A DNA stretch of 64,000 nucleotides. Origin: an uncultured Bacilli bacterium (GTDB lineage: Bacteria; Bacillota_I; Bacilli_A; RFN20; CAG-826). The notes beneath the pieces were generated by a model. That model was not told the DNA's origin and searched no databases. It worked only from the letters and a program-made list of their open reading frames with translations. The position numbers and the translations under genes were made by a program. Shown one piece after another: positions 1 through 64,000 of the stretch. How positions within the stretch are numbered: position 1 is the first letter of the stretch; every line of letters begins with the position of its first letter. Location of the stretch: contig CAKPJO010000001.1 of the NCBI GenBank assembly GCA_934162685.1, forward strand, positions 30,602 through 94,601. Reading direction: 5' to 3'.

Positions 1-225
1 AAAAAACTATTCCTCATATAATAGACGATCCATTACCAGATTTTGAAAATAGTAATAACAATCCAGTTATTCATAAAGATATAATAAAACAAGAAGAAGT
101 TGAAACACGAGATACTAATAATATTGAAGAAAAAGAAAATGAAGAAGAAAATTTTGAAGAAGAATTTCCGTCATTCAATGAACCTAACTCGGGTTTCGAT
201 TGGGACTTCTAGGGGGTTATAAAGT

Positions 226-1356
226 ATGTTAACAGCAGAACAAGTTAAAGAACAATTAACCACCGAAAATATTATTCAATTGTGTTGTGAACTTCAAGGA
301 GATGATGTGTATTACACAGATTCTCAAGGTAGGCCATTATTCTCCACATCTTTGGACCACGAAGGTGGAGACAGTTATAAATTATGTTACTTTCCAGACT
401 CTAAGCTATTTTATTGCTGGACTCGTGGAACAACGAAAGACATATTCGATATAGTTAAATTTATTAAAGGTTTTGAGTCATTTAATGAAGCTTTCTTCTT
501 TGTATGTAATTATTTCCACTTAAGTAGTAATAACTTTGAAGAAGCTAAGCCTGAATTAACCGATGATTGGGACATTTTCTATAAAATGGACAATTATAAA
601 AAACTCGAAATAAAAGAAGAAACTCATTTACCAAAATTACAAGAAAATTTATTATGTTATTTTGGTAACTTAGCCGCTCCTACTGAATGGTTAAAAAATG
701 GGATTAGCGCAGAGGTTATGAGATATTATGGCATTAGAGTAGACTCTGCATTAGATAAGATTATTATTCCTCATAGAGATATAGACGGGAATTTGATAGG
801 CATTAGAGGTAGAACTTACGATCCTATTGAATTAGCAAAAGGACAAAAATATATGCCTGTGTTCATTGAAAAGGACATATATAACCACCCTTTAGGTCAA
901 AATCTCTTTGGAATTTACGAAAATAAAGAAACAATCCAACGATTAAAAAAGGTATTGATTTGCGAAAGTGAAAAAGCTGTGTTACAAACAAGTACTTTTT
1001 ATGGAATAAGTAACTGCTTCTGTGTGGCAACATGCGGTTCTGCAGGATTAAGTCAAAAACAAATAGATTTATTATTAAGTCTAGGTGTTGAAGAAATTAT
1101 ATTAGGGTATGATAGAGAATATCAAGGTGGCAAAGATGCTCCTGATACCATAGAATATGAACAAAAATTATTAAAAATTGTTCAACCTTTAACTCCTTAT
1201 TTCGATGTATATGTTATTATGGATTATACAGGGAAATTAGGTTATAAAGATTCTCCTACAGACTCTACAAAAGAAGTGCTGGAGTATTTAATGAAACATA
1301 AGATTTATATTCCATCCATTTCAGCAAAAATCAAGAAGAAAAGAAGGGAGAGATAA
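226..1356 (+). CDS. DNA primase-like protein with a Toprim domain
   Basis: Toprim-like acidic core (LICESEKAV..., YDREYQGG) with an N-terminal Cys/His cluster (CYFPDSKLFYCW). RBS GGGGG...ATG. First gene of the replication module. Confidence 0.55.
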   Translation: MLTAEQVKEQLTTENIIQLCCELQGDDVYYTDSQGRPLFSTSLDHEGGDSYKLCYFPDSKLFYCWTRGTTKDIFDIVKFIKGFESFNEAFFFVCNYFHLSSNNFEEAKPELTDDWDIFYKMDNYKKLEIKEETHLPKLQENLLCYFGNLAAPTEWLKNGISAEVMRYYGIRVDSALDKIIIPHRDIDGNLIGIRGRTYDPIELAKGQKYMPVFIEKDIYNHPLGQNLFGIYENKETIQRLKKVLICESEKAVLQTSTFYGISNCFCVATCGSAGLSQKQIDLLLSLGVEEIILGYDREYQGGKDAPDTIEYEQKLLKIVQPLTPYFDVYVIMDYTGKLGYKDSPTDSTKEVLEYLMKHKIYIPSISAKIKKKRRER

Positions 1357-1361
1357 ATTAT

Positions 1362-2393
1362 ATGGGAAACATGATTAAGAAGCCAATTCTCTATTCGTAT
1401 TCAAGATTAAACACATACGATAGTTGTGGTTGGAAATATAAATTAAATTATGTTGATAAGAAGTATATTAGTATTAATAATATTGCTAATTTATTAGGAA
1501 CATTAATTCACTCCGTTGAAGAAAACATTGCAATATGTTTACAACGTGGTGAACCTATTAATTATGAATATTGGAAAGAATATTTTATGAATGTTAATAT
1601 TCCTAAAAAAAGTGTGTATGATACAGATGGTGATATCTATGGTATTAATATTTTAAAAGAAAAATATCACGATGATTTCTATGCAATTAATGAAAAGACA
1701 GGACAATCTTATTTCACTAAGTGTATGGATTATTTGAATACAGGAATGTATCGTTTAGAAAAATACATGCAAGCACATCCAGAATTAGAAATATATGACG
1801 TTGAACATTATTTCGAAATTAATTTTCACGGATTAATTATTAAAGGGTATATTGATAGAATTTTTAGAAACAAAGAAACGGGTGAATATATCATAGAAGA
1901 TATTAAAACAAAAGATCATCCGTTTGATCAAAAAGATTTAACTACACCATTACAATTTGTTATTTATTCTATTGCATTACAAAAGCAATTAACTTTAAAT
2001 GATTATCCTACACATTGTACTTACGATTTACCATTATGTGATATGAAACAAGAAGCTGGAACAAAAGGTTTTATCGCAAGAGGAATTAAAAAATTAGATA
2101 AAATTATTGCAGGCATTAACGCAAATGAATTTGTGCCAAAACCATCTGCACTATGTTATTGGTGTCCGTTCTCAAAAACAAATCCTAATCAACCTGAAGA
2201 AGGTAAAGGATATTGTCCATATTATTCCTTATGGACTCGTAACGGAACCGCTAAATCATGGGACGTAGCGTTTAAATGGGAAGGCATGGATAATCATTTA
2301 GAAATAATGAAAAAATTTGAAGAAGCTGAAGATACTTTAGGCGGCAATAATAGCGCTGGAGGATCTTCCGATCCCTTCGATTTTGATTTTTAG
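1362..2393 (+). CDS. PD-(D/E)XK nuclease, Cas4/RecB-like, with a C-terminal Fe-S type Cys cluster
   Basis: Motifs GYIDRI...IEDIKT (D, E-x-K) and QFVIYSIAL; C-terminal CYWCPF...CPYY four-Cys cluster typical of Cas4/AddB nuclease domains. Confidence 0.6.
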   Translation: MGNMIKKPILYSYSRLNTYDSCGWKYKLNYVDKKYISINNIANLLGTLIHSVEENIAICLQRGEPINYEYWKEYFMNVNIPKKSVYDTDGDIYGINILKEKYHDDFYAINEKTGQSYFTKCMDYLNTGMYRLEKYMQAHPELEIYDVEHYFEINFHGLIIKGYIDRIFRNKETGEYIIEDIKTKDHPFDQKDLTTPLQFVIYSIALQKQLTLNDYPTHCTYDLPLCDMKQEAGTKGFIARGIKKLDKIIAGINANEFVPKPSALCYWCPFSKTNPNQPEEGKGYCPYYSLWTRNGTAKSWDVAFKWEGMDNHLEIMKKFEEAEDTLGGNNSAGGSSDPFDFDF

Positions 2394-2405
2394 GGGGTTA
2401 AAAAA

Positions 2406-2897
2406 ATGAAAACAAATAGTATTGAACTTTGTAAACTAGGTCTTGATTTTGATGCTTTACAAAATTGGAGAGATGCAGAGCACGACAATATTCCTATTAG
2501 TGGCTATCTTGCTTTTTATAAAGCGTGCGGTCTTATGCCTTATATTAAAGAAAACTTTTCTGAAGATGAAGCAAATCAAGTATGTCCTGTAAATAACATT
2601 TTATGTAATTTTACAACAATTAAAAAAATTAAAAATTTTATTGTAAATAATTGGGAAACATTTAATATTGATTTATTAGGTGATGAACAAATTGTTTGGA
2701 TAAAAGGCGAACGCAAAGAGCAACGCAAACGTCCTAAAAAAAGAAAATCTGAAATTAGACATAGTATAGATTTAGACTTTGCTAATTATTGTCCTGGCCT
2801 TGATGATGAATTAGAAGATGATGTTATTACATTGGTTAAATATGAAAAATTTGATGAAGTTATTGAAGCTACATCATTAGAAAAAGAAGGCAAATAG
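2406..2897 (+). CDS. hypothetical protein with a basic KRPKKRK stretch
   Basis: ORF with RBS, tightly packed after the nuclease gene. Confidence 0.5.
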   Translation: MKTNSIELCKLGLDFDALQNWRDAEHDNIPISGYLAFYKACGLMPYIKENFSEDEANQVCPVNNILCNFTTIKKIKNFIVNNWETFNIDLLGDEQIVWIKGERKEQRKRPKKRKSEIRHSIDLDFANYCPGLDDELEDDVITLVKYEKFDEVIEATSLEKEGK

Positions 2898-2899
2898 TT

Positions 2900-3421
2900 A
2901 TGGTAGAAGTAAAACATTATAAACATAATAAAGTTGCTCAATTCTTATATAATTATTGTTTAAAAGGAAGTAAATTCTTATATAAATATCCTGTTATTTA
3001 TTGGATATTACAATTTACTTGGGGTATCATCTATACTATCATTGGTTCTATTATTGGTTTCTTTGCTTGGATGATAGGCGGCGAAGGATCTTCTTTCCAT
3101 CGTGGATATGTTATTATGATAGGTGATAACTGGGGAGGATTAGAATTAGGTCTGGGTTGTCTCGTTGCTTATAATATGGGCGACGAATGGACTGACCATT
3201 GTAAAAAACACGAAATGGGGCATTGTTATCAAAACGCTTTATTAGGACCATTTGCAATATTTCTTGTAACTATTCCTAGTGCTATCAGATATTGGTATCA
3301 AAGAATTAGAACTAAAAAAGGATTACCTAATAAAGATTATGAAAGTATTTGGTTTGAAGGATGTGCCACTGAAATTGGTGAAACCTTATATGGTTATTTA
3401 AAAGAAGAAAAAACAAAATAG
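2900..3421 (+). CDS. membrane protein with an HExxH (HEMGH) motif, putative metalloprotease-like
   Basis: Several hydrophobic helices and HEMGH at the end of a predicted helix. Start overlaps the previous stop. Confidence 0.45.
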   Translation: MVEVKHYKHNKVAQFLYNYCLKGSKFLYKYPVIYWILQFTWGIIYTIIGSIIGFFAWMIGGEGSSFHRGYVIMIGDNWGGLELGLGCLVAYNMGDEWTDHCKKHEMGHCYQNALLGPFAIFLVTIPSAIRYWYQRIRTKKGLPNKDYESIWFEGCATEIGETLYGYLKEEKTK

Positions 3422-3554
3422 GATAAATTCAAAGCTTCTGCTTTGTATTTATATATTAAGTTGATGCGCGATGTTATGAATGATAGCATTGACGACATCA
3501 GATTATCGAAAGATAAGCAAGGAGATTGGACTTAGTGTCCTATATCACACTTGG

Positions 3555-3590
3555 AAAATAGCAGCTCAGAAGGTTGCTATTTTTTATTTC
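3555..3590 (+). terminator. intrinsic terminator (AATAGCA...TGCTATT plus T5)
   Basis: 7-bp stem hairpin followed by TTTTTT, downstream of the 2900..3421 gene. Confidence 0.5.
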
Positions 3591-3633
3591 AGTTGTCTAC
3601 AAATTGAAGTCAACTGAAAATATGAAAAATTAC

Positions 3634-3680
3634 TTGACAATGGGGAATATTTCTATATAATAAATATGTAAAAAGTACCC
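3634..3680 (+). promoter_or_regulatory. sigma-A type promoter P1 (TTGACA-16-TATAAT followed by AAATATGTAA)
   Basis: Near-consensus -35/-10; member of the repeated promoter family. Confidence 0.55.
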
Positions 3681-3720
3681 CAAATTACTTTTTTTGGTAA
3701 AAACGTTTTAGAAAAATACT

Positions 3721-6700
3721 TTGACCCCTGTTGGGGTGTGTTATAGAAAGGTGGAGATTTTAATGTATTGTAGTTTACATAATCATACAATGTATTCAAA
3801 TTTAAAATTATTAGATAGTATCAATAGAATTCCAGATATGATAAATAAAGCTATAGAATACGGTTTTAACGGTTTAGCTATCACGGACCATGAAATATTA
3901 TCAGGCCATGTTGAAGCTTTAGAATATGCTGATAAGATTAAAAAAGATCATCCTGATTTTAAAGTAATACTAGGGAATGAAATTTATTTAATTAAAGAAA
4001 AAGAATATAAACAACCAGAAACAAAATTCTGGCATTTCTTATTAATTGCAAAAGATTTAACAGGATACATGCAAATTCGTAAATTAAGTTCTAAAGCCTG
4101 GGATCGTATGTATGTATCTAAAGGACAAAAAAGAACTCCCACTTTTTATGAAGACTTTGAAGCAATAATTGGTAATGATAAAGGTCATATTATAATGTCA
4201 ACAGCCTGTTTAGGTTCATATTTAAACGATTGTTTTATTAGACACGATTTAGAAGAAATTAAATTTTATATAAATTGGATGGTTAAAACTGTTGGAAAAG
4301 AAAATGCTTTTTTAGAAATACAAGATAGTGACTCTATTGAACAACAAAATTATAATAAATTTATTTTAAAATTAGGAAAACAATTAAACTTAAAAGTAAT
4401 TGTAACTCAAGATGCTCATTATCTGAATAAAGAAGATTTACAAATTGAAAAAACCTTTTTAAACAGTAAACAAGAAGGAGATCGAGAGGTTGACGCTTTC
4501 TATAAATATACTTATATGAAACCAGAAAGTGAAATCAAACAAATTCTTTCTTATCTTCCTGTAGAAGATGTTCAACAAGCTATTGATAATACTCAAATAA
4601 TTTATCGAATGATACAACCATATGATATAAGAAAAGATACAATTATTCCACAAAGAAAACTTCCTTCCTTTCAATTAAAACATTTATTAAAAGAATGGTA
4701 TGAACAAGAAGAAAACATAAAAGCATTTGCTGAAAGTTTGTGGGACCAAGATAGATTTTTATTGCATTTAATTGAGCAAGGAATAGAAGAAAAAAATTTT
4801 AAAGTAACTAAATTAGAAGCAGATAGAATTAATACTGAACTTGGTGTTTTAAAATATATTACTGAAAGAGTGCATCAACCTATGAGTGCGTACTTAAATT
4901 TGGTGCAAGAAATTATTAATTTAATGTGGGAAGTATCGTTTATCGGCGTCAGCAGAGGATGTTTTACAGAAGATGCCCAAATTTTAATGGGAGACGGAAG
5001 TTATAAATCAATTAAAGATGTACAAGAAGGAGACTTAGTTTATACTCATTTAGGAAGAATAAAGAAAGTTTTACAAACTCATCAATATAACGTAAATGAA
5101 CGATTATATACAATCAAAGTGCGCGGACGTCCTGCATTTACTTGTACTAATAATCATCAAATATTTGGTAGCCATCAAGGTTCTTGTAAAGCACCTGGTT
5201 CTAAAAATGTTTATTGTTCAGGAAAGTGTAAAAGGTTCAGTACTTGTCCTTATGCCACTGGAGAAGCAATTCAAGCTCATTGGATTGAGGCACAAAATTT
5301 AAAAAAGGGAGATTTTGTTACAACTCCAAAATTTAATTTTGCAAATCCTACAAGTAATTTAATAGATTTAATGAAATATATCCCTGAATCTAGTGCCGTA
5401 GGAGAAAACCAATTTTATTATAAGCGTAAAGATGATCGTTATTGTTCTGGAATAGTGAAAAAATTTATAGCCAATCGCTATTCACAATGGACACCTGGTC
5501 TTGCTCGTCTTGTTGGTTATTTTATTGGAAATGGATGGACAAGAAAAAAAGATGATAAGTCAAATTCAATAATTCAGTTTGGCCTTGCCTTTCATAGTGA
5601 GGCAACAGAAAAAATTAATGATTGTGTTAATTTAATTGAAAACGAATTACATTTATCTTATAAAATCAGACCTTCTTCTCGTCGAAAGGTAGTACAAATT
5701 ATAGTAGGAAACAAGCCTTGGGCTAACTTTTTTGCGGCAGAGTGCGGAATAGGAAGTCATAATAAAAAAATTCCTTATAAAATCTTCACAGATTTAACAT
5801 TAGCTAAAGAATGCATGAGAGGGTTAATTCTCACTGATGGTAGTACAGATTTAAAAAGACGTCGTTTTAAATATAGCACAATTTCTCCTATGCTTCAAAA
5901 ACAAGTTTTTTATTTGCTTAATTTATTAAAATATAATTCTTTTATGAATGAATTTGATAAGAGGCAAGAAAATTGGGAGCCAGAAAGAACAAATTGTTTA
6001 TCAGGAACTCAACTTTTGAAATTTTGCGAAGAATTTAATTTAGGAACACCTATGACTTCACAACTTGCATATACTCGTCAAGATTTTGAAGAAGATGAAC
6101 AATATTATTATAATAAAATTGAAAATATAGAGACAAAAAACTTTCAAGGAATAGTTTACGATTTAACAGTAGAAGATGACACTTCTTATATTGTGAATGG
6201 GTGTGCTGTACATAATAGCGCAATGTCATTCTTAATTAATTATTTAATTGGAATTGTGCAAGTTAATCCAATTCCTTACGATGTTCCTTATTGGAGATTT
6301 ATGAATACTGCAAGTATTCCAACGTTAACGCCAGAAGAAATTAAAGCAGGTAAAAAACTTTCAATAGCGGCAACGATGCCTGATGTTGATATAGATATTA
6401 GTCCTACAAAAGCAAATGAGGTTATGGATATTATGAGACAACATTATGGAGAAGATAATATTCTTAATACACTAACTTATAAAAAAGAATCTTTAAAAGC
6501 TGCTTTAAATAGTTGCGGTAGAGGATTAGGATTATTACCCGAAGAAACTCATTATTTATCAAGTTTGGTTCCTACTTCTAGAGGTCACGTTTATTCTTTA
6601 CAAGAATGTGAAGAAGGTGACGAAGAAAAGGGCTTTGAAGCTCATCCAGAGGTAATTCAAGCTATTCAAAAATATCCTGGTTTATATGAGGCCGTTAAAA

Positions 6701-7479
6701 AGATAGAAGGTTTAATTTCAGGTTCTGGAATTCACGCTTCTGCCGTTTACTTCTTTCCTGATGGTTATATTAATTGTTGTTCTATGATGCGAGCCCCAAA
6801 CGGTACCCGTATAACAGGATTTGATTATAGAGCGGTTGATGCTTGTTCGGGATTAAAAATGGACTTTTTATATACCGATTGTCAAACTAAATTAATGAAA
6901 ACAATGGACTTATTATTAAAATATAATCAAATTAAATGGCAAGGTTCTTTAAGGGCTACTTATAATAAATATTTACATCCAGATGTATTAGATTATAATA
7001 ATCCTGAAATGTGGAAAAGAATGCAAGAAGGACAAATATCTAATTTGTTCCAATTTGATAGTTTACAAGGGGCCATTTGTATTAAAAGAACTCGTCCTGA
7101 GAATGTAAAACAATTAGGAGCAGCAAATGCTGTTATGAGATTAATGAGTTCTGATGGTGGAGAAACTCCATTAGATAGATATGTACGTTTCAGAAATGAT
7201 ATAAGCGAATGGTATAAAGAAATGGATGAATATGGTTTAACAAAACACGAGCAGTCTCTTCTTGAAAGATATTTATTACCTAAGTTTGGCAATTCTGTAG
7301 AACAAGAAGATATGATGCAAATTGTTCAAGATCCTGAAATTTCTAACTTTACATTAGGAGAAAGCAACAAGTTTCGTAAGGTGGTGTCCAAAAAGAAACT
7401 TAAAGAAATTGAAAAATATAAGAAATTATTCTTTGAAAAAAATAAAGATCCAGAGGTTTCAGAAGAACTAGATTTTTAG
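3721..7479 (+). CDS. dnaE: DNA polymerase III alpha (DnaE-like) N-terminal cistron containing an intein; PHP domain plus palm/fingers
   Basis: PHP motifs (HNHTMYS, ITDHE). Catalytic MPDVDIDIS aligns with DnaE MPDFDVDF. LKMDFL, NLFQFDS and MMQIVQ blocks match DnaE. Ends at the position where DnaE continues with ...KFAGYGFNKSHS. Confidence 0.8.
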   Translation: MTPVGVCYRKVEILMYCSLHNHTMYSNLKLLDSINRIPDMINKAIEYGFNGLAITDHEILSGHVEALEYADKIKKDHPDFKVILGNEIYLIKEKEYKQPETKFWHFLLIAKDLTGYMQIRKLSSKAWDRMYVSKGQKRTPTFYEDFEAIIGNDKGHIIMSTACLGSYLNDCFIRHDLEEIKFYINWMVKTVGKENAFLEIQDSDSIEQQNYNKFILKLGKQLNLKVIVTQDAHYLNKEDLQIEKTFLNSKQEGDREVDAFYKYTYMKPESEIKQILSYLPVEDVQQAIDNTQIIYRMIQPYDIRKDTIIPQRKLPSFQLKHLLKEWYEQEENIKAFAESLWDQDRFLLHLIEQGIEEKNFKVTKLEADRINTELGVLKYITERVHQPMSAYLNLVQEIINLMWEVSFIGVSRGCFTEDAQILMGDGSYKSIKDVQEGDLVYTHLGRIKKVLQTHQYNVNERLYTIKVRGRPAFTCTNNHQIFGSHQGSCKAPGSKNVYCSGKCKRFSTCPYATGEAIQAHWIEAQNLKKGDFVTTPKFNFANPTSNLIDLMKYIPESSAVGENQFYYKRKDDRYCSGIVKKFIANRYSQWTPGLARLVGYFIGNGWTRKKDDKSNSIIQFGLAFHSEATEKINDCVNLIENELHLSYKIRPSSRRKVVQIIVGNKPWANFFAAECGIGSHNKKIPYKIFTDLTLAKECMRGLILTDGSTDLKRRRFKYSTISPMLQKQVFYLLNLLKYNSFMNEFDKRQENWEPERTNCLSGTQLLKFCEEFNLGTPMTSQLAYTRQDFEEDEQYYYNKIENIETKNFQGIVYDLTVEDDTSYIVNGCAVHNSAMSFLINYLIGIVQVNPIPYDVPYWRFMNTASIPTLTPEEIKAGKKLSIAATMPDVDIDISPTKANEVMDIMRQHYGEDNILNTLTYKKESLKAALNSCGRGLGLLPEETHYLSSLVPTSRGHVYSLQECEEGDEEKGFEAHPEVIQAIQKYPGLYEAVKKIEGLISGSGIHASAVYFFPDGYINCCSMMRAPNGTRITGFDYRAVDACSGLKMDFLYTDCQTKLMKTMDLLLKYNQIKWQGSLRATYNKYLHPDVLDYNNPEMWKRMQEGQISNLFQFDSLQGAICIKRTRPENVKQLGAANAVMRLMSSDGGETPLDRYVRFRNDISEWYKEMDEYGLTKHEQSLLERYLLPKFGNSVEQEDMMQIVQDPEISNFTLGESNKFRKVVSKKKLKEIEKYKKLFFEKNKDPEVSEELDF
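4960..6216 (+). mobile_element. intein (419 aa) with a LAGLIDADG homing endonuclease domain, inserted in the GRGS palm motif of DnaE
   Basis: Starts CFTEDAQILMGDGS (block A) and ends VHN followed by S (+1). LAGLIDADG blocks LVGYFIGNGW and GLILTDGS. Flanking VSRG|...|SAMSFLINYLIG matches DnaE GRGS-AAGSLVAY. Confidence 0.8.
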
Positions 7480-7508
7480 AAGGGAAAATATTTCCTTCTT
7501 TTTTTATT
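7477..7508 (+). terminator. intrinsic terminator after dnaE part 1
   Basis: AGAAGGGAAAatatTTTCCTTCT hairpin plus T8; the T-run runs into the -35 TTGACT. Confidence 0.6.
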
Positions 7509-7550
7509 GACTTTTAAAAACATTTGTGTATAATAAATAGTGTAAAAAGA
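7507..7550 (+). promoter_or_regulatory. sigma-A type promoter P2 (TTGACT-18-TATAAT-AAATAGTGTAA)
   Basis: Consensus hexamers plus the conserved downstream box AAATAGTGTAA. Confidence 0.6.
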
Positions 7551-7563
7551 AAGGAACCAAATT

Positions 7564-7731
7564 ATGAAAACTATTAGAATATTTGTTACACTTAAACAAA
7601 ATGATATAATTAATATTCCTGATGACGCATCAGATAGTGAAATTGATGCAATAGTTGATAATTATGCTAGTGAGTTAGCAGAAAACGCGGGAATTCAAAA
7701 GTATGAAGTTGAGTGGCAAGAAGATTATTAA
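7564..7731 (+). CDS. small acidic hypothetical protein (55 aa)
   Basis: ATG with AAAGGA RBS immediately after P2. Below the ORF-track cutoff. Confidence 0.4.
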   Translation: MKTIRIFVTLKQNDIINIPDDASDSEIDAIVDNYASELAENAGIQKYEVEWQEDY

Positions 7732-7744
7732 GGAGAGTTAAATT

Positions 7745-7927
7745 ATGAGTTCATCAAAAAAATATATTATAAAAATATATTCAGAACAACCTTTAAATGG
7801 AGTTTGGAAAGGTTATATTAAAGTTGATATTGATGTAAAATGTTCTGAAGGAATTGAAAGAAAAACAAGAATATTCTCAAAAAATGAATGGGAAGAAATT
7901 AAAAAATTTGGATATTATTTAGGATAA
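7745..7927 (+). CDS. hypothetical protein
   Basis: RBS GGAGAG, compact array of early ORFs. Confidence 0.5.
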   Translation: MSSSKKYIIKIYSEQPLNGVWKGYIKVDIDVKCSEGIERKTRIFSKNEWEEIKKFGYYLG

Positions 7928-7944
7928 AGAAAGGAAACAACATT

Positions 7945-8316
7945 ATGAAAAAAGAAGAATTATTTAAAGCGGAAACATTTGATTATATTTGTAAACTAAT
8001 TAAAGAAAAATTAACAAAATCTATGAAAGGTAATAAACAAGTAAGTATTTTAGAAATCAAAGCATATAATTTATCAACAAAATCCAATGATTTTGAAAAA
8101 GAATTACAAATTAAATTTTCTATAAATCTAAATCCAGAAATTTTTTGTTCAATGGTATATATTGATGCTGTTTGGTACTATGATTTATTTGATGCAAAAG
8201 AATTTGCTTCAATTGTTGCGAGCAATGTTTTAAAAAAATCAGTTAAAAATATAAGCATTGCTGAAAAAGACAACGATAGTAATATATTTAGTGTTTATAC
8301 ACGAAATGATAAATAA
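7945..8316 (+). CDS. hypothetical protein
   Basis: RBS AAGGAAAC 8 nt upstream. Confidence 0.5.
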   Translation: MKKEELFKAETFDYICKLIKEKLTKSMKGNKQVSILEIKAYNLSTKSNDFEKELQIKFSINLNPEIFCSMVYIDAVWYYDLFDAKEFASIVASNVLKKSVKNISIAEKDNDSNIFSVYTRNDK

Positions 8317-8339
8317 ATAGAAAAACGAGGTTACATATT

Positions 8340-8546
8340 ATGAATAGAAAAAGTATATTATTAATTAGCTTAACAATTATTGCTATGCTAGGTATAGTTG
8401 TAGGAATTGCATTTATTTGTAGTAAATTCATCATCCGTCCATACAATACCATTGTTACTATGATTTTAAGTTATTTAACAGGATCTTGCGGGAACGCGGT
8501 TATTAATTATATTCTTGAGAAAGAAGGTTGTCAAAATGAAGAATAA
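8340..8546 (+). CDS. small membrane protein (paralog A)
   Basis: Two TM helices. Paralogous to 8515..8736 (SILLIxLTI...GNxVxNxIxxKEG). Confidence 0.5.
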   Translation: MNRKSILLISLTIIAMLGIVVGIAFICSKFIIRPYNTIVTMILSYLTGSCGNAVINYILEKEGCQNEE

Positions 8547-8736
8547 AAGAAGTATTTTATTGATTATCTTAACAATTGTAGTTATGTTTCTATTAGGAGC
8601 ATTAATTGTATGGGGAAGTTGTTCTATTCTTCTTTACCCTTGGAATGTTATATCAACTATGTGTTTAAGTCTTGTTGTTGGTTTAGCAGGTAATAGAGTG
8701 CTAAATATTATTATTGATAAAGAAGGGAAAAACTAA
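8515..8736 (+). CDS. small membrane protein (paralog B, tandem duplicate)
   Basis: Same architecture as 8340..8546; start overlaps the previous gene. Confidence 0.5.
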   Translation: MRKKVVKMKNKRSILLIILTIVVMFLLGALIVWGSCSILLYPWNVISTMCLSLVVGLAGNRVLNIIIDKEGKN

Positions 8737-8737
8737 A

Positions 8738-9010
8738 ATGATACATAAAAAGGAAAAAGAAGAAATTGAAAATTTGTTAGAAGATACCTTTGTTGGCAGT
8801 TCTGACGCATTAGAATGGTTATCTGAAAAAGGATTTGTTGAAGCTGACAAATGTTATTATTATTGCTATTCTGATAAAAATGGTAATTACATTGGTAATG
8901 ATAGTGATGATGATCCTTATGACATATTAGAAATACTTTTAAAAGATATTGATTATGATGAATTTATGACAAAATTTAATGAAGAATTCGGAGATGAAGA
9001 TAATGGATAA
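8738..9010 (+). CDS. acidic hypothetical protein
   Basis: ATG at 8738 with AAGGGA RBS. The ORF-track start 8714 is less likely. Confidence 0.45.
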   Translation: MIHKKEKEEIENLLEDTFVGSSDALEWLSEKGFVEADKCYYYCYSDKNGNYIGNDSDDDPYDILEILLKDIDYDEFMTKFNEEFGDEDNG

Positions 9011-9245
9011 TATAAATTGGAAAGAAAAATATATGGATGAACATATTAAAGTTCAAGATTTAGAGTCTAAAGTTGATGTTTATGAAAATATTACAATTCC
9101 TAGATTGAAAAAAGAAAAAATAAAAGTATTAAAAAAAGTTGTAAAGCAATTAAAAGAATGTACATCATTCTTTATGACGGTTGATGAATCCGATGTAGAT
9201 GATGTGATTGAATATTGTGAGAGTATTATAGAAAAGGGAGAATAA
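8979..9245 (+). CDS. hypothetical protein
   Basis: Overlaps the previous stop; the start may be the internal ATG at 9003. Confidence 0.4.
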   Translation: MKNSEMKIMDNINWKEKYMDEHIKVQDLESKVDVYENITIPRLKKEKIKVLKKVVKQLKECTSFFMTVDESDVDDVIEYCESIIEKGE

Positions 9246-9248
9246 ATT

Positions 9249-9422
9249 ATGAAAAATATTATAGTATATACAACAGTATATCATAAAAACTTTATTAAAG
9301 TTGAAGATGATGTTTATGAAGACGAAGATAAACTTCAAGAAAAAGCTAGAGAAATTGCTAATAAAATTGCAGGCAATAATGATTATGATTATGAATATGA
9401 ATTAGATGAAGAAGAAGAATAA
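9249..9422 (+). CDS. small acidic hypothetical protein (57 aa)
   Basis: RBS GGGAGAATAAATT-ATG. Below the ORF-track cutoff. Confidence 0.4.
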   Translation: MKNIIVYTTVYHKNFIKVEDDVYEDEDKLQEKAREIANKIAGNNDYDYEYELDEEEE

Positions 9423-9425
9423 GAG

Positions 9426-9620
9426 GTGATAGAAATGAACAAATGTGATTTTTGTAATTACTATGACCCATTTCAAAATAAATGTGGCTGTGCTTATTCT
9501 CCTAAAAATTGTACAGAAGCTATTAAAGCTTACTCACAAGTATTAATGAGTCAAAACAAGAATACTAAAACTAAAAACGTTAATATTAATAAAAACAATA
9601 ATAAAACGAAAGGAAAATAG
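9426..9620 (+). CDS. small Cys-rich protein (CDFCNYY...CGC...C)
   Basis: RBS GAGGTG; Cys cluster suggests metal binding. Confidence 0.45.
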   Translation: MIEMNKCDFCNYYDPFQNKCGCAYSPKNCTEAIKAYSQVLMSQNKNTKTKNVNINKNNNKTKGK

Positions 9621-9622
9621 TC

Positions 9623-10183
9623 ATGAGTAAAATAAAAATTGATCAATATACAAAAATGTTATTAGATGACATCATTTTACAAAGTAAGAAAGATGACGAT
9701 CCTGTTAAAAGCTTTTGTTTAGAATTTGTGTTTTATAATCAAGAAGAATGCTGGATTACTACAACCTATCAAAGTGGAAAAATAGACGAGGAAAAATATT
9801 TGGACAAGACTATGAACCAATTGGCTCTAGATCAATGTCCACTCGAAGGAAATCATATTGTTCTTCCAGCTGATTATGAGAGTGTTATCGATCCAAACAT
9901 TGTTGAAAATTTTCCAGGCTGGTCGAAAACGTATACGTTAGATTTAAGTAATATAGGAATTTTAACTGATAAAGAAAAAGAATATTTAAAAGCTGTAATT
10001 GAACCATATAGATTACTGGTCTCAGATATAAGTAAAATAGTTGGTTGGAATCATGATCCAGAACAAATTTTTGTTTATTTAGATTGTGGAGATCCAATTA
10101 CCTTTCCAATCATTTTACCAGAATTAAAATTTTCAGGAATGGAATTAAATAAGAATTATACTTTAGAAGATTTAGGAATATAA
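9623..10183 (+). CDS. hypothetical protein
   Basis: Coupled start (ATAGTCATG). Confidence 0.5.
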   Translation: MSKIKIDQYTKMLLDDIILQSKKDDDPVKSFCLEFVFYNQEECWITTTYQSGKIDEEKYLDKTMNQLALDQCPLEGNHIVLPADYESVIDPNIVENFPGWSKTYTLDLSNIGILTDKEKEYLKAVIEPYRLLVSDISKIVGWNHDPEQIFVYLDCGDPITFPIILPELKFSGMELNKNYTLEDLGI

Positions 10184-10196
10184 AGGAGAAAAGAAA

Positions 10197-11081
10197 ATGA
10201 AAATTAGTAATAAAACTTATAATGTATGTAGTCACTTTATACATTTATTTGAATCATTTGATTATAAAATAGGAAGTATTATTCTACGTAGGAATGAAGA
10301 CAGAGAAACAAATTTTTATGAAATTAGTTTATCTTTTTCGGGCAAAGATAATTCTAATAAACAATTTCAAACATCTGTATCAATGATTGATGAGGAAATG
10401 CATACAATATTATGTAAAAGGAGCAGAGACTTTTTGATATGTGATGATGTAAAAAGTTTACGTTTTCATTTTAATAATGTCCCATCTTTGTCTGATATTG
10501 AGAAGTATCTTTTAACACAGCTCTTTAATTATTATCATATAACAGAGGGAACGATTATGAAAAAAAGTAATCATCTTATCATTAAAACTAAAAATCCTTT
10601 TGAAGGAATAGAAACTGACATTGAAATAAATTTGTCTTTAAAGCCATTAAAAGACAATAATTTTAAAGAGCTGGAAGAAGAATATGAATATTTTATTGAG
10701 GATTTAGATTTAGGAGAAGATACAAGAAAAGCAGCATTGTTAAATCAAACGTTGTCAGCGTGCGATTGTATTTATCAAAATGGAAGAGTTCTCTATAAAG
10801 GCAATTTTAAAATTTCATTTAGTGAATTTTTAGATAAAGATAATGTTTTTATTCATTGTAAAACAAGAGATGACTTTGATTTCCTTATGGATAAATTAAT
10901 GGAAGCAACTCCTGGTAATATATTCTATAATGTTAATAAAGGCATCGAGGGTGTTTGGTATGATTATGGTGAAGATAGCTGTGTTAAAAATGATGGAACA
11001 GGGATGAAATACGAATATTGCAAAGCTTCAAAAAACAATTATGCTATTTATGAATTTGACGAATTAGATTTTAGTAAATAA
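10197..11081 (+). CDS. hypothetical protein with a C-terminal (A)IHCxT...YEFDELDF domain (family member 1)
   Basis: RBS AAGGAG. C-terminal ~90 aa is similar to 11098, 11395 and the 25823 C-terminus. Confidence 0.55.
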   Translation: MKISNKTYNVCSHFIHLFESFDYKIGSIILRRNEDRETNFYEISLSFSGKDNSNKQFQTSVSMIDEEMHTILCKRSRDFLICDDVKSLRFHFNNVPSLSDIEKYLLTQLFNYYHITEGTIMKKSNHLIIKTKNPFEGIETDIEINLSLKPLKDNNFKELEEEYEYFIEDLDLGEDTRKAALLNQTLSACDCIYQNGRVLYKGNFKISFSEFLDKDNVFIHCKTRDDFDFLMDKLMEATPGNIFYNVNKGIEGVWYDYGEDSCVKNDGTGMKYEYCKASKNNYAIYEFDELDFSK

Positions 11082-11097
11082 TAAGGGCAATAAAAAT

Positions 11098-11379
11098 ATG
11101 AAAATTAAATTAACTGAATTTTGGAATAGTAAAGAAAATCTTGCTATTCATTGCAATACGAAAGAAAAAGCAAATGAATTATTAAAAGCTTTTGATAGGC
11201 TTGGTAAGAAATGGAGTAATGGTATGAGTTATTTGGATGTTGATTATTATACTCTTGATTATGGTCTTTACTATAGGAACACTTGTTATTCAAATCATAA
11301 TAAATTTCATGGATATTCAAATTATAAATCACATGACTATACAATTTATGAATTCGAAGATGTTGATTTAAAAAATTAA
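11098..11379 (+). CDS. small protein of the AIHC(D/N)T...YEF(D/E)DVDL family (member 2)
   Basis: LAIHCNTKEKANELL...LGKKWSNG...TCY...IYEFEDVDL. Confidence 0.55.
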   Translation: MKIKLTEFWNSKENLAIHCNTKEKANELLKAFDRLGKKWSNGMSYLDVDYYTLDYGLYYRNTCYSNHNKFHGYSNYKSHDYTIYEFEDVDLKN

Positions 11380-11394
11380 GAAGGAAAAATCAAA

Positions 11395-11691
11395 ATGGAA
11401 AAATTAAATTCTAAAAAGAAAATTACATTAACAAAATTTTTAGACGATTATGATAGAGATTTGGCTATTCACTGTGATACTGAAATACAGGCAAGAATAT
11501 TACAAAAAACAATTCGTAAATCGCTCAAAAAAAGATGGAATATTAAAATATCTGATCAAAAAGATACTTTTTGTAGATGTTATAAACGAGACACCTGCTA
11601 TGACAATGATAATTGCTGTGGATCTCGTGATTGGTACGAAACGATGGGTTATTTAATCTACGAATTTGATGAAGTTGATTTAGATAAATAA
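11395..11691 (+). CDS. small protein of the AIHCDT...YEFDEVDL family (member 3)
   Basis: LAIHCDTEIQARIL...KKRWN...TCY...IYEFDEVDL. Confidence 0.55.
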   Translation: MEKLNSKKKITLTKFLDDYDRDLAIHCDTEIQARILQKTIRKSLKKRWNIKISDQKDTFCRCYKRDTCYDNDNCCGSRDWYETMGYLIYEFDEVDLDK

Positions 11692-11747
11692 AAGACCTCT
11701 TTTATTTAGTGGAACTTGTGCGTAAAAAGCATAAGTTCTTTTTTTAC

Positions 11748-11790
11748 TTGACATTTACAAATATTTATATATAATTTAAGTAAGTAAGAA
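11748..11790 (+). promoter_or_regulatory. sigma-A type promoter P3 (TTGACA-16-TATAAT)
   Basis: Consensus hexamers upstream of the 11804 ORF, homing endonuclease and dnaE part 2 cassette. Confidence 0.55.
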
Positions 11791-11803
11791 AGGGTGATAT
11801 CAA

Positions 11804-12025
11804 ATGAAAAAGATTATTATTATTTGTAACGACAAAGTTATTTCAGAACACGAAACATCAGATGTATATTATGATGCAATGATGAAAGAATGTGAAAGAC
11901 AACTAAATGAAGGAACTCTAGATAGTAGAGTGTTTGAGTTCAATGAAAAAGAACAAGCTAAAATCACTAAATATATAGTGAACAATCTCATATATAAATT
12001 AATAGATAAGAAAGAAGTTGAATAG
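11804..12025 (+). CDS. hypothetical protein
   Basis: RBS AAAGGGTG. Confidence 0.45.
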   Translation: MKKIIIICNDKVISEHETSDVYYDAMMKECERQLNEGTLDSRVFEFNEKEQAKITKYIVNNLIYKLIDKKEVE

Positions 12026-13031
12026 AATGAATTTTGAAAATAGAGAATATAATAAACCTTCGCAAATTGAATATGAAGGTACTTTAACTAAAAATAGGAA
12101 TCAAAGGCCTACTTGTGACCAAAAGTTTTTAGACTGGTGTGTGGCTAATGCAGAACGTTTTAGCTCTTATTATACTATGGCTAAAGCATTAGGACTTGAT
12201 GGCAGGGCTTTTCAACGTTTAATAGAAGATTATAACATTACATTAACATTTGATAGTAAAGCTGCTCATACTCCTAAATTATATCAAGATTATGACTGGT
12301 TATATAATCAAATTGTTACTTTAAATAAGTCTCGTAAGCAAGTAGCTGAAGAAAATGGCTGGACAGTTAGAGTTTTAGAAAAATGGATGGGCATTTTAGG
12401 AATTAATAGAAGAACATACCAAGATTTAAAACAAATGTCTGATAAGCAAAGAGATTTAATTAAATTCTCATTATTAGGTGACGGATGTGTTTCTGATACA
12501 GGATTTTTTATTGTGTCTCATAGTGAAAAGCAAAAAGATTATTTATATTGGAAATATGAAATGTTGAAAGATCTTTGCTCGCATGAACCGACACGATATG
12601 ATGAGAGTGTTAAAATAATTAACGGAAAAGAAGTTAATTGCGAACCATATTATAGATTTAATACTAGAAAATTAAAGGAATTGTTTAATCTTAGAGAAAT
12701 GCCAATAGAACAAATTGTTAATGATTTAGATGAATTTGGTTTGTCAATTTGGATGTTGGACGATGCTAGCCGAGATGCTTCTTGGAAGTTATGTATAGCC
12801 GCTTATCCTGAAGAAACTAGAACATTTATTGTAAATTATTTTAAGGATAAAGGTTTTTTATCTGCTAAAGTAAGGCTATATGATACAAGATATGTGGAAT
12901 TTAATGCTGACGACAGTAGAAAAATAGATGCTATAATTTTGCGTAACATTCCTCACAATTTAGACATTATACAATATAAAATTATAAATAATAGTAGAAT
13001 TAAATCACCAAGGAGGGGAAATAATGGCTAG
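12018..13031 (+). CDS. free-standing LAGLIDADG homing endonuclease with an N-terminal DNA-binding region
   Basis: Two LAGLIDADG-type motifs (LLGDGCVSD, WMLDDASRD). Located exactly at the junction that splits dnaE; overlaps both neighbours. Confidence 0.7.
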   Translation: MNRMNFENREYNKPSQIEYEGTLTKNRNQRPTCDQKFLDWCVANAERFSSYYTMAKALGLDGRAFQRLIEDYNITLTFDSKAAHTPKLYQDYDWLYNQIVTLNKSRKQVAEENGWTVRVLEKWMGILGINRRTYQDLKQMSDKQRDLIKFSLLGDGCVSDTGFFIVSHSEKQKDYLYWKYEMLKDLCSHEPTRYDESVKIINGKEVNCEPYYRFNTRKLKELFNLREMPIEQIVNDLDEFGLSIWMLDDASRDASWKLCIAAYPEETRTFIVNYFKDKGFLSAKVRLYDTRYVEFNADDSRKIDAIILRNIPHNLDIIQYKIINNSRIKSPRRGNNG

Positions 13032-14583
13032 GCGTCTTTTCCTAGATTATGTCTGGGGAAAATGCATTCAACCACAAGTAGGATACGCCTTTTCTTTGCC
13101 GCACGATATTAGTTATTCTATAGAAGCCGTCCAAGAAGCTAATTTAGCAACAAGATATAACCCTCTTTTTTGGGAATGTGCTTGCCTTTGTATCAACGCA
13201 GGAAATACGGAAACAGGATTTGAAGAAGACGATGATGAAGAGCAAGACGAGGAAGAAAAGAAAACTAAATCAGGAGCACCATCATATGGTAAAATTTCAA
13301 AAGCTTTAACCGATTGTAGGCTTCACGGTGTAAATATTGAATTTCCAAACATTAATACATCTCAAGCAGATTTCGTTCCTGATATTGAAAATAATAGTAT
13401 TTTATATAGTTTAAAGACTGTTACAAATGTGAGCGATGATTTATATTCACAAATCATTCAGAATAGACCTTATTCATCAATAGAAGATTTCTGTTCTAAA
13501 GTATCTGTTACACCAGCACAAATGTCCAGTTTAATTAAAGCTGGTTGCTTCAATTCTTTATATAAGATGTCAAGACGAGCAATTCTCTATGCTTATTTCA
13601 ATTATTTAGCAAATCAAGAAATAATCCTTAAAAAAACATTGAACTTATCTCATTTAAAGAAAGCTTTGTCTCTTGGTGAGAAATTTCCAGGTTATGAAGA
13701 TAAAATTCAATTATTATATTTTAAAGTATACATTGATAAAAATCAAAAATTAGATCCTAGTAAAGAGGCATTCTCACTTAATGCTTTATTAAATAAGAAA
13801 TGTTATAAACTCACGGAAGAATCTTGCATCAGCTTTTTCAATATGAAAGTTGCGCCTTCATTAGATTTAAGAAAAGGTGATTATGATTATTTAGATGGAC
13901 ACACAATATTATTAAAAGCATCAAGCTTTACAAAATTCTATGATGCTCAAATGAAAGAATTAACTGATTATCTAAATTCTGAACAAGGTAAATTAGTATT
14001 TCAAAAAATGGAAAAAGATGCTTTTATAAAAGATCTTATTGAAAAATACGCAGAAGGAACCGAAGCTGACTGGGATATGCAAACAATGAATTTTTATCAA
14101 TCTGAACACGCACTTGCTAGAATGTCCGAAATAAAGTATAACATTAAGAATTTTAATAAATTACCAGAAACGCCTATAACACGTAAGTATATAGGTAAAG
14201 ACGGAGAAGAAAAAGAGACAGCTGAAACTTGTGCAATATGTGGTACAGTTGTAGATGCTAATAATGTTAAACACGTGGTAAGTTTATTAACTAAGTATGG
14301 AGTGGTTAATGTTAAATTATTCTCACAAGCATATTCTAATTTTAGTCAAAAGATAAGTATTGTTGAAGATGCCGCCAAAAAGAAGAAAACAGTTTTAGAC
14401 GACTCTTGGTTTAAAAGAGGAACGAAATTAATTATTCACGGGTTCAGAAGAGAAAATATGTTTGTTGCTAAAACTGAATATGTTAATAAAGTTCCTAAAA
14501 TGGTAGGATTAATAGAAAGTTTAGATACAAACGGAAATGCTTCTATTAGATACACAAGAAAGAAGAAAATTAGTCAAGAATAA
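13024..14583 (+). CDS. dnaE: DNA polymerase III alpha (DnaE-like) C-terminal cistron; fingers/HhH/beta-binding region
   Basis: [32 protein letters not shown] aligns with DnaE [46 protein letters not shown] aligns with GLKILPPDINSG. Continues the alignment where 3721..7479 stops. Confidence 0.75.
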   Translation: [519 protein letters not shown]

Positions 14584-14600
14584 CACTTGACTTTTTCTTT
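14572..14600 (+). terminator. intrinsic terminator whose 3' arm is the -35 of P4
   Basis: AGTCAAGaataacaCTTGACT plus T5. Confidence 0.6.
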
Positions 14601-14625
14601 TATTTATATATAATATGGAATGTAT
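14587..14625 (+). promoter_or_regulatory. sigma-A type promoter P4 (TTGACT-16-TATAAT)
   Basis: Consensus hexamers, followed by GAAAGAAGG RBS of the helicase gene. Confidence 0.6.
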
Positions 14626-14643
14626 AGAAAGAAGGTATTTTAA

Positions 14644-17064
14644 ATGGCAACAGAACCAAGTAAATTATTAGGTCAAGGAATTACAGCTAAAGTAACCCTT
14701 AACAACTATCGTTTTCCTCGTTATGGACACGAATCTGGCAAGTATGCTATTGTTTTATTAAGAGTTGAAAAATTATTGGAAGGAGAAATTCCTGATGATT
14801 TTAAAACCATTATGGGAGAATATGTTATTGTAGCAACAGGAAATATGCCTAAATTAAAAGAAGGCGTTGAGTACAATTTCATGGGAACTTTAACCAAGAA
14901 TAATAAATACGGGCTTCAATATGAAGTCGTCTCGATGCATTTAGATTATAATTTAGAAAATAAAGAAGATCAAAGAAAATTCTTCAGTTTCTTCATGACT
15001 GATAGACAAATAGATTTATTATTTGAACAAGTGGAAGATCCTATTGCTTGTTTAAGAAATAAAACAGTAGAAGAGCTTTTAAAAGTAAAAGGTATAGGAC
15101 CTGTAACAGCGCGCAGAATGTGTGAACGATATGAAGAATGTAAAGACAATAGTAGAGCATATGTTGAATTAAAACAATTTGATTTAACAAAACGTGCTAT
15201 TGATCGTTTAATTAGTCAATACGGTTCTGCTGATGTTGCGGTTGAAAAAGTAATCGGTAATCCTTACATTTTAATTAAAGAAGTTAGAGGTTATGGCTGG
15301 AAAAAAGCTGATGAAATCGCTAAAAGACAAGGATTTACAAATGATTGTAAAGAAAGAGTATTGGCATATGCACAATATTATTTAGAAACACAAGGAGATC
15401 AAAATGGTAATTCTTGGGTATCTATTAACGATTTATGTTCAAATGTGGCCGCTGAATGTGTACCTGTGTCAAATGAAAACTTAGTTAATTGGTTGAAAGA
15501 GGTTATGCTTCCAGATAGTTTATATACTGAATTTTATAATGAAAAATATTTTAATCATAATGATAAAGTAGAGGATCCAAAAGCTTGGTTATATTTTGAC
15601 CAAAAGACAAGAGAAGTTGGATTATTAAGCATTAAAATTCTAGAAGATGAAATTGCGCGTCATTTACAACGAATTAAAAACGCTGAACCTGTCTTTAAGT
15701 ATGATAAAGAAGAATGTCAAAAGATTATCGAAGAAGTTGAAGAAGAACAAGGTTTTAAATATACAAATGAACAAATTAAAGCCATTTGGATGATGCTAGA
15801 TAATAACATTGGTATCTTAACAGGTTCTGCTGGTACTGGTAAATCTAACACATTAACAGCTGTTGTGCGTATATTCGATCATTATGATATGAGTATTAAA
15901 CAATGTGCTTTATCTGGTCGTGCGTCAAGTAAATTAACTGAAATTACTGGTGTTGAAGGTAAAACTATCCATAGATTATTAGCTTATTCAACTGATGCAG
16001 ACCAATTCTCATTTAATGAAAGAAGACCTTTACACGACGATTGTATTATTCTTGATGAAGCTTCAATGGTTGGAGGGGAACTATTCTTATCATTAATTAG
16101 TGCGGTTAAAAACGGTGCTAAATTCATTATGGTAGGAGATATTCAACAATTAGAATGTATTGGATTATGTAATGTTTTAAAAGACTGTTTAACGTCAGGT
16201 TATATTCCTTCTGTGATGTTAAGTAAGATCCATCGTCAAGCGGCTAAATCTGGTATTATTTCTCAATCTTTAAGAGTATCCGCAGGAGAACCTTTAGTTC
16301 AAAATACATTTGAAGGAACCGAAACTCGTGGAGATTTGTTAGATTTTCATATCATTGCATCTAATGATAATAGAATGACACAAGAAAATATTATTAATAG
16401 ATTTAAAGAATTATATTTCAATCGTAGAATTTCAGCAGAAGATATTCAAGTATTAGTTCCTATGAGAGTTCGAGGAGATATTTCTTGTAGAGCTTTAAAT
16501 GAAGTTATTCAATCAATTGTAAATTCTACAATGACATTTAATGCTGTTACGGTTAAATATCTAGATAGTGGAACTAAATATGAGGTTACTTATAAACCAC
16601 GTGACCGTGTAATTGTAACACGTAATAACTATAAAGCATTGACACCTAATGGTAAAGAAGTTGCTATTTTTAATGGTAATGTTGGTTACATTAAAGATAT
16701 TGATATTAAAGAAAGATCTATGACTATTGTGCTTCCAGAACAAGGAGAAGTCATTCTTGGAGAAGAACAATGGGGTGATATTCAATTGGGATATGCTATT
16801 ACAATCCATAAAAAACAAGGTGACAGTATTCCTTATGCAATTATAGGTTTAGATACTAGTTGTTATGCTTTATATTCAAAAGAATTAGTATATACAGCAA
16901 TCACTCGTGCAAGGACAGATTGTACACTTGTAACACAAGCTAAAGCTATTAATCAAGCTGTTAAAATCAGTCGTATTAGAACAAAACAAACTTGGTTAAA
17001 AGAGTCTTTAAAGAAATTATATATGAATTCAATGGAAGCAATAACAGGTCACAATAATGATTAA
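14644..17064 (+). CDS. RecD-like SF1 DNA helicase with an N-terminal HhH region
   Basis: Walker A GSAGTGKS, Walker B ILDEASMV, VGDIQQL, TIHKKQGDS, YTAITRAR. HhH VKGIGPVTARRM. Confidence 0.8.
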   Translation: MATEPSKLLGQGITAKVTLNNYRFPRYGHESGKYAIVLLRVEKLLEGEIPDDFKTIMGEYVIVATGNMPKLKEGVEYNFMGTLTKNNKYGLQYEVVSMHLDYNLENKEDQRKFFSFFMTDRQIDLLFEQVEDPIACLRNKTVEELLKVKGIGPVTARRMCERYEECKDNSRAYVELKQFDLTKRAIDRLISQYGSADVAVEKVIGNPYILIKEVRGYGWKKADEIAKRQGFTNDCKERVLAYAQYYLETQGDQNGNSWVSINDLCSNVAAECVPVSNENLVNWLKEVMLPDSLYTEFYNEKYFNHNDKVEDPKAWLYFDQKTREVGLLSIKILEDEIARHLQRIKNAEPVFKYDKEECQKIIEEVEEEQGFKYTNEQIKAIWMMLDNNIGILTGSAGTGKSNTLTAVVRIFDHYDMSIKQCALSGRASSKLTEITGVEGKTIHRLLAYSTDADQFSFNERRPLHDDCIILDEASMVGGELFLSLISAVKNGAKFIMVGDIQQLECIGLCNVLKDCLTSGYIPSVMLSKIHRQAAKSGIISQSLRVSAGEPLVQNTFEGTETRGDLLDFHIIASNDNRMTQENIINRFKELYFNRRISAEDIQVLVPMRVRGDISCRALNEVIQSIVNSTMTFNAVTVKYLDSGTKYEVTYKPRDRVIVTRNNYKALTPNGKEVAIFNGNVGYIKDIDIKERSMTIVLPEQGEVILGEEQWGDIQLGYAITIHKKQGDSIPYAIIGLDTSCYALYSKELVYTAITRARTDCTLVTQAKAINQAVKISRIRTKQTWLKESLKKLYMNSMEAITGHNND

Positions 17065-17086
17065 GAAAGAGAGTTGTAGTTAAAAC

Positions 17087-17665
17087 ATGGATTATGTTAC
17101 ATCAGATTTACATTTTAGACACAATCGAATTATTATATTTGAAAGAACTCAATTTAAAACCGTTGAAGAACACGATCAATATATTATAGAACAATGGAAT
17201 TCAGTTATTCAAGATCACGATAGAGTATTTGTGTTAGGGGATCTTGGATTTAAGCCTTTTGCAGATTTAGGTAAACTTGTTAAGCAATTAAAAGGACATA
17301 AAATTTTAGTTAAAGGAAATCACGATCAAATGGTTGTGGGAGACGCAATTAATATGGGTTTTGAAATGATGTATGACCATCCTATTTATTATAATACACA
17401 CATAATATTATCTCACGAACCTGTAAAAGAAGCGTGGGATAATCCTTATGTTTATAATATTCACGGGCATTGTCATAACTTTCAAACTATTGACGCACCT
17501 AATTTTGTAAATGTTAATATTGCCACCACTGATTATAAGCCAATTCCTATGGCACAATTTGTATCTAAAGCTAATTTAAGATGTAAATCAAGAAAAGAAA
17601 AATGGGAAACCGAATGGTATTGTCCATATTTATTAAAAAAAGAGCAAGATAGTCGCAATAAGTGA
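17087..17665 (+). CDS. calcineurin-like metallophosphoesterase
   Basis: Motifs DLHF, VFVLGDLGF, VKGNHD, IHGHCH. Confidence 0.7.
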   Translation: MDYVTSDLHFRHNRIIIFERTQFKTVEEHDQYIIEQWNSVIQDHDRVFVLGDLGFKPFADLGKLVKQLKGHKILVKGNHDQMVVGDAINMGFEMMYDHPIYYNTHIILSHEPVKEAWDNPYVYNIHGHCHNFQTIDAPNFVNVNIATTDYKPIPMAQFVSKANLRCKSRKEKWETEWYCPYLLKKEQDSRNK

Positions 17666-17685
17666 AAAAATTGCGACTTTTTCTT
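17651..17685 (+). terminator. intrinsic terminator (AGTCGCAA...TTGCGACT plus T5)
   Basis: 8-bp stem hairpin then T-run, immediately followed by P5. Confidence 0.6.
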
Positions 17686-17693
17686 CTTTTTCT

Positions 17694-17740
17694 ATTGACT
17701 TTTAAATATATTCTAGTATTATTAATAATGTAAAAGGGAG
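17694..17740 (+). promoter_or_regulatory. sigma-A type promoter P5 (TTGACT; weaker -10; TAATAATGTAAAAGGGAGG)
   Basis: -35 consensus and downstream AATGTAA box. Confidence 0.45.
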
Positions 17741-17748
17741 GTATTATT

Positions 17749-18030
17749 ATGTTACCAATAACAGAAGTTAAACGCATTGTCAAAAAAGAAATTGAAAGGT
17801 TAGGTTACGGATGTAAAGAAATAGAATCTAAGTCAACAACATCAGTATATTATAAAATCTATTTTGGTGAAGCAAATATGATTTTTAGAATTGCTGACCA
17901 TAAAGGAAAACAAGATATTATTACTTTACGTATTGATAAAAAAACCACACCTGAAACGATTAAACAATTTGCTAAAAATCGTATTAAAGATTTAGCATGG
18001 CGTAAGACTAAAATGACACTTGGCTTGTAA
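17749..18030 (+). CDS. hypothetical basic protein
   Basis: RBS AAAGGGAGG. Confidence 0.5.
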   Translation: MLPITEVKRIVKKEIERLGYGCKEIESKSTTSVYYKIYFGEANMIFRIADHKGKQDIITLRIDKKTTPETIKQFAKNRIKDLAWRKTKMTLGL

Positions 18031-18045
18031 AGGAGGTATAGCAAA

Positions 18046-19296
18046 ATGGCAGAAGAAGAATACAAGCGTGCATTAGCACATGTCGAAAAAGTAGTAGATA
18101 TTCAACCTATTGAAGGAGCAGATCGAATTGTTCTTGCAACTATTTTAGGTTGGAAAGTAGTAGTTAAAAAAGATGAATTTAAGGTAGGAGATTTAGCAGT
18201 TTATGTGGAAATTGACTCTGTTTTACCTGCCGATGATGTGAGATTTGAGTTTTTAAAGAGCAAAGATTATCGCATCAAAACAATGAAACTAAACAAATTC
18301 AAAGTGTTTAGTCAAGGAATTGCGTTCCACGTTAACGAATTTCCAGAAATTAAAAATCCTGCTGAAGGAATGGATGTGACAGAGGTTCTAAAGATTACGA
18401 AATATGAACCATATGAACCACCAGTTAAATCTCTTTCTTACAAAGAAGCTAAAAATAAGAGAATGTTTGCTCGACATCCTAAATTTTTCCAAAGTAAATT
18501 TGGTAAATTTGTCAGAAAACATCCTACTTTATTAAAGATATTTGAACATTTCTGGGGCGGCAAAAATATTAAACCTAAGAAATTCCCTGATTGGATTAGA
18601 AGAACTGACGAAATCAGATGTGAAAATATTGCAAATATTTGTTCTTATAAAAAACCGCTTTTAGTAACGTGTAAAGTTGATGGTTCAAGTACAACTTTTG
18701 CATTAAGATTTAAGAATGAAAAACATAAGAAATATGAAATATTTGTATGTTCTCGTAATGTGCGTATGTTAACCGAAACACAATCTTGTTACTTTGAAAC
18801 AAACGTATATTATGAAATGTTTAAAAAATATGATGTTGAAGAATTCTTAAAGGCAACAGCAAATCTGTTACAAGCAGACTTTGTTATTTTACAAGGTGAA
18901 ACATATGGCGATAAATTACAAGGAAATCCTTATAAAATGGATTATGTTGATTTTAGAGGTTATAACTTAATTTATGGTTATATGGAAGGAACAAAGCAAT
19001 TTAAAGCAAATGTTAATAACCCACTATATCATAGAGTAGGAGACACTATTCAAACACGCATCAATAGTATTAAAGCTAAAGAAATGTGTGAAATTCATGA
19101 TATTAAATGGGTTCCAATTTTAGAAGAGAACTTCATTCTTCCTGATACAATGGAAGAATTAAAACAACAAGCTACTGGAGCATCAGTTATTAATCCTAAA
19201 GTATTAAGAGAAGGACTTGTTTATCGTTCAACGACTGATCCAGAGTTCTCATTTAAAAATGTTTCAAGAGAATATTTACTAAGCAAGGGGGAATAA
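18046..19296 (+). CDS. ATP-dependent RNA ligase-like protein (nucleotidyltransferase KxDG family)
   Basis: Motif I CKVDGSS, motif IV-like REGLVYR, C-terminal Lys motif; N-terminal nucleic-acid-binding-like domain. Confidence 0.55.
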   Translation: MAEEEYKRALAHVEKVVDIQPIEGADRIVLATILGWKVVVKKDEFKVGDLAVYVEIDSVLPADDVRFEFLKSKDYRIKTMKLNKFKVFSQGIAFHVNEFPEIKNPAEGMDVTEVLKITKYEPYEPPVKSLSYKEAKNKRMFARHPKFFQSKFGKFVRKHPTLLKIFEHFWGGKNIKPKKFPDWIRRTDEIRCENIANICSYKKPLLVTCKVDGSSTTFALRFKNEKHKKYEIFVCSRNVRMLTETQSCYFETNVYYEMFKKYDVEEFLKATANLLQADFVILQGETYGDKLQGNPYKMDYVDFRGYNLIYGYMEGTKQFKANVNNPLYHRVGDTIQTRINSIKAKEMCEIHDIKWVPILEENFILPDTMEELKQQATGASVINPKVLREGLVYRSTTDPEFSFKNVSREYLLSKGE

Positions 19297-19300
19297 AACT

Positions 19301-20485
19301 ATGTGGCATAGAAAGAATTCTGTCTATTTAGACGGAGCTTCTAATACCCCTGTTGATCCAAAAGTATTTAAAGCAATGCGTCCATATTTAACTGGGCGCT
19401 TTGTTGGTAATACCGCTTCAACACATGAATTTGGTGAAAAAGCATTTACAGTATTAGAGACTGGTAGAGATAAACTAAGTAAATTAATAGGATGCGAACC
19501 TGATGAAATTTATTTCACATCTGGAGCAACCGAAGGTAATAACTGGGTTATTCAAGGATTAGCGTTGCACGAAAAAATTTATAATAATATGAAAAAAAAC
19601 CATATCATTGTATCTTGTGTGGAACATTCTTCTATATTAAATACTTGCAAAGAACTTGAAAAATGGGGTTTTGAAGTTGATTATTTACCAATTAATAAAA
19701 AGCGTGGTGGAGTTGTCACCGCTGCAACTTTAAAACAACATTTGAGGCAAACAACTTTATTAGTATGTATTATGGCGGTCAATAACGAAATTGGTTCTAA
19801 TAATACCATTGCTGCTTTAGGAAGAGTGGTACAAAAGAGTAATGCTTTCTTCTTATGTGATTGTACTCAAGCATTGTCATATGGTGGCAAAGATATGAAA
19901 ATAGCAGAAAGATTTTATAACATTGATTATTTAACTTTCTCAGGACATAAGATATATGGTCCAACTGGGACAGGTTGTTTAATTGCTCGTAAAAGAGCTC
20001 CATTATATTGTATGATACACGGAGGATCTCAAGAAAGTGGTTTGCGGGGTGGAACAATTAACTTAGTAGGTGTTGTAGGTTTAATAGAAGCTTATTCGCA
20101 AATGTCTAAACATGATTATTTTGAACATTATGCGTCATTATATGAATATCTTTTAAAAAGAATTAAAGAAGAAAATTTGCCTATTGTTCTGAACGTGGAA
20201 CCAACAGTTTATTCAATTATTAGTATCAGATTAGAAACCGATAAAATAGCTTTTTCTGAAAATTACACATTTGCTGATGCGCTAGCGGTACAAGGAATTG
20301 CTTGTTCTTCCACCTCAGCTTGTGATGAAAAAGATCCTGATGAACATCATTTGTCTCATGTATTAAAAGCTTTAGGTTTGTCAAACTTGGATATTGCACG
20401 ATCTGCAAGATTATCTTTTACAAAATATAATACTACAAAAGACATAGATTTATTAATAAAAGCGGTCAAAAAAATCATTGCTTAA
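19301..20485 (+). CDS. cysteine desulfurase (class V aminotransferase, NifS/IscS/Csd-like)
   Basis: PLP-lysine motif SGHKIYGPTGTGCL, HSSILNTC, C-terminal active-site region SSTSACDE. Confidence 0.7.
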   Translation: MWHRKNSVYLDGASNTPVDPKVFKAMRPYLTGRFVGNTASTHEFGEKAFTVLETGRDKLSKLIGCEPDEIYFTSGATEGNNWVIQGLALHEKIYNNMKKNHIIVSCVEHSSILNTCKELEKWGFEVDYLPINKKRGGVVTAATLKQHLRQTTLLVCIMAVNNEIGSNNTIAALGRVVQKSNAFFLCDCTQALSYGGKDMKIAERFYNIDYLTFSGHKIYGPTGTGCLIARKRAPLYCMIHGGSQESGLRGGTINLVGVVGLIEAYSQMSKHDYFEHYASLYEYLLKRIKEENLPIVLNVEPTVYSIISIRLETDKIAFSENYTFADALAVQGIACSSTSACDEKDPDEHHLSHVLKALGLSNLDIARSARLSFTKYNTTKDIDLLIKAVKKIIA

Positions 20486-20497
20486 AAACAGTTAGAA

Positions 20498-20540
20498 AAT
20501 GCTAGAAAATTTTCAAAAATAAAAAAACTCTAGCATTTTC
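20498..20540 (+). terminator. hairpin terminator (AATGCTAGA...TCTAGCATT)
   Basis: 9-bp stem with a long loop and a short T-run. Confidence 0.4.
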
Positions 20541-20599
20541 ACATTATTTTAATAAAACTATGACAAAAATAATATATTTATTATTTTTATAAAAAACAC

Positions 20600-20645
20600 T
20601 TGATTTTAAAAATTATTTTGCTATAATAAATAGTGAAGAAAGGAG
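20600..20645 (+). promoter_or_regulatory. sigma-A type promoter P6 (TTGATT-17-TATAAT-AAATAGTGAAG)
   Basis: Family consensus. Confidence 0.55.
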
Positions 20646-20656
20646 ATTAAAATTTT

Positions 20657-21268
20657 ATGGGATTAGACATCGGTTTTAGAGTATGGGACAAAACTCCCGA
20701 AGGCAGATTAGTCGAGCATAAGTTATCGGAGGCTGACTACTGGAATTCTGGTTCTTGTGGTAGATGTGAAATGAACTATGCTTGGAATTATGGATGCAAG
20801 GATGATTATGAAAAAAAGATTTATTCTTCACCTGTGTTTTCTAAAGAGTTTGACGGATATTCACAAACAGAAGATGATTCTGTTGGAAACAGCTGGACCA
20901 ATAAATATGTATATGTTGACTTTGAAGATTTTAGAAAAGTTATTAATGCTAAAATTGAACAAGTTGAGAAAGAACATTCTGATTGGAGCCTTCGTTTATT
21001 AAGAGAGCAAGCTAATATGAAACACGAAATCAAAGAGTATCGTGACCTTCAATTAAAATGCACTGAAGCAAATGCTTATGCCTTCGATCGTTTCCAAGAA
21101 GAGATTAATAAACTTAAAGAAGCAATTGCATATAGTGAAGAAACATATCGTAATCTTGATGAAGAAGATTATGATTATTCAAAAGCTATGGCTTGCAAGC
21201 GTATGCTTGAATTAATGGACAAGTTTATTAAAGAAGGATATGTCGTTACAACATATTATTCTGATTAA
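20657..21268 (+). CDS. hypothetical protein with a coiled-coil C-terminal half
   Basis: RBS AAGGAG. Confidence 0.5.
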   Translation: MGLDIGFRVWDKTPEGRLVEHKLSEADYWNSGSCGRCEMNYAWNYGCKDDYEKKIYSSPVFSKEFDGYSQTEDDSVGNSWTNKYVYVDFEDFRKVINAKIEQVEKEHSDWSLRLLREQANMKHEIKEYRDLQLKCTEANAYAFDRFQEEINKLKEAIAYSEETYRNLDEEDYDYSKAMACKRMLELMDKFIKEGYVVTTYYSD

Positions 21269-21305
21269 TAAATAGTAAAAAACAAAAAAGGAGAATTGTA
21301 ATTTA

Positions 21306-21788
21306 ATGAGTCGTAAACGTTTTGATGATGATGAAGATTTCTATGAACCTCGTAACAAGAAAAAAACTAAAAAAGGTCGCACAGGACTAGGAGAGCAATT
21401 TGCTAGCATCAATGAGAATACCGAAGATGTATTTGAAAATACTAACACTGTAACATTTGGAAGATTTTGTTCTAACGATCAAAGAAAGAATAAAACTTTC
21501 GTACAACCTGCTCCTGCTCCTAAAAAGGTTGAAACTCCAAGATACTCCCCTCAACCTAATAAGACACCTATTCCTACTAACATCTTAAGAGTTAACAACA
21601 GAGACATAGATCTTACAACTGCTAAAGGCATCTTTAAACAACCTGACGAGTTATCATTATTAATTAAATATAATGATGGTTCAGAAGAAGTTATATCTTT
21701 CAAAGATAAGAACTTCACAACAAAGATGTTCTATAGAGCATTAGGTTTCATTAAAAATCAAAAAAGAATTAATAAAGAGAGAAAGTAA
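21306..21788 (+). CDS. basic hypothetical protein
   Basis: RBS AAGGAG; lysine-rich N-terminus. Confidence 0.5.
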   Translation: MSRKRFDDDEDFYEPRNKKKTKKGRTGLGEQFASINENTEDVFENTNTVTFGRFCSNDQRKNKTFVQPAPAPKKVETPRYSPQPNKTPIPTNILRVNNRDIDLTTAKGIFKQPDELSLLIKYNDGSEEVISFKDKNFTTKMFYRALGFIKNQKRINKERK

Positions 21789-21807
21789 AAATTCTCTCTT
21801 TTTTTTC
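21776..21807 (+). terminator. intrinsic terminator (AGAGAGAA...TTCTCTCT plus T8)
   Basis: Stem plus long T-run; runs into the P7 -35. Confidence 0.65.
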
Positions 21808-21850
21808 TTGACTTTTATAAATAATCCGCTATACTAGTATTGTAAATCAA
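21808..21850 (+). promoter_or_regulatory. sigma-A type promoter P7 (TTGACT-16-TATACT)
   Basis: Family consensus. Confidence 0.55.
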
Positions 21851-21904
21851 AAAAAGTGCTAAATAAAATTACCATTTTATTTTAGCGGAAAGGAAGGAAA
21901 ATTT

Positions 21905-22093
21905 ATGTTATTTATACTTTTATTAGATCTGTTAGTGGGACTTGCAATTATTTTATTGTTACCTGCTGTAGCAATCTTATGGATAGGAGCGTTCACAGCT
22001 ATACCTGCATGGCTTAATATTACTTGCTTGTCTGTTATCACTTTTATTTCATTAATAATTTTAATTGGCTTATTGGTGTCTGATCGCAACTAA
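21905..22093 (+). CDS. small hydrophobic membrane protein
   Basis: RBS GGAAAGGAAGG; two TM segments. Confidence 0.5.
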   Translation: MLFILLLDLLVGLAIILLLPAVAILWIGAFTAIPAWLNITCLSVITFISLIILIGLLVSDRN

Positions 22094-22112
22094 AGAAAAG
22101 AGGAAAACAAAA

Positions 22113-22430
22113 ATGAATGACAATATTATGAAAATTGATGATTTAACAAATACACTTGTGCTTGTGGCTTTTAAAGACAAGACAACAGCAAATGGCTGGT
22201 TAGTACGTGATGATAAGAAAAAAGGAAAATATCTTATTTTATCATGTTTTGATAATAAGATCACCTCTTTCTCTTTATCACACATCAAATATCTTGCTTA
22301 TATAAATGGAGCTTGCTTTTTTAAATACCAAGGGAAAAATATTTTTAAAGTGGTATATATGCCAAATGAATTATCTTACGAGTCATACGGAAAACTTCAA
22401 AGACTTGCAGAAACAGGAGAGTTAGATTAA
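22113..22430 (+). CDS. hypothetical protein
   Basis: ATG at 22113 with AAAGAGGAAA RBS. The ORF-track start 22065 overlaps the membrane ORF. Confidence 0.45.
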   Translation: MNDNIMKIDDLTNTLVLVAFKDKTTANGWLVRDDKKKGKYLILSCFDNKITSFSLSHIKYLAYINGACFFKYQGKNIFKVVYMPNELSYESYGKLQRLAETGELD

Positions 22431-22431
22431 T

Positions 22432-22758
22432 ATGTGGAAATATAATAATGAACGTTTTATAGTGTTAGACACAGGAGATATCATTGATACTTGTTCTTGG
22501 GGTTGCCAAGGCTGGGGAATGAATTATCAAACTAACATAGAAATTAAAGGTAACAAAGTATATGTCACTTACTGGACCGCAGGCGATTATGATTATAATG
22601 ACGAGTTTGATAAACTATTTCTTGGTAACATTGTTTATAGTTCTAATAAACCTTTCTTAGTCAAAGAGTCTGTTCTGTCAAGAACTCCGACAATTACCTA
22701 TGATGAATATAATTTAGACCTATCAGACTTCATAGGAGAGATACGAGGCAATGAGTAA
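22432..22758 (+). CDS. hypothetical protein
   Basis: Coupled (TAATATG). Confidence 0.5.
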   Translation: MWKYNNERFIVLDTGDIIDTCSWGCQGWGMNYQTNIEIKGNKVYVTYWTAGDYDYNDEFDKLFLGNIVYSSNKPFLVKESVLSRTPTITYDEYNLDLSDFIGEIRGNE

Positions 22759-22987
22759 CAAAAGTGTTATTAGCATTCAACCTTCTGAAAAAGAACTCTG
22801 GGATAAAGCTAACGCACAAGGTTATGTGTGGATTAAATCTGATACTGGGTTTATTACAAAAGATGAATTGGATACTTATAGTAGATTAGAAACCGTATGG
22901 TATAAAGTATGGCTACATCAAGAAGACTATGGCTCTAAATGGGCTCTAACAAGGGAGGAGTTAGAAAATGGATACAAACTTAATTAA
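22751..22987 (+). CDS. hypothetical protein with C-terminal W-ALTREELE motif
   Basis: Paralogous C-terminus to 23614..23985. Confidence 0.5.
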   Translation: MSNKSVISIQPSEKELWDKANAQGYVWIKSDTGFITKDELDTYSRLETVWYKVWLHQEDYGSKWALTREELENGYKLN

Positions 22988-23234
22988 AATTGAATTCACC
23001 TACAGGCAATGGGAAACAATATTAGACACTATACAACATGAATATTGGGAAAATAGGGAATTTTATGATGAATTAAAAGCTATTAGTTCCGAATTTTTAT
23101 CAAAGTTAGATGATCGAGGATTAGAAGCATATAAAAATCAATTAAATTATGTGAAAAACATTGTAGAGCAAAAGCAAGAAATCATATCTGTGATTAAAAA
23201 AGAATTAAAGAAAGAGGTATTAAAAAATGGTTGA
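22968..23234 (+). CDS. hypothetical protein
   Basis: Overlapping start. Confidence 0.45.
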   Translation: MDTNLIKIEFTYRQWETILDTIQHEYWENREFYDELKAISSEFLSKLDDRGLEAYKNQLNYVKNIVEQKQEIISVIKKELKKEVLKNG

Positions 23235-23595
23235 AATAATTACTAAAAATAATGAAGTTTTAGGATTTAATTATATAATTTATCCACTGGCATCTGATAA
23301 TTATAAATATGGAATTGCTTGTTTTGATTATGTTAATAGATATAACACATATTTTCTTTTAGAAGATGTTAAATCAGTAAAAAAAACAGTAAAAGATTTA
23401 ACTATTTATGAAATGCAAAAGCTTAACATTTACATGAACACTAATAATGAAATATTTCAATTTGATAAAGCTAAAAATATCTCCACTAAATTAAAAATGA
23501 CTGATTTTATAGATATTAAGCAATGTATTAAAGATTGCTTTAAAAGATTTGAAATGATTTTGACACAAACACAAGATGATTATTATATTGATTAA
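23227..23595 (+). CDS. hypothetical protein
   Basis: Overlapping start. Confidence 0.45.
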   Translation: MVEIITKNNEVLGFNYIIYPLASDNYKYGIACFDYVNRYNTYFLLEDVKSVKKTVKDLTIYEMQKLNIYMNTNNEIFQFDKAKNISTKLKMTDFIDIKQCIKDCFKRFEMILTQTQDDYYID

Positions 23596-23613
23596 TAAAG
23601 AAAGGTAAAAATT

Positions 23614-23985
23614 ATGAAAAGATTAATAAAAAGAACTTTATATGATAGAGAAAAGCATTATGGTTCAATAGAGATTCCTTATGATGATTTAAATTATTTG
23701 AAATTAGTATATGATAAATTAGGTAAAGTAGAAGATATAGAAGAAGAGATTGGTATTGATTTAGTTACTTTGTTCAAAGCACAAATGCAAGACAAAATTT
23801 ATTATAAGGATGTTTTATCAAATTGTAAAATTAAAGGATGTTATGTCGCTTATGGCACAAAAGGTCATATATTAGGAAAGCCTGTATATGCCCTTGTATT
23901 ACATAACAACAATGGCTTCAGTGCTATTGTATATGCAAGTGATTATGGTACAACTTGGGCGTTAACTAAGGAGGAATTAGAATAA
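23614..23985 (+). CDS. hypothetical protein with C-terminal WALTKEELE motif
   Basis: RBS AAAGGTAAAAATT; paralog of 22751. Confidence 0.5.
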   Translation: MKRLIKRTLYDREKHYGSIEIPYDDLNYLKLVYDKLGKVEDIEEEIGIDLVTLFKAQMQDKIYYKDVLSNCKIKGCYVAYGTKGHILGKPVYALVLHNNNGFSAIVYASDYGTTWALTKEELE

Positions 23986-24119
23986 TGTATTTAATAGATT
24001 GGGTTCAAAAATGGGCTGAGATAGAAACAATTGGCGCATATATTAGTTATGGAATATTAGGATTAGCATTAATATTATGTATAATATACATTATTATATG
24101 TTCAATTAATAAATATTAA
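23985..24119 (+). CDS. tiny membrane peptide (44 aa)
   Basis: TAATG overlap with the previous gene, GGAGG RBS, single TM helix. Confidence 0.35.
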   Translation: MYLIDWVQKWAEIETIGAYISYGILGLALILCIIYIIICSINKY

Positions 24120-24135
24120 AAGAGGAGTTAAAATA

Positions 24136-24351
24136 ATGGCTTATTTAAAAGTTTGGATGTTAGATAAAATAATAGTACAATCTGAAATCAGCGATGATTA
24201 CGCAGATCAAATGATAGCTAACTATAAAAAATGTTATGAAAATTATGAAATACATAAAGATAATACTGATGCTGGCGCTTTAATTGAAGACACAGTGTTC
24301 AGATTTAATAATATGCGTGTCATTATAACAAAGGAGGGACCAGAGCGATGA
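24136..24351 (+). CDS. hypothetical protein
   Basis: RBS AGAGGAG. Confidence 0.45.
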   Translation: MAYLKVWMLDKIIVQSEISDDYADQMIANYKKCYENYEIHKDNTDAGALIEDTVFRFNNMRVIITKEGPER

Positions 24352-24542
24352 ATATTCAATGGCAGAATTTATACAATACAATATACAATACGTTAAATAA
24401 GAGACAAGTGAAAGAATTAGCTCTAGCATTAGTAGTTTTACAAGACGGAATTGATAAACTTTCAGAATTAGATAAATTATCTGATATATATAATTTCAAA
24501 GATATGAAAGAATTAGAAAAATTATTGAAAGGAAGCAAATGA
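24348..24542 (+). CDS. hypothetical protein
   Basis: ATGA overlap. Confidence 0.45.
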   Translation: MNIQWQNLYNTIYNTLNKRQVKELALALVVLQDGIDKLSELDKLSDIYNFKDMKELEKLLKGSK

Positions 24543-24967
24543 AAATGAAAAATAAAAAAGAATTATTAAATGATATGCTGTTCTCTTTCAAATATGTGTT
24601 TGTCTATGAAGGATTATTACAGTTAGATGGAAACAGCGATCAACCTTTGCAAAATTGTTGGTTAGTGCTTTTCATCAACAGTCTAAGAGAAGCAAAAACA
24701 GAATATACGGATTATTATACTCTTACTGATTTAAAAAATTTTAATAAACAATTTGAGCAAATAAATGCAATGACAGATATATATGATACTTTCAAAGTGT
24801 TTGATAGACATACTATTATTTGGCAGATGCTAGTACAAATGTTTGGTAACTATGGCGAAAGTCCTAGAACAGGATGGATCGACCAAAAAACCGAATGTGC
24901 TGACTTTTTACAATCGTTGATAACTGAGGATGGAGACGCAAAATGGATAACAAAGAATTTGTTTTAG
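24539..24967 (+). CDS. hypothetical protein
   Basis: ATGA overlap. Confidence 0.5.
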   Translation: MKMKNKKELLNDMLFSFKYVFVYEGLLQLDGNSDQPLQNCWLVLFINSLREAKTEYTDYYTLTDLKNFNKQFEQINAMTDIYDTFKVFDRHTIIWQMLVQMFGNYGESPRTGWIDQKTECADFLQSLITEDGDAKWITKNLF

Positions 24968-25215
24968 AAGTATTAAAAAGAATTCTTCCTGATACCAGTT
25001 GGTGGGGAGAATCTAATCACGATGCAAAATCAATGGAGAATATAGAACTATTAGAGGATATGTTTGATATTATGTTAAACGAACTTTTACAAGATGCCTA
25101 TGTTCCAGAAGGAAATAAAGGAATGAGTAGTTTTGAGTCTATTGCAAAAGCAAAACAAGAAGTTATAGCTAATATCAGATATTGGTTACCAAGCAAAGAA
25201 GAGGATGAAGGCTAG
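24943..25215 (+). CDS. hypothetical protein
   Basis: Overlapping start. Confidence 0.45.
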   Translation: MDNKEFVLEVLKRILPDTSWWGESNHDAKSMENIELLEDMFDIMLNELLQDAYVPEGNKGMSSFESIAKAKQEVIANIRYWLPSKEEDEG

Positions 25216-25756
25216 TATGGAATTTAAAGTAGAAATATTAAAATACCCAAAAGAAGAAGATTTACTTTGGTGTAAACAATGTTGTTTAAATACAATAGGA
25301 AAATCAACAACAAAACAACCTACTGAAGAATGGTTGGTTAAACTTGTAGAGGCTGAGCATAGTCCAATGAGAGAACTTTGGTTTGGCATCAAAATGACTA
25401 TTCCTTACTATATTTCAAATCATTTCATACGCCATCATATAGGGGTTAATCATTATGTTCAATCTCAAAGAAATGATAGACAAACTAATTATGATCGAAC
25501 TAAGGCCCCTCAAGATGCAATGGTAAGTCATATTATGTCTATTAATGCTCAAGAATTGGTATTCATGGCACATAAGAGATTATGCAATCAAGCAAGTCCT
25601 GAAACGCATTTAATAATGCAAACAATCTGTGATGAGGTTATTAAAGTTGCACCTTATATGAAATCGGTTCTTGTACCATTATGTGTATATAGAAACAACA
25701 AATGTACTGAATTCTTCCCTTGTGCAAGAGCAAAAACTTTTAAAAATAATAACTAA
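25205..25756 (+). CDS. thyX: ThyX-like flavin-dependent thymidylate synthase (short form)
   Basis: RHHIGVNHYVQSQR aligns with the ThyX signature RHRxxxxxxQSQR. 183 aa, shorter than typical ThyX; the start may be ATG 25217. Confidence 0.45.
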   Translation: MKASMEFKVEILKYPKEEDLLWCKQCCLNTIGKSTTKQPTEEWLVKLVEAEHSPMRELWFGIKMTIPYYISNHFIRHHIGVNHYVQSQRNDRQTNYDRTKAPQDAMVSHIMSINAQELVFMAHKRLCNQASPETHLIMQTICDEVIKVAPYMKSVLVPLCVYRNNKCTEFFPCARAKTFKNNN

Positions 25757-25786
25757 AGTCAATCAAAACGGTTGACTTTTTTTTAT
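25757..25786 (+). terminator. intrinsic terminator sharing its 3' arm with the P8 -35
   Basis: AGTCAAtcaaaacggTTGACT plus T8. Confidence 0.6.
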
Positions 25787-25815
25787 AATCTTATATAATA
25801 GATATAGAAATGAGG
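25772..25815 (+). promoter_or_regulatory. sigma-A type promoter P8 (TTGACT-16-TATAAT)
   Basis: Family consensus. Confidence 0.55.
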
Positions 25816-25822
25816 TGGCAAA

Positions 25823-27187
25823 ATGCTAACAAAAGAAAAATTAGAAGAAATCGTAAGTAGACCTGAATATGATTTTCTAAGAACTAATCCTCGATTAAAG
25901 GATAAAATCTTATTCTTGACTGTCGGAGGCAGCTATGCTTACGGAACCAATGTTGAAGGTTCAGATATCGACATTAGAGGAGTTGCGATGAATAGCATCG
26001 AAGATATTTTAGGTGGTACAACATTTGAACAATTTCAAAATGATGAAACCGATACAGTTATTTATTCAGTCAATAAGTTTATTAAATTGGTAACTGATTG
26101 TAATCCTAATGTTATTGAAATGTTATTTTGTGAACCTGCTCAATACATTTGGGTATCTCCATTAGGACAATTATTATTAGATAACAAACATCTATTTTTA
26201 TCTCAAAAAGCTTATTATACCTTTGGTGGATATGCTAGAGCTCAATTAAATAGATTAGAAAATGCTTTATGTAGAGGCAATTACTTCACACAGGCACAAA
26301 AAGAAGAGCACATTGCAAGAAGTGTAGAAAATTCTATTGATAGCTTTAGTGAAAAATATTCAGCAATGATACAAGGCAAAGGAAGCATCAAACTTCATAC
26401 TGATAAAGTAGATGAAAATGGCGATAGGATCATCACAACTGATATGACAATGAAAGATGTTCCTTTAAGAGAAGTTCGTTCTATGTTAGAAGAAATGACT
26501 AATATTGTAAGAGATTATGACAAGTCTGGTGGCTGGAGAAATACTAAGAAAGATATTCCGCACTTAAACAAGCATATTATGCATCTAGTAAGACTATATT
26601 ACATGGGTATTGAAATTCTAGAAACTGGTGCTTTACATACTTATAGAAGTAAAGAACATCAATTATTAATGAGCATCAGAAGTGGATTATTCTTAGACGA
26701 AAAGAATAATTTAAAACCTGAATTTTACACCGTATTAAATGATTTAGAAAATAAGTTAAAAACAGCTTTAGATAATAGTAAATTACCTAAAAAAGCTAGA
26801 CGAGATGAAATCAAACAATTACAAATTAAAATTAATTTATTAATGATTAAAATGGGTGCCTATAAAGAATATATCTTGACTGAGTTTGATTTAGATGAAA
26901 AAGAAAAAGTTGTTAATAATAAAAACTATAAAATTACCTTATCTGAAATTTTAAGTATGAACCCAAGCTATACTGCAATTCATTGTGATACCGAAGAAAA
27001 AGCCAATAAATTATTAACAATTTTAAATAAATTAGGACAAAAATGGATTAGTGGAGAATCATATTTAATAAATAACAACTGGAGGTCATACAAAACCCAA
27101 ACTTGTTATGGCTTAGATGGATCATATGGAATTTCTAAATGGTACGATGATGTTTACGAATTCGATGATATTGATTTAAATAATTAA
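25823..27187 (+). CDS. Pol-beta-superfamily nucleotidyltransferase fused to a C-terminal AIHCDT...YEFDDIDL domain (family member 4)
   Basis: NTase signature GGSYAYGTNVEGSDIDI (GS...DxD). C-terminal 90 aa AIHCDTEEKANKLL...LGQKW...TCY...VYEFDDIDL. Confidence 0.6.
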   Translation: MLTKEKLEEIVSRPEYDFLRTNPRLKDKILFLTVGGSYAYGTNVEGSDIDIRGVAMNSIEDILGGTTFEQFQNDETDTVIYSVNKFIKLVTDCNPNVIEMLFCEPAQYIWVSPLGQLLLDNKHLFLSQKAYYTFGGYARAQLNRLENALCRGNYFTQAQKEEHIARSVENSIDSFSEKYSAMIQGKGSIKLHTDKVDENGDRIITTDMTMKDVPLREVRSMLEEMTNIVRDYDKSGGWRNTKKDIPHLNKHIMHLVRLYYMGIEILETGALHTYRSKEHQLLMSIRSGLFLDEKNNLKPEFYTVLNDLENKLKTALDNSKLPKKARRDEIKQLQIKINLLMIKMGAYKEYILTEFDLDEKEKVVNNKNYKITLSEILSMNPSYTAIHCDTEEKANKLLTILNKLGQKWISGESYLINNNWRSYKTQTCYGLDGSYGISKWYDDVYEFDDIDLNN

Positions 27188-27207
27188 TTAATAAAAGGAG
27201 AATAAAA

Positions 27208-27600
27208 ATGAGAAAAAAATTAGTAAAAATACTTACACCAAATACAAAAAGAGGAATTGACAATTTAATAGAATTAGCAAAAAAAGAAGGTCACGATAAA
27301 ATTAGTGATATAAGAATTTCTTTTAACGGGAATAGAGACATACTACATTGGAACGATGAAGATGTGACAGTTACTATCACATTAATAGGTAAATATAGAT
27401 TGAAAAGTCGTGGGACAGGATATCGTTTTGCAGCCACACTTACTGTTTTTAGTGATATAGAAGCTTATTATCTAGACTGTCTTAAATATGATTTTAATCA
27501 AGAAGAACGCGAAGTTGAATTAAGCATCAAAGAATATAATGATGAAAAATATGTTATTTGTGAAAATTATCGTGAAATAGATTTAGCGTTAGGAAAATAA
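27208..27600 (+). CDS. hypothetical protein
   Basis: RBS AAGGAG. Confidence 0.5.
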   Translation: MRKKLVKILTPNTKRGIDNLIELAKKEGHDKISDIRISFNGNRDILHWNDEDVTVTITLIGKYRLKSRGTGYRFAATLTVFSDIEAYYLDCLKYDFNQEEREVELSIKEYNDEKYVICENYREIDLALGK

Positions 27601-27606
27601 AATTTT

Positions 27607-29073
27607 ATGGAAAGAAAAGATATTGAACAACTTATAAAATACACTTTACCAACTGAGGTATTCACAATCTTTAACACTTTAGAAAATAAAGGTTTTGAAA
27701 CTTATTTAGTGGGCGGAAGTGTGAGAGACATGTGCTTCAATGCTATTTTTCACGACAATAAAGACGCTCGTTATCGTAACGTTCACGATTTTGATTTTGC
27801 AACCGCTGCTCTTCCTGAAGAAATTATAGAAGTTTTTAAAGATTATGAAGTAATTCCAACTGGGTTAAAACACGGCACTGTTACAGTCAGGATCAACCAT
27901 CAAAATTTTGAAATAACAACATTCAGAATAGATGGTAAATATGACGATTTTCGTCATCCTAACTCTGTATCATTCACCAGATCTATAGAAGAAGATTTGA
28001 GCCGTCGCGACTTCACAATGAACGCTATTGCTTATAGTCCAACAAGAGGTTTAGTCGATCCTTTTAATGGTATTGGAGATCTTGATAATATAAGATGTGT
28101 TGGAGACCCAACCCAAAGATTTCGAGAAGATCCTTTAAGAATTCTTAGAGCATCACGCTTTGCTCTTCAATTTATGATACCTATTGAAATCAATACATAT
28201 GAAGCTGCTCAACAAAACGTGAATTTAATTCATCATTTATCAAAAGAAAGAGTAACTGATGAATTCAAAAAAATGTTAAATATCGATCCTTTAAACATTA
28301 CTTATTCTATATTTAGAACTTATTATGGCTTTATTTTAGAAGAATACTTTCCAACATTAAAAGAATACGCAAATTTTCGTCCTACTTTGAATAAAGAACC
28401 TCAAATTTGGAATAAATATCTTCGTATACAAGACCATCAAGTTAATGTGTTTTTAAGAGTGAGATATTTATATCCAATGTTTGATTTTGCTCTTTATTTG
28501 GCTGCTTTATGTCACGACTTAGGAAAACAAAATGCAGAAACAGTAACTCTAACAGACGACAAAATTAAAATATATCATTATTATAGACATCCAGAAGAAA
28601 GTCTTAAAATTTTTGAACAAGAAGTATTGCCTCGTTTATCATTATCAAAAAGAGAAATTGACGAAGCCAGAACATTAATTTTATATCATGATATGCGTAT
28701 TGCCCCTACTAAAAAATCAGTAAAAAAAGCTTTACAAAAAATGTCCCCATTAATGTTATCTTTATTATTTAAATTGCAAGAAGCTGACCTTGATGACCAT
28801 GAATTTGCTAATTTATTAAGAAAGAAAAATACATATCGTGATTTATATGTGACACAATACATCGCCTCAGAAATTCATAAAGATATTCAAGAATGCTTCA
28901 CCATAAAACAACTTAAAATCAATGGTAGAGACCTTCTAAATTTAGGAATAGAACCAGGCCCCAAAATTGGTAAAATTCTTAAAGAATTATTAAAGAAAGT
29001 TATTGATGAAGAGATTCAAAATGATCCTAGGTCTCTCTTACAATATGCACAACATTTAGCCACAAAAGAATGA
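27607..29073 (+). CDS. cca: CCA-adding enzyme / tRNA nucleotidyltransferase (class II, with HD domain)
   Basis: Head motifs LVGGSVRDMCF and RRDFTMNAIAY. HD-like LCHDLGK in the C-terminal half. Confidence 0.7.
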   Translation: MERKDIEQLIKYTLPTEVFTIFNTLENKGFETYLVGGSVRDMCFNAIFHDNKDARYRNVHDFDFATAALPEEIIEVFKDYEVIPTGLKHGTVTVRINHQNFEITTFRIDGKYDDFRHPNSVSFTRSIEEDLSRRDFTMNAIAYSPTRGLVDPFNGIGDLDNIRCVGDPTQRFREDPLRILRASRFALQFMIPIEINTYEAAQQNVNLIHHLSKERVTDEFKKMLNIDPLNITYSIFRTYYGFILEEYFPTLKEYANFRPTLNKEPQIWNKYLRIQDHQVNVFLRVRYLYPMFDFALYLAALCHDLGKQNAETVTLTDDKIKIYHYYRHPEESLKIFEQEVLPRLSLSKREIDEARTLILYHDMRIAPTKKSVKKALQKMSPLMLSLLFKLQEADLDDHEFANLLRKKNTYRDLYVTQYIASEIHKDIQECFTIKQLKINGRDLLNLGIEPGPKIGKILKELLKKVIDEEIQNDPRSLLQYAQHLATKE

Positions 29074-29076
29074 AAA

Positions 29077-29107
29077 AGTTAAGATTAATATCTTGACTTT
29101 TTTTTAT
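29077..29107 (+). terminator. intrinsic terminator sharing its 3' arm with the P9 -35
   Basis: AAGTTAAGATtaatATCTTGACTT plus T8. Confidence 0.6.
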
Positions 29108-29135
29108 ATTTCTCTATAATAAATAGTGTAAGAAA
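29094..29135 (+). promoter_or_regulatory. sigma-A type promoter P9 (TTGACT-15-TATAAT-AAATAGTGTAAG)
   Basis: Family consensus. Confidence 0.6.
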
Positions 29136-29149
29136 AGGAGAATAAAAAA

Positions 29150-29686
29150 ATGGAAAAATTAGAACTTACAAACATTGATGAAAAGGTCGCCTCCTTGTTT
29201 ATCAAAGACGAAAACGGGGTCATCGTTCCTGATAAAACATTAGATTTTATTGTCGATGCTCTAAATACAAACATTGAAAAGGCACAAGAAGATGATAAAA
29301 AATTCAGAGAAGCTTTAAAGAAATTTATGGTAGACAACGGATTAATCAGTGCAACCACAGACAAATATAATGTTTCTCTTGTCGTTCCAAAAGACAAAGA
29401 GTCATTTAATGCAGAAGAATTTGTTAAAAATGAATCTCATGAAATTGTTGATGGTTTCGCTAAAATTTCAAAAACAAAAGAATTTAATGAAGAAATTTTA
29501 AAAGAAAAATATCCTGAAATTTATGATGCTTGTTGTGAAGAATTTCTTAACATTGAAGTTGATACAAAAGCTTTAAAGAAATACTATGAAAATATTTTTA
29601 ATAAGTATAACATCATCACACCAGCAACTGGTAAAACAACTTTGCGTATTGCAGAAAAGAATACAGGTAAAAAAAATAAAAAATAG
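29150..29686 (+). CDS. hypothetical protein
   Basis: RBS AAGGAG. Confidence 0.5.
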   Translation: MEKLELTNIDEKVASLFIKDENGVIVPDKTLDFIVDALNTNIEKAQEDDKKFREALKKFMVDNGLISATTDKYNVSLVVPKDKESFNAEEFVKNESHEIVDGFAKISKTKEFNEEILKEKYPEIYDACCEEFLNIEVDTKALKKYYENIFNKYNIITPATGKTTLRIAEKNTGKKNKK

Positions 29687-29703
29687 AAAGGAATATAGAC
29701 ATT

Positions 29704-30063
29704 ATGGAATTTAAAACTTGTGAAGAATACGTACTTGCTATGTTACATACTGCAGAAAAAAACAATGATTTCTTACGAGAAGAGTTAAATAAGACTGTTG
29801 AGATGTATAATAATTCTCAAAAAGAAAAAACTGAATTAGAAGCGGCAATGCAAATGAAGATCAATCAACTTGATAGAACACTTAAAGCTTTCCTTAAGAA
29901 AGCAAAATCAGGAAAAGAAGGATACATCGCTATAGAAACTACATATTCGTTCGAACACGATTTTGATGATGAATTAATTCGAGAAGCATTTAATAACTAT
30001 AGAGCAGAAATTAAAGAAAACGAAGATACTGAAGATGACGAAAATAACGAAGAAGCAGAGTAA
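29704..30063 (+). CDS. coiled-coil acidic protein
   Basis: RBS AAGGAA. Confidence 0.5.
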   Translation: MEFKTCEEYVLAMLHTAEKNNDFLREELNKTVEMYNNSQKEKTELEAAMQMKINQLDRTLKAFLKKAKSGKEGYIAIETTYSFEHDFDDELIREAFNNYRAEIKENEDTEDDENNEEAE

Positions 30064-30069
30064 AAGACT

Positions 30070-30336
30070 ATGACAGAACTTATTATTGCATTATTATTAG
30101 AGAGTCGTAAAACTGTTCGTACAGTATTTATTATCTGTACCATACTTCTCATTGCTTTATTAGGCGTTGTTTGTTCCAGTTGGTTTAATACAACAATGTC
30201 TTTAGAAGGAAGAATTACTATTATCATTCTACTAATTATTGATTTTTTGTTAGAATGTTTCTCTATTCTAGTACACACATTCTTAAACAAATGCATCAGA
30301 TTAGAATTAAAACAAGAACCACAAAAGGAAGAATAA
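30070..30336 (+). CDS. small membrane protein (2 TM)
   Basis: Hydrophobic segments. Confidence 0.45.
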   Translation: MTELIIALLLESRKTVRTVFIICTILLIALLGVVCSSWFNTTMSLEGRITIIILLIIDFLLECFSILVHTFLNKCIRLELKQEPQKEE

Positions 30337-30339
30337 ATT

Positions 30340-30705
30340 ATGGAAGATAAAGAAAAAATCAACAATGTTGATATTATACCAACATTTGAAGAACTACAAG
30401 CTTACTATGAAAAGCACGATATTCAACCCGATGAATTTTTTACAATAAAAATCAAAGAAGATGCTACCTATGATGAAGTGTTTGAGTTATATTTCGACAC
30501 AACTCTTTCAGATAGAAAGCCGCGTCTTACATATGGAATAATTTACGGAAACATAGATGAAGCAGAGAATTGGCAACCTCGTGACCGTGTCTACGACTTT
30601 ACTCCAGAAGGATATAAAGAATTAAAGAATGATTTATATGGCGAACTCTTAGATCGTTCAATCCAATTAGCATCTGCTATTCTTAGTATTAAAAGGTCAA
30701 TGTAA
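30340..30705 (+). CDS. hypothetical protein
   Basis: RBS AAGGAAGAA. Confidence 0.5.
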   Translation: MEDKEKINNVDIIPTFEELQAYYEKHDIQPDEFFTIKIKEDATYDEVFELYFDTTLSDRKPRLTYGIIYGNIDEAENWQPRDRVYDFTPEGYKELKNDLYGELLDRSIQLASAILSIKRSM

Positions 30706-30727
30706 AAAAACATTGACTTTTTTTTAT
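30696..30727 (+). terminator. intrinsic terminator sharing its 3' arm with the P10 -35
   Basis: GTCAATGtaaaaaaaCATTGAC plus T9. Confidence 0.6.
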
Positions 30728-30755
30728 ATTTAATTATAATAAATAATGTAAGGAG
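30714..30755 (+). promoter_or_regulatory. sigma-A type promoter P10 (TTGACT-15-TATAAT-AAATAATGTAAGGAGG)
   Basis: Family consensus. Confidence 0.6.
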
Positions 30756-30765
30756 GACACACCCT

Positions 30766-31188
30766 ATGATAAAAGAATTTTTCGAAAAGCGTAAAGCCAA
30801 ACGCTCAGCAAAAGATATTGCTAAAATCTGTGATAAGTTAGCATCTGAAATAACAAAACTTGCTCTTACTGTTTATACAGGCGATGTCTATTGTAGAATT
30901 GAGAAAGTAGAATTAGATCTAGACCCTGAAGAAGATCGTGCTACACCAATGTCTTATTCATTTGATGTACATCTTGAAATTCCATCTATCAGACCTACTA
31001 TTAAATGTGCTGATGTGTCTGTTTATTGGGACCACGCAACATCTATTTCTATTAAACAATTAGCAGCAATGGTATTTGAAGCAGCTGACTCGGAGTCGGA
31101 AGCAGGTAGCAACTACACACATAGCATTAAAATTAGTAGTTATACACCAGTTTCAGAAGACGAAATCGAAGAAGAGGATGACAAATAA
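30766..31188 (+). CDS. hypothetical acidic protein
   Basis: RBS AAGGAGG. Confidence 0.5.
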   Translation: MIKEFFEKRKAKRSAKDIAKICDKLASEITKLALTVYTGDVYCRIEKVELDLDPEEDRATPMSYSFDVHLEIPSIRPTIKCADVSVYWDHATSISIKQLAAMVFEAADSESEAGSNYTHSIKISSYTPVSEDEIEEEDDK

Positions 31189-31487
31189 TGAGTGACGAAC
31201 CTATATCAAAAAAGACAAAAGAACTAGAATTCTATTGTCCACATTGCATGAAAAAAGTTGATGTCACACACATCATTAAGCCAACCGAAATCTGGCCCTA
31301 CCACAATCACGAATTTACTTTAGAAAATGTTCCTGTTGTAATCTGTAAAGAATGTGGTGGAGAGATATGGTATGATGACTTTGACTTCGTCACGCTTCAA
31401 CGTGTTCAAACAATGTGTAAACAGCAATATCCTGAAGAATTCGAGGACGATCCAGAAGAAGAAAAGAACACTAAAGAAGAGGGCTAA
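31188..31487 (+). CDS. zinc-ribbon protein (CPHC...CKECG)
   Basis: ATGA overlap; two CxxC pairs. Confidence 0.5.
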   Translation: MSDEPISKKTKELEFYCPHCMKKVDVTHIIKPTEIWPYHNHEFTLENVPVVICKECGGEIWYDDFDFVTLQRVQTMCKQQYPEEFEDDPEEEKNTKEEG

Positions 31488-31553
31488 AAACTCTCTTTTT
31501 TAATGCTCTTCAAACGGTGACAAAATGTCACCCTTTCATAAAGGCATTTTCTT

Positions 31554-31595
31554 ATTGACAAATATTTATATTTATATATAATAAAATTGTGAAAA
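31554..31595 (+). promoter_or_regulatory. sigma-A type promoter P11 (TTGACA-17-TATAAT)
   Basis: Consensus hexamers preceding the GC-richer gene trio that ends with the sigma factor. Confidence 0.55.
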
Positions 31596-31626
31596 AACAT
31601 CAGTCACAAAAAAGGAGGGTCCAACC

Positions 31627-32062
31627 TATGTTAGAACCAATTAATAAAAAAAGTAAAGAATGGTTTTTCCTAGAAGTTCAAAGAGAAAGTAAACCAAATA
31701 CAATGTATCAACAAATTCCGTATCACGAAGTTTCTTTTGAAGAATATGTAAATAAATATCAAGCAGTCACGCAAGCACGCTCCAAAGCTCTTGCCTATTG
31801 TGCTGCTCATAACATTCCAGAGTCAGAATGTCCAATCAAATTAACCTATGAGATAGAAACATTTGATGGCTACGTTATATCTACCTGGCGCTATCACGAT
31901 GCCTACACAGATGTGCTCTTAGAACATCGTTACTTATCTAAAGAAACTCGCAGTATTCTTAAAGCACATCGCTCCAAAAAAGAGAAGCGTCAAACAGATA
32001 GTGACACTAACCAACTCGCCGCCGATCCAACAGCCATAGAAGCACAAGGAGGTCTATTCTAA
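31627..32062 (+). CDS. hypothetical protein
   Basis: ATG 31627 with AAAGGAGGG RBS. The ORF-track ATG 31589 lies at or upstream of the predicted transcription start of P11. Confidence 0.45.
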
Positions 32063-32063
32063 A

Positions 32064-32453
32064 ATGTTAATACCGAAAACCTCCCAATCCCTCAAAAACC
32101 CCGATGTCATCGGCATAAAATCGAATAAAAGTAATATTTTATTTAATCTCTGTGTTTCTGATGAGCTTTCAAGCTATATAATTTTAAAACCAGCTCCCCT
32201 AGGAACCATCGGATTATATGAATTTATGCCCATATCTACATTCCTCGTAGTTACGGATAATTCAAATATAACTCAAGTATCAATAGATATGGAGCACGTT
32301 CCTGACATACATACACAGTTATACGTATACCTATATACGTGTATAACATGCAACCCCGCATATGAAGAATTGCTCCCTCTAACGTTACAAGACAAAATTA
32401 TCTTATCTTGTATCAAAGCTATTGCTAGCACAAAAAGAAAGGAAATAAAATAA
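32064..32453 (+). CDS. hypothetical protein (C-rich codon usage)
   Basis: Shares atypical composition with the following sigma gene. Confidence 0.45.
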   Translation: MLIPKTSQSLKNPDVIGIKSNKSNILFNLCVSDELSSYIILKPAPLGTIGLYEFMPISTFLVVTDNSNITQVSIDMEHVPDIHTQLYVYLYTCITCNPAYEELLPLTLQDKIILSCIKAIASTKRKEIK

Positions 32454-32457
32454 GCTT

Positions 32458-33135
32458 ATGTCTAACTCAGCAATACATCAATCAAATAATAAACAACAAA
32501 CCAAACAAACCGCACGTCACCCAAAGCGCGGTCAATATAAAGACTACTCTCAACCGCTCAACGGTATGACCCTCGAACAGTCCAACAAACTTGTCACAGA
32601 TAATATGGCACTCGTCTTCTGGGTCTTAAAAGAGAAATTTCACTTTGATCCTTCCACGATGCAAGATTATGAAGATGTTGTATCTCTCGGAATGCAAGGG
32701 TTAGTCATCGCAGCACGCTGTTATGACTCTTCCACAGGTTATAGTTTTTCAACCTATGCAACACATTGCATCTCCTCTCAAATTCACTCAGAGTATTTCC
32801 GACGTAATCAAACACTCAAAGCAACACCCGAGATAGCCCCCGCTTACCTCGATGCTCCCCTCCCTCTTGAGACAGATCACGGAGCTAAGAAAACACTTCT
32901 TGATCTTCTCCCAGCATCACCTTCTTCAGATCCTTCCTTCACCCAGGACGCCCACACCATAATGGACTTCATAATTAATAATCCCGTCCCCAACAAATCC
33001 ACCCTCCTCTCCTATCTCCAAGGAACCCGCATCATAGACATTGCCAAACAAGAGTCCGTCTCCACCACCTCCATCCAGAACCGCCTTAAAGTTTCTATAT
33101 CTTATCTTCGTTCCATCTTCAACCCTTCTCACTAG
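32458..33135 (+). CDS. sigma-70 family sigma factor (regions 2 and 4)
   Basis: Region 2 LGMQGLVIAARCYD...YSFSTYATHCISSQI resembles sigma-70 region 2.1-2.3 (FSTYA). C-terminal HTH IIDIAKQESVSTTSIQNRLKVSISYLR resembles region 4.2. C-rich codon usage distinct from the surrounding genes. Confidence 0.6.
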   Translation: MSNSAIHQSNNKQQTKQTARHPKRGQYKDYSQPLNGMTLEQSNKLVTDNMALVFWVLKEKFHFDPSTMQDYEDVVSLGMQGLVIAARCYDSSTGYSFSTYATHCISSQIHSEYFRRNQTLKATPEIAPAYLDAPLPLETDHGAKKTLLDLLPASPSSDPSFTQDAHTIMDFIINNPVPNKSTLLSYLQGTRIIDIAKQESVSTTSIQNRLKVSISYLRSIFNPSH

Positions 33136-33165
33136 CCCCCTCCCCAGGGGTTTTTCTTTTTTTAT
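33136..33165 (+). terminator. intrinsic terminator (CCCCTccccAGGGG plus T-run)
   Basis: GC stem followed by TTTTTCTTTTTTT directly after the sigma gene stop. Confidence 0.6.
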
Positions 33166-33550
33166 CCTTCTTTTTACCTCTTTTTACCTTCTGGGGGAAA
33201 CGCGCAGTGAGCCATTGGGTATTGAACTTGTGCAATAGCCATTGGCGAACGATGAGCGCGTGGGGGCAAACGCGTGCCACTCCGAGATGACACACTCTGC
33301 AAGTCTTGAGAGAAAAAATGAAAATTTTTATACTCACACACTTGCGAGAGCTTTTCAACGAAAAGTCGAGGCAAAATTGCTTTACTTTCTTTAAGGGGGA
33401 ATATAAACCGAAGGTTTATATGAAATTCTTTTTACTCTTTTTAATCTTTTCTTTATTTATTTCTTTTCTTTTTAATCAACTTTTTTCTTTTCGTTTTTCT
33501 TTCTTTTCGGTTTTTTCTCATTTTTCTTGGGGGACGGTTCTTTAAAAGCA

Positions 33551-33625
33551 TGCGTGCGTGACGCACGTGTACGTGTATGCACGTATGTGTACATGTACAT
33601 ACATACACACATCACATACACAAAA
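33551..33625. repeat. 75-bp alternating purine-pyrimidine tract ((CA/TG)n and CACGTG-rich, Z-DNA-prone)
   Basis: gtgcgtgacgcacgtgtacgtgtatgcacgtatgtgtacatgtacatacatacacacatcacatacaca. Confidence 0.7.
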
Positions 33626-33642
33626 ACTAATGTGCCATTGTC

Positions 33643-33790
33643 CGCCAGCTTCAAAGCTAACTTCAAAGCTAACTTCAAAGCTTGTTTCAGAACTCTTTAT
33701 AACTCTTTAATGACCACTTACTCAAATTTTTTGATACACTTACTTCAATGTAACTTCAATGAAGCTTTGAACTAACTTCAATGTAACTTA
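33643..33790. repeat. tandem and dispersed short repeats (CTTCAAAGCTAA x3; ACTTCAATG(T/A)A x3)
   Basis: Direct reading of the sequence. Confidence 0.65.
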
Positions 33791-34027
33791 GTAATTTATA
33801 ATTTAACTTAAGTCAGGTTAAAAGTAAAAATATTAAGTTATAATCTTCCTTGAGTTCGCTTCGCTTATTTAATGGCGTAAGTGCTTATGCCCTTCCGCCA
33901 ATCTTCCATTTAAAAGTCTTGCTTCCGCAATCCTTTCAAATCCGCAAAGTGTATTTATTCTTTTTTTGTTTTCTTTTCTGTACTTTGAGTTTATGTAATA
34001 CCCAAAACTACTTAAAATGAAATATTC

Positions 34028-34332
34028 ACTATTTTTTCTCCATTTAATTCAAAGAATCTCAAGTAAAACAAGTTATAACAAGTATTTATTCGTTTTTATT
34101 GAGTTTGTTTTTTTATTCTTGATTTAATTCAAGAAAAAAATAGAAGGTTCTCGTGTACGCGTGTATACATGTATGCGTAACGTGTAAAACTCTTATTTTT
34201 TAGATTTATTAAATACTCTTTAATTTATTTTCCATTTAATTCAAGAAATTAGGTCTAAAGTGGTTTAAAACTAGTATTTATTAGTCTGGAGTGTGTTTGG
34301 TTAGTTTTTATCCATTCAATTCAAGAAAAAAA
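34028..34332. repeat. iteron-like TTCCATTTAATTCAAGAA boxes (4 copies here, a fifth at 36548)
   Basis: Copies at ~34028, 34115 (palindromic TTCTTGAtttaatTCAAGAA), 34229 and 34300. Confidence 0.55.
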
Positions 34333-34803
34333 TTAGTTAAAATTGATTCTGGAGTGTTTTGAGAGTTATACAGGGGCTTTGATTTATATGATTTAAGCGT
34401 TACACTTTGTAACGGTTTGGGTGTAACAGTTTGGTATGTTTTGTTTCACACTTTCGAGGATTACTCGTTTGTTCATTTGGGTATTTAGAGAAAATTTTTA
34501 AGTAGGATTTAAGCAAGATATTAAGTAGGATTTAAGTAGGATGATTGGTATGGTAAAATAAAGGATAAGTGGGAGAGAGGTGGGTCAAAGTGGGATAAAA
34601 TTAGGTGAAAGTGGGAGGTCACGTGTGCGGGCGCGTGCGCGATTTTCTAGGTGTGATATTTGTCACACTTTTGGCTGGGTCAAAGAAGAGAGAAGTCTTC
34701 TTTTTCTCCGATTCTAAGCCACTATTCTACAATTTTTTAGAATGATTCTAAAAATCAACAACTGTTAAAATATCAACAAAATAATTAAAAATGTTGAAAA
34801 AAG

Positions 34804-34854
34804 ATATCGAACACTTTGTTCGGAAACTCAGAAATATCGAACACTTTGTTCGAT
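34804..34854. promoter_or_regulatory. pair of palindromic operator-like sites ATCGAACACTTTGTTCGAT, 31 bp apart, upstream of P12
   Basis: Perfect 8-3-8 palindrome (second copy) and a near-perfect first copy. They lie 45-95 bp upstream of the -35. Confidence 0.55.
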
Positions 34855-34898
34855 TACTCAAAAGACGGTTGCACCAACTTAAAAAAACTCCAAAAAAA

Positions 34899-34940
34899 CT
34901 TGACATTTGATAAAAATCAATTATACTAAATAATGTAAAG
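34899..34940 (+). promoter_or_regulatory. sigma-A type promoter P12 (TTGACA-17-TATACT-AAATAATGTAAAGGAG)
   Basis: Family consensus. Confidence 0.55.
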
Positions 34941-34952
34941 GAGTGTGATAAT

Positions 34953-35273
34953 ATGAAACTACCAGAGACACTAACAGTACCAATGGAAGAGCAAGAGACT
35001 CTGATCAGTTGGAGTAGAAATGATGAAAAGGTAAAGATCTATACATCAGATAATACAGTACTAACAAAACTCAAGAAACTATCAGAAACAGCACCTGATA
35101 AATATAAACTAGTAAGTGTTGTTAATAATCAAGATGGCAGTGCATATTCTGTAACATTTGAAGTGAATAAAAAATGTGTAAGCTTAAGACAAGGAAAAGA
35201 AAGAGAATACACAGAAGAGCAAAAACAAGAAATGTTAGAGAGAATGTCAGCATTAAGAAATAGGAAAGGATAA
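34953..35273 (+). CDS. hypothetical protein
   Basis: RBS AAGGAG. Confidence 0.5.
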   Translation: MKLPETLTVPMEEQETLISWSRNDEKVKIYTSDNTVLTKLKKLSETAPDKYKLVSVVNNQDGSAYSVTFEVNKKCVSLRQGKEREYTEEQKQEMLERMSALRNRKG

Positions 35274-35279
35274 AGACAT

Positions 35280-36125
35280 ATGGGATACGATAAACTATTT
35301 GATGACTGGGATAAAATTAAACATCGAACAGATCATTTTCTAACGTATAATAAAGTAGAGAAAAAATATATAGAAGCATATAAAAAGGAAACGCAGGCAT
35401 GTGACGCACATGTGCCTACACATACACACGTAAATATAAATAAGGATAATATATCCGATATCCAAGAAAATCAGAAGTTCTTAAGTGAGCCATTTGTAAG
35501 ATTCAGAGGCATCGCGAAGAATGACGATGATAAGGGCTGGGTATATGGATATTACTATAAGCAATTATATAGTATAGATGAGAACGGCGCACCTATATAT
35601 AGACATTACATTGTGATGGACTGTGAGAATAAGATGACAGCGTGGATGAAAGGACTGGTAAAAGAACCGTTAAGAAGTCCAGTCTTTGTTGAAGTCATCG
35701 GAGAGACAGTCACGCAATGGACGAAGTGTACAGACATTGAAGGTAATGATATATACGAAGGTGATATCGTCGAGGTGTATGAGTTTGTTAATAATGGCGA
35801 AGGAGAGAATCATAGGCCTGTAAAAAAGAAAGTGTTTGATGGAGTAGCTGCTGTGGGTGAGATAGGTAGAGGCGAAAAGAACGGAGGACCTTGCTTGTTT
35901 GTTGGATGCATTAACGATGCAGCTAGACTGGTCGCTAAGAACTTTAGAGAAGCTGTATATGGATATAAGATCGTGGGTAACTTCTATGAGAATCCAGAGT
36001 GGTATAAAGAAAGAAAAACAGTCATAGATATAGCTGATGAAACGGACGATCGTGACGATGATGATGGCTTTGATGACATCTGGGATAGGGTTGATCCTGA
36101 AGACTGTGGAGATGATGAAGCATAA
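35280..36125 (+). CDS. hypothetical protein with a poly-Asp C-terminal tail
   Basis: GC-richer ORF. Contains a Pu-Py alternating tract in codons ~35393-35425. C-terminus DDRDDDDGFDD. Confidence 0.45.
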   Translation: MGYDKLFDDWDKIKHRTDHFLTYNKVEKKYIEAYKKETQACDAHVPTHTHVNINKDNISDIQENQKFLSEPFVRFRGIAKNDDDKGWVYGYYYKQLYSIDENGAPIYRHYIVMDCENKMTAWMKGLVKEPLRSPVFVEVIGETVTQWTKCTDIEGNDIYEGDIVEVYEFVNNGEGENHRPVKKKVFDGVAAVGEIGRGEKNGGPCLFVGCINDAARLVAKNFREAVYGYKIVGNFYENPEWYKERKTVIDIADETDDRDDDDGFDDIWDRVDPEDCGDDEA

Positions 36126-36343
36126 TGTATTGGTATGATGATGATAACTTCTGGGAGGACAAGAAACCTCCTAAGACATATGATTACCTGCATGATGATA
36201 TAGAGGATCCTGCGGAATATGATGATTGGCTAAGATATATGGCAAGAGGAATCGGATTAAGGTATCCAGATGATGATGATGCGTATAAAGATCATGATGA
36301 ATACGGTGATATAATAATGCCATGGAATGATGATGACGATTAG
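36125..36343 (+). CDS. small highly acidic D/E/Y/W-rich protein (72 aa), DNA-mimic candidate
   Basis: ATGA overlap. About 40% Asp/Glu with interspersed aromatic residues. Confidence 0.45.
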   Translation: MYWYDDDNFWEDKKPPKTYDYLHDDIEDPAEYDDWLRYMARGIGLRYPDDDDAYKDHDEYGDIIMPWNDDDD

Positions 36344-36766
36344 AGAGCGTAAGCCCTCTTTTTGTTTTGTTCTGTGGAATGTTGCAATAGAGTATGATGA
36401 TTCATTTTGCAATTAGATAAATTAAGAATCCAGATGAACTAAATGATCTAGATGCATCTGATGAAGCATCAAGAAAAAGATCTGGCCCTCTGGTAAAAAA
36501 GATCCCCGCCACGCTATAAAAACGTCGCCCCATCAAACATTCAATTTATTTTCCATTTATTTCAAAGAATCTCAAACAGAATCCTTCTCAGGTATAATTT
36601 AAAGGAGCTCACCGTTCTTGTCTGCTATTTAAAGAACTACCTTTAAATAAATCACGTAAAATTAAAAATAACTATATATAAACTCTTAGAAATTCTCAGA
36701 ATCGTTAATTTAATTACTTAATAATTCAAAACAATTAAAAAAAATAAAAAAAGTTTTTAAAACCTA

Positions 36767-36810
36767 TTGACTTATTTTTATATTCCTGTATACTTATTAG
36801 TGTAAAGGGG
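36767..36810 (+). promoter_or_regulatory. sigma-A type promoter P13 (TTGACT-16-TATACT-TATTAGTGTAAAGGGGG) inside the ORF-free island
   Basis: Family consensus; followed by an RBS and a 30-codon ORF. Confidence 0.5.
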
Positions 36811-36828
36811 GAAAGGAAATGAACCTCC

Positions 36829-36924
36829 AAAGTACCCCTTGCAGTTCTTTGAAAAATCAATATCGGTCCATTATCATTTTGGATAAAAAAGAATTCATCA
36901 CAGTGACGACGTCATAAAAAGAAC
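36829..36924 (+). CDS. 30-aa ORF (MNLQSTPCSSLKNQYRSIIILDKKEFITVTTS) with a strong RBS
   Basis: GGGGGAAAGGAAATG. The only credible ORF in 36.35-38.66 kb; may be a leader peptide. Confidence 0.3.
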
Positions 36925-38664
36925 TTAACCCGTCCACTCGTGAAAGATAGTCTGACGATATAAAGTGGGAAAATTGTGGTGGGGATAAAGTAGCGCTCTT
37001 GTCTGGAAATGACATACCTCCATAATTATGCAGTTCGGTATACTCTGGAGCTCTGTGCGAAGCGAGGCGTCGGTACCGTGATGAACTCTTTTAAAAGCTA
37101 GTACGGAACTTAGCCAAATCTCGCTGATACTATTAAAATAACATTTATCATGTTTTCTCCAACCTATATTTAAATGTATCTTATCGGTTAATTTATCATC
37201 ACAGGGAAATTGATGATGCAATGCAATACGCTATTAATTTTAACCAACATAGCACAACTTAGTGAATCCCCAATTCACTTCCCGCACTACTTTCCAAAAG
37301 ATTCATTCAAACCATCCCCTTAACAGGGATGCTACGAGGGCTCTGTTTAGAAGATCCTATAGGAACAGTTATTTATATTAATTTATAAACACCTGAACTT
37401 ATTATGGTCCCTATTTAAATGTGCAAATTTATTAACCCCTTCTTCAGAGCTTTCATAGGATCTTTGTTAGATCCAATTTTAGTTTTCATAAATAGATAAA
37501 GAGGACGCCTGCCTTGAACACACAGGTTTCCTTGAAGAGCAGAGATGGAATCAATCACCACCTTCCTATCGTGTTATAGTTACAGTTATAGTTGTTATGA
37601 TTTCATATTGATCAGTACCCTTTCTATCTCTGCTCCTTAAGGCAACTTGTTTACCTTAGCTCACACCGTATTCACCACTTTTCCTCCTGGTAGTACGGTG
37701 TTTTCGTCGTTATGCTTTTATCTTCGTTTAATAGATTCTTTTTTTATTGACACTGTGTCAGTAATATTCTGTGTCCTTATGTATCCAGATGATTACAAAA
37801 TGCAAGCACCTGATATTCTCTTATTTCTTACTTCTATCTATTTGCTCCAGTAAGTACAATTTTTTAATACTTTGCGGAGCAAAAATTGCACTTCAAATTC
37901 TTTTTTCCTCTGTTCAAGTGCAAAAAAATATCCGCCTCTCGTTGAAAAAAGGTCTGGCCTTATAGCTAATATATGAGCGATTAAGGTTAAAAAAGAGGTT
38001 TATCGCTAATATTTGAGCAGTTTCTCGTCATCGCATAGTATCCCCTGCGGGAGCGCCCTTTAGATCATTTTAATATTACTTTCTGGATCGTTTCTGGTTG
38101 TTATCTACCTCTTTTCTGGATGATGCATCAATGACATAATTCTGGTATAATTATGTAATAATTATATGCTCCGTAACTATATCATTGTAATGATACACTT
38201 TACACTATTCTACTCCATATGCTACACTACCTCCTCTCGTCCATTTCTTTTTTCGCTTATAGACATACACCAGATTTTTCGTGCCTATAAGGCCGAAAAA
38301 AATAGCGGCGCCGCAAAAAAAGTGGCCCTCCAGTAAAAAAAGTGGGGCGCCCGTGTAAAAAGTGCCCGCTCGCATAGTTTCCCCTGGCTGCGTAGTTTTA
38401 CGTCGGTTCATTTCCCTTCGACGGTTATTGCTTGCTTGGGGCTAGTTATAGGATCGCTTGGATTACGGATTTACTTTGCTTGAATAAAAATCAACTACTT
38501 AGACGGCGAGGAATAAAGGAGTGAACCTTTACTTTCGGCCCACTCCAGTCATGCAGCAAAATAAATATACTGCACAGACAATGAAACTTAACATAAGTCC
38601 ATTCATTGTTCACTCACCTCCTTTCCAATATATATTGTAACACATAAACTGTGTAATACAATCA

Positions 38665-39390
38665 TTAGTTTTTACCCACAACTGATAATCTTACCGTTGG
38701 AAAGATAGGACACATCATATCAAAATAATTTGCTGTGTATTCAGAAGATTCTTTTTCTTCATCAGTTAGTCCTATAGCAACTCTTTTTAACATAGAATCT
38801 GGTTTAAAGTCATCTGTGAGAACATCTATATCCACAGGAGTGCCATAGATTTTATTAATTGCATCATAGATTTTATCTTCTCCAAATCGTTCTAAATGTT
38901 CGTAATTAATAGCTAAGTTGCCAAATACTTGTAGCTGAGACACCCAGTTTTCTCTTGCTATAATTTCTTCTAATGGAAGTAAGACGTTGCTAATTGGAAA
39001 TATAGGAAACACTTTCTTACGCTTATCAATACGAGTTAAATCAATTAATAATTGTTGTGCTTCTAAAAGAGCTGATATAATAGATGAATCTTTTAACAAA
39101 GAATTATGACATCCTTCTAATCGATGACTATCTTTTCTTTTTAATGCTCTTATATAAGATCTGGTAATTTGATTTAAATCTCCTTGAATACCTAAAGAAT
39201 GTACACGTTCTAATAAAGCTCCGACGTGAAGGTCTCCATGACCTTGTAAAAAATCATATTCAACTGCAACAAGTTGTTGATCCCAAGTCATGGTATTAAC
39301 ATAATCTTCTGTGATTTCATCATTTAATTTAATGGAGTTATAGACTCTGACAATGTGTGTAATAATTTTGTATCTTAATTCGTTTTTCAT
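38665..39390 (-). CDS. hypothetical protein
   Basis: RBS GGAGGAA. Last gene of the minus block. Confidence 0.55.
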   Translation of the reverse strand: MKNELRYKIITHIVRVYNSIKLNDEITEDYVNTMTWDQQLVAVEYDFLQGHGDLHVGALLERVHSLGIQGDLNQITRSYIRALKRKDSHRLEGCHNSLLKDSSIISALLEAQQLLIDLTRIDKRKKVFPIFPISNVLLPLEEIIARENWVSQLQVFGNLAINYEHLERFGEDKIYDAINKIYGTPVDIDVLTDDFKPDSMLKRVAIGLTDEEKESSEYTANYFDMMCPIFPTVRLSVVGKN

Positions 39391-39410
39391 AATTTTTCCT
39401 CCTAATACTT

Positions 39411-39428
39411 GTTCCTATTTAATTAATA
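39411..39428 (-). promoter_or_regulatory. conserved AAAATTAAATAGGAAC box (minus sense) upstream of 38665..39390
   Basis: Minus-sense reading TGGTATAATgttattaattAAATAGGAACAAG, then RBS. Member of a 9-copy motif family. Confidence 0.5.
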
Positions 39429-39491
39429 ACATTATACCACAAGCGTTATTGAAACACAAGTGGTATAATAATTTTGGTTAATTAATATGAA

Positions 39492-39764
39492 CTACCATTC
39501 ACGATAATATTTTGTGTATGAAGTATTAGGATAAAGCTTAGAATCTTCTGCTTCTTCACATTCGGTAACAGTAATTTCAACGTGATGAGTATGACATCTT
39601 GTTTCATCAGCCATTACTTCATCTACTTTCTGTTTAAGAGCGTTGGATACTTTTGAGAAGTTATCCATAGGTTCTGTTACTCTGAACTCAAGAGTGGGTT
39701 CATTCATTTCATCACAACTAACAATTTTACAACTTCCAATATAAACAATTTTTCTCATTTTCAT
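39492..39764 (-). CDS. hypothetical protein
   Basis: RBS AGGAGGAAA. Confidence 0.5.
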   Translation of the reverse strand: MKMRKIVYIGSCKIVSCDEMNEPTLEFRVTEPMDNFSKVSNALKQKVDEVMADETRCHTHHVEITVTECEEAEDSKLYPNTSYTKYYREW

Positions 39765-39779
39765 TTTCCTCCTTATTGT

Positions 39780-40058
39780 TTATTTATTAAGATATACTTT
39801 TTTGTCATTATAGCCTAGATCTTTAATAATCTCTGGTAAATGTTCTGTTCCGAATCCTAATGATTCATAATTATTGAATCCAAAAACTTCGTCCATTTGT
39901 ATTTGTTCGTGCCATACATTAAATATGTGAGCGTGATTACCTTTCTCGCAAACACAACAACACCAACCTTCTTCTCTTCCTATATATTGTCCTGTCCAAA
40001 CATCTCCAAATGCGTCTTTTACTTTGTACCAATGACCTTTAATGAATTTACTTTTCAT
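39780..40058 (-). CDS. hypothetical protein
   Basis: RBS AAGGAGGAAC. Confidence 0.5.
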   Translation of the reverse strand: MKSKFIKGHWYKVKDAFGDVWTGQYIGREEGWCCCVCEKGNHAHIFNVWHEQIQMDEVFGFNNYESLGFGTEHLPEIIKDLGYNDKKVYLNK

Positions 40059-40094
40059 AACGTAGTTCCTCCTTTATTTTAGTTATGATAGAAT

Positions 40095-40112
40095 GTTCCT
40101 ATTGAATTTTAA
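40095..40112 (-). promoter_or_regulatory. conserved box (AAAATTCAATAGGAAC, minus sense)
   Basis: 37 nt upstream of the ATG of 39780..40058. Confidence 0.5.
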
Positions 40113-40119
40113 TTTTTAA

Positions 40120-40893
40120 TTATTTAATAATACGAATCTTAAGTTGTTCTGGATATGATATACCTGCTACACTTAATACATCATAACAAATTTCTATGAA
40201 TGATAAATCTTTATATTCTTCATCAAACATACAAGCCCCACCATCATCTTCTTTCAATTTGTTTTTCCATATTTCTATGTTCTCTTCTGTTATTTTATCT
40301 TGTATTTCGGGATTATTTTCATACACCTCATAATAAGCGTATGATTCATATCCTTCTTCATCATCTTCTTCACTTAAATCTGAAGTTCCTTCGCAAATAT
40401 GAAAAATCCAATGTTCATGTTCATAATCATTAGAATCTCCTACGGCTACCCAGAAATCTGTTTTAGTATCTGGACGTCCTTCAATTTTCATCTGAGATAA
40501 TTTTCTCATATTTTCTTGCCCTTTATAGACATCATTTATATCTACATTAAATGCTTGATGAGCAATTAATTCAAGCCAATCAATATAATATGGTTGAATA
40601 TTTTGATTGTTTTTACATTCTTCTAAAAGTTCTGCGAATGATTTACTATAAACATCTTGTAAACCATAAATTTCATTTAAGTCATCAAGAATATAATTAT
40701 CATAATATATGTCTAATCTATCTAATACAGCTGCTGTATTATCAAAACGATCCTTTTCGATTTTACCAAGATTAGCACCTTGTAAATCTTCTAAGCTATA
40801 ATATTGTATTCCTTCTACTTCTTCCTGTTTGATTAATTTGAAGTCCAAGTCCGATAACAACATAGCACAAATTTTTGCATAATTCTTTTTCAT
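40120..40893 (-). CDS. acidic hypothetical protein
   Basis: RBS AAAGGAGGAAAT. Confidence 0.55.
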   Translation of the reverse strand: MKKNYAKICAMLLSDLDFKLIKQEEVEGIQYYSLEDLQGANLGKIEKDRFDNTAAVLDRLDIYYDNYILDDLNEIYGLQDVYSKSFAELLEECKNNQNIQPYYIDWLELIAHQAFNVDINDVYKGQENMRKLSQMKIEGRPDTKTDFWVAVGDSNDYEHEHWIFHICEGTSDLSEEDDEEGYESYAYYEVYENNPEIQDKITEENIEIWKNKLKEDDGGACMFDEEYKDLSFIEICYDVLSVAGISYPEQLKIRIIK

Positions 40894-40930
40894 ACATTAT
40901 TTCCTCCTTTGTATGATTTAATAAACAACT

Positions 40931-40950
40931 GTTCCTATTTAATTTTTAAA
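40931..40950 (-). promoter_or_regulatory. conserved box (AAAAATTAAATAGGAAC, minus sense)
   Basis: 38 nt upstream of the ATG at 40893. Confidence 0.5.
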
Positions 40951-40963
40951 CTCTTGTTTAGCT

Positions 40964-41146
40964 TTAGTCTAATAATAAACAAAGCAATAATAATAAAATA
41001 AAAGGCCAAATTGGATAACCTTCTCTTTTAACTTGTTTGAACAAGAAATATAAAACCGCTCCTACAAACACCAATAAGAAAATTGCAACTTCCATATTGC
41101 ACATTCCTCCTTTCTTTTTAATTATTGAGGTGATAATCCACACCAA
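40964..41146 (-). CDS. small membrane protein
   Basis: Hydrophobic; RBS AAGGAGGAATG. Confidence 0.45.
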   Translation of the reverse strand: MVWIITSIIKKKGGMCNMEVAIFLLVFVGAVLYFLFKQVKREGYPIWPFILLLLLCLLLD

Positions 41147-41229
41147 AGTACGAAAAACAAAAGTAATAATAAAGCTAAAACTAAATAAGTATAATCTTCA
41201 TTACTCATAATATTTTCTCCTTTCTTTTA

Positions 41230-41859
41230 TTAGTGTTGATGGAAGAAAGTCATTTGACCTAACATCATCTTCCAACAATTTTTACAAGTTTTACAACTTC
41301 CTGGACATTGATATCCGCCAGCTGGTACACTTGCTTTGAATTCGGATGATTCCTTGAATTCCACATATGTAACAGGAAGCAGATATTTATTCTTAACTGT
41401 TTTATTGTATTCTTCGTCCCACATACTTAAAACAATTTTAAGATTTATAGGAAGTTTTTCAATACCGTGTTTGTCAATCCATTCATTGATTAACTCCCAT
41501 TTCTTAGTAAATGCTAAGAACATTGTTTGAGGACAAGCTAACGCAACTCTAACCATACCATCTAAATATTGTTCATCAACGATATCTCCTGATGAATGCC
41601 ATCTAAAATATTTATATGTGACATCGTCATTGTTTAAATATTTAATGACTTCATCAAAGAACGCTACGCTATCTTCATTATATGAATTATAATTATCCAT
41701 ATGAGACTTTTTAACGTTTGGATATAAATGAGTTCCTCTACGAGCGTAGCAAAGTTTTGCACAAGGTGCATTTCTTCTACAAGTGATGATTGGTGGGAGA
41801 TTTAAAGTTGGAATCTTATCTCCTAATTTACTATTTTGCAAACTGATGTGTACTAACAT
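41230..41859 (-). CDS. Cys-rich hypothetical protein (CRRNAPCAKLCY...CPGSCKTCKNC)
   Basis: RBS AGGAGGAAAAATG; probable metal-binding clusters. Confidence 0.55.
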   Translation of the reverse strand: MLVHISLQNSKLGDKIPTLNLPPIITCRRNAPCAKLCYARRGTHLYPNVKKSHMDNYNSYNEDSVAFFDEVIKYLNNDDVTYKYFRWHSSGDIVDEQYLDGMVRVALACPQTMFLAFTKKWELINEWIDKHGIEKLPINLKIVLSMWDEEYNKTVKNKYLLPVTYVEFKESSEFKASVPAGGYQCPGSCKTCKNCWKMMLGQMTFFHQH

Positions 41860-41905
41860 AACATTTTTCCTCCTTATATATAATTTGTTATGAATCGACT
41901 CGACT

Positions 41906-41925
41906 GTTCCTATTTAATTTTTAAT
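41906..41925 (-). promoter_or_regulatory. conserved box (AAAAATTAAATAGGAAC, minus sense)
   Basis: 47 nt upstream of the ATG at 41859. Confidence 0.5.
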
Positions 41926-41933
41926 TTATATGT

Positions 41934-42740
41934 TTATTCTATTAAAGAATAACACTCTATATGACCTTCTTTGTCAATAAACTTAATATTATATTTCCTA
42001 ATATTATTTAATTTGTCAACTTCTTCTGTAAATGTTCTAAATTCATCTTCTGAATAAGCATAATTTTCAGGCATAAAGACATCTCGATAATATTGATATG
42101 ATTTTTGATCTTTAGATTCATCAGCTTCTATTTCTTGTTTATCCTCATCATCAAGGTCACCAAAATTTTCTTCATATTCAAATTGATCATAAACTGCATT
42201 GACTCCAAAATAAGAAACATAAGCTTCGTGATGTTCTGTGTCAATAGTAATTTCAACATCACCTTCTGACCATGCTTGGGTGTCATCCATATCTTTGTCA
42301 AAGATACCAATTAAACCATAGTTTCTATTATAAGTAAATGCTCCATCTTCAGCCATTCTATCTTCAATAAGCTTTAATGCTTCGTCAGATAAACCAATAT
42401 CATGTTTAAGATAGTAATAGAAATTTTTACAAATAGGTCCTCGTAAATTTTCTGGAATATTGTTTCCATTATGTAAATTATTGTCTTCACAGAATTTTTG
42501 CCAATATCCTTCGTAAGTGATATTAATTCTCTTATTAGATCTCAACATAGCTTCTAAAGCGATTTGTTTAGCATTTGCTTCTGGAAATTGTTTCATCATC
42601 TCATTCATTAATTCTAACATAACAAGAGTATTAGCTGCTGCGCTATCTGTATAAGCTGACCAGTGTTGATAAACATTTGCAACTCTTTCTTCTGTTTTTC
42701 CATCATAAACTGTAATAACTAATCTTTGTCCCATAATCAT
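41934..42740 (-). CDS. acidic hypothetical protein
   Basis: RBS AAGAGGAAAATG. Confidence 0.55.
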   Translation of the reverse strand: MIMGQRLVITVYDGKTEERVANVYQHWSAYTDSAAANTLVMLELMNEMMKQFPEANAKQIALEAMLRSNKRINITYEGYWQKFCEDNNLHNGNNIPENLRGPICKNFYYYLKHDIGLSDEALKLIEDRMAEDGAFTYNRNYGLIGIFDKDMDDTQAWSEGDVEITIDTEHHEAYVSYFGVNAVYDQFEYEENFGDLDDEDKQEIEADESKDQKSYQYYRDVFMPENYAYSEDEFRTFTEEVDKLNNIRKYNIKFIDKEGHIECYSLIE

Positions 42741-42783
42741 TTTCCTCTTTTCTTTTAAATTTTTGGGAAGCCTATATGGCTTT

Positions 42784-42801
42784 GTTCCTATTTAATTTTA
42801 A
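42784..42801 (-). promoter_or_regulatory. conserved box (AAAATTAAATAGGAAC, minus sense)
   Basis: 44 nt upstream of the ATG at 42740. Confidence 0.5.
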
Positions 42802-42806
42802 CATCT

Positions 42807-43106
42807 TTACTTCAATAGTTCAAGAATTTTTTGTTTGTATTCAGATTCTTTGCACCATTGATTTGGTCCACCACGAAAATCTGTTAATGATTCTGCTGTT
42901 CTATACATTGCTAAACCATTTACTAGTTCTGTTGTGATGTAAACAATCTTTTCATTGTCTGTGTTTTGAATAAAACCAATACATCCAACTTTGTGGTAGC
43001 AAGTAACATCATCTCGTAAATAAAACTTTAGATTTTTACAATCTCTAAACATATATTTAATAGCGCGTACAGATTTTCCTTTGCTTGGTAATAAATAATT
43101 TCTCAT
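42807..43106 (-). CDS. hypothetical protein
   Basis: Coupled to 43109..43387. Confidence 0.5.
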   Translation of the reverse strand: MRNYLLPSKGKSVRAIKYMFRDCKNLKFYLRDDVTCYHKVGCIGFIQNTDNEKIVYITTELVNGLAMYRTAESLTDFRGGPNQWCKESEYKQKILELLK

Positions 43107-43108
43107 TT

Positions 43109-43387
43109 TTATTTTCCTCCTATTGGTTTAATAAGAATAACTTCAACATCATTATCAGGGTCATCTGTTCCTGATTCAATATAAATGGTAATGCGAACAT
43201 CTTCATCTTCTTGTGGAGTAACATCAGCTTCTTCGTTACGAATGATTTGTACATTAGGAATTGTTTGAATAGCCGATATATATTCTTTTACCATATTTTT
43301 TGCTTCTTTTAAAGAATTAAAATAATGAATAGAAGAAGAATGATGGTCACAAATTTCTGCATATACTCTTCTTTTTTGTTTTTTCAT
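43109..43387 (-). CDS. hypothetical protein
   Basis: RBS AGGAGGAATC. Confidence 0.5.
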   Translation of the reverse strand: MKKQKRRVYAEICDHHSSSIHYFNSLKEAKNMVKEYISAIQTIPNVQIIRNEEADVTPQEDEDVRITIYIESGTDDPDNDVEVILIKPIGGK

Positions 43388-43410
43388 CTTGATTCCTCCT
43401 TTCTTTAGAA

Positions 43411-43698
43411 CTAGTCAGCATAACCTGCCGCTAGTTCTAATAAATCCCATTTATCCATTTGATCAATTTCTGCCCAAGATTTTTCTCTTCTTAAAGCATG
43501 TAACATTTCAACATAGCAATCAGGATTAAGATTATTAGGATCTTTTAATCCTAAATAACTTGCGTGACCGCATAATTGTTCAAATTCTTCATCATCAATG
43601 TTTACATCATATAAACATTGTACCGCATTCGCAATATTTACATCCCATACACTAATATTCTTTTCATTTAAGACTTCTAATTTTTGTTTGTAATTCAT
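43411..43698 (-). CDS. hypothetical protein
   Basis: RBS AGGAGGAAAATAATTATG. Confidence 0.5.
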   Translation of the reverse strand: MNYKQKLEVLNEKNISVWDVNIANAVQCLYDVNIDDEEFEQLCGHASYLGLKDPNNLNPDCYVEMLHALRREKSWAEIDQMDKWDLLELAAGYAD

Positions 43699-43732
43699 AA
43701 TTATTTTCCTCCTATATATGAATTTAACGACT

Positions 43733-43750
43733 GTTCCTATTGATTTATGT
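43733..43750 (-). promoter_or_regulatory. conserved box (variant ATAAATCAATAGGAAC, minus sense)
   Basis: 35 nt upstream of the ATG at 43698. Confidence 0.45.
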
Positions 43751-43769
43751 ATTAAAATGAATAATAAAA

Positions 43770-44231
43770 TTATTTACTTAATAAGCGACGTATTCTTTCT
43801 ATTACTTGCGGTATCAATCTATCATTGATATATGCAGCAGAATATTTATTTTGAACATCATCTATTTTTGCTTTTTCTGTAATGTCAGAATATCCTTGTT
43901 CAAAAAGAAGCGAAACTTGTCTTAATTTATTGTACGTTGATATGTAGTCATATAATTCATCAAGTTCTTCTTCTGTTAAAGGTGTTGCTTCCATTGTTTT
44001 TCTAAATTCTGTTTGTGTCAATAATCCTTGAGAATAATAATCAGGATATCCTTCAGGACGACCTAATATGACCATATTGAGATAGTCCCAATGTGGAGAT
44101 TTTTCATCTCGTTCTTTAACAAATTGAGGTTCTCTTAACCAATATCTGCGTCCAATTTTATTACGACCTAATAAATAATGATTGACTCCTAAATAAACTT
44201 TTGTTTGTTTTAACATTTTTCTTTTACGCAT
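43770..44231 (-). CDS. hypothetical protein (paralog of 45851..46339)
   Basis: Shared YWL(Q/R)xP(E/Q)(W/F) N-terminal and GYSxxT(D/E)xAKID...ERI(D/R)xLL C-terminal blocks. Confidence 0.55.
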   Translation of the reverse strand: MRKRKMLKQTKVYLGVNHYLLGRNKIGRRYWLREPQFVKERDEKSPHWDYLNMVILGRPEGYPDYYSQGLLTQTEFRKTMEATPLTEEELDELYDYISTYNKLRQVSLLFEQGYSDITEKAKIDDVQNKYSAAYINDRLIPQVIERIRRLLSK

Positions 44232-44271
44232 ATTTTTCTTCCTCCTATTTAACTAATAAGTAAAAGAGAGA

Positions 44272-44745
44272 TTATCCGAAGACAATCTCTCCAAATAAAG
44301 CCCATTGGATAATTAAATCTCCACTTACAGCATCAGCATAATCACCAAGATAATCTTCAACATCATCATATCCTGCGTGAGCCATTTCTTTTCCAAGACC
44401 TTCTAATACTCGATCAAGTGTTAACTTCCAAGGGTCACCTTCTACTCCTTTTTCGTGATTTAAATCATCTTCGCCTTCTCCCTCAGCATCTTCAAATCCA
44501 ACATAGCCTCCATTCCATAAGATATAAGCTGCTACATCTGAACAGAAAACATCTTCATCTTCAGGATGTTCCTTTTTATATTTTTCTTCCCAGTTTTTCC
44601 AATTTTTTGAAGCGTTATCAAGCATTGCCCAATAACCAATTCCACCTTCAAGTGCAATAGCCATAACATCACATAAATTATCTTGTATAATTTCAACTGT
44701 CTTTGTAATAGTGATTTTTTTAGTTTCTACGTTTTTCATAATCAT
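44272..44745 (-). CDS. acidic hypothetical protein
   Basis: RBS GAGGAAAAATG. Confidence 0.5.
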   Translation of the reverse strand: MIMKNVETKKITITKTVEIIQDNLCDVMAIALEGGIGYWAMLDNASKNWKNWEEKYKKEHPEDEDVFCSDVAAYILWNGGYVGFEDAEGEGEDDLNHEKGVEGDPWKLTLDRVLEGLGKEMAHAGYDDVEDYLGDYADAVSGDLIIQWALFGEIVFG

Positions 44746-44768
44746 TTTTCCTCGATTCTTTGAATTTT

Positions 44769-44803
44769 GTTCCTATTTAGTTTTAATGTTCCTATTTGAT
44801 TTG
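44769..44803 (-). promoter_or_regulatory. two tandem conserved boxes (AAACTAAATAGGAAC; AAATCAAATAGGAAC, minus sense)
   Basis: 24 and 43 nt upstream of the ATG at 44745. Confidence 0.5.
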
Positions 44804-45067
44804 TTCTTTTAGTTTTTTGATTTCTCTTTGCATACGATCCATATTGTCAACTACATCGTTTGTGTATTCAACAATTTTTCTTTCATTATATTCTTCTAAA
44901 TTTTCATTACGACAATAAGGACAAACTCCTCTTGTACCATAATGATAAGCGTGATATGGATCATAAAGACCATATTCATCTTCATAACAGAATCGTTCTT
45001 CTTCAAGATCATCTTCTGTCATAAAATGTTCACAATTTGGACAAAAATATATCATTTTGTTCACCAC
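44792..45067 (-). CDS. zinc-ribbon protein (CPNC...CPYC)
   Basis: RBS AAAGGTGGTG. Confidence 0.5.
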   Translation of the reverse strand: MVNKMIYFCPNCEHFMTEDDLEEERFCYEDEYGLYDPYHAYHYGTRGVCPYCRNENLEEYNERKIVEYTNDVVDNMDRMQREIKKLKEQIK

Positions 45068-45073
45068 CTTTCT

Positions 45074-45532
45074 TTATTTAACAGCAAGAATATCTTTAAT
45101 ATTTTTATTAAAGACTTCTGGAGTTTCTTTCTTAACCCATTGAGAAGGTTGAGTAACTCCCATAGCTTCTTCTTTTGTTATTGAATTACCATCAAAATAA
45201 TAACCAATAACTTTTGGACGATGAAGGAATATTTTAGATGTTGTCATTCGGATGTATGTTTCACCTTTATTTTCAATCATCCATCTATTTTTCCATTCTC
45301 CCCAAGGCAAGACTTCTTTAATTTCACCTACCATTCCAATAGCTTGTCTTTTTTCAATAACAGATTTAATATTAGAATATCTAACACCAAATCTTACTAC
45401 AGATTGTACTACTTTTGTAATAATGTGTCCTTTAAAATTTTTGTTTGGAGTAATGTTTGTTTGATATGTTACTTGAACATAAGCTCCTTGATGTTTATTT
45501 GAAATAATATTTAATAATTCTTGTTTTTCCAT
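45074..45532 (-). CDS. hypothetical protein
   Basis: RBS AGAGAGGAAAAATTATCATG. Confidence 0.5.
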   Translation of the reverse strand: MEKQELLNIISNKHQGAYVQVTYQTNITPNKNFKGHIITKVVQSVVRFGVRYSNIKSVIEKRQAIGMVGEIKEVLPWGEWKNRWMIENKGETYIRMTTSKIFLHRPKVIGYYFDGNSITKEEAMGVTQPSQWVKKETPEVFNKNIKDILAVK

Positions 45533-45596
45533 GATAATTTTTCCTCTCTTTCTATATATATTATATCATGTTTAATAATGTTTGTAAAGACAAAGA

Positions 45597-45854
45597 CTAT
45601 CCTAAATAGATAGCTTTGTCTTTGTCGTCTAAAATCATTAAGTCGTGGTTTATAGATTCATAATATTCTCTAGTAGATGAACCTTCTGCTTTTTCAATAC
45701 TTTTAATTGTTTCTCCTGAATAATATAAAGCATGATATCCGTTAGCCTCTTCATCATCTGTGACAAATATCACATAATCGCCGTGACCTTTTCGAATTTC
45801 TTCTCTAAGATATTTATATAAATCTTCGACTGTTAACGCTCCACATTTTGTCAT
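45597..45854 (-). CDS. hypothetical protein
   Basis: RBS AGGAGGTGAAAG; overlaps the upstream stop. Confidence 0.5.
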   Translation of the reverse strand: MTKCGALTVEDLYKYLREEIRKGHGDYVIFVTDDEEANGYHALYYSGETIKSIEKAEGSSTREYYESINHDLMILDDKDKAIYLG

Positions 45855-46339
45855 TTTCTTTCACCTCCTAACAAATTGTCAATACGTTCGAATATTGCTG
45901 GTAACAAAGTTTTATTAATGCAATTCTCAAAATCTTCGTTTTTTAATACATCAATTTTTGCTTCATCTGTTTGATAACTATAACCTCGATGTAATATTTC
46001 TGCTGTTGTTATTAAATTATAACACGACATCATATAATCAATTAATTGATATTTTTCATTTTCATTTAAAGTAGTTTCTACAAAAAACTTATCAAATGCG
46101 TATATGGCGAAGCCTGTCGTATTATTTAAAAATAAATAATTAAAATGAGTATCAAAATCAATATTTCTGCTTAATTCAGAATTACGATTGTTAGATAAAA
46201 TATCTACACAGCCAAAATTCCAATACTCATGCCAACCGCACGCCCATTCGGGTGCTTGTAGCCAATATTTTTTGCCTTCTTTATCCTTTCCTAATAAATA
46301 AAACTTTTTTCCATGCCAATAAATTACTTTCTTTTTCAT
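45851..46339 (-). CDS. hypothetical protein (paralog of 43770..44231)
   Basis: Start reset to ATG 46339 (GGAGGTGAAAATTATG). The ORF-track start at 46462 would overlap the upstream gene. Confidence 0.5.
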   Translation of the reverse strand: MKKKVIYWHGKKFYLLGKDKEGKKYWLQAPEWACGWHEYWNFGCVDILSNNRNSELSRNIDFDTHFNYLFLNNTTGFAIYAFDKFFVETTLNENEKYQLIDYMMSCYNLITTAEILHRGYSYQTDEAKIDVLKNEDFENCINKTLLPAIFERIDNLLGGERK

Positions 46340-46358
46340 AATTTTCACCTCCTTCTTT

Positions 46359-48833
46359 TTATCCTCTACAACAAAGAGCCCCATATTGAGAATGAATTGA
46401 TGTTTCATCAACATTCCCTGTTTCTTGTGCCCATTGTAATAAAGCTTGCACAATTTCAGCACTAGGGTTACTATTGCATGATCCGTGGACTTGTCTTATA
46501 GAAAACTTATTATTGATAGAACCATTTTGAGCAAGTTCTATTGTAAAATACGGTTCTGATAGATTATTATTTCTTCTGAAAAATAATATTGTAGTATGTT
46601 TGCTTGCAAACGCTTCTTGATAAGAACTTACGCAATGATGTAAAACTTTTCCTTCTGTGGATAAATCTTCTACTTTTTCAGGAACTAAAATAGTAAACTT
46701 ATCATTACTCCAAGCAAATTTCTTTTGTAATGTTTTTTTCCAAGACTTATATGATTCATTTAATAGTTTGGATTTTTCAACACTGATCATTTGTTTAAAA
46801 GTATCATAATTTTCTGACATAAAATCATGAAGACAATGAATTTTCATTTTAATATCTGTTGTTAATATGGCTGCTTTTAACCAACGAACAGAAAGTTGTG
46901 GCAAATGTTTTGTAACACATTCACAAACATATGACAAATTATTATTTTTAAAATCTTCTTTGGCTGTTGGAAAATCAATCGGAATTAATTTGATTTTTTC
47001 CTTCATTTGATAATAATCATATAATTCATAAGATTTAATTATATCTGTTGTACTAATTTTGTTTAATATACGAATAATTTCAGAATCTGAAAGTCCTTGT
47101 TCTGGAATTGTAAAGTTATAAAATCTCATAATATTAACAATTAATTGTTGTGTACTTAAACGACCATTATTGTTTTGATAAAAAATAAATGCTTTAAACA
47201 TTTCTAAAGTTATATATTTGCCATATTTTTTAGCAACTTGTTTTTTAGATAATGTTTTTACATTTGAATCAAACCTATAATATCCATAATTACACCAAGA
47301 AGAATAATATGTCATGGTCATTTTTCCTTTTAAAATATTAATTAAATAATATAATATATCATTATAAAAATCAATACCAACATAAGATTTATCAAAAATT
47401 GTTGCATCTTTTATAAAATCTTCGTAATTTTTCTTGCTTAAATAACATTGTTCATACATTTTAGTTTTTTGTATATCACAATCTGTGTCAAATAATAATT
47501 GTGTCACTCGTGACGCTGTACGAGCGTTAGTAATATTTGTTGAACAAAACAATTTTCTTGTCTCTATAAATTCATTAACATATGTAGAACCATAATGCTT
47601 AATAAAACTTTCATATGTCATATCTTTATAGTATAAAGGATTAAACAAGGGCTCTAATATTTCTTGATATATTAAGCCTCCAATAGTTATATTTCTATCA
47701 TAATAAGCATAAGAATAATTACTATTTTTACTATATTTATCATTAATGTTGTACGAAGATAAAATTTCTGCAAAACTATTATTTGGAAACATTGAATTAA
47801 AAATGTAATTTAAACCATGAATCTCTTGAATCTCAGAAATATGTTCTTGAATACAATTTATAATTTGTTGAAAACTCTGTACATCTGAATAATTAACACT
47901 ATTGAAAGTTTGATATTTATTAGTTGTTTTATCAGTTGTTAATTCTCCTTGTGATGAAGATAGAAAACATTCACAGTTTCCTGTCTTTTTGTCATATACG
48001 TGTAATATTATATTTCTCCAATAGTTTTTATTATACATTAAAAGATACACATTATCTTGATCAGATTCAATATGCAATATATTGTTTGATTTAATCAATT
48101 CTTTTATTTTGTTTTGAAACATGTCTTGGTATGTTAACAATTTTGATTTTTGAATTGTTTTATGTGCAAATTTTGTTTTGTTTGGATGTTTAATACATTC
48201 AATAAATGTTGCAATAGGAAACATCTCGTTATAATCTATAGAGTGTGTTATTTGCCACCAATTTTTTAACACAGTTAAATCAAAACCTTGTTCCTTCAAT
48301 ATTTTTGTTGAAAAAGGTGATAAACGTCCAAATGGATACCCATTATCTGGATAAGTCTCTATTGTGTTTATATTTACAAATCTAATATCTTGGAGATTGG
48401 ATACATTACTAATTTTCCAAGATCTTTCTTTTGGTTCAATAAATTTCTTATCTTGGTCGTACACTTCCCAATCATTTGTAATGTAATACATAGGTTCATT
48501 ACGATATAAATAAGGAAATGCCTTTCTATTTGCAACATAGGAATTAAACAAATATATGCCAACACCCTTTTTATTATTAATAGTACATTTTTCAATGAAA
48601 ATATAGTTTTTAGAAGCATTTTTAATAGGAAATAATAAAGCATAATCTTTAACATCTTCTAATACTAGTTGTCCTTGTTTATCATAAATTTTTCCTGCTG
48701 GTGTTACTATATACATTGGTAATTGGCATAATTGTTTGTGTGTCTCTACCTCAACTTCTCTTAAAGGTGATTTTAATGTGTTTACTTTAATTTTGTTATT
48801 CATAATTTTTTCCTCCAATTTTTCCTTTTTCAA
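46359..48833 (-). CDS. large hypothetical protein (824 aa) with a C-terminal His/Cys-rich conserved module
   Basis: RBS GGAGGAAAAAATTATG. C-terminus LHHCVSSYQEA...YFTIEL...IRQVHGSCNSNP. Confidence 0.6.
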   Translation of the reverse strand: MKKEKLEEKIMNNKIKVNTLKSPLREVEVETHKQLCQLPMYIVTPAGKIYDKQGQLVLEDVKDYALLFPIKNASKNYIFIEKCTINNKKGVGIYLFNSYVANRKAFPYLYRNEPMYYITNDWEVYDQDKKFIEPKERSWKISNVSNLQDIRFVNINTIETYPDNGYPFGRLSPFSTKILKEQGFDLTVLKNWWQITHSIDYNEMFPIATFIECIKHPNKTKFAHKTIQKSKLLTYQDMFQNKIKELIKSNNILHIESDQDNVYLLMYNKNYWRNIILHVYDKKTGNCECFLSSSQGELTTDKTTNKYQTFNSVNYSDVQSFQQIINCIQEHISEIQEIHGLNYIFNSMFPNNSFAEILSSYNINDKYSKNSNYSYAYYDRNITIGGLIYQEILEPLFNPLYYKDMTYESFIKHYGSTYVNEFIETRKLFCSTNITNARTASRVTQLLFDTDCDIQKTKMYEQCYLSKKNYEDFIKDATIFDKSYVGIDFYNDILYYLINILKGKMTMTYYSSWCNYGYYRFDSNVKTLSKKQVAKKYGKYITLEMFKAFIFYQNNNGRLSTQQLIVNIMRFYNFTIPEQGLSDSEIIRILNKISTTDIIKSYELYDYYQMKEKIKLIPIDFPTAKEDFKNNNLSYVCECVTKHLPQLSVRWLKAAILTTDIKMKIHCLHDFMSENYDTFKQMISVEKSKLLNESYKSWKKTLQKKFAWSNDKFTILVPEKVEDLSTEGKVLHHCVSSYQEAFASKHTTILFFRRNNNLSEPYFTIELAQNGSINNKFSIRQVHGSCNSNPSAEIVQALLQWAQETGNVDETSIHSQYGALCCRG

Positions 48834-48873
48834 GGGATAAGAATATTTTTAAGGAGAAAATATTCAAAACCTT

Positions 48874-48892
48874 GTTCCTATTTTATTTTAAA
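48874..48892 (-). promoter_or_regulatory. conserved box (AAAATAAAATAGGAAC, minus sense)
   Basis: 41 nt upstream of the ATG at 48833. Confidence 0.5.
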
Positions 48893-48900
48893 CTTAAAGA

Positions 48901-49461
48901 TTAATAATCACAATCTTCGTCTTCGCCGTCATAATTATCTTCATCATAATCTTCACAACATTCCATTCTTTCCTCCTGAAGAGCTTTTTCAACTCTTTCT
49001 TTTAATATGACGTCTAAATCTTCTTGAGATAATTTAGATTTCAAATCATTGCAATTTGCAATTTCTTTACCTTCGTGGTCATAAGCAATTTTGCCTTTGA
49101 CTAGAATTTCAATTCCATTATCTAATTTAAAGCTATGATCTGGAATCATTTCTGCTTCCACAAATTGTTGTGCAATATTACATTGTGTATAGACTTGAGA
49201 AATATTCATTCCCATTGAAGCATAAAGATTTAACATCTTTTCTTTATCTTCTGCAGAGCTTGCAAATCCAATTAACATTTCTGTTCTAGGATCATAAACT
49301 GGAATTAATTTACCTGCATCAATCATTTTGATAGTATCTAAAATACCTTTTTGAGGCATTTCTTGATATTTTTTTATTAATGCTTCTTTAGCTGCTTTCT
49401 TTTTTGCTTCTTTTCTTTCTTCTGCTGCTCTTTTTAAATTTTCTAATACTGTGTTTTTCAT
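48901..49461 (-). CDS. hypothetical protein with an acidic Cys-containing tail
   Basis: RBS AGGAGGAAAACAG. Confidence 0.5.
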   Translation of the reverse strand: MKNTVLENLKRAAEERKEAKKKAAKEALIKKYQEMPQKGILDTIKMIDAGKLIPVYDPRTEMLIGFASSAEDKEKMLNLYASMGMNISQVYTQCNIAQQFVEAEMIPDHSFKLDNGIEILVKGKIAYDHEGKEIANCNDLKSKLSQEDLDVILKERVEKALQEERMECCEDYDEDNYDGEDEDCDY

Positions 49462-49494
49462 AACTGTTTTCCTCCTATAATATAAATGTTATGA

Positions 49495-49532
49495 TGTTCC
49501 TATTGAGTTATTGTTCCTATTTAATTTTTATA
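49495..49532 (-). promoter_or_regulatory. two tandem conserved boxes (AAAAATTAAATAGGAAC; ACTCAATAGGAAC, minus sense)
   Basis: 34 and 52 nt upstream of the ATG at 49461. Confidence 0.5.
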
Positions 49533-49544
49533 TAATAAAATGTA

Positions 49545-49988
49545 TTAAAAATCAATTTTAATTGCTATTAATACATCATTATTATTAAAATAACCAGATA
49601 CTGAATACATACCGTCACCAAATCCAGTATGAGCCAAGAAAATGTTTTCTTTTTGCCATAACATAGCAGATGAATTTATTTCATCCATGAATTTGAGATT
49701 ATCATTTATAGAAGAATTATCCCATTTGTCTCTGATACTCATCATTCCAGAATCTACTGTTACAATGTTTAATGGGGCATTAATGCTCATTTCACTGATT
49801 TCAGTATCTTTTGGCATAATCATCATTCTAATAACACGATTAGTTGATTCATTAACTTTAACGTAACAATCGTAATTGCCTTTTTTAATTTCTAATTTTA
49901 ATGATTCATAATTATAACAAGGATCGCCTATATAGACGATTCCTTTTGTTAAATCTAATGTGTTGTGCAATTTAATAAGTTTATTCAT
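49545..49988 (-). CDS. hypothetical protein
   Basis: RBS AGGAGGAAAAC. Confidence 0.5.
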   Translation of the reverse strand: MNKLIKLHNTLDLTKGIVYIGDPCYNYESLKLEIKKGNYDCYVKVNESTNRVIRMMIMPKDTEISEMSINAPLNIVTVDSGMMSIRDKWDNSSINDNLKFMDEINSSAMLWQKENIFLAHTGFGDGMYSVSGYFNNNDVLIAIKIDF

Positions 49989-50002
49989 TTTTGTTTTCCT
50001 CC

Positions 50003-50209
50003 TTAAGCTACTGTTTCATATAACTTAATATCAAAATTCTCTTCATCTTTTCCTTCTGCTACCATTATAGCCATATGATAACATTCGAGCATAAAATATG
50101 AAATTTGTCTAATAAATTCACGACATTCTTCAACAGAGTTATAATATTTAGTTTGTAATAAATACGCATCTGTTTTTTCTTCATAAATTTCTACAAAATA
50201 TCTTTTCAT
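50003..50209 (-). CDS. hypothetical protein
   Basis: RBS AAGGAGGTG. Confidence 0.5.
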   Translation of the reverse strand: MKRYFVEIYEEKTDAYLLQTKYYNSVEECREFIRQISYFMLECYHMAIMVAEGKDEENFDIKLYETVA

Positions 50210-50210
50210 C

Positions 50211-50654
50211 TTATTTCACCTCCTTTATTTTTGATTTAGTAACAACTGATTTTAAACATCCAGATGTGTTTAATAATAATTGATGTAATTCTCTTTTACT
50301 GAGCTCATCTTCCATTTCATTAATAAGTTGTTTACCTTTATTAGTTATTACTCTAATTTCATAATGACTTGGTACAACAGGAGAATCGTGATGTGTTTCT
50401 TCTATAATGATAATTCCATCATCTCTAATGAATACTCTTGGACCATCTTCTGTTTCGAATAGACACATACGATTTATCATTCCCCATAATGATGTGTTAT
50501 AAACAATTATACCTCCTTCTTGTTTTCCGCTCCAAGCCATAAAATATCCTGTGCCTAAGAAGGACATTTCACCTTTTGTTTCTTCTAATTCATCTGATAA
50601 ATCTTTAGCCTCTTCTAATGTAATTTCTGTTAAGTTTAATTCTTTGTTATCCAT
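50211..50654 (-). CDS. hypothetical protein
   Basis: RBS AGAGGAAAATTAATTATG. Confidence 0.5.
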   Translation of the reverse strand: MDNKELNLTEITLEEAKDLSDELEETKGEMSFLGTGYFMAWSGKQEGGIIVYNTSLWGMINRMCLFETEDGPRVFIRDDGIIIIEETHHDSPVVPSHYEIRVITNKGKQLINEMEDELSKRELHQLLLNTSGCLKSVVTKSKIKEVK

Positions 50655-50656
50655 AA

Positions 50657-50932
50657 TTAATTTTCCTCTTTCTTTAGATAAATAATGTTTGTCACTTGTC
50701 TATCAGGTAAGCTGTTCCTATATTGTCCGTATATATAATATTTTTTCATTTTTTCAGCAAGTTGAATTTGATTCATATTTCTATCGAAGAAATAATAATC
50801 ATCTTTTGGTTTATTATATTTATCCTTTTTTGTATGTATTCGGACCACATACTGGACATTCATATAATTAAGATATTGCTGAAAGGATCTGATTACAACA
50901 GATCCTCTTTTCATCTCCATTCCATTAATCAC
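50657..50932 (-). CDS. hypothetical protein
   Basis: Coupled to neighbours; contains an internal copy of the GTTCCTAT box near its 3' end. Confidence 0.4.
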   Translation of the reverse strand: MINGMEMKRGSVVIRSFQQYLNYMNVQYVVRIHTKKDKYNKPKDDYYFFDRNMNQIQLAEKMKKYYIYGQYRNSLPDRQVTNIIYLKKEEN

Positions 50933-50935
50933 CTC

Positions 50936-51448
50936 CTATCTTAATTTTGTAAAGACAAGTTTACCTTTTTCAGAGCCACATTCTGAACAGTAATAACCTT
51001 TTCCTTCTGTTTTATAGATTTTACCTTTTCTATAATAAATCCATTTTTTGTGACAGCAAGGACATTCTAGCGTTGCGACTGCTTTAGGACTTAATGCTTC
51101 ATCATATGTATAAAAATTACATCTTGAAATATCTACACCGAAATGATTTCCTACAGCTGCTGCAAGAGTCTTCCATACAGGACCATGATGAGTACCAGGT
51201 CCTGCATAAGCGTGGCATAATTCGTGAAGAATAACTGTTTTGATATCTTCTTCTTTTATTATAGCCTGATTTATACATATCGTTTTTGTATTATATATAT
51301 ATCTGCCATTAGCCCTCGCGGATTTAAAATATGGATCTACTTTTATATCAATTTTTGTGTTGTCAGCATAAGGGTTTCTTTCATTCAAATATTCAACCAC
51401 TTCATCATTTAATTGATTTGCTAATTTAATAACTGCTTCTGGTGTCAT
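50936..51448 (-). CDS. SprT-like zinc metalloprotease with a C-terminal zinc ribbon
   Basis: HExxH in ILHELCHAY. C-terminal CPCC...CSECG. Confidence 0.6.
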   Translation of the reverse strand: MTPEAVIKLANQLNDEVVEYLNERNPYADNTKIDIKVDPYFKSARANGRYIYNTKTICINQAIIKEEDIKTVILHELCHAYAGPGTHHGPVWKTLAAAVGNHFGVDISRCNFYTYDEALSPKAVATLECPCCHKKWIYYRKGKIYKTEGKGYYCSECGSEKGKLVFTKLR

Positions 51449-51449
51449 T

Positions 51450-51926
51450 TTACATCACCTCCTTTCCAAATACGCCACTAAGCATTATGTCAACTTTTTG
51501 ACCAATTTGTTTTTCACAAGTTGGAGAAAGTTGAATATTTAAATCATCTTTTTCTTTTTGAAGATTTTCAATAATCTTAGTAGTTTCTATTCTTTTTATT
51601 TTAAGTCTAGACTCTCTAAGTTCATTGGCTGACGGCAAAAAGTCAGGTCTACTATTATTTTTAAACTCCTCTAAATAAGCTGGAGCTAAATAAGTGGTAT
51701 CAACAAGATTTGCTGCCATCCATCTGCCTTCTCGATCTTTCTTCAAATTAAAAGCAACTTGGACTCCCACCTTTGCATAGCAACGATGAGACATTAATTG
51801 TTTAAAATGAAAGAAAAGATTTTCGTCAAATTTGCCATTACCCCATTGTGGAGTAATATAGCCATAACCTCCTTTCGTATTAACTGAAATAATTGTTCCG
51901 ATAAACATTTGATTTTGATGTAACAT
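51450..51926 (-). CDS. cold-shock-domain (OB-fold) protein
   Basis: N-terminal GTIISVNTKGGYGYI resembles the CspA motif GxVKWFNxxKGFGFI. Confidence 0.5.
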   Translation of the reverse strand: MLHQNQMFIGTIISVNTKGGYGYITPQWGNGKFDENLFFHFKQLMSHRCYAKVGVQVAFNLKKDREGRWMAANLVDTTYLAPAYLEEFKNNSRPDFLPSANELRESRLKIKRIETTKIIENLQKEKDDLNIQLSPTCEKQIGQKVDIMLSGVFGKEVM

Positions 51927-51927
51927 A

Positions 51928-52482
51928 TTATTTACCTCCTTTATCTGTTTTTAATATAACATCAATAATTCCATATTTCAAAGCTTGTTCAGCTGTAAAA
52001 TATTTATCTCTTTGTAAATCTGTTTTAATTTGTTTAACAGATTTTCCTGTTCTTTCAGAGCAGAATTCAAACATCTTTTCTCTGATAAACTTCAATTGTT
52101 CAACAGCAATTTCAACATCCATTGAGGAGCCTTCAGCTCCACCAATTGGTTGGTGTAACATTGTTGTTGCATTTGGAGTTGCATATCTATGCCCTTTTTC
52201 TCCATTTAATAGGATAATACCAGCTGCGCTTGCTGCTAAGCCAATATTATATGTATGCACTGGAGATTTGATTAAATTCATTGTATCTACAATAGAATTC
52301 ATTGCATAAACGCTTCCTCCACAAGAATTAATATATAAGTGAATAGGCGCAACGGCTTGTGCATCTAAATAGAGCAAAGCCATTGTTACCACTTCTGCGC
52401 TAACATCATTAATTTCTCCTGTTAGCATGATTGTTCTGTTGTCTAATAAAGCATTAAACATTTGTTCATTTACGTGATTCAT
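51928..52482 (-). CDS. clpP: ClpP-like serine protease
   Basis: INSCGGSV, GLAASAAG (catalytic Ser context), TMLHQPIGG (His) motifs typical of ClpP. Confidence 0.7.
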   Translation of the reverse strand: MNHVNEQMFNALLDNRTIMLTGEINDVSAEVVTMALLYLDAQAVAPIHLYINSCGGSVYAMNSIVDTMNLIKSPVHTYNIGLAASAAGIILLNGEKGHRYATPNATTMLHQPIGGAEGSSMDVEIAVEQLKFIREKMFEFCSERTGKSVKQIKTDLQRDKYFTAEQALKYGIIDVILKTDKGGK

Positions 52483-52499
52483 TTTTCTTTTTCCTCCTA

Positions 52500-52820
52500 T
52501 TAATCAGTAACTTTAATGAAATAATGTAATTCTTCACCTTTAAGGTGATTATAAGCATAATCATCTGCTTTTTGCCATAGCTCATTATAAACTTTTGCAA
52601 AATCTGAATGACCTGCATTGTAATGTTGCCATAATTTCCAATTTAGTACCATTACGAATTCTGTTAAATACTTATAATTACTTTTAATATTTTTAAAAGA
52701 TTCTTTATAAGTATCTTTAACTGCTTTTATTCCGAATGCATCAGCAATGCTGAAATCATCCCAGAAGGTTGTCATTGGCTTATAGCCTGTTTCTTCTTCG
52801 ATTGTCCAATGTGTTCTCAT
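52500..52820 (-). CDS. hypothetical protein
   Basis: RBS AGGAGGAATAAAAAATG. Confidence 0.5.
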   Translation of the reverse strand: MRTHWTIEEETGYKPMTTFWDDFSIADAFGIKAVKDTYKESFKNIKSNYKYLTEFVMVLNWKLWQHYNAGHSDFAKVYNELWQKADDYAYNHLKGEELHYFIKVTD

Positions 52821-52823
52821 TTT

Positions 52824-53534
52824 TTATTCCTCCTTATTTTTTACTTGTACTAATCTTTTGTTTTTTAATTTGTAAAAAGTGTTTTCTTTAATTTTTTCAC
52901 CATCAACTTTAAACGACCTTATGCATATTGGAAGATATTCTCTTGTTTCTCGATCATATCCGTATTCAGCTAAAGTAATCCAAGTTCCTTTAATTCCTTT
53001 TGCTATTCCATCCATACCAATATTAACAATAATAGAATGTTTGTTATTTGCTGCAACTTGACTATCGCTACCAATCATTGCTATTTTACAAAATTCTCCA
53101 TTAATTGTAACTTTACTAAAAGAACCGCTAGTGACTATGTCATTTTTATTTCCTATAGTTGCTATATGATTTCCTGAACCATTAGTTGCTATTCTATGAC
53201 AATGTCCTCGTGCTATAATTTCGTTGAAATCTCCATTGGTTGTCAGGCGATTTGAAGAATTACTAATTATTATTCTATTATTTTTTCCATTAGTTCCTAG
53301 TTTTTCTTCACCTCTATCACATAATAATTTACTTGAATCTCTGTCAATTAATATTTGATTGCAGTTCATTTCAATATATAATTTATTCATTGGTTTTATA
53401 TTATCTAAATTATCTTTAATAAATGAATCAATGTTACAATTGTCATCTAATAATGAACACTCATTTAACCGATTAAATAAATCTTCATAATTGCCGTATA
53501 TCATTTTAAAAACCTCCTTCCTATAGCATTTCAT
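52824..53534 (-). CDS. beta-helix repeat protein ((T/I)xGxxNxI repeats)
   Basis: About 9 tandem approximate repeats (LTTNGDFNEII, IATNGSGNHIA, TIGNKNDIV, ...). Confidence 0.5.
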   Translation of the reverse strand: MKCYRKEVFKMIYGNYEDLFNRLNECSLLDDNCNIDSFIKDNLDNIKPMNKLYIEMNCNQILIDRDSSKLLCDRGEEKLGTNGKNNRIIISNSSNRLTTNGDFNEIIARGHCHRIATNGSGNHIATIGNKNDIVTSGSFSKVTINGEFCKIAMIGSDSQVAANNKHSIIVNIGMDGIAKGIKGTWITLAEYGYDRETREYLPICIRSFKVDGEKIKENTFYKLKNKRLVQVKNKEE

Positions 53535-53808
53535 TATCTAGTAATACTGAACCATTTTCAAGTTCAAATATTGCTTTGTTACTTTTAGCAGCTACATATT
53601 CATATTCTGTAAGACCTGCTATATATTTACATTCGTCTTTTGAATCATATTCTTCAAAACGATCTCTAAAATATTGTAAATCAAAATCTACTTCATCATC
53701 TTCTAAAATATCATAGATTTTATCTACTACCTCTCTTGAGAACCCACTTTCGTTCATATGGTCCTCAAATTCACATTTACATAATTCATATTTTATCATA
53801 ACACTCAT
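53521..53808 (-). CDS. hypothetical protein
   Basis: RBS AAGGGAGGAATG. Confidence 0.5.
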   Translation of the reverse strand: MSVMIKYELCKCEFEDHMNESGFSREVVDKIYDILEDDEVDFDLQYFRDRFEEYDSKDECKYIAGLTEYEYVAAKSNKAIFELENGSVLLDNEML

Positions 53809-53819
53809 TCCTCCCTTTG

Positions 53820-55136
53820 TTATTTTGATAAAACGAAGCCAAAACCTTTTTTGATTTCGTAAATACGCATAATATTATCAACGACTTCTTTTGTAACTGG
53901 AACATTTGTTCTTTTGCTACGTGCCATACATCTATCTAATAATTCAATAGATGCATCTGGTTGACCAGCATTATCAATTGTGTTTGATTTATCATAAATA
54001 TATTCAATTACATCTGATTCTACTGTATTTTCAGCAAAATCATTTAATATATCTAATACTATCTTTTTATCTAAAGGTTTTATATTAATTGGACACAAAC
54101 GACGTGACATCGCTTGATCTTTCTTAATAGTTTCTTCATATTCATTATTAGTTGTTGCACCAATAATGGTAACTTCACCTCTTGATAAATAAGGCTTTAA
54201 GATATTGCTTGCGTCAACTGCTCCTTCTGCTCCACCAGCACCCATTAATGTATGAATTTCATCAATAAATAATATAATAGGATATTGTGGAAATTCTTTA
54301 TTATATTTAATTATTGCATTTAATACAGTAGTAAGTTTTTCTTCAAACATACCTCTATATTTTGTTCCTGCAACAGTGTTTGCTATAACTAATTCAAGAA
54401 TACAATATTTATCTTTGATTCTTTGATTTAGTTCTTCAATAATTACTGTCTTTCCTGAACCAGCTGGAGCAATAAGAATAGAATTTCTCATTCTTTTCTT
54501 TAACAAGCTTTCTTCAAGAAGATTTAATTCATCTTCTCTACCTTTCACTTGTGTGGCTGGTTTATTCATAGGAAACAATATATTTTGAGATTTTTTAATT
54601 ATTTCATTAATAACTTGTCTTTCCTTGAAATTGTGTTCTATTGCGTTAGCCCAGTGATTTGGATCTGCATACACTGGGGTTGTATAGAAATAATCAAGAA
54701 CTTCTTGAAGAACTTCATGATCTTCTATTGTTAAAAACAAATCTTTAAAGATTTCATCAAGAGTAATTAATGTATTTTCTTTATGATTCATATCAACTCT
54801 TAATAAAAAATTTTCATCATTATACCATTTAAGTTTTCTTTTATTGCTAATTTGTTCTTCTGGATGATTATTTCTATCCTTTAGTTTTAATGCATTAATT
54901 AGATTTAATCTAAAACTACCGACGTAGCTTTCACCTCCTATCTCAGGAATCAAAACTTCTTCAATTAAGCCACATCTATATTGTGGTTCGTTGTTTCTAA
55001 CCAATAAATAGTTAATTAACAACATTTCTGGATATACTTCAAAGAAATATTTTTCTTTTGCATATCTTTCTGTTGCATTAATAAAATTTAATGCATTATA
55101 ATCAAAATTGTGTACGTTGTAGTCCATATTTAACAC
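53820..55136 (-). CDS. Clp/Hsp100-family AAA+ ATPase (single ClpA/B/C D1-type module)
   Basis: Walker A IAPAGSGKT. Walker B plus sensor ILFIDEIHTLMGAGGAEGAVDASNILKP, the D1 signature of ClpA/B/C. Confidence 0.65.
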   Translation of the reverse strand: MLNMDYNVHNFDYNALNFINATERYAKEKYFFEVYPEMLLINYLLVRNNEPQYRCGLIEEVLIPEIGGESYVGSFRLNLINALKLKDRNNHPEEQISNKRKLKWYNDENFLLRVDMNHKENTLITLDEIFKDLFLTIEDHEVLQEVLDYFYTTPVYADPNHWANAIEHNFKERQVINEIIKKSQNILFPMNKPATQVKGREDELNLLEESLLKKRMRNSILIAPAGSGKTVIIEELNQRIKDKYCILELVIANTVAGTKYRGMFEEKLTTVLNAIIKYNKEFPQYPIILFIDEIHTLMGAGGAEGAVDASNILKPYLSRGEVTIIGATTNNEYEETIKKDQAMSRRLCPINIKPLDKKIVLDILNDFAENTVESDVIEYIYDKSNTIDNAGQPDASIELLDRCMARSKRTNVPVTKEVVDNIMRIYEIKKGFGFVLSK

Positions 55137-55402
55137 TCTCCTTTTATGTCATCAACATCTTCTGAATCTTTGTTAATCCAAATTGCAATAGGTGGATTTA
55201 ACATCGTTTTGCATTTGTTTGGATAATCATCATCGATTATCGTAACTAATTTTTGGAAATCTGTTTCAAGAATTTCTTGATCAATTCTATCATAGTCTTC
55301 TGGATTTAATCTTTCTTTGTTTTTTAACGCTTGAAAGATTTTAACGTTGTCTCCCTTAAACTTAAAGTACATAGCTAATAATACGTTTCTTGGATTAAGC
55401 AT
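55130..55402 (-). CDS. hypothetical protein
   Basis: RBS AGGAGGAAACAAAAATG. Confidence 0.5.
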   Translation of the reverse strand: MLNPRNVLLAMYFKFKGDNVKIFQALKNKERLNPEDYDRIDQEILETDFQKLVTIIDDDYPNKCKTMLNPPIAIWINKDSEDVDDIKGEC

Positions 55403-55415
55403 TTTTGTTTCCTCC

Positions 55416-55679
55416 TTATAAAATATCTATTAAATCTTGTGTTGTTGATAAAGCACGAGGTGTATCTAATGTACCTGCACTATAATTATAACAATAATAA
55501 TCTGCTTGCTCTTCATTGATAGCTTTTAAAATGTGAATTGCAACAAATAAATTATCATCATTAATTTTACTTATTGCAAAATCTTTAAGGATATCATATG
55601 ATGTTATATAATATCCTTCTTCTTCCATTTCTCTGACAGCATCGTCAAATCCTAATTTGTTGATTTTATTTTTAGTCAT
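55416..55679 (-). CDS. hypothetical protein
   Basis: RBS GGGAGGAAACAAATATG; preceded by repeated palindromic element A. Confidence 0.5.
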   Translation of the reverse strand: MTKNKINKLGFDDAVREMEEEGYYITSYDILKDFAISKINDDNLFVAIHILKAINEEQADYYCYNYSAGTLDTPRALSTTQDLIDIL

Positions 55680-55696
55680 ATTTGTTTCCTCCCGTG

Positions 55697-55775
55697 TTTT
55701 ACCGACTTTTCTGTCCAGCTATATCTTTTTATACTAATTAAATGTTTGCCAAACATTTAATGTTAGTAAGCCTTT
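55697..55775 (-). promoter_or_regulatory. repeated regulatory element copy A (TAGTATAAAAAGATATAGCTGGACAG plus palindrome AAATGTTTGgCAAACATTT)
   Basis: Conserved with 57785..57870; the perfect 9-bp inverted repeat suggests a dimeric DNA-binding protein site next to a promoter-like box. Confidence 0.45.
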
Positions 55776-55800
55776 TAATGTCTTGCTTAGGACCAATAAT

Positions 55801-56148
55801 TTACCTAATATAGCCTTTTGAACAAATATTAAGATTATTATCATCTTTGAGTTGTACTAATGTACCTCCGTAAATACCTGTAACATATCTAAAGATACAG
55901 ATATTTTTTTGAAAGAAAAATCCTTCTTTGTCTTTTTCAATTACAGAAATATAATATCTTCCGCCATTAAGACTGTCAGCTGGTATTTCTATCAATTTTA
56001 ATCCTTGAGCAGTTATATCAGCCTTAAATTGTGAAATTTGTTTTAAATAGTCGTTATTATTATAACAAGCTCTATTTAAAACTTGCTCAGTAAAATCTTT
56101 CATAAAAATTGGATAGACTACACTATATAACCATTGATTTTGATTCAT
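55801..56148 (-). CDS. hypothetical protein
   Basis: RBS AGGAGGAAGAAAACATG. Confidence 0.5.
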   Translation of the reverse strand: MNQNQWLYSVVYPIFMKDFTEQVLNRACYNNNDYLKQISQFKADITAQGLKLIEIPADSLNGGRYYISVIEKDKEGFFFQKNICIFRYVTGIYGGTLVQLKDDNNLNICSKGYIR

Positions 56149-56162
56149 GTTTTCTTCCTCCT

Positions 56163-56393
56163 TTAAATCTTAGCAGAAACGATTTCTGGATTTTTATAAC
56201 TTCTCCAGAAATCAACTGCTTCATCATTATGATACATTACGATGACAACTTTGTCAACGCTTTTGTATCTTTTTTTATTGGTGTTAAAGTTCCACCATTT
56301 TTGAGCATCTTGCTCGTTTTTAAAACAAACTTCACAACTCCATCTGTTCATAGAGTGTGCATCGTATGTTACGACAGCGTGAAATTCTGTCAT
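56163..56393 (-). CDS. hypothetical protein
   Basis: Coupled. Confidence 0.5.
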   Translation of the reverse strand: MTEFHAVVTYDAHSMNRWSCEVCFKNEQDAQKWWNFNTNKKRYKSVDKVVIVMYHNDEAVDFWRSYKNPEIVSAKI

Positions 56394-56395
56394 AA

Positions 56396-56758
56396 TTAAG
56401 CACCTACCTTTCTAGCAGCTGCTTTGTTGCTTTTGTTTTTGAGAGCAATTTGTTTTCTTACTCTCATAATGCATTGACGTGTGATACGTTCAATGTCGAT
56501 CGTTCCAAGACGATGCATCTTGGAGTGAAGTTTGATAAAACCAGCATCATGTCTTAATGCTTCAACTTCCTCTTCTGTTAATTTAAAGAGGTTATAAACC
56601 TTTTTAGGTTCTGGGACTCTTAATCCCTTTGTTTCTGCTTTAGCAGTATTTGTTCTTGAGTTATTCATATGTAACTCCTTTCTGTCCTTTATTGTATAAT
56701 ATCTTATATACCGACTTATTGTGCCACAGTGGCAAGTGATATATCCCTTCTTATACAA
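56396..56758 (-). CDS. basic hypothetical protein
   Basis: C-terminus KNKSNKAAARKVGA. Confidence 0.5.
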   Translation of the reverse strand: MYKKGYITCHCGTISRYIRYYTIKDRKELHMNNSRTNTAKAETKGLRVPEPKKVYNLFKLTEEEVEALRHDAGFIKLHSKMHRLGTIDIERITRQCIMRVRKQIALKNKSNKAAARKVGA

Positions 56759-56818
56759 GGAACTTGAAGCTTAATTAGCTTCCAAATGACTTCTATTTTT
56801 ATAGAAGCCATCAAGAAA

Positions 56819-57121
56819 TTAATTAATCTCTTGATATTTAATCAATAAATTAATTTTTTTCAAAGAATCATTTATAAATGAAGCGTAATCTTCATATAAA
56901 GACTCATCTTCATATTCTTGCACATTTTTAAAGTATGTACTAAGAAGTTTATGATTTTTATATTCAGATGAAACTTGAATAAAGTTTCTATCTTCTTTGA
57001 TAAAAATTCTTAGTCCTGAAAGTTTTTCACTTTCAAAGACTGTTGTATATTCATCATTAAAACAAAAAGTTTTAACGTGAATAAATTTGATTTTATCTAA
57101 GAATAATATGAAATTCATCAT
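56819..57121 (-). CDS. hypothetical protein
   Basis: RBS AAGGAGGTGAATAATAATG. Confidence 0.5.
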   Translation of the reverse strand: MMNFILFLDKIKFIHVKTFCFNDEYTTVFESEKLSGLRIFIKEDRNFIQVSSEYKNHKLLSTYFKNVQEYEDESLYEDYASFINDSLKKINLLIKYQEIN

Positions 57122-57135
57122 TATTATTCACCTCC

Positions 57136-57747
57136 TTATTCTTCATCAAAGATATCATCCATCGAATGGAAGCATTCATCATCAATACCTGTGATGAATA
57201 TCTCCCTTTCCTTTGCTGATAATTCTGGAAGAACATCTTGAATATGCTCGTAACCAGGTTCTGCAAAATACCAACGAAGCCAATTTTCAAATTGGTCTTT
57301 GTTAATATTAACCGTGTGATATTCTTCACACATAGGACACATTCTCCCTATTGTGAGAATACCTTTTTTGTAATTTTGGAGATGAATTTGGAAATCTCCA
57401 ATAACTAATGGATCGAATCTATAATAAAAGACTCGCCCAATGTATTCAATTACATTGATATTGTTTTCAAATCTTTGAATATCATCAATGCAAATCATTG
57501 GAGTAAACTTATAATTAACTCCAACAAACATTTTGAATGAAGTTGCCTTTCCTTCTTCGTCATAGCCAAGTTCAATTTCAACAGGATATAAATCTGTTGT
57601 TAGAACATAAGCATTTTTCTTTTGTGATTTAATACTCATATTGCCAAATTTAACAATATCAGTATCATCGTCTACATCTTCAACTGTAAATTCTTTGGTT
57701 GCTAATAAAGCTTTAACCAAACTTTCAATCATAATAATGTTTTTCAT
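57136..57747 (-). CDS. hypothetical protein with a CxxC...CxxC zinc-binding segment
   Basis: RBS CGGAGGAACAAAATATG; CPMCEEYH. Confidence 0.5.
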   Translation of the reverse strand: MKNIIMIESLVKALLATKEFTVEDVDDDTDIVKFGNMSIKSQKKNAYVLTTDLYPVEIELGYDEEGKATSFKMFVGVNYKFTPMICIDDIQRFENNINVIEYIGRVFYYRFDPLVIGDFQIHLQNYKKGILTIGRMCPMCEEYHTVNINKDQFENWLRWYFAEPGYEHIQDVLPELSAKEREIFITGIDDECFHSMDDIFDEE

Positions 57748-57784
57748 ATTTTGTTCCTCCGAGTTTTATAGACTTCACTGTCTA

Positions 57785-57870
57785 GTTATATCTTTTTATA
57801 CTAGTCAAATGTTTACCAGACATTTAATTCTAGTTCTCTGTTTCGCTCGAAAGCTCATCAGCGTTGGACT
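57785..57870 (-). promoter_or_regulatory. repeated regulatory element copy B (TTGACTAGTATAAAAAGATATAACTAGACAG plus AAATGT...ACATTT)
   Basis: About 45-nt block conserved with copy A; also shares TTTTACCGAC. Confidence 0.45.
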
Positions 57871-57919
57871 TTTACCGACGGACAGAGAGCAAGTTTATAG
57901 TCTTGCTCTGTATATGAAA

Positions 57920-58774
57920 TTATTCCTCAAGAATTTTTTGTAGTTGAGAAATAATTTCTTTTATATTTTCTGGAACTTTTGCTTCAGGCTTGTGGTAAAC
58001 ATCCCAACATTTTTCATTCCTTAAACGAGGAGCTTTTTCTTTTAACTCTTTAATAAATGCCAAGACAGCTGGCATTTGAGATATTTCGATTTCTACTTCT
58101 GAAAAATAGAAAGTTTTGTCCTCTTCGACAGAAGAATCTATTTCAAATGAATATCTATTTCCTCCATAACTACGTTGGCTGTATTCGTTAGTCAATGTAA
58201 TTTCTAAAAGTTCGTCATAGTGGAGTTCATCTTTATAGATTGTGGCGGTTAATGATAATTCACCATCACGATCGTGCACTCCAAGTTCACAATATTTTAA
58301 TAAATTGAGTTTCGTGAATGTTTTACAAAATTTATTTAATTTTTTTGTTTTTTCAATACTTTCTTCATATCTTTTTTTGATTATAGAATTAAAGAAATTT
58401 AATATCTCTTTAATTGGAAGGAATTCTGTTTCCCATTCTTTTTGAGAAACTTTCCAGCTTGGTGCTGGGTGTTCTTCTGATCTTTCGTCGAAAATAGTGA
58501 CAGAGTCACTATCAACTTCTTCGAAGTCACATTCCTTTCCGTCTGGATATTTTGTTTCAATGGAAGGACCAATTAATAGACCGTTCATTGAGAATAAGTC
58601 TACTTGTCGTTTCCACATATGCATTGTTGTTAGGACATAATTACCATGCGATAAAAAGATAAAGAAGACTTCTCCGTTATCTTCTTTAATATTTGCGTAC
58701 CCATCTATTTCAACTAATTGCCATTTTTTCAAATGTTTTAATTGAAATAATTGTGTTAATAATGTTTTGTCCAT
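57920..58774 (-). CDS. hypothetical protein
   Basis: RBS TGGAGGTAACATTATG. Confidence 0.55.
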   Translation of the reverse strand: MDKTLLTQLFQLKHLKKWQLVEIDGYANIKEDNGEVFFIFLSHGNYVLTTMHMWKRQVDLFSMNGLLIGPSIETKYPDGKECDFEEVDSDSVTIFDERSEEHPAPSWKVSQKEWETEFLPIKEILNFFNSIIKKRYEESIEKTKKLNKFCKTFTKLNLLKYCELGVHDRDGELSLTATIYKDELHYDELLEITLTNEYSQRSYGGNRYSFEIDSSVEEDKTFYFSEVEIEISQMPAVLAFIKELKEKAPRLRNEKCWDVYHKPEAKVPENIKEIISQLQKILEE

Positions 58775-59904
58775 AATGTTACCTCCAGTAACCGATTCTT
58801 GATATTATCTCCATCGCTTGTGTGGCTTTTTATATTTCACAAGATTTTACGTTTTGAGTTTCAAGGATTACGTTAAACCTAAAGCGCTCATCAGCACGGA
58901 GTCTCGCTCACCTCCGTGGACACAGAGAATTAACTCTGTGTTTCGAAAATAAATAAAAGCTCTTTCTGCGTCGAAGGTACGTAATCCCCTTTCCCGCTCT
59001 CCTGAAAGAAATCTTTATAGTTTATTATAAAACTAATTAGTGTATTAATTGTTTCCGATTAATTGTTTACAACATAACGGCGTCTGAAGTACGCGCTTCT
59101 GCCTGTTCCTATGCTGTTCACTGCGTCCAACTCTGCGTCAACGTCACATTGTTGCCTAGCACTGTCACGTTATATTCTACTAGGACTTTAGGTTTTTTCT
59201 TGAAATGGGTGACCTTAAACCAATACCATAACTAATGTGACTCCGCTCTCCTGAGTTTTCCGCTCTCCTGCTACTATAGCGAGGTAGTTGTAAACTAAGT
59301 GACTATTGAATCCTTCAACAATCACCGTTGTTAATCGGATAATTAACAACTAATAGTTTATACTAGAGCTTAACAAGCTTCCTTGATTGAAGCTTGTTCT
59401 AAGCTCTTAGGAAGATAAAAATCTTCCATACCCTAGAAAACTAATTTAAACTAGAGTTCTCTTAGCCGAGCAAGTGCCTTACTATGTCTTGAATATCTCC
59501 TAATGGAGCCCTAGTCCTTTCATCTAGGGGTTTACTACCGAATTCAGCTATATCTCCATTCCTCAGCCGTTGTGACATGACTTTGTTGTGCCCTCTTACA
59601 ACAAAGCAAGAATCTTGTGATTCTCAACGCTGGTGGGAATGTACCAGTTGCTGTTGATTCACGGTTTAAGTAGGCTCAAACCGTACCTATCCTGCCGCCA
59701 TGCTTCCAAGGTGGGAAGTTTGCATTCTGGCCAGTCGGGAATTGCACCCTAACGCAGGTTTTATATTGAGAGTATTGGAATCATTACTGATTCATGCTCC
59801 GCGAAGGCTCTAGTGCCTTTCGCTAAGGAATATTTGCATCACTGCAAATCCACCTTTTATAAAACACCCTATTGAATAAGGTGTTTTACAAAAAGAGGAT
59901 AGCG

Positions 59905-60144
59905 TTAAGCTATCACCTTTTTTGATATTTTGTGAATTTTCACATTTGTGTGACCACAAGATTCCAATTCACGTTTAACTTTCTCAGCTTGAGCTTTGGA
60001 AGTCAAAACTTCATAAGAAGTTTGTTCAACTCCAGTGCCAAAGGTGTTGAAAGTTATGAAATATAAATATTTCATGAACGAATCCTCCTTTCTATATATT
60101 TCACTTACACACATATTATTATATGTATAAGTCGTAATATACAT
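59905..60144 (-). CDS. hypothetical small protein
   Basis: RBS AAGGAGGATTCGTTCATG. Confidence 0.5.
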   Translation of the reverse strand: MYITTYTYNNMCVSEIYRKEDSFMKYLYFITFNTFGTGVEQTSYEVLTSKAQAEKVKRELESCGHTNVKIHKISKKVIA

Positions 60145-60249
60145 TTTTTAATATATATTACACTTACCATATCTTTATATCCGATCAGTGAGCCAACACG
60201 ACATAAAAACCCAATATAAAGCGTACTTCTGCTTTTTTCATAAAACACC

Positions 60250-60286
60250 CCCCAACAAAAAAAAAGAGCCCTACCAGGCTCTCTCC
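60250..60286 (-). terminator. strong intrinsic terminator on the minus strand (GAGAGCCtggtagGGCTCT plus T9)
   Basis: Directly downstream of the stop of 60300..60815. Confidence 0.65.
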
Positions 60287-60299
60287 TTTTCTCTTTTCC

Positions 60300-60815
60300 C
60301 TACTCTTCTTCTTCCAAATCAAACGGTTCTTCACTAACCGCATCTTTAAAAGTATGAAGACGAGGTAACGTCAAATAATTTTTCAAGATATACGCCACAT
60401 CCTCAGGCTTATACGAAATTGCGATAATAACGAAATTGTTAAACGATGGATCATCCTCAATAACGGTATTAAAATAAGTCATCCAAGCTTTAGAATAAGA
60501 TAAAGGGATATAACCTTTAATATCAGAAATTGGAATATCAGGTTGAATGCCCCTAAAAGAACACCAGGCCTCAAAATGGTCCTTACGAATTTCGTAAAGG
60601 TAGTGAGAAAGGGTGTCAACGATATCTTCTACAGAAGAGCAGATACCGATTACTTGTTCGCTGCTAGCATCTGTAATCCAATATAACTCAATGCGAACAT
60701 TACGTTTGTTTTTAGGAAGTGAATGAAGACGACGTTTAGAAACTTGATATGGAGCATAGACAATATTATCCTCATCTGGAATAAGAGAACTTTCGATTTT
60801 TTTCAATTTTTTCAT
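60300..60815 (-). CDS. hypothetical protein (GC-richer codon usage)
   Basis: RBS AAAGGAGATTTTAAAAATG. Confidence 0.55.
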   Translation of the reverse strand: MKKLKKIESSLIPDEDNIVYAPYQVSKRRLHSLPKNKRNVRIELYWITDASSEQVIGICSSVEDIVDTLSHYLYEIRKDHFEAWCSFRGIQPDIPISDIKGYIPLSYSKAWMTYFNTVIEDDPSFNNFVIIAISYKPEDVAYILKNYLTLPRLHTFKDAVSEEPFDLEEEE

Positions 60816-60961
60816 TTTTAAAATCTCCTTTTTTTATTATATAAATAATAATACATATATATAATCACTCTAGAATCAATTTTAGCCGATTTTTTTGAAG
60901 TTAAATCTAATAAATTAGGAAGTGAACTTAAAACTTTAATAAAATATACCTTAGCCGACGA

Positions 60962-61654
60962 TTAAAGTGTAATTTCTGTTTGAACGAATGAAGAAAGGAC
61001 GGCGGGGTTACAATCACCGATAATAATATTTTCGGAAGGGACGATAAGATGTCCTTCGTGCCAAGGAAGGCGGAAACAAGCGATGGGGTTATTTGAACCA
61101 ACGACTTGGAAATCTAAGTGATAGGTATCGTGAAGTGTTTTAACTAAGCTTTCTTGAACGGAAGGTTTTTTTGTATCAAGCCCTGCTATGTAAAAGATGA
61201 ACTTGCGGTCATACTTAATCCAATGTGAATGATGTGGATTCATCGCGGCATAGACGGCGAAAGCGGTAAGAAGACGTCGAATGTCTGGAGAGGTTTCGTG
61301 GTGCTCATAAAATGTGTTGTTTAGGTTTTTAATGTCGATAGGATTAATAAGAAGAACGCGTGAACGCGACTCTGCTACTTCGGCGCGTTGAAAGGCGGGG
61401 AAATAGAGAGTGGCGATACGTGAAGCCGCTTGACGTGAAAAACCCAACGAGGAGGATAGGGCATCTTGAATTGCAAAGAGCGACTCTGAGGGAGATACGG
61501 AACCTCCTTTGCTTTTATAAATGTCATAGAGGAAGCGCCAGGTGTAGGGCTCAAGAGGTCCTACGAAAGTGACGCTTTCTTGTTTTTGGGATGGTGTGTT
61601 GTTTATATTTGTGCTGTTATTATTATTGTTAGTACTATTATTATCTGTTGTCAT
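60962..61654 (-). CDS. hypothetical protein (Asn-rich N-terminus)
   Basis: Start reset to ATG 61654 (AAGGAGG plus 9 nt). The ORF-track start 61708 lies inside the upstream gene. Confidence 0.5.
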   Translation of the reverse strand: MTTDNNSTNNNNNSTNINNTPSQKQESVTFVGPLEPYTWRFLYDIYKSKGGSVSPSESLFAIQDALSSSLGFSRQAASRIATLYFPAFQRAEVAESRSRVLLINPIDIKNLNNTFYEHHETSPDIRRLLTAFAVYAAMNPHHSHWIKYDRKFIFYIAGLDTKKPSVQESLVKTLHDTYHLDFQVVGSNNPIACFRLPWHEGHLIVPSENIIIGDCNPAVLSSFVQTEITL

Positions 61655-62936
61655 TTTGAAAAGAACCTCCTTGTTTAAATTCATTATTAATAACATTATT
61701 AATAACATTATTAATATCTTGTTCTATGGCATCGTGAGGGGCAAGATAGTCATCATCATAACCGAAGAGGCCATTAAGCATACGTTGAATGGAAATCTCA
61801 AGTTGAGGAGTGACTTTTTTAAGGGAATATTTGACACCAAGATATTCGGTGCCGTTTGGATCTCTTATCGGGCAATAGGAATCGCCGTATGGAATAAGAG
61901 AAACAATTTGGTCTTCTAAGACGTCCCAAGCGAATGCCCAATTAAATGTTGAATAAAGAGGTGCTAAACGAGAGCAATAGAAGAGGAATTCATCACCAGA
62001 CATGTTATGATCAACGAGTTGATTTTGAAGGTCGCCGATAAGTGATTCTATGAGAGAAGAGCGAAGCTCGGAATAGGTGTCTGGGGAGAGGTCGGAGAAT
62101 TGAGAAGAAGAGAGGGACTCAAGATGTTTGATTTGTTTACGGGCAATATAAATTTTATAAAGCGAACGTACGAAGTCTAATTTTTCTTGGGAGAAGAGGG
62201 GGGCGTAATGCGCTTCGAAAGTTGGAAGCATTGATACGTTTTTCTTCTTAGCGTCGCCATTTTTGGCAAACTTGATGTCGAAATCAACATTCTCGAATTC
62301 GCGACATAATTTATTCATTGTACAATTTGAGGTGATAAGGGGCGAATACTTTTGATATTTACGCACAAGATTTGTTTCTTCTGGAGTTTTGTTTTCTTTA
62401 CGAAGCAGTTTCTTAAACTTAATGCCGAACATATCGCGACTTACCTCGTTATAGGCGGACTCAAACTGTTTAAAGCGTTGATTAAGCTCTGGATAGAGAT
62501 AGCGGAAGAAGTAAGGTTTTTTAGAAATAACCATGGCATTATGTTTAAACTTTGCGAGGCGTTCTTCTGGAGTATCATCTTCTGTTATTTGTTCAAAATG
62601 TTTCCAAGAATGAGGGAGAGACGGTTTGTCGGCTCCTTTAATACGGTCAATTTCTTGACCAACGATTTCACGTAAGAGCTTAATACGTGTCATAATTTCG
62701 TTATATTGATCTTGTTGTGCTGGATTATCGAAGATTGCTGCCATTGCATAGAAAATAGTGGCGCAATTCGAGAAGCCTCCAACGCCTGTTCCGAAACCTT
62801 TGGAAACGGTTTTAGTTATGTTTGCGACCGTCATTTTTTGGACGGGGGCAATGCCTTTTTCGTATGTTATAATATTTTGTTCTTTATGAGATCCTTTTAA
62901 GAAGTAAGGGTTGTCTGTGGATAGGACTATATCTCC
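61641..62936 (-). CDS. 3' exon of an intron-split gene; candidate large-subunit (beta-prime-like) fragment of a phage multisubunit RNA polymerase (speculative)
   Basis: The reading frame stays open upstream of the first ATG (62834) to ~62936. If spliced to exon 1, the junction reads ...RLSDADYD|GDIVLSTDNPY..., resembling the beta-prime catalytic NADFDGDQMAV motif. The exon boundary is approximate. Confidence 0.4.
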   Translation of the reverse strand, partial: GDIVLSTDNPYFLKGSHKEQNIITYEKGIAPVQKMTVANITKTVSKGFGTGVGGFSNCATIFYAMAAIFDNPAQQDQYNEIMTRIKLLREIVGQEIDRIKGADKPSLPHSWKHFEQITEDDTPEERLAKFKHNAMVISKKPYFFRYLYPELNQRFKQFESAYNEVSRDMFGIKFKKLLRKENKTPEETNLVRKYQKYSPLITSNCTMNKLCREFENVDFDIKFAKNGDAKKKNVSMLPTFEAHYAPLFSQEKLDFVRSLYKIYIARKQIKHLESLSSSQFSDLSPDTYSELRSSLIESLIGDLQNQLVDHNMSGDEFLFYCSRLAPLYSTFNWAFAWDVLEDQIVSLIPYGDSYCPIRDPNGTEYLGVKYSLKKVTPQLEISIQRMLNGLFGYDDDYLAPHDAIEQDINNVINNVINNEFKQGGSFQNDNR

Positions 62937-63346
62937 CGATGATACCCTCGGTTTCCCGATATTTATAGGAGAAGGGGACTAGACTATATCTTAGCTAATT
63001 AATAACTGTTTGGGGGTCATTAATCAGATGTTGGCACTTCGATTTAATGGATTTTATAATCAAGCTAATATCACCTGATAGCCAACCTTGTTTAAGGGCT
63101 CTACTCTACTCATTTATTTTTAACAGATTTTCTCTATTAATATACTTTCGATAGTCGTTTGAGTTTTTAAACCTTTTATGTAATTTGATTTAACTTACCA
63201 CAGGATTGTCGTCTCCTTTACGAGTTACGAGTTCCCTGTTAGCAATGCTATTATTCGCCATTATCCTGCGAAACACTTCACGTTAGCATTACACCCAGAT
63301 TTACTAATCTGGTTCACCAACTTTTACTATGACTAGTAATATGTCA
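62937..63346 (-). mobile_element. group I intron (ORF-less, ~410 nt; boundaries approximate)
   Basis: In gene sense: the 5' exon ends with U (gaT|TGAcat, in-frame stop at the intron start). R-like element CAAACGACTATCG (plus 63149-63161). S element AAGATATAGTCT (plus 62981-62992) about 45 nt before the proposed terminal G. GACUA/UAGUC can form P7. Confidence 0.6.
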
Positions 63347-64000
63347 ATCATAGTCAGCATCGCTTAAGCGAGCTGTAGCAGCATCATATGTGCTGAATAC
63401 TATTCCAGAATATAGGTGGCTTAACCACCGCTTCGCCTCGTCAGAGTTTAATACGTCTGATGGGTCATGTTCGTGCATATCAATTTGAGGACTTCGACAG
63501 AGATCAACTCTCGGTACATTCCTATCGCTCCAGAATTTAGAATATATTTGATCTCTTCCAACTACCCCTATTGGCTCTAAACCTAGTGCAGATTGACATT
63601 GGGCAACAGGATCTGACAACATAAACTGATAATTTCCATGAACCCAGATTTTGCCTATTTTGGCGCGATTAATGGTTTCAGTGATATTTTTATAAATCTT
63701 ATGTTGAATATAACTATCTTTAAGGAAGTTGTTGTTTTTAACCAATGCTTTCATATAATTTGTTTGAGCAGTTCCATAAAGAGTATTAAACATAGAGTCT
63801 TCGTTTTTGGGCCCAAATGTAAATAGAAGTGTTGAAAGAGTCTCACCTGTACAAATTTGTTGTATCCAATCTACAGTCGGTTTAATAAGACTCTTAATGT
63901 CATCATTCGATAAAGTTAATGATTGAATGTATTGATAGTTTGCAAGAATATATTCTTCATCTTGTTTCTTTGGATAACGGGCAACTCCCCAAGGAATATC
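63347..64000 (-). CDS. 5' exon (partial, continues beyond the window) of the intron-split gene
   Basis: Open frame on the minus strand through the window end. C-terminal ...RSPQIDMHEHDPSD...RLSDADYD precedes the intron. Confidence 0.5.

Follow-up and report, generated by a model that had tools for sequence, protein, structure and literature searches.

The window analysed here, a 64-kb stretch of DNA from an uncultured Bacilli bacterium, contains four open reading frames (ORFs) whose C-termini resemble each other; three lie in tandem, while one is joined to a nucleotidyltransferase (NTase). The question is whether these C-termini represent a true protein domain and what such a domain may do, both alone and attached to an enzyme. 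The earlier note had proposed a targeting or recognition domain, for example an anti-defence decoy or an NTase substrate adaptor. All four ORFs, which are genes of a large gut phage, are present and have in common a region of ~90 aa:

10197..11081, + strand: copy A, a 294-aa protein; the domain is the C-terminal ~90 aa (10809-11075)
11098..11379, + strand: copy B, a stand-alone domain protein of 93 aa
11395..11691, + strand: copy C, a stand-alone domain protein of 98 aa
26924..27187, + strand: copy D, the domain as C-terminus of a chimeric NTase (whole ORF D, 25823-27187)

When compared by composition-corrected BLASTP, with E-values computed for a small, fixed database size of 20,000 residues, the B, C and D pairs are 38-39% identical (E from 7.5e-13 to 9.7e-12), while A is 26-27% identical to the other three (E from 1.6e-4 to 3e-3). 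The domain profile, made from B, C and database homologs, scores A and D, which had been left out, at E=1.1e-9 and E=4.2e-29; B and C score 4.8e-39 and 1.1e-30. Because both the composition-corrected comparison and the independent profile hold, a purely compositional similarity, the risk attached to the original claim, is ruled out: the four ORFs evidently carry a genuine, previously unannotated domain. Six-frame profile scans of the window recover exactly A-D and no fifth copy. The consensus is KITLxEFW - LAIHCDTEEKAxxLLKAFDKLGKKW - GxSY - variable loop - TCYxN - variable loop - IYEFEDVDL. The motifs originally listed for all four copies hold for B, C and D, whereas A diverges, with FIHCKT present, LGKKW absent, SCV in place of TCY and a C-terminal end YEFDELDF. 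The string YEYFIEDLDL, found in the ~200-aa N-terminal extension of A, was considered as the trace of a degenerate copy and rejected, since hhalign finds no hidden copy in the extension (probability 0.25%).

The domain had not been recognised in the earlier note, and the libraries agree: no match covering it in A, B, C or D was found in Pfam-A or PHROGs v4 at E<=1, nor in NCBIfam 20 or PADLOC-DB 2 at E<=0.01. Weak matches (rve 0.031, PADLOC RT 0.0039 and phrog_1747 0.087 on D 347-405) fall well short of the cutoffs, and sequence-profile searches of PDB gave marginal helicase and PPK2 matches only. By AF2, copy B is confidently modelled (pLDDT 88.3, pTM 0.81) as a small alpha/beta fold; with this model Foldseek finds no structural neighbour in PDB (best E=2, TM about 0.2), so that a confident predicted fold stands without a solved relative by this method. 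Structural matches in BFVD are uncharacterised viral proteins only, one of them annotated as DUF551-containing. Among 313 domain instances, H19, C20 and C60 are conserved in 87%, 94% and 79%, respectively; copies within arrays have T, V, I, R, Y or N in their place. In 91 stand-alone proteins C19 is invariant, H18 and C63 at least 90% conserved. The profile has two variable blocks (positions 47-58 and 64-79), which correspond to indel-prone loops of low pLDDT.

An exhaustive profile search found 2,593 cluster representatives at E<=1e-3, 648 of them at E<=1e-10 (177 matches by a word-indexed search), nearly all from uncultured Bacillota (Firmicutes) phages. The domain occurs in 6 of 50,697 deposited phage records; plasmids gave no match. 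A family of at least 2,593 clusters, abundant in human-gut Bacillota phages, has thus been missed by every annotation library tested, and with a name for it gut virome annotations would have one recurring 'hypothetical protein' fewer. Of 261 family proteins, 70 have N-terminal extensions, 70 C-terminal ones and 34 contain 2-5 copies: the domain is found alone, at either terminus of many different extensions and in tandem arrays. The extensions are almost all of no known family; AAA_5 ATPases, NTase-like modules, DUF6378 and a module named YTLEELGL are among the partners. In P0259, four copies occur together with DUF6378 and an N-terminus that is NTase-like (phrog_1614, E=1.2e-4); the protein also weakly touches Thioredoxin_11. 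A profile made from divergent array copies gave 15 matches and no further annotated fusions. The domain behaves as a portable module, more in keeping with recognition or an adaptor function than with an enzyme; this general part of the original proposal stands, while its NTase substrate adaptor version does not, as described below. Most members are located on viral contigs, yet the family is not strictly phage-restricted, a point that the earlier note had put up for checking, because cellular AAA_5 ATPases (P0242 and P0260) carry triple arrays in loci of metabolic and housekeeping genes.

Copies A, B and C had been placed inside a dnaE insertion, and are indeed located in a 5.5-kb island separating the two parts of DnaE:

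3721-7479: DnaE N-part
7478-7499: terminator after DnaE-N, preceding the island promoter
7507..7534, + strand: sigma-70-type promoter (11/12 match), opening the island transcription unit
9623..10183, + strand: 186-aa ORF immediately upstream of A, with C-terminal end YTLEDLGI
11711..11739, + strand: intrinsic terminator directly 3' of copy C, closing the unit
11748-11775: promoter (12/12 match) after the copy C terminator
13024-14583: DnaE C-part (HHH_6)

The three copies are the last genes of a self-contained promoter-to-terminator unit; because its promoter is of sigma-70 type, we infer that the unit would be transcribed early, by host RNA polymerase. The module of the 186-aa ORF recurs elsewhere, either fused to the domain, 4-8 residues ahead of it, or placed after it. 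In other phages, domain genes are found among small accessory genes beside the replication module. A LAGLIDADG gene is located nearby in this phage, and HNH and TnpB genes near two other domain loci (L001 and L002).

DNA comparison with a close relative, L016, indicates how the copies change. The N-terminal ~200 aa of A are an in-frame segment of ~580 nt (10228-10808), missing from the 93-aa counterpart A'. C has no separate counterpart: the single gene found there, B', can be aligned with the beginning of B and with the final part of C. An extra ORF of L016, E', is bounded by a 63-nt repeat; its N-terminus matches the domain weakly and not significantly (pairwise E=0.006, probability 6%). Between the relatives, dN/dS of the copies is 0.21-0.32, with dS of 0.56-0.97, 2-4 times the background of 0.19-0.28. 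Low dN/dS, raised dS and traces of unequal crossover together show the copies to be functional and exchanged by recombination: they are under purifying selection, and their number and alleles change as copies recombine with each other.

Copy D has a different history, and its surroundings are as follows:

25772..25799, + strand: promoter (11/12), overlapping the terminator stem-loop 25755-25779 and driving D, the 130-aa ORF and the CCA-adding enzyme
25823..26850, + strand: RlaP-family Pol-beta nucleotidyltransferase body of D, residues 1-343
26851..26923, + strand: deletion junction and linker of D, MGAYKEYILTEFDLDEKEKVVNN, what is left of the YTLEELGL module of a downstream gene that was once separate
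27208..27600, + strand: 130-aa ORF directly after D, without Pfam or PHROG match
27607-29073: CCA-adding enzyme, in the D transcription unit

The description of this copy as the C-terminal domain of a Pol-beta NTase is borne out by GS...DIDIR in the N-terminus of D and by its RlaP match: residues 6-146 match PF10127 (E=1.1e-19, 71.5 bits; cutoff 23), and phrog_388 is matched by residues 21-339 (E=4.2e-54). The GS...DxD catalytic motif (GGSYAYGTNVEGSDIDIRG) is present, and invariant in a 74-sequence alignment. Judged from sequence, the N-terminal part is an RlaP-family NTase, with predicted activity; residues 1-345 are confidently modelled by AF2, with generic Pol-beta NTases, e.g. HalB, KNTase and LinB, as Foldseek matches. 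RlaP is reported to extend damaged RNA by 1-2 NMPs at the 3' end (3'-OH) (PMC12776372), and in phages it occurs paired with RNA ligase and CCA enzyme (PMC7824862); in agreement, D carries the motif and has a CCA-adding enzyme and an RNA ligase nearby. A typical RlaP, however, is ~340 aa long and ends after ...KINLLMIK, whereas D has 111 extra residues, gained by a deletion. Comparison with L034, a 94-96% identical relative, shows that 511 nt were lost, fusing RlaP to the end part of a 276-aa gene located downstream; with them went the stop codon of RlaP and ~165 codons from the beginning of that gene, which had consisted of an N-module, the YTLEELGL module and the domain, in that order. The linker, residues 350-368, has pLDDT below 50 in the full-length model. 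Within the fusion clade the NTase bodies are 95-98% identical, the domains 60-78%. Among ~3,375 RlaP homologs, the best 120 were checked, plus the cluster of D at >=90%: the domain is found only on the closest relatives of D (>=84% identical), and the cluster holds both fused and unfused forms. The fusion is thus confined to one phage population, and copy D is a recent deletion chimera, with the domain on a flexible tether. Because the fusion is a deletion event in a single population, absent from the other RlaP homologs checked, an evolved NTase substrate adaptor is ruled out. The case shows that a striking fusion to an enzyme may have arisen recently by deletion, and need not mean that the two parts work together.

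The reading preferred here, with about an even chance of being right, is that the domain is a genuine, portable and recombining alpha/beta accessory module, acting as a non-catalytic partner binder, with D as a chimera. It sits in accessory proteins among replication and nucleic-acid genes of gut Bacillota phages. A non-catalytic, partner-binding module is the best inference from array copies that replace the conserved H19, C20 and C60. The invariant polar and aromatic positions would bind one conserved macromolecular partner, while the two hypervariable, indel-prone loops could tune or diversify the contact. Stand-alone copies may bind or block the partner during infection and arrays may raise avidity; through fusions (AAA_5 ATPases, NTase-like modules, DUF6378, YTLEELGL module), further activities would reach this partner. 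Bro-N/KilA-N/ANT, YopX and DUF551 are promiscuous accessory domains of phage non-structural regions. Like them, this domain is small and portable, alone or joined to many modules, often with several copies per genome, beside the replication module; it differs in having no Pfam sequence match at E<=1 and no Foldseek PDB neighbour, and in occurring almost only in uncultured Bacillota gut phages. Naming it would also open a way into the unannotated accessory genes of these phages, by way of its recurring association with the YTLEELGL module, the 130-aa ORF family, AAA_5 ATPases and RNA-repair enzymes.

The only functional lead on the partner is the RNA-repair neighbourhood. Taken literally, the domain would be an RNA-, tRNA- or nucleotide-binding accessory, helping RlaP, CCA enzyme and RNA ligases to find damaged tRNA, or binding nucleotides; this is considered rather unlikely. 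The window encodes an RNA ligase, a phosphoesterase, RlaP and a CCA enzyme, and D joins the domain to RlaP; P0259 combines it with an NTase-like N-terminus and DUF6378. In an unrelated phage lineage (L015/L017) a domain gene lies between RtcB and RNA ligase, and adjoins homologs of the 130-aa ORF; in L013 the domain gene is directly followed by one for a Glu/Gln-type tRNA synthetase. Yet the RlaP fusion arose by an accidental deletion, at most of the loci surveyed no RNA-repair gene is found within 5 kb, and a general RNA-repair neighbourhood was rejected and stays only a lead because the RtcB and RNA-ligase cases collapse to one lineage. Copy B, by hand count, has 13 basic and 13 acidic residues, and is not markedly basic. 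Local similarity to motif IV of DEAD-box RecA2 (E=0.029) and to PPK2 (E=0.13) is marginal, not significant (HMMER E of 0.029-2.2 over 26-52 residues in all), and limited to a generic strand-plus-helix unit. At motif IV 26-31 residues align (eIF4A E=2.2, DbpA E=0.029), with nothing downstream: motifs V and VI are absent, and the domain is 90 aa long against ~150 aa for a RecA-like domain, so that it does not belong to DEAD-box RecA2. The P-loop of PPK2 is likewise absent.

That the stand-alone copies are anti-defence decoys or inhibitors, mimicking or competing with domain arrays that serve as sensor or bait of AAA_5 plus VWA/metallopeptidase systems, appears unlikely. Several paralogs behind a consensus sigma-70-type promoter, with fast recombinational turnover, are compatible with it, as are the triple arrays of P0242 and P0260. 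At one locus, L027, the ATPase gene is followed, in a metabolic neighbourhood, by a 137-aa ORF and a gene for a DUF2201 protein (HExxH metallopeptidase/VWA), and on a viral contig an AAA_5 gene is found 1.1 kb from a domain gene. The arrangement resembles MoxR-type AAA_5 and VWA pairs, four proteins (P0242, P0260, P0298, P0244) being AAA_5-type ATPases with 2-3 C-terminal copies; their AAA_5 matches, however, are weak (E 1.5e-5 to 1e-2, mostly below the Pfam cutoff), and the window has no AAA_5 or VWA partner. PADLOC defence models give no match for A, B, C, D, P0241 or P0259, and noise-level ones for P0242 (DolB 5e-4 on the P-loop, PDC-M16A 6e-3). No literature was found in support of the AAA_5/DUF2201 pair as a defence system, that on DUF2201, AAA_5 and DUF6378 being uninformative for the role of the domain; overall dN/dS of the copies is below 1. 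A related proposal, in which a so far undescribed conflict between phage and host turns on the domain as common recognition element, or in which phage and cellular copies bind one host hub that phages have to control, is held to be decidedly unlikely. Cellular AAA_5/DUF2201 (VWA-metallopeptidase) systems would display arrays as sensor or bait, and stand-alone, rapidly exchanged copies, made in large amounts by phages, would compete for the same partner; if true, a new small alpha/beta fold would here serve as decoy.

A thioredoxin-like role, as a small protein that binds metal or does redox chemistry through thiols (the helix-2 Cys and the TCY Cys, with the adjacent His), is improbable. The conservation of these residues in stand-alone proteins speaks in its favour, as do a modelled strand ending in Cys just before an N-capped helix (IHC-DTEEKA), reminiscent of the thioredoxin fold, weak Foldseek matches enriched in thioredoxin, glutaredoxin and GST N-domains, and the Thioredoxin_11 trace in P0259. 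These matches, though, have E of 2-10 and TM of 0.2-0.28; CxxC (here C-D-T-E) and cis-Pro are absent, with no conserved Pro at the TCY strand; and in many array copies either Cys becomes T, V or I with the rest of the motif kept, as expected for buried core residues.

Finally, selfish or near-neutral filler, spreading by recombination in hypervariable regions rich in homing endonucleases, would explain copy numbers that shift by unequal crossover and deletion and mobile-element genes near several loci (LAGLIDADG here, HNH and TnpB in L001/L002), but is hardly credible, given dN/dS of 0.2-0.3, motifs sharply conserved across 2,593 clusters of distant Bacillota phages and cellular proteins, and reading frames intact everywhere examined.

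The four ORFs of the window ending in the ~90-residue domain have the extents reported in the earlier note:

10197-11081, A, 294 aa
11098-11379, B, 93 aa
11395-11691, C, 98 aa
25823-27187, D, 454 aa

In a four-way alignment, 14 columns are invariant within the common ~90 residues. By composition-corrected BLASTP, pairs among B, C and D are 38–39% identical (E 7.5e-13 to 9.7e-12), and A matches B, C and D at 26–27% identity (E 1.6e-4 to 3e-3). An independent profile, combining database homologs with B and C, recovers both of the members left out (A, E=1.1e-9; D, E=4.2e-29), confirming that the domain is shared. The motifs originally listed for it hold overall, but not in A, a divergent member where some of them are missing. 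Six-frame scans of the window found no fifth copy. A, B, C and D are each present verbatim, unnamed, on ~139-143-kb contigs of public assemblies.

No model in Pfam, PHROGs, NCBIfam or PADLOC covers the domain. A word-indexed search collected 177 relatives, mostly unnamed proteins of 86–100 aa; exhaustive HMMER comparison with 1.84 billion cluster representatives gave 2,593 at E<=1e-3 and 648 at E<=1e-10. Architecture and conservation were evaluated on 261 family proteins, with 313 domain instances: 227 proteins contain one copy and 34 contain two to five, while N-terminal extensions (at least 40 aa) occur in 70 and C-terminal ones in 70. Nearly all partner modules lack a Pfam match, the exceptions being AAA_5-type ATPases bearing two or three C-terminal copies (proteins P0242, P0260, P0298, P0244) and P0259, where the domain is combined with an NTase-like N-terminus and DUF6378. 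Of the 70 N-extended proteins, 6 have a recurrent segment, named YTLEELGL module after its motif, 4–8 residues ahead of the domain; a module of this type also terminates window ORF 9623-10183, just before A. YTLEELGL module and domain are found fused in both orders. The domain defines a real, large, unannotated, modular and recombinationally mobile family, located here behind a consensus sigma-70-type promoter, and is assigned to a known kind, the promiscuous accessory domains of phage proteins. The reading we favor, at about even chances, is that of a non-catalytic module which would bind a conserved partner, its variable loops modulating the contact.

The first ~343 residues of D are an RlaP NTase (PF10127), an enzyme adding one or two NMPs onto damaged RNA 3' ends (PMC12776372) and paired, in phages, with RNA ligases and CCA enzymes (PMC7824862). 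The domain had been suggested to be a substrate adaptor of this NTase; the fusion proves instead to be accidental. About 3,375 RlaP homologs were found: among the best 120 of them and the cluster of D at >=90% identity, the domain is carried only by the closest relatives of D, at least 84% identical (P0121-P0131 and other 429-454-aa cluster members). Relatives that share 93%, 81% and 71% identity have lengths of ~350 aa, and fused and unfused forms coexist within the cluster; the interval between RlaP and CCA genes contains zero to three ORFs across relatives. In locus L034, 94–96% identical at the nucleotide level, a 355-aa RlaP is followed by a separate 276-aa ORF, whose tail ('...GMDAYREYTLSELDLEEKEE...NYTITLSEIL...YEFDEVDLNN') is the counterpart of linker plus domain of D. 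Compared to L034, the window is shorter by a net 511 nt (3n+1), a loss which exactly cancels the +1 frame difference of the two genes, joining '...KINLLMIK' to 'MGAYKEYILTEFDLDEKEK...'. Separate genes are the ancestral state, since the same 276-aa architecture, N-module / YTLEELGL module / domain, is found also in a separate lineage, L032. A recent deletion has made D a chimera whose domain is tethered: the junction, together with the restriction of the domain, among the RlaP homologs listed, to the closest relatives of D, rules out an evolved adaptor. In the full-length model of D, pLDDT is below 50 at residues 350-368.

The following ORFs and promoter are relevant to the neighborhood of the domain genes:

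9623-10183, unannotated small protein, 186 aa, ending in YTLEDLGI
17087-17665, Metallophos phosphoesterase
18046-19296, RNA ligase with PHA02142 OB domain
19301-20485, NifS-like class-V aminotransferase
23614-23985, unannotated small protein, 123 aa
25205-25756, short ThyX-like ORF
25772-25799, promoter of the D unit
27208-27600, unannotated small protein, 130 aa
27607-29073, CCA-adding enzyme

D, the 130-aa ORF and the CCA-adding enzyme form one unit behind the promoter. Phosphoesterase, RNA ligase, RlaP NTase and CCA-adding enzyme compose an RNA/tRNA-repair toolkit of the window phage (17087-20485, 25823-29073). Among 132 ORFs surveyed around domain genes in 14 independent loci, replication genes, methylases, sigma factors, YopX and ANT/Bro-N are found, as well as RtcB, two RNA ligases, a T4-type Rnl1 and a Glu/Gln-type tRNA synthetase. 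It is possible, although improbable, that the domain is an RNA- or nucleotide-binding accessory of repair: all RtcB and PF09414 ligase matches come from one lineage, L015/L017. In this unrelated phage the domain gene lies between RtcB and an RNA ligase, along with homologs of the 130-aa, 186-aa and 123-aa ORFs (L015 3203-5921); the recurrence of the small-ORF set is the best hint of a functional neighborhood, but is not general.

In the human gut virome, the family occurs widely. Viral contigs of 38-117 kb in IMG/VR carry the domain, as do MAGs of Bacilli, Clostridia and Anaeroplasmataceae; on gut contigs of 130-190 kb it is found amid small unannotated genes, beside HNH and TnpB genes. Only six deposited phages carry it, all temperate Ruminococcus gnavus phages, between replication genes and RinA; no plasmid does. 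Restriction to phages, a point raised in the earlier note, is not strict: the genes for P0242 and P0260 are surrounded by metabolic and housekeeping genes, so that the family is not strictly viral. At two cellular loci (L027 4197-9414; L028 5332-8670), proteins of ~1,100 aa feature a DUF6273-like N-terminus, an AAA_5-type ATPase and three C-terminal domain copies; downstream of the ATPase in L027 come a 137-aa ORF and a DUF2201 HExxH-metallopeptidase/VWA protein, a gene set for which no literature was found. An anti-defence decoy tied to such AAA_5/VWA systems appears somewhat more doubtful than a role in repair.

Polar and aromatic residues are numerous among the conserved positions (K3, T5, E8, F9, H19, C20, T22, E23-E24, A26, W40, Y46, Y61, N63, E82-F83); 'DTEE' may represent a helix N-capping box. 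Variation and indels concentrate in two blocks, at profile positions 47-58 and 64-79, where the model has its low-confidence loop. A thiol redox or metal protein might be imagined from the conservation of H19 (87%), C20 (94%) and C60 (79%), and in stand-alone proteins C19, T21 and E85 are invariant. In array copies, H19, C20 and C60 are singly swapped for T, V, I, R, Y or N, and are therefore read as buried or structural; we regard such a protein as improbable, and catalysis, judging from the sequences, as unlikely. A non-catalytic binding module remains the preferred reading.

The window has a G+C content of ~29%, and none of 50,697 deposited phages is closely related to it in DNA sequence; the RecD-like helicase of the window is 28–33% identical to counterparts in large Bacillota phages. 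A, B and C lie in a 5.5-kb island separating the two parts of a split DnaE:

3721-7479, DnaE N-part, with apparent intein
7478-7499, terminator, island start
7507-7534, sigma-70-type promoter (11/12 match), island start
11711-11739, terminator directly after C
12018-13031, free-standing LAGLIDADG_2 homing-endonuclease ORF (Pfam 2.5e-14), just upstream of the DnaE C-part
13024-14583, DnaE C-part, HHH_6

Framed by terminator and promoter on one side and by a terminator on the other, A, B and C make up the end of a self-contained transcription unit, as its last three genes; a perfect 12/12 promoter comes next. Judging from its consensus promoter, the unit would be transcribed early, by the host polymerase. 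The LAGLIDADG_2 ORF is missing from the 94%-identical relative L016, and has therefore been inserted recently; both phages have a split DnaE, with or without it. As read from the translation, the DnaE N-part appears to contain an in-frame intein that includes LAGLIDADG-like motifs (boundaries ...SRG/CFTEDAQILMGDGS and YIVNGCAVHN/SAMSF). One type of cassette recurs in the window (7478-7534; 11711-11775; 21774-21835; 25755-25799; 29093-29120; 30691-30740), a TTGACT-16-TATAAT promoter preceded or overlapped by a terminator stem-loop. These cassettes are similar to the mobile promoter/stem-loop cassettes of T4-type phages and could serve as recombination points for gene shuffling. The 5.5-kb island features a further tandem duplication, the overlapping ORFs 8340-8546 and 8515-8736, coding for small paralogs with a hydrophobic, membrane-like segment, ~50% identical (via the L016 homolog).

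The window was compared with its close relative, IMG/VR contig 3300013426_000028 (loci L016, L024), whose core proteins are 90–98% identical. There, A' is a bare 93-aa protein sharing 59% identity with the domain of A, and B' shares 55% identity with B; neither C nor the LAGLIDADG gene has a counterpart, while an additional 275-aa domain protein, E', lies downstream of the NTase fusion. At the DNA level, A corresponds to A' with an in-frame segment of ~580 nt added, and B' matches the start of B and the end of C, the signature of an unequal crossover between paralogs in tandem. E' is bordered by a repeat, 63 nt long, of the 3' end of the domain. By the Nei-Gojobori method, dS is 0.19-0.28 in flanking genes, and 0.56 (D), 0.89 (A) and 0.97 (B) in domain segments. 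The copies have thus a deeper ancestry than their flanks, indicating alleles exchanged through recombination. Across the fusion clade, identity is 95–98% for the NTase body and only 60–78% for the domain. With dN/dS values of 0.21-0.32, the domain copies are under purifying selection, and selfish filler is very improbable. In L032 (5044-5586), a 180-aa relative of E' terminates with '...YTLNELGIDVEDVNLDK': it looks as if an internal deletion had taken almost the whole domain, leaving the last residues, as a further case of deletion between or within domain copies.

Follow-up and report, generated by a model that had tools for sequence, protein, structure and literature searches.

The window, i.e., the 64,000-nucleotide stretch of DNA that we analyzed, lies in a ~139-kb human-gut phage contig carrying five genes of the RNA-end-repair type. 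Four of them had been singled out in an earlier, sequence-only reading. Each of these open reading frames exists at the coordinates given there, runs on the + strand, and opens with ATG; they encode an aq_1665-like metallophosphoesterase (MPE), an intact RNA ligase, a nucleotidyltransferase of the RlaP family, and a class II CCA-adding enzyme that bears an HD domain. Pfam, PHROG, and structure matches bear out these four domain assignments. The earlier list missed a fifth gene, a cysteine desulfurase (CSD) at 19301–20485, which begins 4 bases 3′ of the ligase stop. Moreover, MPE and ligase, described as adjacent, are near neighbors separated by a 93-aa reading frame, orf93 (17749–18030). The relevant features are as follows:

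14587..14614, +, promoter-like TTGACT-N16-TATAAT (motif scan), predicted start of the RecD2/MPE/orf93/Rnl5/CSD unit
17087..17665, +, aq_1665-like MPE, 192 aa (family, fold, and context)
17749..18030, +, orf93, lineage-specific small protein between MPE and ligase (no family match)
18046..19296, +, Rnl5-family RNA ligase, 416 aa (PHA02142 OB and RNA_ligase; NgrRnl 5cot; TIGR02306)
19301..20485, +, group I (IscS/NifS/DndA-like) cysteine desulfurase, class-V aminotransferase, 394 aa (Aminotran_5, IscS)
21774..21801, +, hairpin plus T-run resembling a terminator, where the first transcription unit is predicted to end
25755..25799, +, hairpin terminator overlapping a perfect TTGACT-N16-TATAAT, predicted start of the RlaP/orf130/CCA unit
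25823..27187, +, RlaP-family Pol-beta nucleotidyltransferase, 454 aa (RlaP PF10127; motifs)
27208..27600, +, orf130, lineage-specific small protein between RlaP and the CCA gene (no family match)
27607..29073, +, class II CCA-adding tRNA nucleotidyltransferase with HD phosphohydrolase domain, 488 aa (Pfam, PRK13299, 1miv)
29093..29120, +, next perfect promoter-like site, 3′ bound of the RlaP/orf130/CCA unit

The two gene groups form separate predicted units inside a replication gene block and are ~5.3 kb apart, with unrelated small ORFs and a ThyX-like gene in between. The ligase and MPE genes directly follow those of Pol III alpha and RecD2, with which they probably share a transcription unit. 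Perfect TTGACT-N15–17-TATAAT sites occur five times in the window (0.16 expected), always on the + strand and always in intergenic positions; the −35 hexamer of the site at 14587..14614 falls inside a hairpin (14572–14592). From these motifs, both repair units are predicted to be expressed early from sigma-70-type promoters. Compared with a sister phage, all five genes show dN/dS values of 0.03–0.18. The small protein orf93, which has no significant Pfam, PHROG, or NCBIfam match, is kept in the sister phage only (dN/dS 0.034); profile searches of the same three collections likewise gave no family for orf130, which is an insertion here: in other phages the RlaP and CCA genes abut or overlap with nothing in between.

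A polynucleotide kinase was found neither in the window nor in ~30 kb of flanking sequence, either by profile search with filters off or by a Walker A motif scan. The absence of tRNA genes noted in the sequence-only reading holds for the window (ARAGORN) and extends to the ~30-kb flanks, and no Rfam family reached its gathering score. The kinase and tRNA searches covered all but ~46 kb of the 139-kb contig, a remainder that could carry either.

The encoded enzymes

The ligase matches the PHA02142 OB domain (1.3e-26) and RNA_ligase (1.2e-11) in profile searches, and its KVDGSS motif contains the motif I lysine. Its best structural match is NgrRnl (5cot, 1.2e-28), not an Rnl1-type tRNA anticodon-loop ligase such as T4 Rnl1, an assignment that we consequently rejected. 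It also matches TIGR02306 (DRB0094 type), with 114 bits against an NCBIfam equivalog cutoff of 151. Residues K210, D212, G213, S236-R237-N238, E285, E389, and K404 are invariant in a homologue alignment. Judged by its sequence, the enzyme belongs to the nick-sealing Rnl5 family (NgrRnl/DraRnl type); it is an RNA ligase rather than a DNA ligase or capping enzyme, the two alternatives that the sequence-only reading had considered.

The MPE scores under the gathering threshold of Pfam Metallophos_2 (E 1.6e-4, 22.1 bits versus 27) and matches the PHROG family phrog_547, "phosphoesterase", with 1.3e-39. Its metal-binding residues D7, H9, D52, N78-H79, H110, H128, and H130 are invariant among 30 homologues, and its AF2 model has a pLDDT of 94.5. 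The closest structures are the uncharacterized aq_1665 and the phosphodiesterase MJ0936. Structure and family comparison rules out a PPP-type Ser/Thr phosphatase, a possibility raised earlier; the matches to PdeM (22.6 bits versus a cutoff of 150) and to the P. putida nuclease MPE (E 0.002) lie far under the family thresholds.

RlaP exceeds the PF10127 cutoff of 23 bits clearly (71.5 bits, 1.1e-19), and the GGS and SDIDIRG motifs are visible in its sequence. The core spans about residues 1–345 and is followed by an extra C-terminal domain (about 370–454), of which free-standing paralogues are encoded at 11101–11376 and 11419–11685. The CCA-adding enzyme comprises a PolyA_pol head (2.5e-33), an RNA-binding domain, a tRNA_NucTran2_2 match, and a weak HD match (E 0.0035); among solved structures the CCA-adding enzyme of G. 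stearothermophilus is closest (1miv, 1.5e-45), and PRK13299 is matched with 265 bits versus a cutoff of 290. Its HD region (aa 293–395) matches the HD half of kinase–HD proteins with 8e-6. The CSD matches Aminotran_5 (1.3e-56) and, under the equivalog cutoff, IscS (2.3e-81); the PLP-binding Lys217 and Cys341 are invariant among its homologues.

Recurrence of the gene families in other phages

A survey centered on the ligase gave 81 phage loci with related ligases, which form 34 clusters at 70% identity. MPE occurs in 22 of these clusters, kinase likewise in 22, RlaP in 11 with a loose and 4 with a strict profile, and CSD in five, every partner being encoded on the ligase strand; a CCA gene lies within 10 kb of the ligase in only three. 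A polynucleotide kinase together with a phosphoesterase is linked to this ligase clade in 22/34 clusters. Where the kinase is free-standing (16 clusters), MPE is always present, in 11 cases spaced −21 to +10 bp from it, while only three of the seven clusters with a kinase–HD fusion have MPE, and there it is kilobases off. MPE and HD are thus interchangeable: one stands in for the other across the ligase clusters. Because every free-standing-kinase cluster has an MPE, usually abutting the kinase, the MPE is marked as the 3′-end-healing enzyme; from this gene context we infer that it is an RNA 3′-end-healing phosphoesterase from a family without a characterized member.

The reciprocal survey, centered on CSD, comprised 80 phage loci in 41 clusters on contigs whose GC content spans 0.29 to 0.58. 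Here MPE is the top neighbor family in an unbiased ranking (17 of 41 clusters), followed by CCA (10), RlaP (9), ligase (6), and kinase (2), so that CSD is a conserved partner of MPE, RlaP, and CCA. In eight of the nine clusters with RlaP, the gap from RlaP to CCA measures −46 to +102 bp. A tight cassette in the order MPE, CSD, RlaP, CCA recurs in these loci; a kinase hardly ever accompanies it, and a ligase is missing in most cases. The most conserved pairings are accordingly MPE with CSD and RlaP with CCA, not MPE with ligase. In 21 control phage loci (345 kb in total) none of the partner families was found, except for a kinase in one. Since the same families surround ligase and desulfurase homologues on numerous phage contigs that are unrelated to one another, and are absent from the control loci, their grouping exceeds chance. 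The functional link among the genes that the sequence-only reading had supposed is thereby supported across phages.

A putative RNA 3′-end repair pathway and its rivals

We consider it about as probable as not (roughly 0.5) that MPE, Rnl5 ligase, CSD, RlaP, and CCA/HD constitute a kinase-less phage RNA-end repair set, most likely acting on host tRNAs. The locus would represent a kinase-less version of the recurrent MPE–CSD–RlaP–CCA cassette, to which a nick-sealing ligase has been added. Repair would be initiated by the MPE, perhaps assisted by the HD domain of the CCA enzyme, which, as gene context suggests, would strip a blocking 3′-phosphate, 2′,3′-cyclic phosphate, or similar group from the damaged RNA 3′ end. 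In the next step, RlaP could restore one or two lost nucleotides at the freed 3′-OH, an activity shown for Pseudomonas homologues, which add 1–2 nucleotides onto RNA 3′-OH ends (PMC12776372). The CCA tail would then be rebuilt by the CCA enzyme, as its strong homology implies. Finally, the Rnl5 ligase, by homology to DraRnl and NgrRnl, may seal 3′-OH/5′-phosphate nicks in base-paired regions. The first three steps would depend on neither kinase nor ligase, and 3′-end rebuilding would be the chief task. They would suit tRNA 3′-end damage such as removal of the four terminal nucleotides by HEPN toxins, cuts in the acceptor stem, or 3′ ends that have been unwantedly extended or pyrophosphorylated; toxins that damage the 3′ ends of tRNAs are known (PMC10435456). 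The set may serve counter-defence, as proposed in the sequence-only reading. How the CSD would fit into the pathway is not obvious: it may re-thiolate repaired tRNA via host enzymes, and a thiolation enzyme was not found among its conserved neighbors.

The rejoining of anticodon-loop halves in the manner of T4 would fit the first three steps less well. Under this model, the tRNA is cut by a host anticodon nuclease; the phosphoesterase would then heal the 3′ end and the ligase join the two halves again, with RlaP restoring an excised wobble base and the CCA enzyme finishing the 3′ terminus. This is an unlikely account of the locus, although in many phages the ligase clade adjoins a kinase plus phosphoesterase (MPE or HD) and RlaP, RlaP has been proposed as an antidote to RloC-type toxins (PMC12776372; PMC7824862), and CSD could re-thiolate a replaced wobble uridine. 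Without the kinase, which the searched sequence lacks, 5′-OH ends from PrrC-, RloC-, and colicin-type nucleases cannot be adenylylated, and T4-style sealing of 5′-OH tRNA halves would be impossible; the ligase is of the duplex-nick-sealing Rnl5 and not the Rnl1 type; and the CSD-centered cassette does without a kinase in 39/41 and without a ligase in 35/41 clusters. Of what the sequence-only reading put forward, RNA (tRNA) end repair is the best-supported theme, given kinase plus phosphoesterase in 22/34 ligase clusters and the RlaP chemistry (PMC12776372); the T4 route is unlikely.

The phage might alternatively reinforce the host in repairing CCA tails, thiolating tRNA, and trimming ends, so that translation is sustained (e.g., frameshift control or tRNA turnover late in infection), without any specific toxin. 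CCA enzyme and CSD are indeed housekeeping-type activities, the cassette occurs in phages of widely differing GC, and the promoters predicted here conform to the host sigma-70 type; nevertheless, linkage to the damage-repair enzymes RlaP, kinase/phosphoesterase pairs, and RNA ligases favors repair of inflicted breaks (PMC12776372), which makes general upkeep distinctly unlikely. We deem it quite improbable that ligase and MPE instead serve DNA replication or repair, processing ribonucleotide-containing nicks or blocked DNA ends next to unrelated genes. Their position immediately behind the Pol III alpha and RecD2 genes, the in vivo role in DNA repair of DraRnl, the founding Rnl5 enzyme, which promotes genome reassembly after irradiation (PMC5397189), and the weak matches of the MPE to PdeM and to the P. 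putida nuclease MPE, both ligase-associated enzymes of DNA damage, would agree with such a role. However, those matches are far below threshold, homologous ligases keep RNA-end enzymes nearby while the replication neighbors of the window recur in only 1/81 loci, Rnl5 enzymes require a ribonucleotide 3′-OH (PMC5397189), and RlaP does not act on DNA (PMC12776372). That five independent accessory genes met by chance in one early region is already disfavored and highly improbable: the groups are spaced apart in separate predicted units, and of 80 MPE homologues on contigs of bacterial genomes just nine have a partner family nearby, yet both reciprocal surveys return one common set of partner families, co-oriented and often abutting, in dozens of phage clusters and in 0/21 control loci.

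Comparison with known repair systems

Phage RNA-repair gene sets have reportedly been predicted by comparative genomics by Burroughs & Aravind in 2016. In the part consulted of Iyer et al. 2021 (PMC7824862), comparative genomics likewise predicts phage sets that, as here, combine an ATP-dependent RNA ligase, RlaP, a CCA enzyme, and a phosphoesterase, with a proposed reversal of host attack on tRNA. Neither this part nor the other literature searched mentions a cysteine desulfurase as a member of a repair set, whereas CSD is a conserved member here. Further differences from the sets described in that part are that no polynucleotide kinase was found here, that the ligase is Rnl5 instead of the RtcB, Rnl1, and Rnl2 named there, and that an aq_1665-like MPE takes the place of a HAD or 2H phosphoesterase.

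T4 Pnkp and Rnl1 repair tRNA-Lys cut by PrrC. The common logic is to heal the ends and then seal the host tRNA (summarized in PMC12776372), and T4 likewise encodes an RlaP homologue, NrdC.11. The Pnkp/Rnl1 logic claimed for the locus in the sequence-only reading is nonetheless incomplete, since no 5′ kinase was found in the window or its flanks. The locus further departs from T4 in its phosphatase (MPE and not HAD type), in its ligase (Rnl5 and not Rnl1), and in containing a CCA enzyme and a desulfurase. In bacterial Pnkp, kinase, MPE, and ligase are fused in one protein, the kinase always being present, and its partner Hen1 is a methyltransferase. That system (cited in PMC12776372) resembles the locus in that a calcineurin-type phosphoesterase and an RNA ligase jointly repair RNA, and its coupling to an RNA-modifying enzyme is a possible analogy for CSD. 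It differs in that neither kinase nor Hen1 was found here.

In the multifunctional CCA addition/repair enzyme of the E. coli type, the HD domain has phosphatase activity. The phage enzyme shares with this type (NF008137) the union of a class II CCA head and an HD phosphohydrolase domain in one protein, but its head and neck are nearest the Bacillus/Geobacillus type (1miv; PRK13299) and its HD match is weak. With DraRnl and NgrRnl (PMC5397189; 5cot), the phage ligase has in common an N-terminal OB domain, a C-terminal adenylyltransferase domain, and the aligned catalytic residues Lys210, Asp212, Glu285, Glu389, and Lys404 (phage numbering). It is longer, with 416 versus about 340 residues, and contains a ~50-aa linker insert and an insert within the nucleotidyltransferase domain. 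Furthermore, while DraRnl has a DEDDh exonuclease-like gene as its partner and functions in DNA repair, the phage ligase is linked to RNA-end enzymes.

Enzymes of the candidate repair locus

The window corresponds exactly to part of a 139,469-bp metagenome contig (ENA ERZ27287164 k141_2689782), which has sister contigs of 134-142 kb from human gut samples. It has ~29% GC and carries an early gene block on the plus strand (226-36125), followed by minus-strand genes from 38665, those for a head-maturation-type protease and an AAA+ ATPase among them. The sequence-only reading had picked out four genes, encoding a metallophosphoesterase, an RNA ligase, a nucleotidyltransferase and a CCA-adding enzyme with HD domain, all of which exist with these domain types; it had overlooked a cysteine desulfurase gene that starts 4 bases past the ligase. 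The genes concerned, with their neighbouring small ORFs, are:

17087-17665, plus strand: MPE, small metallophosphoesterase (PHROG phrog_547, 1.3e-39; AF2 model pLDDT 94.5)
17749-18030, plus strand: orf93, small ORF
18046-19296, plus strand: RNA ligase of the Rnl5 family, 416 aa, N-terminal OB and C-terminal adenylyltransferase domain
19301-20485, plus strand: CSD, group I cysteine desulfurase (IscS/NifS; Aminotran_5, 1.3e-56)
25823-27187, plus strand: RlaP nucleotidyltransferase (PF10127, 71.5 bits, cutoff 23; phrog_388, 4.2e-54)
27208-27600, plus strand: orf130, ORF
27607-29073, plus strand: class II CCA-adding enzyme with HD domain (PolyA_pol, 2.5e-33)

In the ligase, Pfam places the OB domain at residues 10-94 (PF21189, 1.3e-26) and the adenylyltransferase domain at residues 204-404 (PF09414, 1.2e-11), and the alignment with the closest solved relative, Naegleria NgrRnl (5cot, 1.2e-28), covers both. 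K210, D212, G213, E285, E389 and K404 are invariant among eight phage homologues, and the catalytic residues line up with KLDGSS, LQGE, REGLV and SFK of NgrRnl. The earlier concern that the protein might not be an RNA ligase at all is thereby answered: it is an Rnl5 RNA ligase with intact catalytic residues. The best matches in Pfam, NCBIfam and PDB profile searches are Rnl5 enzymes, with no Rnl1-family match; since the score against TIGR02306 (DRB0094 type) is 114.3 bits at a cutoff of 151.15, we regard the ligase as a divergent Rnl5 member rather than an equivalog. Rnl5 enzymes seal 3'-OH/5'-phosphate nicks in duplexes with an RNA 3' end (PMC5397189), and by homology the window ligase is predicted to do the same. 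The ligase of the sister phage carries an in-frame stop at codon 163 (TTA to TAA, 10487-10489 of its contig; window equivalent ~18532), despite which the dN/dS of the ligase between the two phages is 0.03; the gene may have been inactivated recently or split into its OB and catalytic halves, or the stop may be a sequencing error.

MPE scores below the cutoff by Pfam alone. All five metal-binding motifs (DxH, GD, GNHD/E, H, GHxH) are present, and D7, H9, D52, N78, H79, D80, H110, H128 and H130 are invariant among 30 homologues. Its nearest relative is the uncharacterised Aquifex protein aq_1665 (profile E 1.2e-30; Foldseek on the AF2 model 1.7e-11), followed by the phosphodiesterase MJ0936 and then LpxH. 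Neither its PDB profile search nor its top Foldseek matches contain a PPP or lambda phosphatase, which disposes of the Ser/Thr protein phosphatase that the sequence-only reading had considered as an alternative; an Mre11-like enzyme is ruled out by the same matches. The nearest homologue in genome assemblies (53% identity) lies next to a desulfurase on a 130,049-bp contig (CAVHCX010000004.1), which is binned as Clostridium sp. CAG:343 and has the look of a related phage placed in the bin of a low-GC gut Firmicute; the binning is a possible hint at the host.

RlaP, encoded 6.5 kb from the ligase on the same strand, contains the Pol-beta motifs GGS and SDIDIRG. The RlaP enzymes of P. fluorescens and P. 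aeruginosa, the only ones for which this has been shown, add one to two NMP to RNA 3'-OH ends, with damaged tRNA as the preferred substrate (PMC12776372); by homology the window enzyme would carry out the same addition. Its C-terminal ~85 residues (26930-27187) form an extra domain without a Pfam match, of which the window encodes two free-standing paralogues at other places (11101-11376 and 11419-11685; 93 and 98 aa, ~39% identical) and the sister phage additional copies. In the CCA-adding enzyme, the head motifs GGSVRD, DFDFAT, RRDFTMNA and REDPLRILRA align with 1miv and thus display the GGxVRD, DxD, RRD and EDxxR signatures. It reaches 265.3 bits against PRK13299 (cutoff 290) and scores lower against the PcnB models; the homology suggests that it rebuilds CCA.

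The PLP lysine K217 (SGHK) and the catalytic C341 (SAC) of CSD are invariant among eight phage homologues, and the models for IscS, NifS and DndA match at ~1e-80, each under its equivalog cutoff.

All five genes have dN/dS values of 0.03-0.18 relative to the sister phage. Perfect TTGACT-N15-17-TATAAT sequences occur five times in the window where 0.16 are expected, all of them intergenic and on the plus strand:

7507, 14587, 25772, 29093 and 30713, plus strand: perfect promoter-like sites (pattern match)

At three of the five, the -35 hexamer forms the 3' arm of a GTCAA...TTGAC hairpin, so that terminator and promoter overlap. Taken together, promoter-like sites and terminator-like hairpins lead to a pattern-based prediction of two units. 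The predicted first unit runs from 14587 to a terminator at 21774-21801 and comprises RecD2, MPE, orf93, the ligase, CSD and two small ORFs; within it, a weaker promoter is predicted at 17695. The predicted second unit, between the sites 25772 and 29093, holds exactly RlaP, orf130 and the CCA-adding enzyme.

Several further genes of the window were recorded. DNA polymerase III alpha looks split (3721-7479, 12018-13031, 13024-14583): a 1252-aa ORF has PHP, intein/LAGLIDADG, polymerase and finger domains, the HHH_6 C-terminal part sits in its own 519-aa ORF, and the ~5.5 kb between them hold small ORFs and a LAGLIDADG_2 endonuclease ORF; in one sister contig a 791-aa helicase lies downstream of the polymerase instead. 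A divergent ThyX-like protein (25205-25756) is matched by the Thy1/ThyX models in its C-terminal ~50 residues only. A sigma-70 region-2-like protein and a YopX-like protein are encoded at 32458-33135 and 35280-36125, and the 32-34 kb stretch has a higher GC content (0.39) ahead of the switch to minus-strand genes. At the window's end (63344-64000, minus strand, running off the end; 7821-9491 of a compared contig, L113), a 556-aa protein matches the RdRP family PF05183 (QDE-1/YonO-like two-barrel RNA polymerase), which suggests, by sequence, a phage single-subunit RNA polymerase.

Gene linkage across phages

Because GenBank phages yielded no match to the region by megablast, the comparison was carried out at the protein level. 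The ligase-centred survey comprised 81 phage loci (±10 kb) with homologous ligases, corresponding to 34 clusters at 70% identity. A polynucleotide kinase neighbours the ligase in 61 loci and MPE does so in 28 (22 clusters each), while a desulfurase is nearby in 22 loci (5 clusters); RlaP is found in 33 loci (11 clusters) with a loose profile and in 10 loci (4 clusters) with a strict one (inclusion at E 1e-8), one divergent match being confirmed as RlaP by Pfam. The recurring neighbours all share the strand of the ligase, and 21 control phage loci (345 kb) contain none of these partners apart from one kinase match. Pol III alpha, RecD2 and the small ORFs of the window recur in a single ligase locus, that of the near-identical sister phage. 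Candidate CCA neighbours returned by jackhmmer in 41 of the 81 loci were identified by Pfam as mostly kinase(AAA_33)-HD fusions caught via their HD domain, and such fusions sit directly downstream of the ligase in many loci; with a profile of the head domain only, true CCA enzymes lie ≤10 kb from the ligase in 4 loci (3 clusters).

The distribution of MPE bears on its function. It is present in 16/16 clusters with a free-standing kinase, which abuts or overlaps it in 11 of them (−21 to +10 bp), whereas clusters with a kinase-HD fusion, in which HD takes its place, contain it in only 3/7 cases and then kilobases away. MPE and HD thus appear to be alternative phosphoesterase partners of the kinase, and this interchange is the best evidence to hand that MPE heals RNA 3' ends, by removing, as we infer from gene context, the 3'-phosphate or cyclic phosphate. 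The window lineage is one of just four ligase clusters that have MPE without a nearby kinase.

In the reciprocal scan centred on CSD (80 phage loci, 41 clusters), MPE tops the list of shared neighbour families (17/41 clusters, in 9 of them ≤500 bp from CSD). True CCA enzymes accompany CSD in 10 clusters and RlaP in 9; six clusters have the ligase and two a kinase. A compact array is seen repeatedly, for instance in locus L165, where MPE (9319-9909), CSD (10001-11101), RlaP (11175-12197) and the CCA enzyme (12187-13533) follow one another, and in 8/9 CSD clusters the RlaP-to-CCA gap measures −46 to +102 bp. Contigs with the cassette range from 29 to 58% GC; the majority lack a tRNA gene within ±10 kb. 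Given this recurrent array, the window holds a rearranged copy of the cassette plus ligase, in the order MPE, orf93, Rnl5, CSD, 5.3 kb of other genes, RlaP, orf130, CCA. The only two kinase matches in CSD loci are ~745-aa multi-domain proteins (L153, 6621-8849; L168, 1013-3250) that may be Pnkp-like fusions.

Among the conserved neighbours of CSD we found radical SAM, dCMP deaminase, ERF, PD-(D/E)XK, primase, DnaB and a MazF-like toxin, and no thiolation partner or sulfur carrier (PP-loop ATPase, ThiI, MnmA, TusA, IscU). Genes for the PemK/MazF-like toxin and an MrpR-type recombinase recur by the cassette in 14 to 15 of the 41 clusters (for example L190, 15257-15742). No sequenced GenBank phage isolate contains the cassette, most GenBank phage matches to CSD resembling host contamination or unannotated faecal contigs.

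Repair without a kinase and competing readings

We consider tRNA repair without a kinase the leading reading of the locus, with a probability of about one half. MPE would strip the 3'-phosphate or cyclic phosphate from an RNA end, whereupon RlaP and then the CCA-adding enzyme would restore tRNAs with lost or blocked 3' ends. This pipeline would require neither kinase nor ligase; the ligase would add the sealing of nicks that already bear a 5'-phosphate.

The sequence-only reading had instead proposed anticodon repair after the manner of phage T4 (Pnkp/Rnl1) as a counter-defence. Its gene observations were confirmed, including the lack of tRNA genes: ARAGORN detects none in the window or its flanks (all but ~46 kb of the genome), nor in the sister contig, and no Rfam family matches in the window. 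Its interpretation is supported in part, namely for RNA repair; its ligase and kinase component is not supported, the ligase belonging to Rnl5. Even with filters off, a profile made from six phage kinase-HD proteins gave no kinase-domain match in the window, in the 10-kb flanks of source and sister contigs or in the sister contig compared throughout, a search covering all but ~46 kb of the 139-kb genome, and Walker A motifs are confined to RecD2, the AAA+ ATPase ORF (53820-55136) and an AAA_24 protein. We therefore judge T4-like anticodon repair unlikely. Lower still we place DNA repair, general tRNA upkeep and the absence of any module. The physiology of Rnl5 enzymes is largely obscure, and DraRnl works in DNA repair after irradiation (PMC5397189). 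In an MPE-centred scan of bacterial genomes the neighbourhoods were heterogeneous, with partners in 9/80 loci, so the MPE family as a whole is not repair-specific; in phages, the linkage described here speaks for a module.

The kinase-less repair reading leaves CSD to be accommodated, and no current model explains a desulfurase in such a cassette. Re-thiolation via host MnmA or ThiI, or the supply of Fe-S clusters, are guesses at its role. Damage to tRNA 3' ends of the sort that the pipeline would mend has precedents. toxSAS toxins pyrophosphorylate the CCA end of tRNA. One HEPN toxin clips the last four nucleotides off certain tRNAs, toxins of the MenT/AbiEii type lengthen tRNA 3' ends, and toxSAS toxins are among the tRNA-targeting toxins listed (PMC10435456). 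One might speculate that MPE, CSD, RlaP and the CCA enzyme form a dedicated, undescribed phage pathway for restoring tRNA acceptor ends that immune toxins directed at the 3' end (HEPN/MNT, MenT/AbiE, CapRel-type) have destroyed or blocked. In it, by analogy with Hen1 in Pnkp/Hen1, CSD would couple sulfur transfer to repair, for instance by thiolating the mended tRNA anew or by marking it. We hold this extension to be improbable; if true, it would be the first repair system tying RNA end repair to sulfur chemistry.

Taken with its relatives, the locus suggests that a kinase-less cassette with conserved CSD is widespread; it would serve to repair RNA 3' ends and not to rejoin halves, and constitutes a concrete, testable lead. 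If confirmed, it would represent a viral answer to a growing class of tRNA 3'-end toxins, give the uncharacterised aq_1665-type phosphoesterases a function, and provide a natural setting for testing RlaP and Rnl5, both of uncertain physiology.

Relation to known systems

To our knowledge, phage RNA repair has been worked out by experiment almost exclusively in T4, and ligase/RlaP/CCA sets were always accompanied by a kinase in earlier comparative surveys. T4-type repair combines a 5'-OH polynucleotide kinase with an Rnl1-family ligase, neither of which was found in the window or its flanks. In C. difficile phage AR1086-1, RlaP occurs with KptA, RtcB and NrnB and with none of MPE, CSD, Rnl5 and CCA. 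The searchable literature, which does not cover Burroughs & Aravind 2016, yielded no mention of a cysteine desulfurase in a phage RNA-repair cassette. Phage gene sets that combine a ligase with RlaP, a CCA enzyme and a phosphoesterase were predicted earlier (PMC7824862, citing Burroughs & Aravind 2016), so the general idea is not new; compared with those sets as that citing account presents them, the present locus is distinguished by its Rnl5 ligase, its aq_1665-type phosphoesterase, the lack of a detected kinase, the tight pairing of RlaP with the CCA enzyme and the conserved desulfurase.

Follow-up and report, generated by a model that had tools for sequence, protein, structure and literature searches.

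Our data reveal that the gene at 32458..33135 of the window (the whole 64,000-nt stretch of DNA that was analysed) encodes what profile searches and a structural model identify as a two-domain sigma-70-family factor, with the layout sigma2-linker-sigma4, in an uncultured, distantly SPbeta-like phage of ~140 kb and 30% GC. The gene is the third and last of a tight operon, its product would act in a switch between promoter classes, and its codons form part of a stable C-rich module. This combination is in our view the best joint explanation of the observations, and we give it a probability of roughly 0.7. The sigma factor by itself is a fairly ordinary, divergent addition to the phage sigma factors already known. 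Newly found here are a second C-rich island with the same codon signature and a polymerase gene split by a probable group I intron. The sigma gene and its predicted domains are located as follows:

32458..33135, plus strand: sigma-70-family factor of 225 aa, identified by profile, alignment, AlphaFold2 and Foldseek evidence
32572..32820, plus strand: predicted sigma2 domain (aa 39-121), AlphaFold2 helices with pLDDT >90
32932..33120, plus strand: predicted sigma4 domain (aa 159-221), AlphaFold2 helical domain with pLDDT ~95

That this ORF, which on reading of the sequence carries GYSFSTYATHCISSQIHSEY, specifies a sigma-70-family factor with a region 2 had been proposed from the letters alone, and the profile search that was suggested at the time bears the proposal out: Pfam Sigma70_r2 (PF04542) matches with 32.6 bits, above its gathering score of 24, and PHROG_351 ('RNA polymerase sigma factor') matches at 3.9e-17. 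TIGR02937, aligned end to end to aa 43-218, reaches 42.1 bits, slightly below its cut-off of 42.9, and phmmer against the PDB gave matches in the sigma2 of SigK, SigE and SigA. The accompanying claim of a region 4-like HTH is likewise confirmed, by the alignment of homologues, by the family profile and by the AlphaFold2 domain. No Pfam region 4 model matches the ORF itself at E<=1; its C-terminus aligns to the sigma4 HTH of 24 homologues, and among the 25 aligned sequences 16 are matched by Sigma70_r4 and 12 by r4_2. Run against the PDB, the family profile gives matches in sigma2 and in the sigma3.2/sigma4 stretch, and SigA sigma4 is matched at 1.6e-7. The AlphaFold2 model (pLDDT 82 overall, >90 in both domains) predicts a disordered, basic, Q/N-rich N-terminal tail of ~36-38 aa (aa 1-38) and a low-confidence linker of 37 aa between sigma2 and sigma4, with no sigma3. 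Its best Foldseek matches are sigma factors throughout, in the PDB as well as in BFVD, with a B. subtilis SigH model ranking first in the PDB. A dN/dS of 0.14 indicates purifying selection on the gene, and when the family profile was run by hmmsearch on every six-frame ORF, no second sigma factor turned up in the window.

Relatives of the protein are numerous (1,534 at E<=1e-3), and many of them are ~180-190 aa long and align over aa 37-223. The nearest ones outside the lineage are 34-38% identical and are small proteins of phage contigs, adjoining replication genes, and GenBank phages match the sigma2 part only, at 30-36% identity. No homologue was found in named SPbeta-like or YonO-bearing phages. 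A search of IMG/VR for more distant relatives returned a single contig, which belongs to the same lineage. No GenBank phage was matched by megablast with 31-36 kb of the window, and the sole result of a scan of genome contigs for the host was a sigma2 fragment from a Saccharibacteria MAG, unrelated and 34% identical.

With gp28 and gp33/gp34 of Bacillus phage SPO1 and gp36 of phiEco32, phages redirect the RNA polymerase of their host by sigma factors of their own. The present protein resembles them in being small, in belonging to the sigma-70 family and in its early production under a host-type promoter, and it presumably displaces the host sigma from the core polymerase and opens a later class of genes; it differs in that there is no detectable close sequence relationship and in that the phage has a single-subunit polymerase of its own. 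With Group 4 (ECF) and SigH-like sigmas the AlphaFold2 model shares the sigma2-linker-sigma4 arrangement without sigma1.1 or sigma3. The differences from these are the basic, Q/N-rich N-terminal tail and the lack of a recognisable anti-sigma partner, and, as regards the ECF group, the fact that Pfam Sigma70_ECF matches 4 of the 25 aligned sequences, the window protein not being one of them.

A likeness to the sporulation-like sigmas of Bacillota phages (PMC9429907) lies in the best named models, which are SigK, SigE, SigF and SigG; the SigH model and, in the PDB, the sigma2 of SigK and SigE are also among the best named matches. Work on phage sigmas of this kind showed that lytic growth can proceed without them and that they are able to switch on sporulation genes of the host (Schwartz et al. 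2022, PMC9429907). This ability to act on the host, together with the fact that no promoter of the window is assignable to the sigma factor, speaks for an auxiliary, host-directed factor that reprograms sporulation or stress regulons of the host and not the middle or late genes of the phage. We hold such a role to be very unlikely. The NCBIfam equivalogs for SigE, SigK, SigF, SigG and SigH score 27-42 bits against cut-offs of 208-414, i.e. the protein falls about ten-fold under the cut-offs and is therefore no orthologue, and profile and model evidence place it outside the sporulation sigma orthologous groups. In addition, it differs from the sporulation-like phage sigmas in having no sigma3, its nearest relatives adjoin replication genes, and a strong promoter drives it together with early genes. 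The surroundings of the gene comprise the following features:

31516..31532, unstranded: inverted repeat GGTGACA-AAA-TGTCACC, read from the sequence, past the preceding gene and 5' of the cassette promoter
31555..31582, plus strand: cassette promoter TTGACA-16 nt-TATAAT, in agreement with the host sigmaA/sigma70 consensus at 12/12 positions
31628..32062, plus strand: ORF144, first gene of the operon, lineage-restricted
32064..32453, plus strand: ORF129, second gene of the operon, starting 1 nt past the ORF144 stop with AGGAGG ahead
33137..33163, plus strand: intrinsic terminator CCCCT-CCCC-AGGGG plus T-run (CCCCTCCCCAGGGG), from the terminator scan
33136..34952, unstranded: non-coding island of 1,817 nt with iteron families, with no credible ORF and several repeat families

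ORF144, ORF129 and the sigma gene constitute an operon because they have a conserved promoter, gaps of 1 nt and 4 nt between the genes, and a conserved terminator. Both promoter hexamers are invariant in the relatives L001, L008 and L004, and the terminator is conserved in L001 and L003. The cassette promoter is one of ~9 near-consensus sigmaA promoters, all situated in the plus-strand replication module; on the minus strand there are two near-consensus (11/12) sigmaA-type matches, at 45588 and 56257. Relatives also keep both arms of the inverted repeat at 31516..31532. The terminator scan did not call this repeat, its T-tail being too short; it could function as a weak terminator or else as an operator. 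Of the original prediction's description of the gene's position, the GC hairpin terminator and the 1.8 kb repeat island after it are both present, but the sigma gene is not the last of the plus-strand module, as three further plus-strand genes (34953..36343) lie past the non-coding island.

Neither of the two upstream genes betrays its function by similarity. ORF144 begins at ATG 31628, with an AGGAGG Shine-Dalgarno 8 nt 5' of it, and gene callers likewise give a first ORF of 144 aa; GTG 31589 coincides with the predicted start of transcription. Among the lineages the protein is 92-97% identical (dN/dS 0.06), a homologue search found it in the same lineage only, and it has no match in Pfam, PHROG, NCBIfam or the PDB. 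Its AlphaFold2 model (pLDDT 73.5) gave no significant Foldseek match, the best having E = 0.014 and a TM of ~0.3. ORF129 evolves fast (69% identity to the L001 copy, dN/dS 0.36) and has no match in the same four collections, so that an anti-sigma partner beside the sigma gene was not found among the families of Pfam, PHROG, NCBIfam and the PDB. In L005, what precedes the sigma homologue is a gene without similarity to ORF129.

The operon contains a stretch of unusual composition:

31750..33150, plus strand: C-rich, G-poor compositional island 1, in which GC skew goes from ~0 to -0.54

The claim that the sigma gene and the two ORFs upstream of it use C-rich codons holds for all three. C at four-fold sites amounts to 0.44 in the sigma gene (p = 1e-20), 0.29 in ORF129 (p = 4e-4) and 0.31 in ORF144 (p = 3e-5), compared with 0.105 overall, and G at these sites shows no rise. 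Codon statistics, which the original prediction had called for, reveal that usage is not uniform and that the sigma gene is the strongest synonymous-usage outlier of the 81 ORFs (G = 246, df 41, p = 5e-31), with a third-position C/(C+T) of 0.56 vs 0.21 in the window. The C-rich usage sets in inside ORF144, at ~31750-31800, and in the last third of the sigma gene C makes up 0.39 of all bases. Amino-acid usage in the island is also shifted, to S, T, P, Q and H, and the gains of C have come at the expense of both A and T. Classical translational selection was rejected as the cause, as C is up five-fold in the four-fold families and not in NNY codons alone, and the amino acids are shifted too. An antisense gene was rejected as well: the minus-strand ORFs over the 3' end of the sigma gene are not conserved, their frame and extent in L001 being unlike those in the window.

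The C-rich usage is a genuine property of synonymous sites, stable across four lineages. These lineages have 81-96% nucleotide identity to one another and a C3 of 0.35-0.38, and their singleton substitutions comprise 39 gains and 39 losses of C. Among the third-position changes between C and T, 23 of 43 are C->T, where the background regime expects 84-87% (P<=2e-6). Island 1 is not a recent, ameliorating import because the bias is found in four diverged lineages with no decay, and the polarised substitution counts exclude recent import under amelioration. Divergence between lineages is ~2x that of the flanks and doubles exactly at the onset of C-richness; with a dS of 0.65 vs ~0.25 the island has the highest synonymous divergence. 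The distant sigma homologues of other phages (34-38% identity) use normal AT-rich codons. The C-rich genes may have been acquired separately, as had been suggested. Abrupt boundaries, the roughly two-fold divergence and a second locus with the same signature support it, and a recent import is contradicted by the stationary bias and the AT-rich nearest homologues. A different translational regime, which had been suggested as the alternative, may apply as well. No C-rich donor was found, the homologues of the sigma factor and of the polymerase (62-66% identity) being located in genomes of AT-rich usage.

The second locus lies at the far end of the window, on the minus strand:

60965..62936, minus strand: C-rich island 2, comprising the polymerase 3' part (~431 codons) and the downstream ORF230
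62937..63346, minus strand: intervening sequence of ~410 nt that splits the polymerase motif (...DADYD / GDIV...)
63347..64000, minus strand: YonO-type polymerase part 1, cut by the window end; 556 aa in the full contig

Judged by its sequence, the gene that spans 61644..>64000 on the minus strand encodes a YonO-type single-subunit RNA polymerase. The 924-aa protein in yonO position of BUCT082 (Spbetavirus), annotated as 'hypothetical' and taken by us as YonO because genes of the HU and YonK families come after it, finds the two parts of the polymerase by tblastn at E = 8e-38 and 7e-34 and is 25-31% identical to them. Pfam RdRP (PF05183) matches with 37.5 bits against a cut-off of 23.8. An 824-aa minus-strand ORF had also been considered as the YonO homologue and proved to be PcfJ-like instead. 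In contrast to the SPbeta gene, the polymerase gene of the window is split at the catalytic DxDGD motif, which reads DADYD|GD across the split, the shift of frame falling exactly inside the motif, and the phage also has a sigma factor. The intervening sequence is probably a group I intron. In the relative L019 a NUMOD4/HNH endonuclease ORF occupies the equivalent site, and Rfam Intron_gpI (RF00028) matches on the correct strand, weakly (15.8 bits, E = 0.16) and far below its gathering score of 50 bits.

The composition of the polymerase gene switches abruptly at this intervening sequence, from a C3 of 0.07-0.20 in part 1 to 0.26-0.35 in island 2. Islands 1 and 2 deviate in codon usage in a correlated manner (r = 0.85, p = 3e-17), and L019 carries a further C-rich patch at a different locus. 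Both islands would be modules with a composition of their own and not fresh imports in decay; their C-richness would be upheld by ongoing exchange with a phage gene pool of different composition, or else by selection.

Two other explanations of the C-rich usage deserve consideration. On the one hand, it could be a local mutational footprint of an origin or strand-exposed region within the iteron island, with an asymmetry that is mirrored on its two sides. GC skew is indeed -0.54 on the left (at 32.85 kb), changes sign at ~34.0 kb, within a four-copy iteron array (34031..34329), and reaches +0.58 on the right, where a YopX-like gene has a four-fold-site G of 0.18 vs 0.06 (p = 5e-5). The C bias strengthens toward the non-coding island, synonymous divergence peaks at island 1, and a second minus-to-plus switch of skew, at ~60.4-60.8 kb, adjoins island 2. 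We nevertheless regard a mutational footprint as unlikely: the onset of island 2 is abrupt at the intron boundary, with no gradient; the gain of C from A besides T is a poor fit to simple deamination; and an effect as extreme as -0.5 in skew is yet confined to ~1.5-2 kb. The non-coding island itself includes a GC-rich block (33190..33320) and two alternating purine-pyrimidine tracts. Compared with L001, 33152..34344 is 81-99% identical per 200-nt window (92-99% outside 33548..33944), vs 73-89% for the sigma gene. Folding of the GC-rich block gave z-scores of only ~-1.9 on either strand, no known RNA family reached threshold in the window, its non-coding islands or this block, and no tRNA genes were found in the window.

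On the other hand, a C-rich, G-poor coding strand could be selected at the level of RNA or expression. Rare C-ending codons may throttle or time translation, the strand may permit escape from an endoribonuclease, or Rho may load on the transcripts unless they are well translated, C-rich, G-poor RNA being the hallmark of Rho loading sites. Selection of this kind would account for a bias that is held at equilibrium against the AT pressure of the genome and for the genes affected, i.e. the sigma operon, the 3' part of the polymerase gene and ORF230, of which sigma and polymerase are transcription machinery. Homologues in other phages lack the bias, which is therefore not inherent to the protein family. 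However, in the polymerase gene the 3' part alone is C-rich, though part 1 belongs to the same mRNA, and the shift in amino acids suggests that the pressure acts on nucleotides. We therefore consider selection at the RNA or expression level quite unlikely, and keep to the reading of the islands as distinct modules.

The promoter switch concerns a further feature of the window:

39411..49522, minus strand: twelve copies of the single-block motif tAaAAtTaAATAGGAACA, candidate phage-specific promoters

The copies of tAaAAtTaAATAGGAACA are situated 7-50 nt 5' of the ribosome-binding sites of minus-strand genes. Matches to the box with <=1 mismatch number 26, vs 9 expected (as many were obtained in 0 of 100 shuffles), and the box is located exclusively 5' of minus-strand genes, between 39.4 and 49.5 kb. 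None of these genes is recognisably late or structural. The AAATAGGAAC box lacks a -35 element and consists of one block of ~18 nt, directly adjoining the likely start site. A reading of the box as an ECF-type -35 (GGAAC) was rejected, since at 39420 it ends 7 nt ahead of the Shine-Dalgarno. Elsewhere on the window, a 50-nt bipartite element, AAAC-N18-GATATA, is present in two copies 5' of minus-strand genes, at 55.7 and 57.8 kb.

In the course of infection the host sigmaA holoenzyme would transcribe the sigma operon early, along with the replication genes. The sigma factor would then bind the host core RNA polymerase and direct it to a phage-specific class of promoters, in a middle/late switch. 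The AAATAGGAAC-box promoters would be the best candidate targets within the window, as candidates only, and a link between them and the sigma factor is plausible from the sequence. The phage has two candidate non-host transcription systems, and because it encodes a YonO-type single-subunit polymerase besides the sigma factor, a cascade from host sigmaA to phage sigma and/or phage polymerase is probable. That the sigma factor would switch transcription to the minus-strand genes, as originally proposed, is an argument from position, because the box has no -35, the genes are not recognisably late or structural, and the polymerase is an equally good candidate user of the boxes. With a sigma4 domain in the protein, a box that has no -35 counts against the link.

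The phiEco32 gp36 uses a single extended -10-like element, which would fit the one-block box here. T4 gp55 has a sigma2-like part only and needs gp33 and the sliding clamp. The present sigma differs from it in its full sigma4 HTH domain; like gp55, it could use a one-block, A/T-rich element of the -10 type, the core TAAATA being similar to the T4 late promoter TATAAATA.

Alternatively, the AAATAGGAAC boxes may be promoters of the YonO-type polymerase, in which case the sigma factor would serve another class, e.g. AAAC-N18-GATATA, or promoters outside the window. The polymerase gene is present, and a single block at the likely start site with no -35 resembles the layout of promoters of T7-class single-subunit polymerases. 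The bipartite element, in turn, does stand twice 5' of minus-strand genes, and the promoter recognised by YonO has been described as still undefined (Forrest et al. 2017, PMC5467207). However, YonO of SPbeta is reported to use just one start site, for a single long late operon (PMC5467207), vs many gene-by-gene promoters here, and an element in two copies is too rare for a promoter class. This division of labour is possible but on balance doubtful, and we maintain the sigma factor as a candidate reader of the boxes.

Phage sigma factors are a textbook means of timing gene expression. A sigma factor and a YonO-type polymerase in one phage would form a compact system for studying how the two share out the transcription programme, and the same phage could show which of the two routes reads the very regular AAATAGGAAC boxes. 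It is highly improbable that both C-rich islands are a single co-evolving transcription module in which the sigma-like protein, or ORF144, ORF129 or ORF230, is a specificity factor of the YonO-type polymerase at AAATAGGAAC; if true, this would answer how YonO-type enzymes find their promoters, a question left open by previous work (PMC5467207). As for composition, two separate stretches of ~2 kb that encode transcription proteins hold a C-rich, G-poor usage at equilibrium in a genome of 30% GC. If selection maintains these islands, regulator genes would be under a form of control that has so far gone unrecognised; if the cause is local mutation, the islands would mark sites of replication or strand exposure; and if it is gene flow, they would be modules that circulate between phages of unlike base composition.

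The 225-aa product of the open reading frame at 32458..33135 (+), predicted from its sequence to be a sigma-70-family factor, is recognised as such by Pfam Sigma70_r2 (32.6 bits against a cut-off of 24), by PHROG_351 (3.9e-17) and, end to end over aa 43-218, by TIGR02937 at 42.1 bits, slightly below the cut-off of 42.9. The region 2 motif cited in the original prediction lies within the stretch that aligns to region 2.2-2.3 of SigK, SigE and SigA (PDB). The region 4-like helix-turn-helix also predicted there is not detected directly by Pfam in this protein, but is backed by its homologues: the C-terminus (...LQGTRIIDIAKQESVSTTSIQNRLKVSISYLRSIF) aligns with the helix-turn-helix of 24 of them, Sigma70_r4 matches 16 and r4_2 matches 12 of the 25 aligned sequences, and the family profile matches sigma factors of the PDB both in sigma2 (~1e-20) and in sigma3.2/sigma4 (~1e-7). 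In the AlphaFold2 model (mean pLDDT 82), aa 1-38 are a disordered tail, aa 39-121 form the sigma2 bundle, and sigma4 (aa 159-221) follows after a linker of 37 aa. The model lacks a sigma3 domain and has an ECF/SigH-like two-domain build; its leading Foldseek matches in the PDB and a viral library are all sigma factors.

Searched exhaustively, 1.84 billion representative proteins yielded 1,534 relatives at E<=1e-3. The closest ones beyond its own lineage are phage-contig proteins of ~185 aa (34-38% identity, aligning with aa 37-223), whose genes adjoin those of a DnaB-type helicase and DNA polymerase A. Orthology with any sporulation sigma factor is ruled out (it scores 27-42 bits, where the cut-offs are 208-414 bits), and named SPbeta-like or YonO-bearing phages yielded no homologue. 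The gene is under purifying selection (dN/dS = 0.14 against the 86% identical copy in the related contig L001) and is the only sigma-like reading frame in the window. Its identification as a new, divergent member of the phage sigma factors is solid.

The window belongs to a metagenomic contig of ~139 kb (ERZ27287164 k141_2689782), which encodes an identical sigma protein. The genome has a GC content of ~30%, and GenBank phages offer no match to it at the nucleotide level; the related contigs recovered from its lineage are L001-L003, L008, L011 and L012. Even the nearest named phages are remote, the RecD-like helicase having 28-33% identity to its relatives in Brevibacillus phage Sundance, Thomasclavelia phages and SPbeta-like Staphylococcus and Mammaliicoccus phages. 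The features that matter here are:

0.2-31 kb (+): replication and RNA-repair block, recognised from gene content
31555..31582 (+): predicted promoter of the sigma cassette, a perfect TTGACA-16-TATAAT
39411..49522 (-): 12 copies of the box tAaAAtTaAATAGGAACA, a candidate phage-specific promoter, 7-50 nt 5' of ribosome-binding sites
61644..64000 (-): split gene of a YonO-type single-subunit RNA polymerase (tblastn and Pfam RdRP)

The first block encodes a primase, an exonuclease, a split DNA polymerase and the RecD-like helicase, together with an RNA ligase, a class-V aminotransferase, an RlaP-type nucleotidyltransferase and a CCA-adding enzyme, which form an RNA-repair-type cluster (18046..20485 and 25823..29073). 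There are no tRNA genes within the window. Within 3721..7479, 12018..13031 and 13024..14583, the PHROG_405 DNA polymerase homology is divided between two ORFs 5.5 kb apart, the second part adjoined by a LAGLIDADG/HNH-like endonuclease ORF.

The sigma gene closes a tightly packed operon behind ORF144 (31628..32062) and ORF129 (32064..32453), with gaps of 1 nt between these two and 4 nt before sigma. The promoter hexamers are invariant among relatives, and the leader carries a 36-nt duplication in the related contigs L001 and L008. GTG 31589 sits at the predicted transcription start and is therefore not the first start codon; translation of the 144-aa ORF begins at ATG 31628 behind AGGAGG, on which gene callers concur. 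The terminator predicted downstream of sigma is present as a conserved hairpin and T-run (33137..33163). ORF144 is strongly conserved (92-97% identity, dN/dS 0.06) and ORF129 evolves fast (69% identity, dN/dS 0.36); neither could be assigned to a family, and neither has a relative of solved structure or a fold that is informative.

The proposed codon-usage island (~31750..33150) withstands statistical scrutiny, sigma being the top synonymous-usage outlier of 81 ORFs (G = 246, df 41, p = 5e-31). The C fraction at four-fold sites (C4), 0.105 overall, rises to 0.44 in sigma, 0.31 in ORF144 and 0.29 in ORF129 (each p<1e-3), while four-fold G is still low in all three (0.03-0.10). C is preferred in four-fold families (44% vs 8%) and likewise in NNY pairs, Leu and Arg codons move to CTN and CGN, and amino-acid usage moves to S, T, P, Q and H. 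This places the pressure at the level of nucleotides, and the four-fold, Leu/Arg and amino-acid shifts eliminate classical codon optimisation as the cause. The bias sets in at ~31.75-31.8 kb, inside ORF144, and peaks in the last third of sigma (C4 0.73; C fraction at third positions, C3, 0.57).

A fresh import is rejected as the source of this bias by its persistence: C3 of sigma is 0.35-0.38 in all four lineages compared (81-96% identical in sigma), and terminal-branch substitutions are balanced, with 39 C gains and 39 C losses. Third positions changed from C to T 23 times and from T to C 20 times, a share that departs (P<=2e-6) from the 84-87% C->T that the genome background regime would predict. 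Nor is the bias tied to the protein family; sigma homologues in two other phages, L005 and L006, have a C3 of 0.04-0.05, the same as their neighbours. Where C-richness begins, inter-lineage identity falls from 0.91-0.95 to 0.77-0.87, a divergence about doubled, and dS reaches its neighbourhood maximum (0.65 vs ~0.25).

The only further C-enriched gene in the window, 61641..62834 (-) (C4 0.33, p = 1e-15), is the second part of the polymerase. By tblastn it matches a 924-aa Spbetavirus ORF of Bacillus phage BUCT082, which has HU-family and YonK-family genes after it, i.e. is in the yonO position, and a protein of Enterocloster phage PMBT24 annotated 'RNA-dependent RNA polymerase'. Residues 335-552 of the BUCT082 protein correspond to 64000..63347 and residues 554-923 to 62933..61809, in another reading frame. 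Part 1 (556 aa in the full contig, with a Pfam RdRP match above cut-off) ends in SDADYD before a stop, and part 2 starts with GDIVLST; ~410 nt (62937..63346, -) interrupt the catalytic DxDGD motif (DADYD / GDIV). This split, the NUMOD4/HNH endonuclease ORF that fills the same gap in the related phage L019, and weak Rfam Intron_gpI matches on the correct strand (15.8 bits) suggest that the intervening sequence is likely a self-splicing group I intron.

Codon usage changes abruptly at this junction, C3 being 0.07-0.20 in part 1 and already 0.35 at the very start of part 2; values of 0.28-0.35 persist through the downstream ORF230 and are normal again in ORF171. The two islands (the second at 60965..62936) depart from the background in like manner: their log RSCU ratios against it correlate at 0.85 (p = 3e-17), and RSCU itself correlates at 0.75 between the islands versus 0.31 between either island and the background. 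Homologues of part 2 in L019 and in another phage, L021 (62-66% identity), have normal codon usage. L019 carries a C-rich, higher-GC patch encoding unknown proteins at a different locus (15900..17332; GC 0.42-0.49, C3 up to 0.31), and C-rich patches therefore recur in this phage group.

Three candidate explanations of the islands survive. Ranked slightly ahead is continuing exchange of modules with a differently composed phage pool, because of the abrupt boundaries, the doubled divergence, the common signature and the patches at other loci in relatives; a C-rich donor was not found. Local mutational asymmetry survives as an alternative, given that GC skew is -0.54 to the left of the non-coding island 33136..34952 and +0.58 to the right, that the YopX-like gene to its right is G-enriched at four-fold sites and that a comparable skew switch occurs at ~60.5 kb; the abrupt intron boundary and A-to-C gains count against it. 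An effect of selection on RNA or expression likewise survives as a candidate.

Three plus-strand genes lie between this non-coding island and a second one (36344..38664). For the most part, lineages differ less in the first island than in sigma (81-99% vs 73-89% identity per 200-nt window); this island contains several iteron families, e.g. four copies of CCATTTAATTCAAGAAA spaced 80/112/80 nt, with an extra copy at 36552..36575. It may be a replication origin, since the skew changes sign at ~34.0 kb, inside the four-copy array. Directly past the sigma terminator, a GC-rich block (~55%; 33190..33320) is near-invariant (~2 inter-lineage differences); it has no Rfam match and a folding z-score of only ~-1.9 on either strand, and may encode a small RNA or bind a protein. 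Z-DNA-prone alternating purine-pyrimidine tracts (ACGTGTACGTGTATGCACG...) occupy 33561..33612 (52 nt) and 34152..34179 (28 nt), the window holding just one other, a 16-mer; microRNA-family Rfam matches in the window are spurious and due to such tracts.

Promoter types are sharply divided. About nine near-consensus host-type promoters (3634, 7507, 11748, 14587, 25772, 29093, 30713, 31555, 34900) all lie in the plus-strand module, minus-strand matches being limited to 45588 and 56257, and the boxes lie upstream of minus-strand genes. We infer from this promoter set that the host holoenzyme would express the sigma cassette early. Most of the nine are followed by AAATA[GA]TGTAA, conserved directly 3' of the -10 hexamer at 3634, 7507, 29093, 30713 and 34900 (+), which could be an operator common to these promoters or an initial transcribed sequence that they share. 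Closely upstream of the 34900 promoter, two 30-nt direct repeats (34804..34863) look like an operator, each with a palindrome, CGAACACTTTGTTCG, that closely resembles the LexA/SOS box consensus of Bacillus, CGAACATATGTTCG (PMC8270828).

The 12 boxes precede nine intergenic starts, with tandem pairs 17-19 nt apart at 44797/44778 and 49522/49505. None of the copies has a conserved upstream or -35-like partner, and the box itself is excluded as a -35 element, since the copy at 39420 ends just 7 nt ahead of the Shine-Dalgarno sequence; this makes it an element of one block, proximal to the start site. If it works like other phage sigma factors, sigma would direct the core polymerase of the host to promoters of a phage class. 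The box could be used by a sigma factor requiring just a -10-type element, or equally well by the single-subunit polymerase of the phage; in SPbeta, the promoter of that enzyme is undefined (PMC5467207). Most genes behind a box have no known function and none is recognisably structural, so the label 'late' is unsupported. A ~50-nt element upstream of two minus-strand genes (55720..55770 and 57787..57835), ATTAAATGTyTGGyAAACATTTrAyTAGTATAAAAAGATATArCTrGACAG, combines a palindrome with an AAAC-N18-GATATA layout and is a weaker candidate for a further promoter class.

Overall, the mechanism of sigma is one that we infer, and the compositional anomaly is real. Phage-encoded sigma factors are common (PMC9429907), as the matches found here also indicate; less ordinary than sigma itself is that it occurs alongside a YonO-type polymerase and that the two have a codon signature in common.
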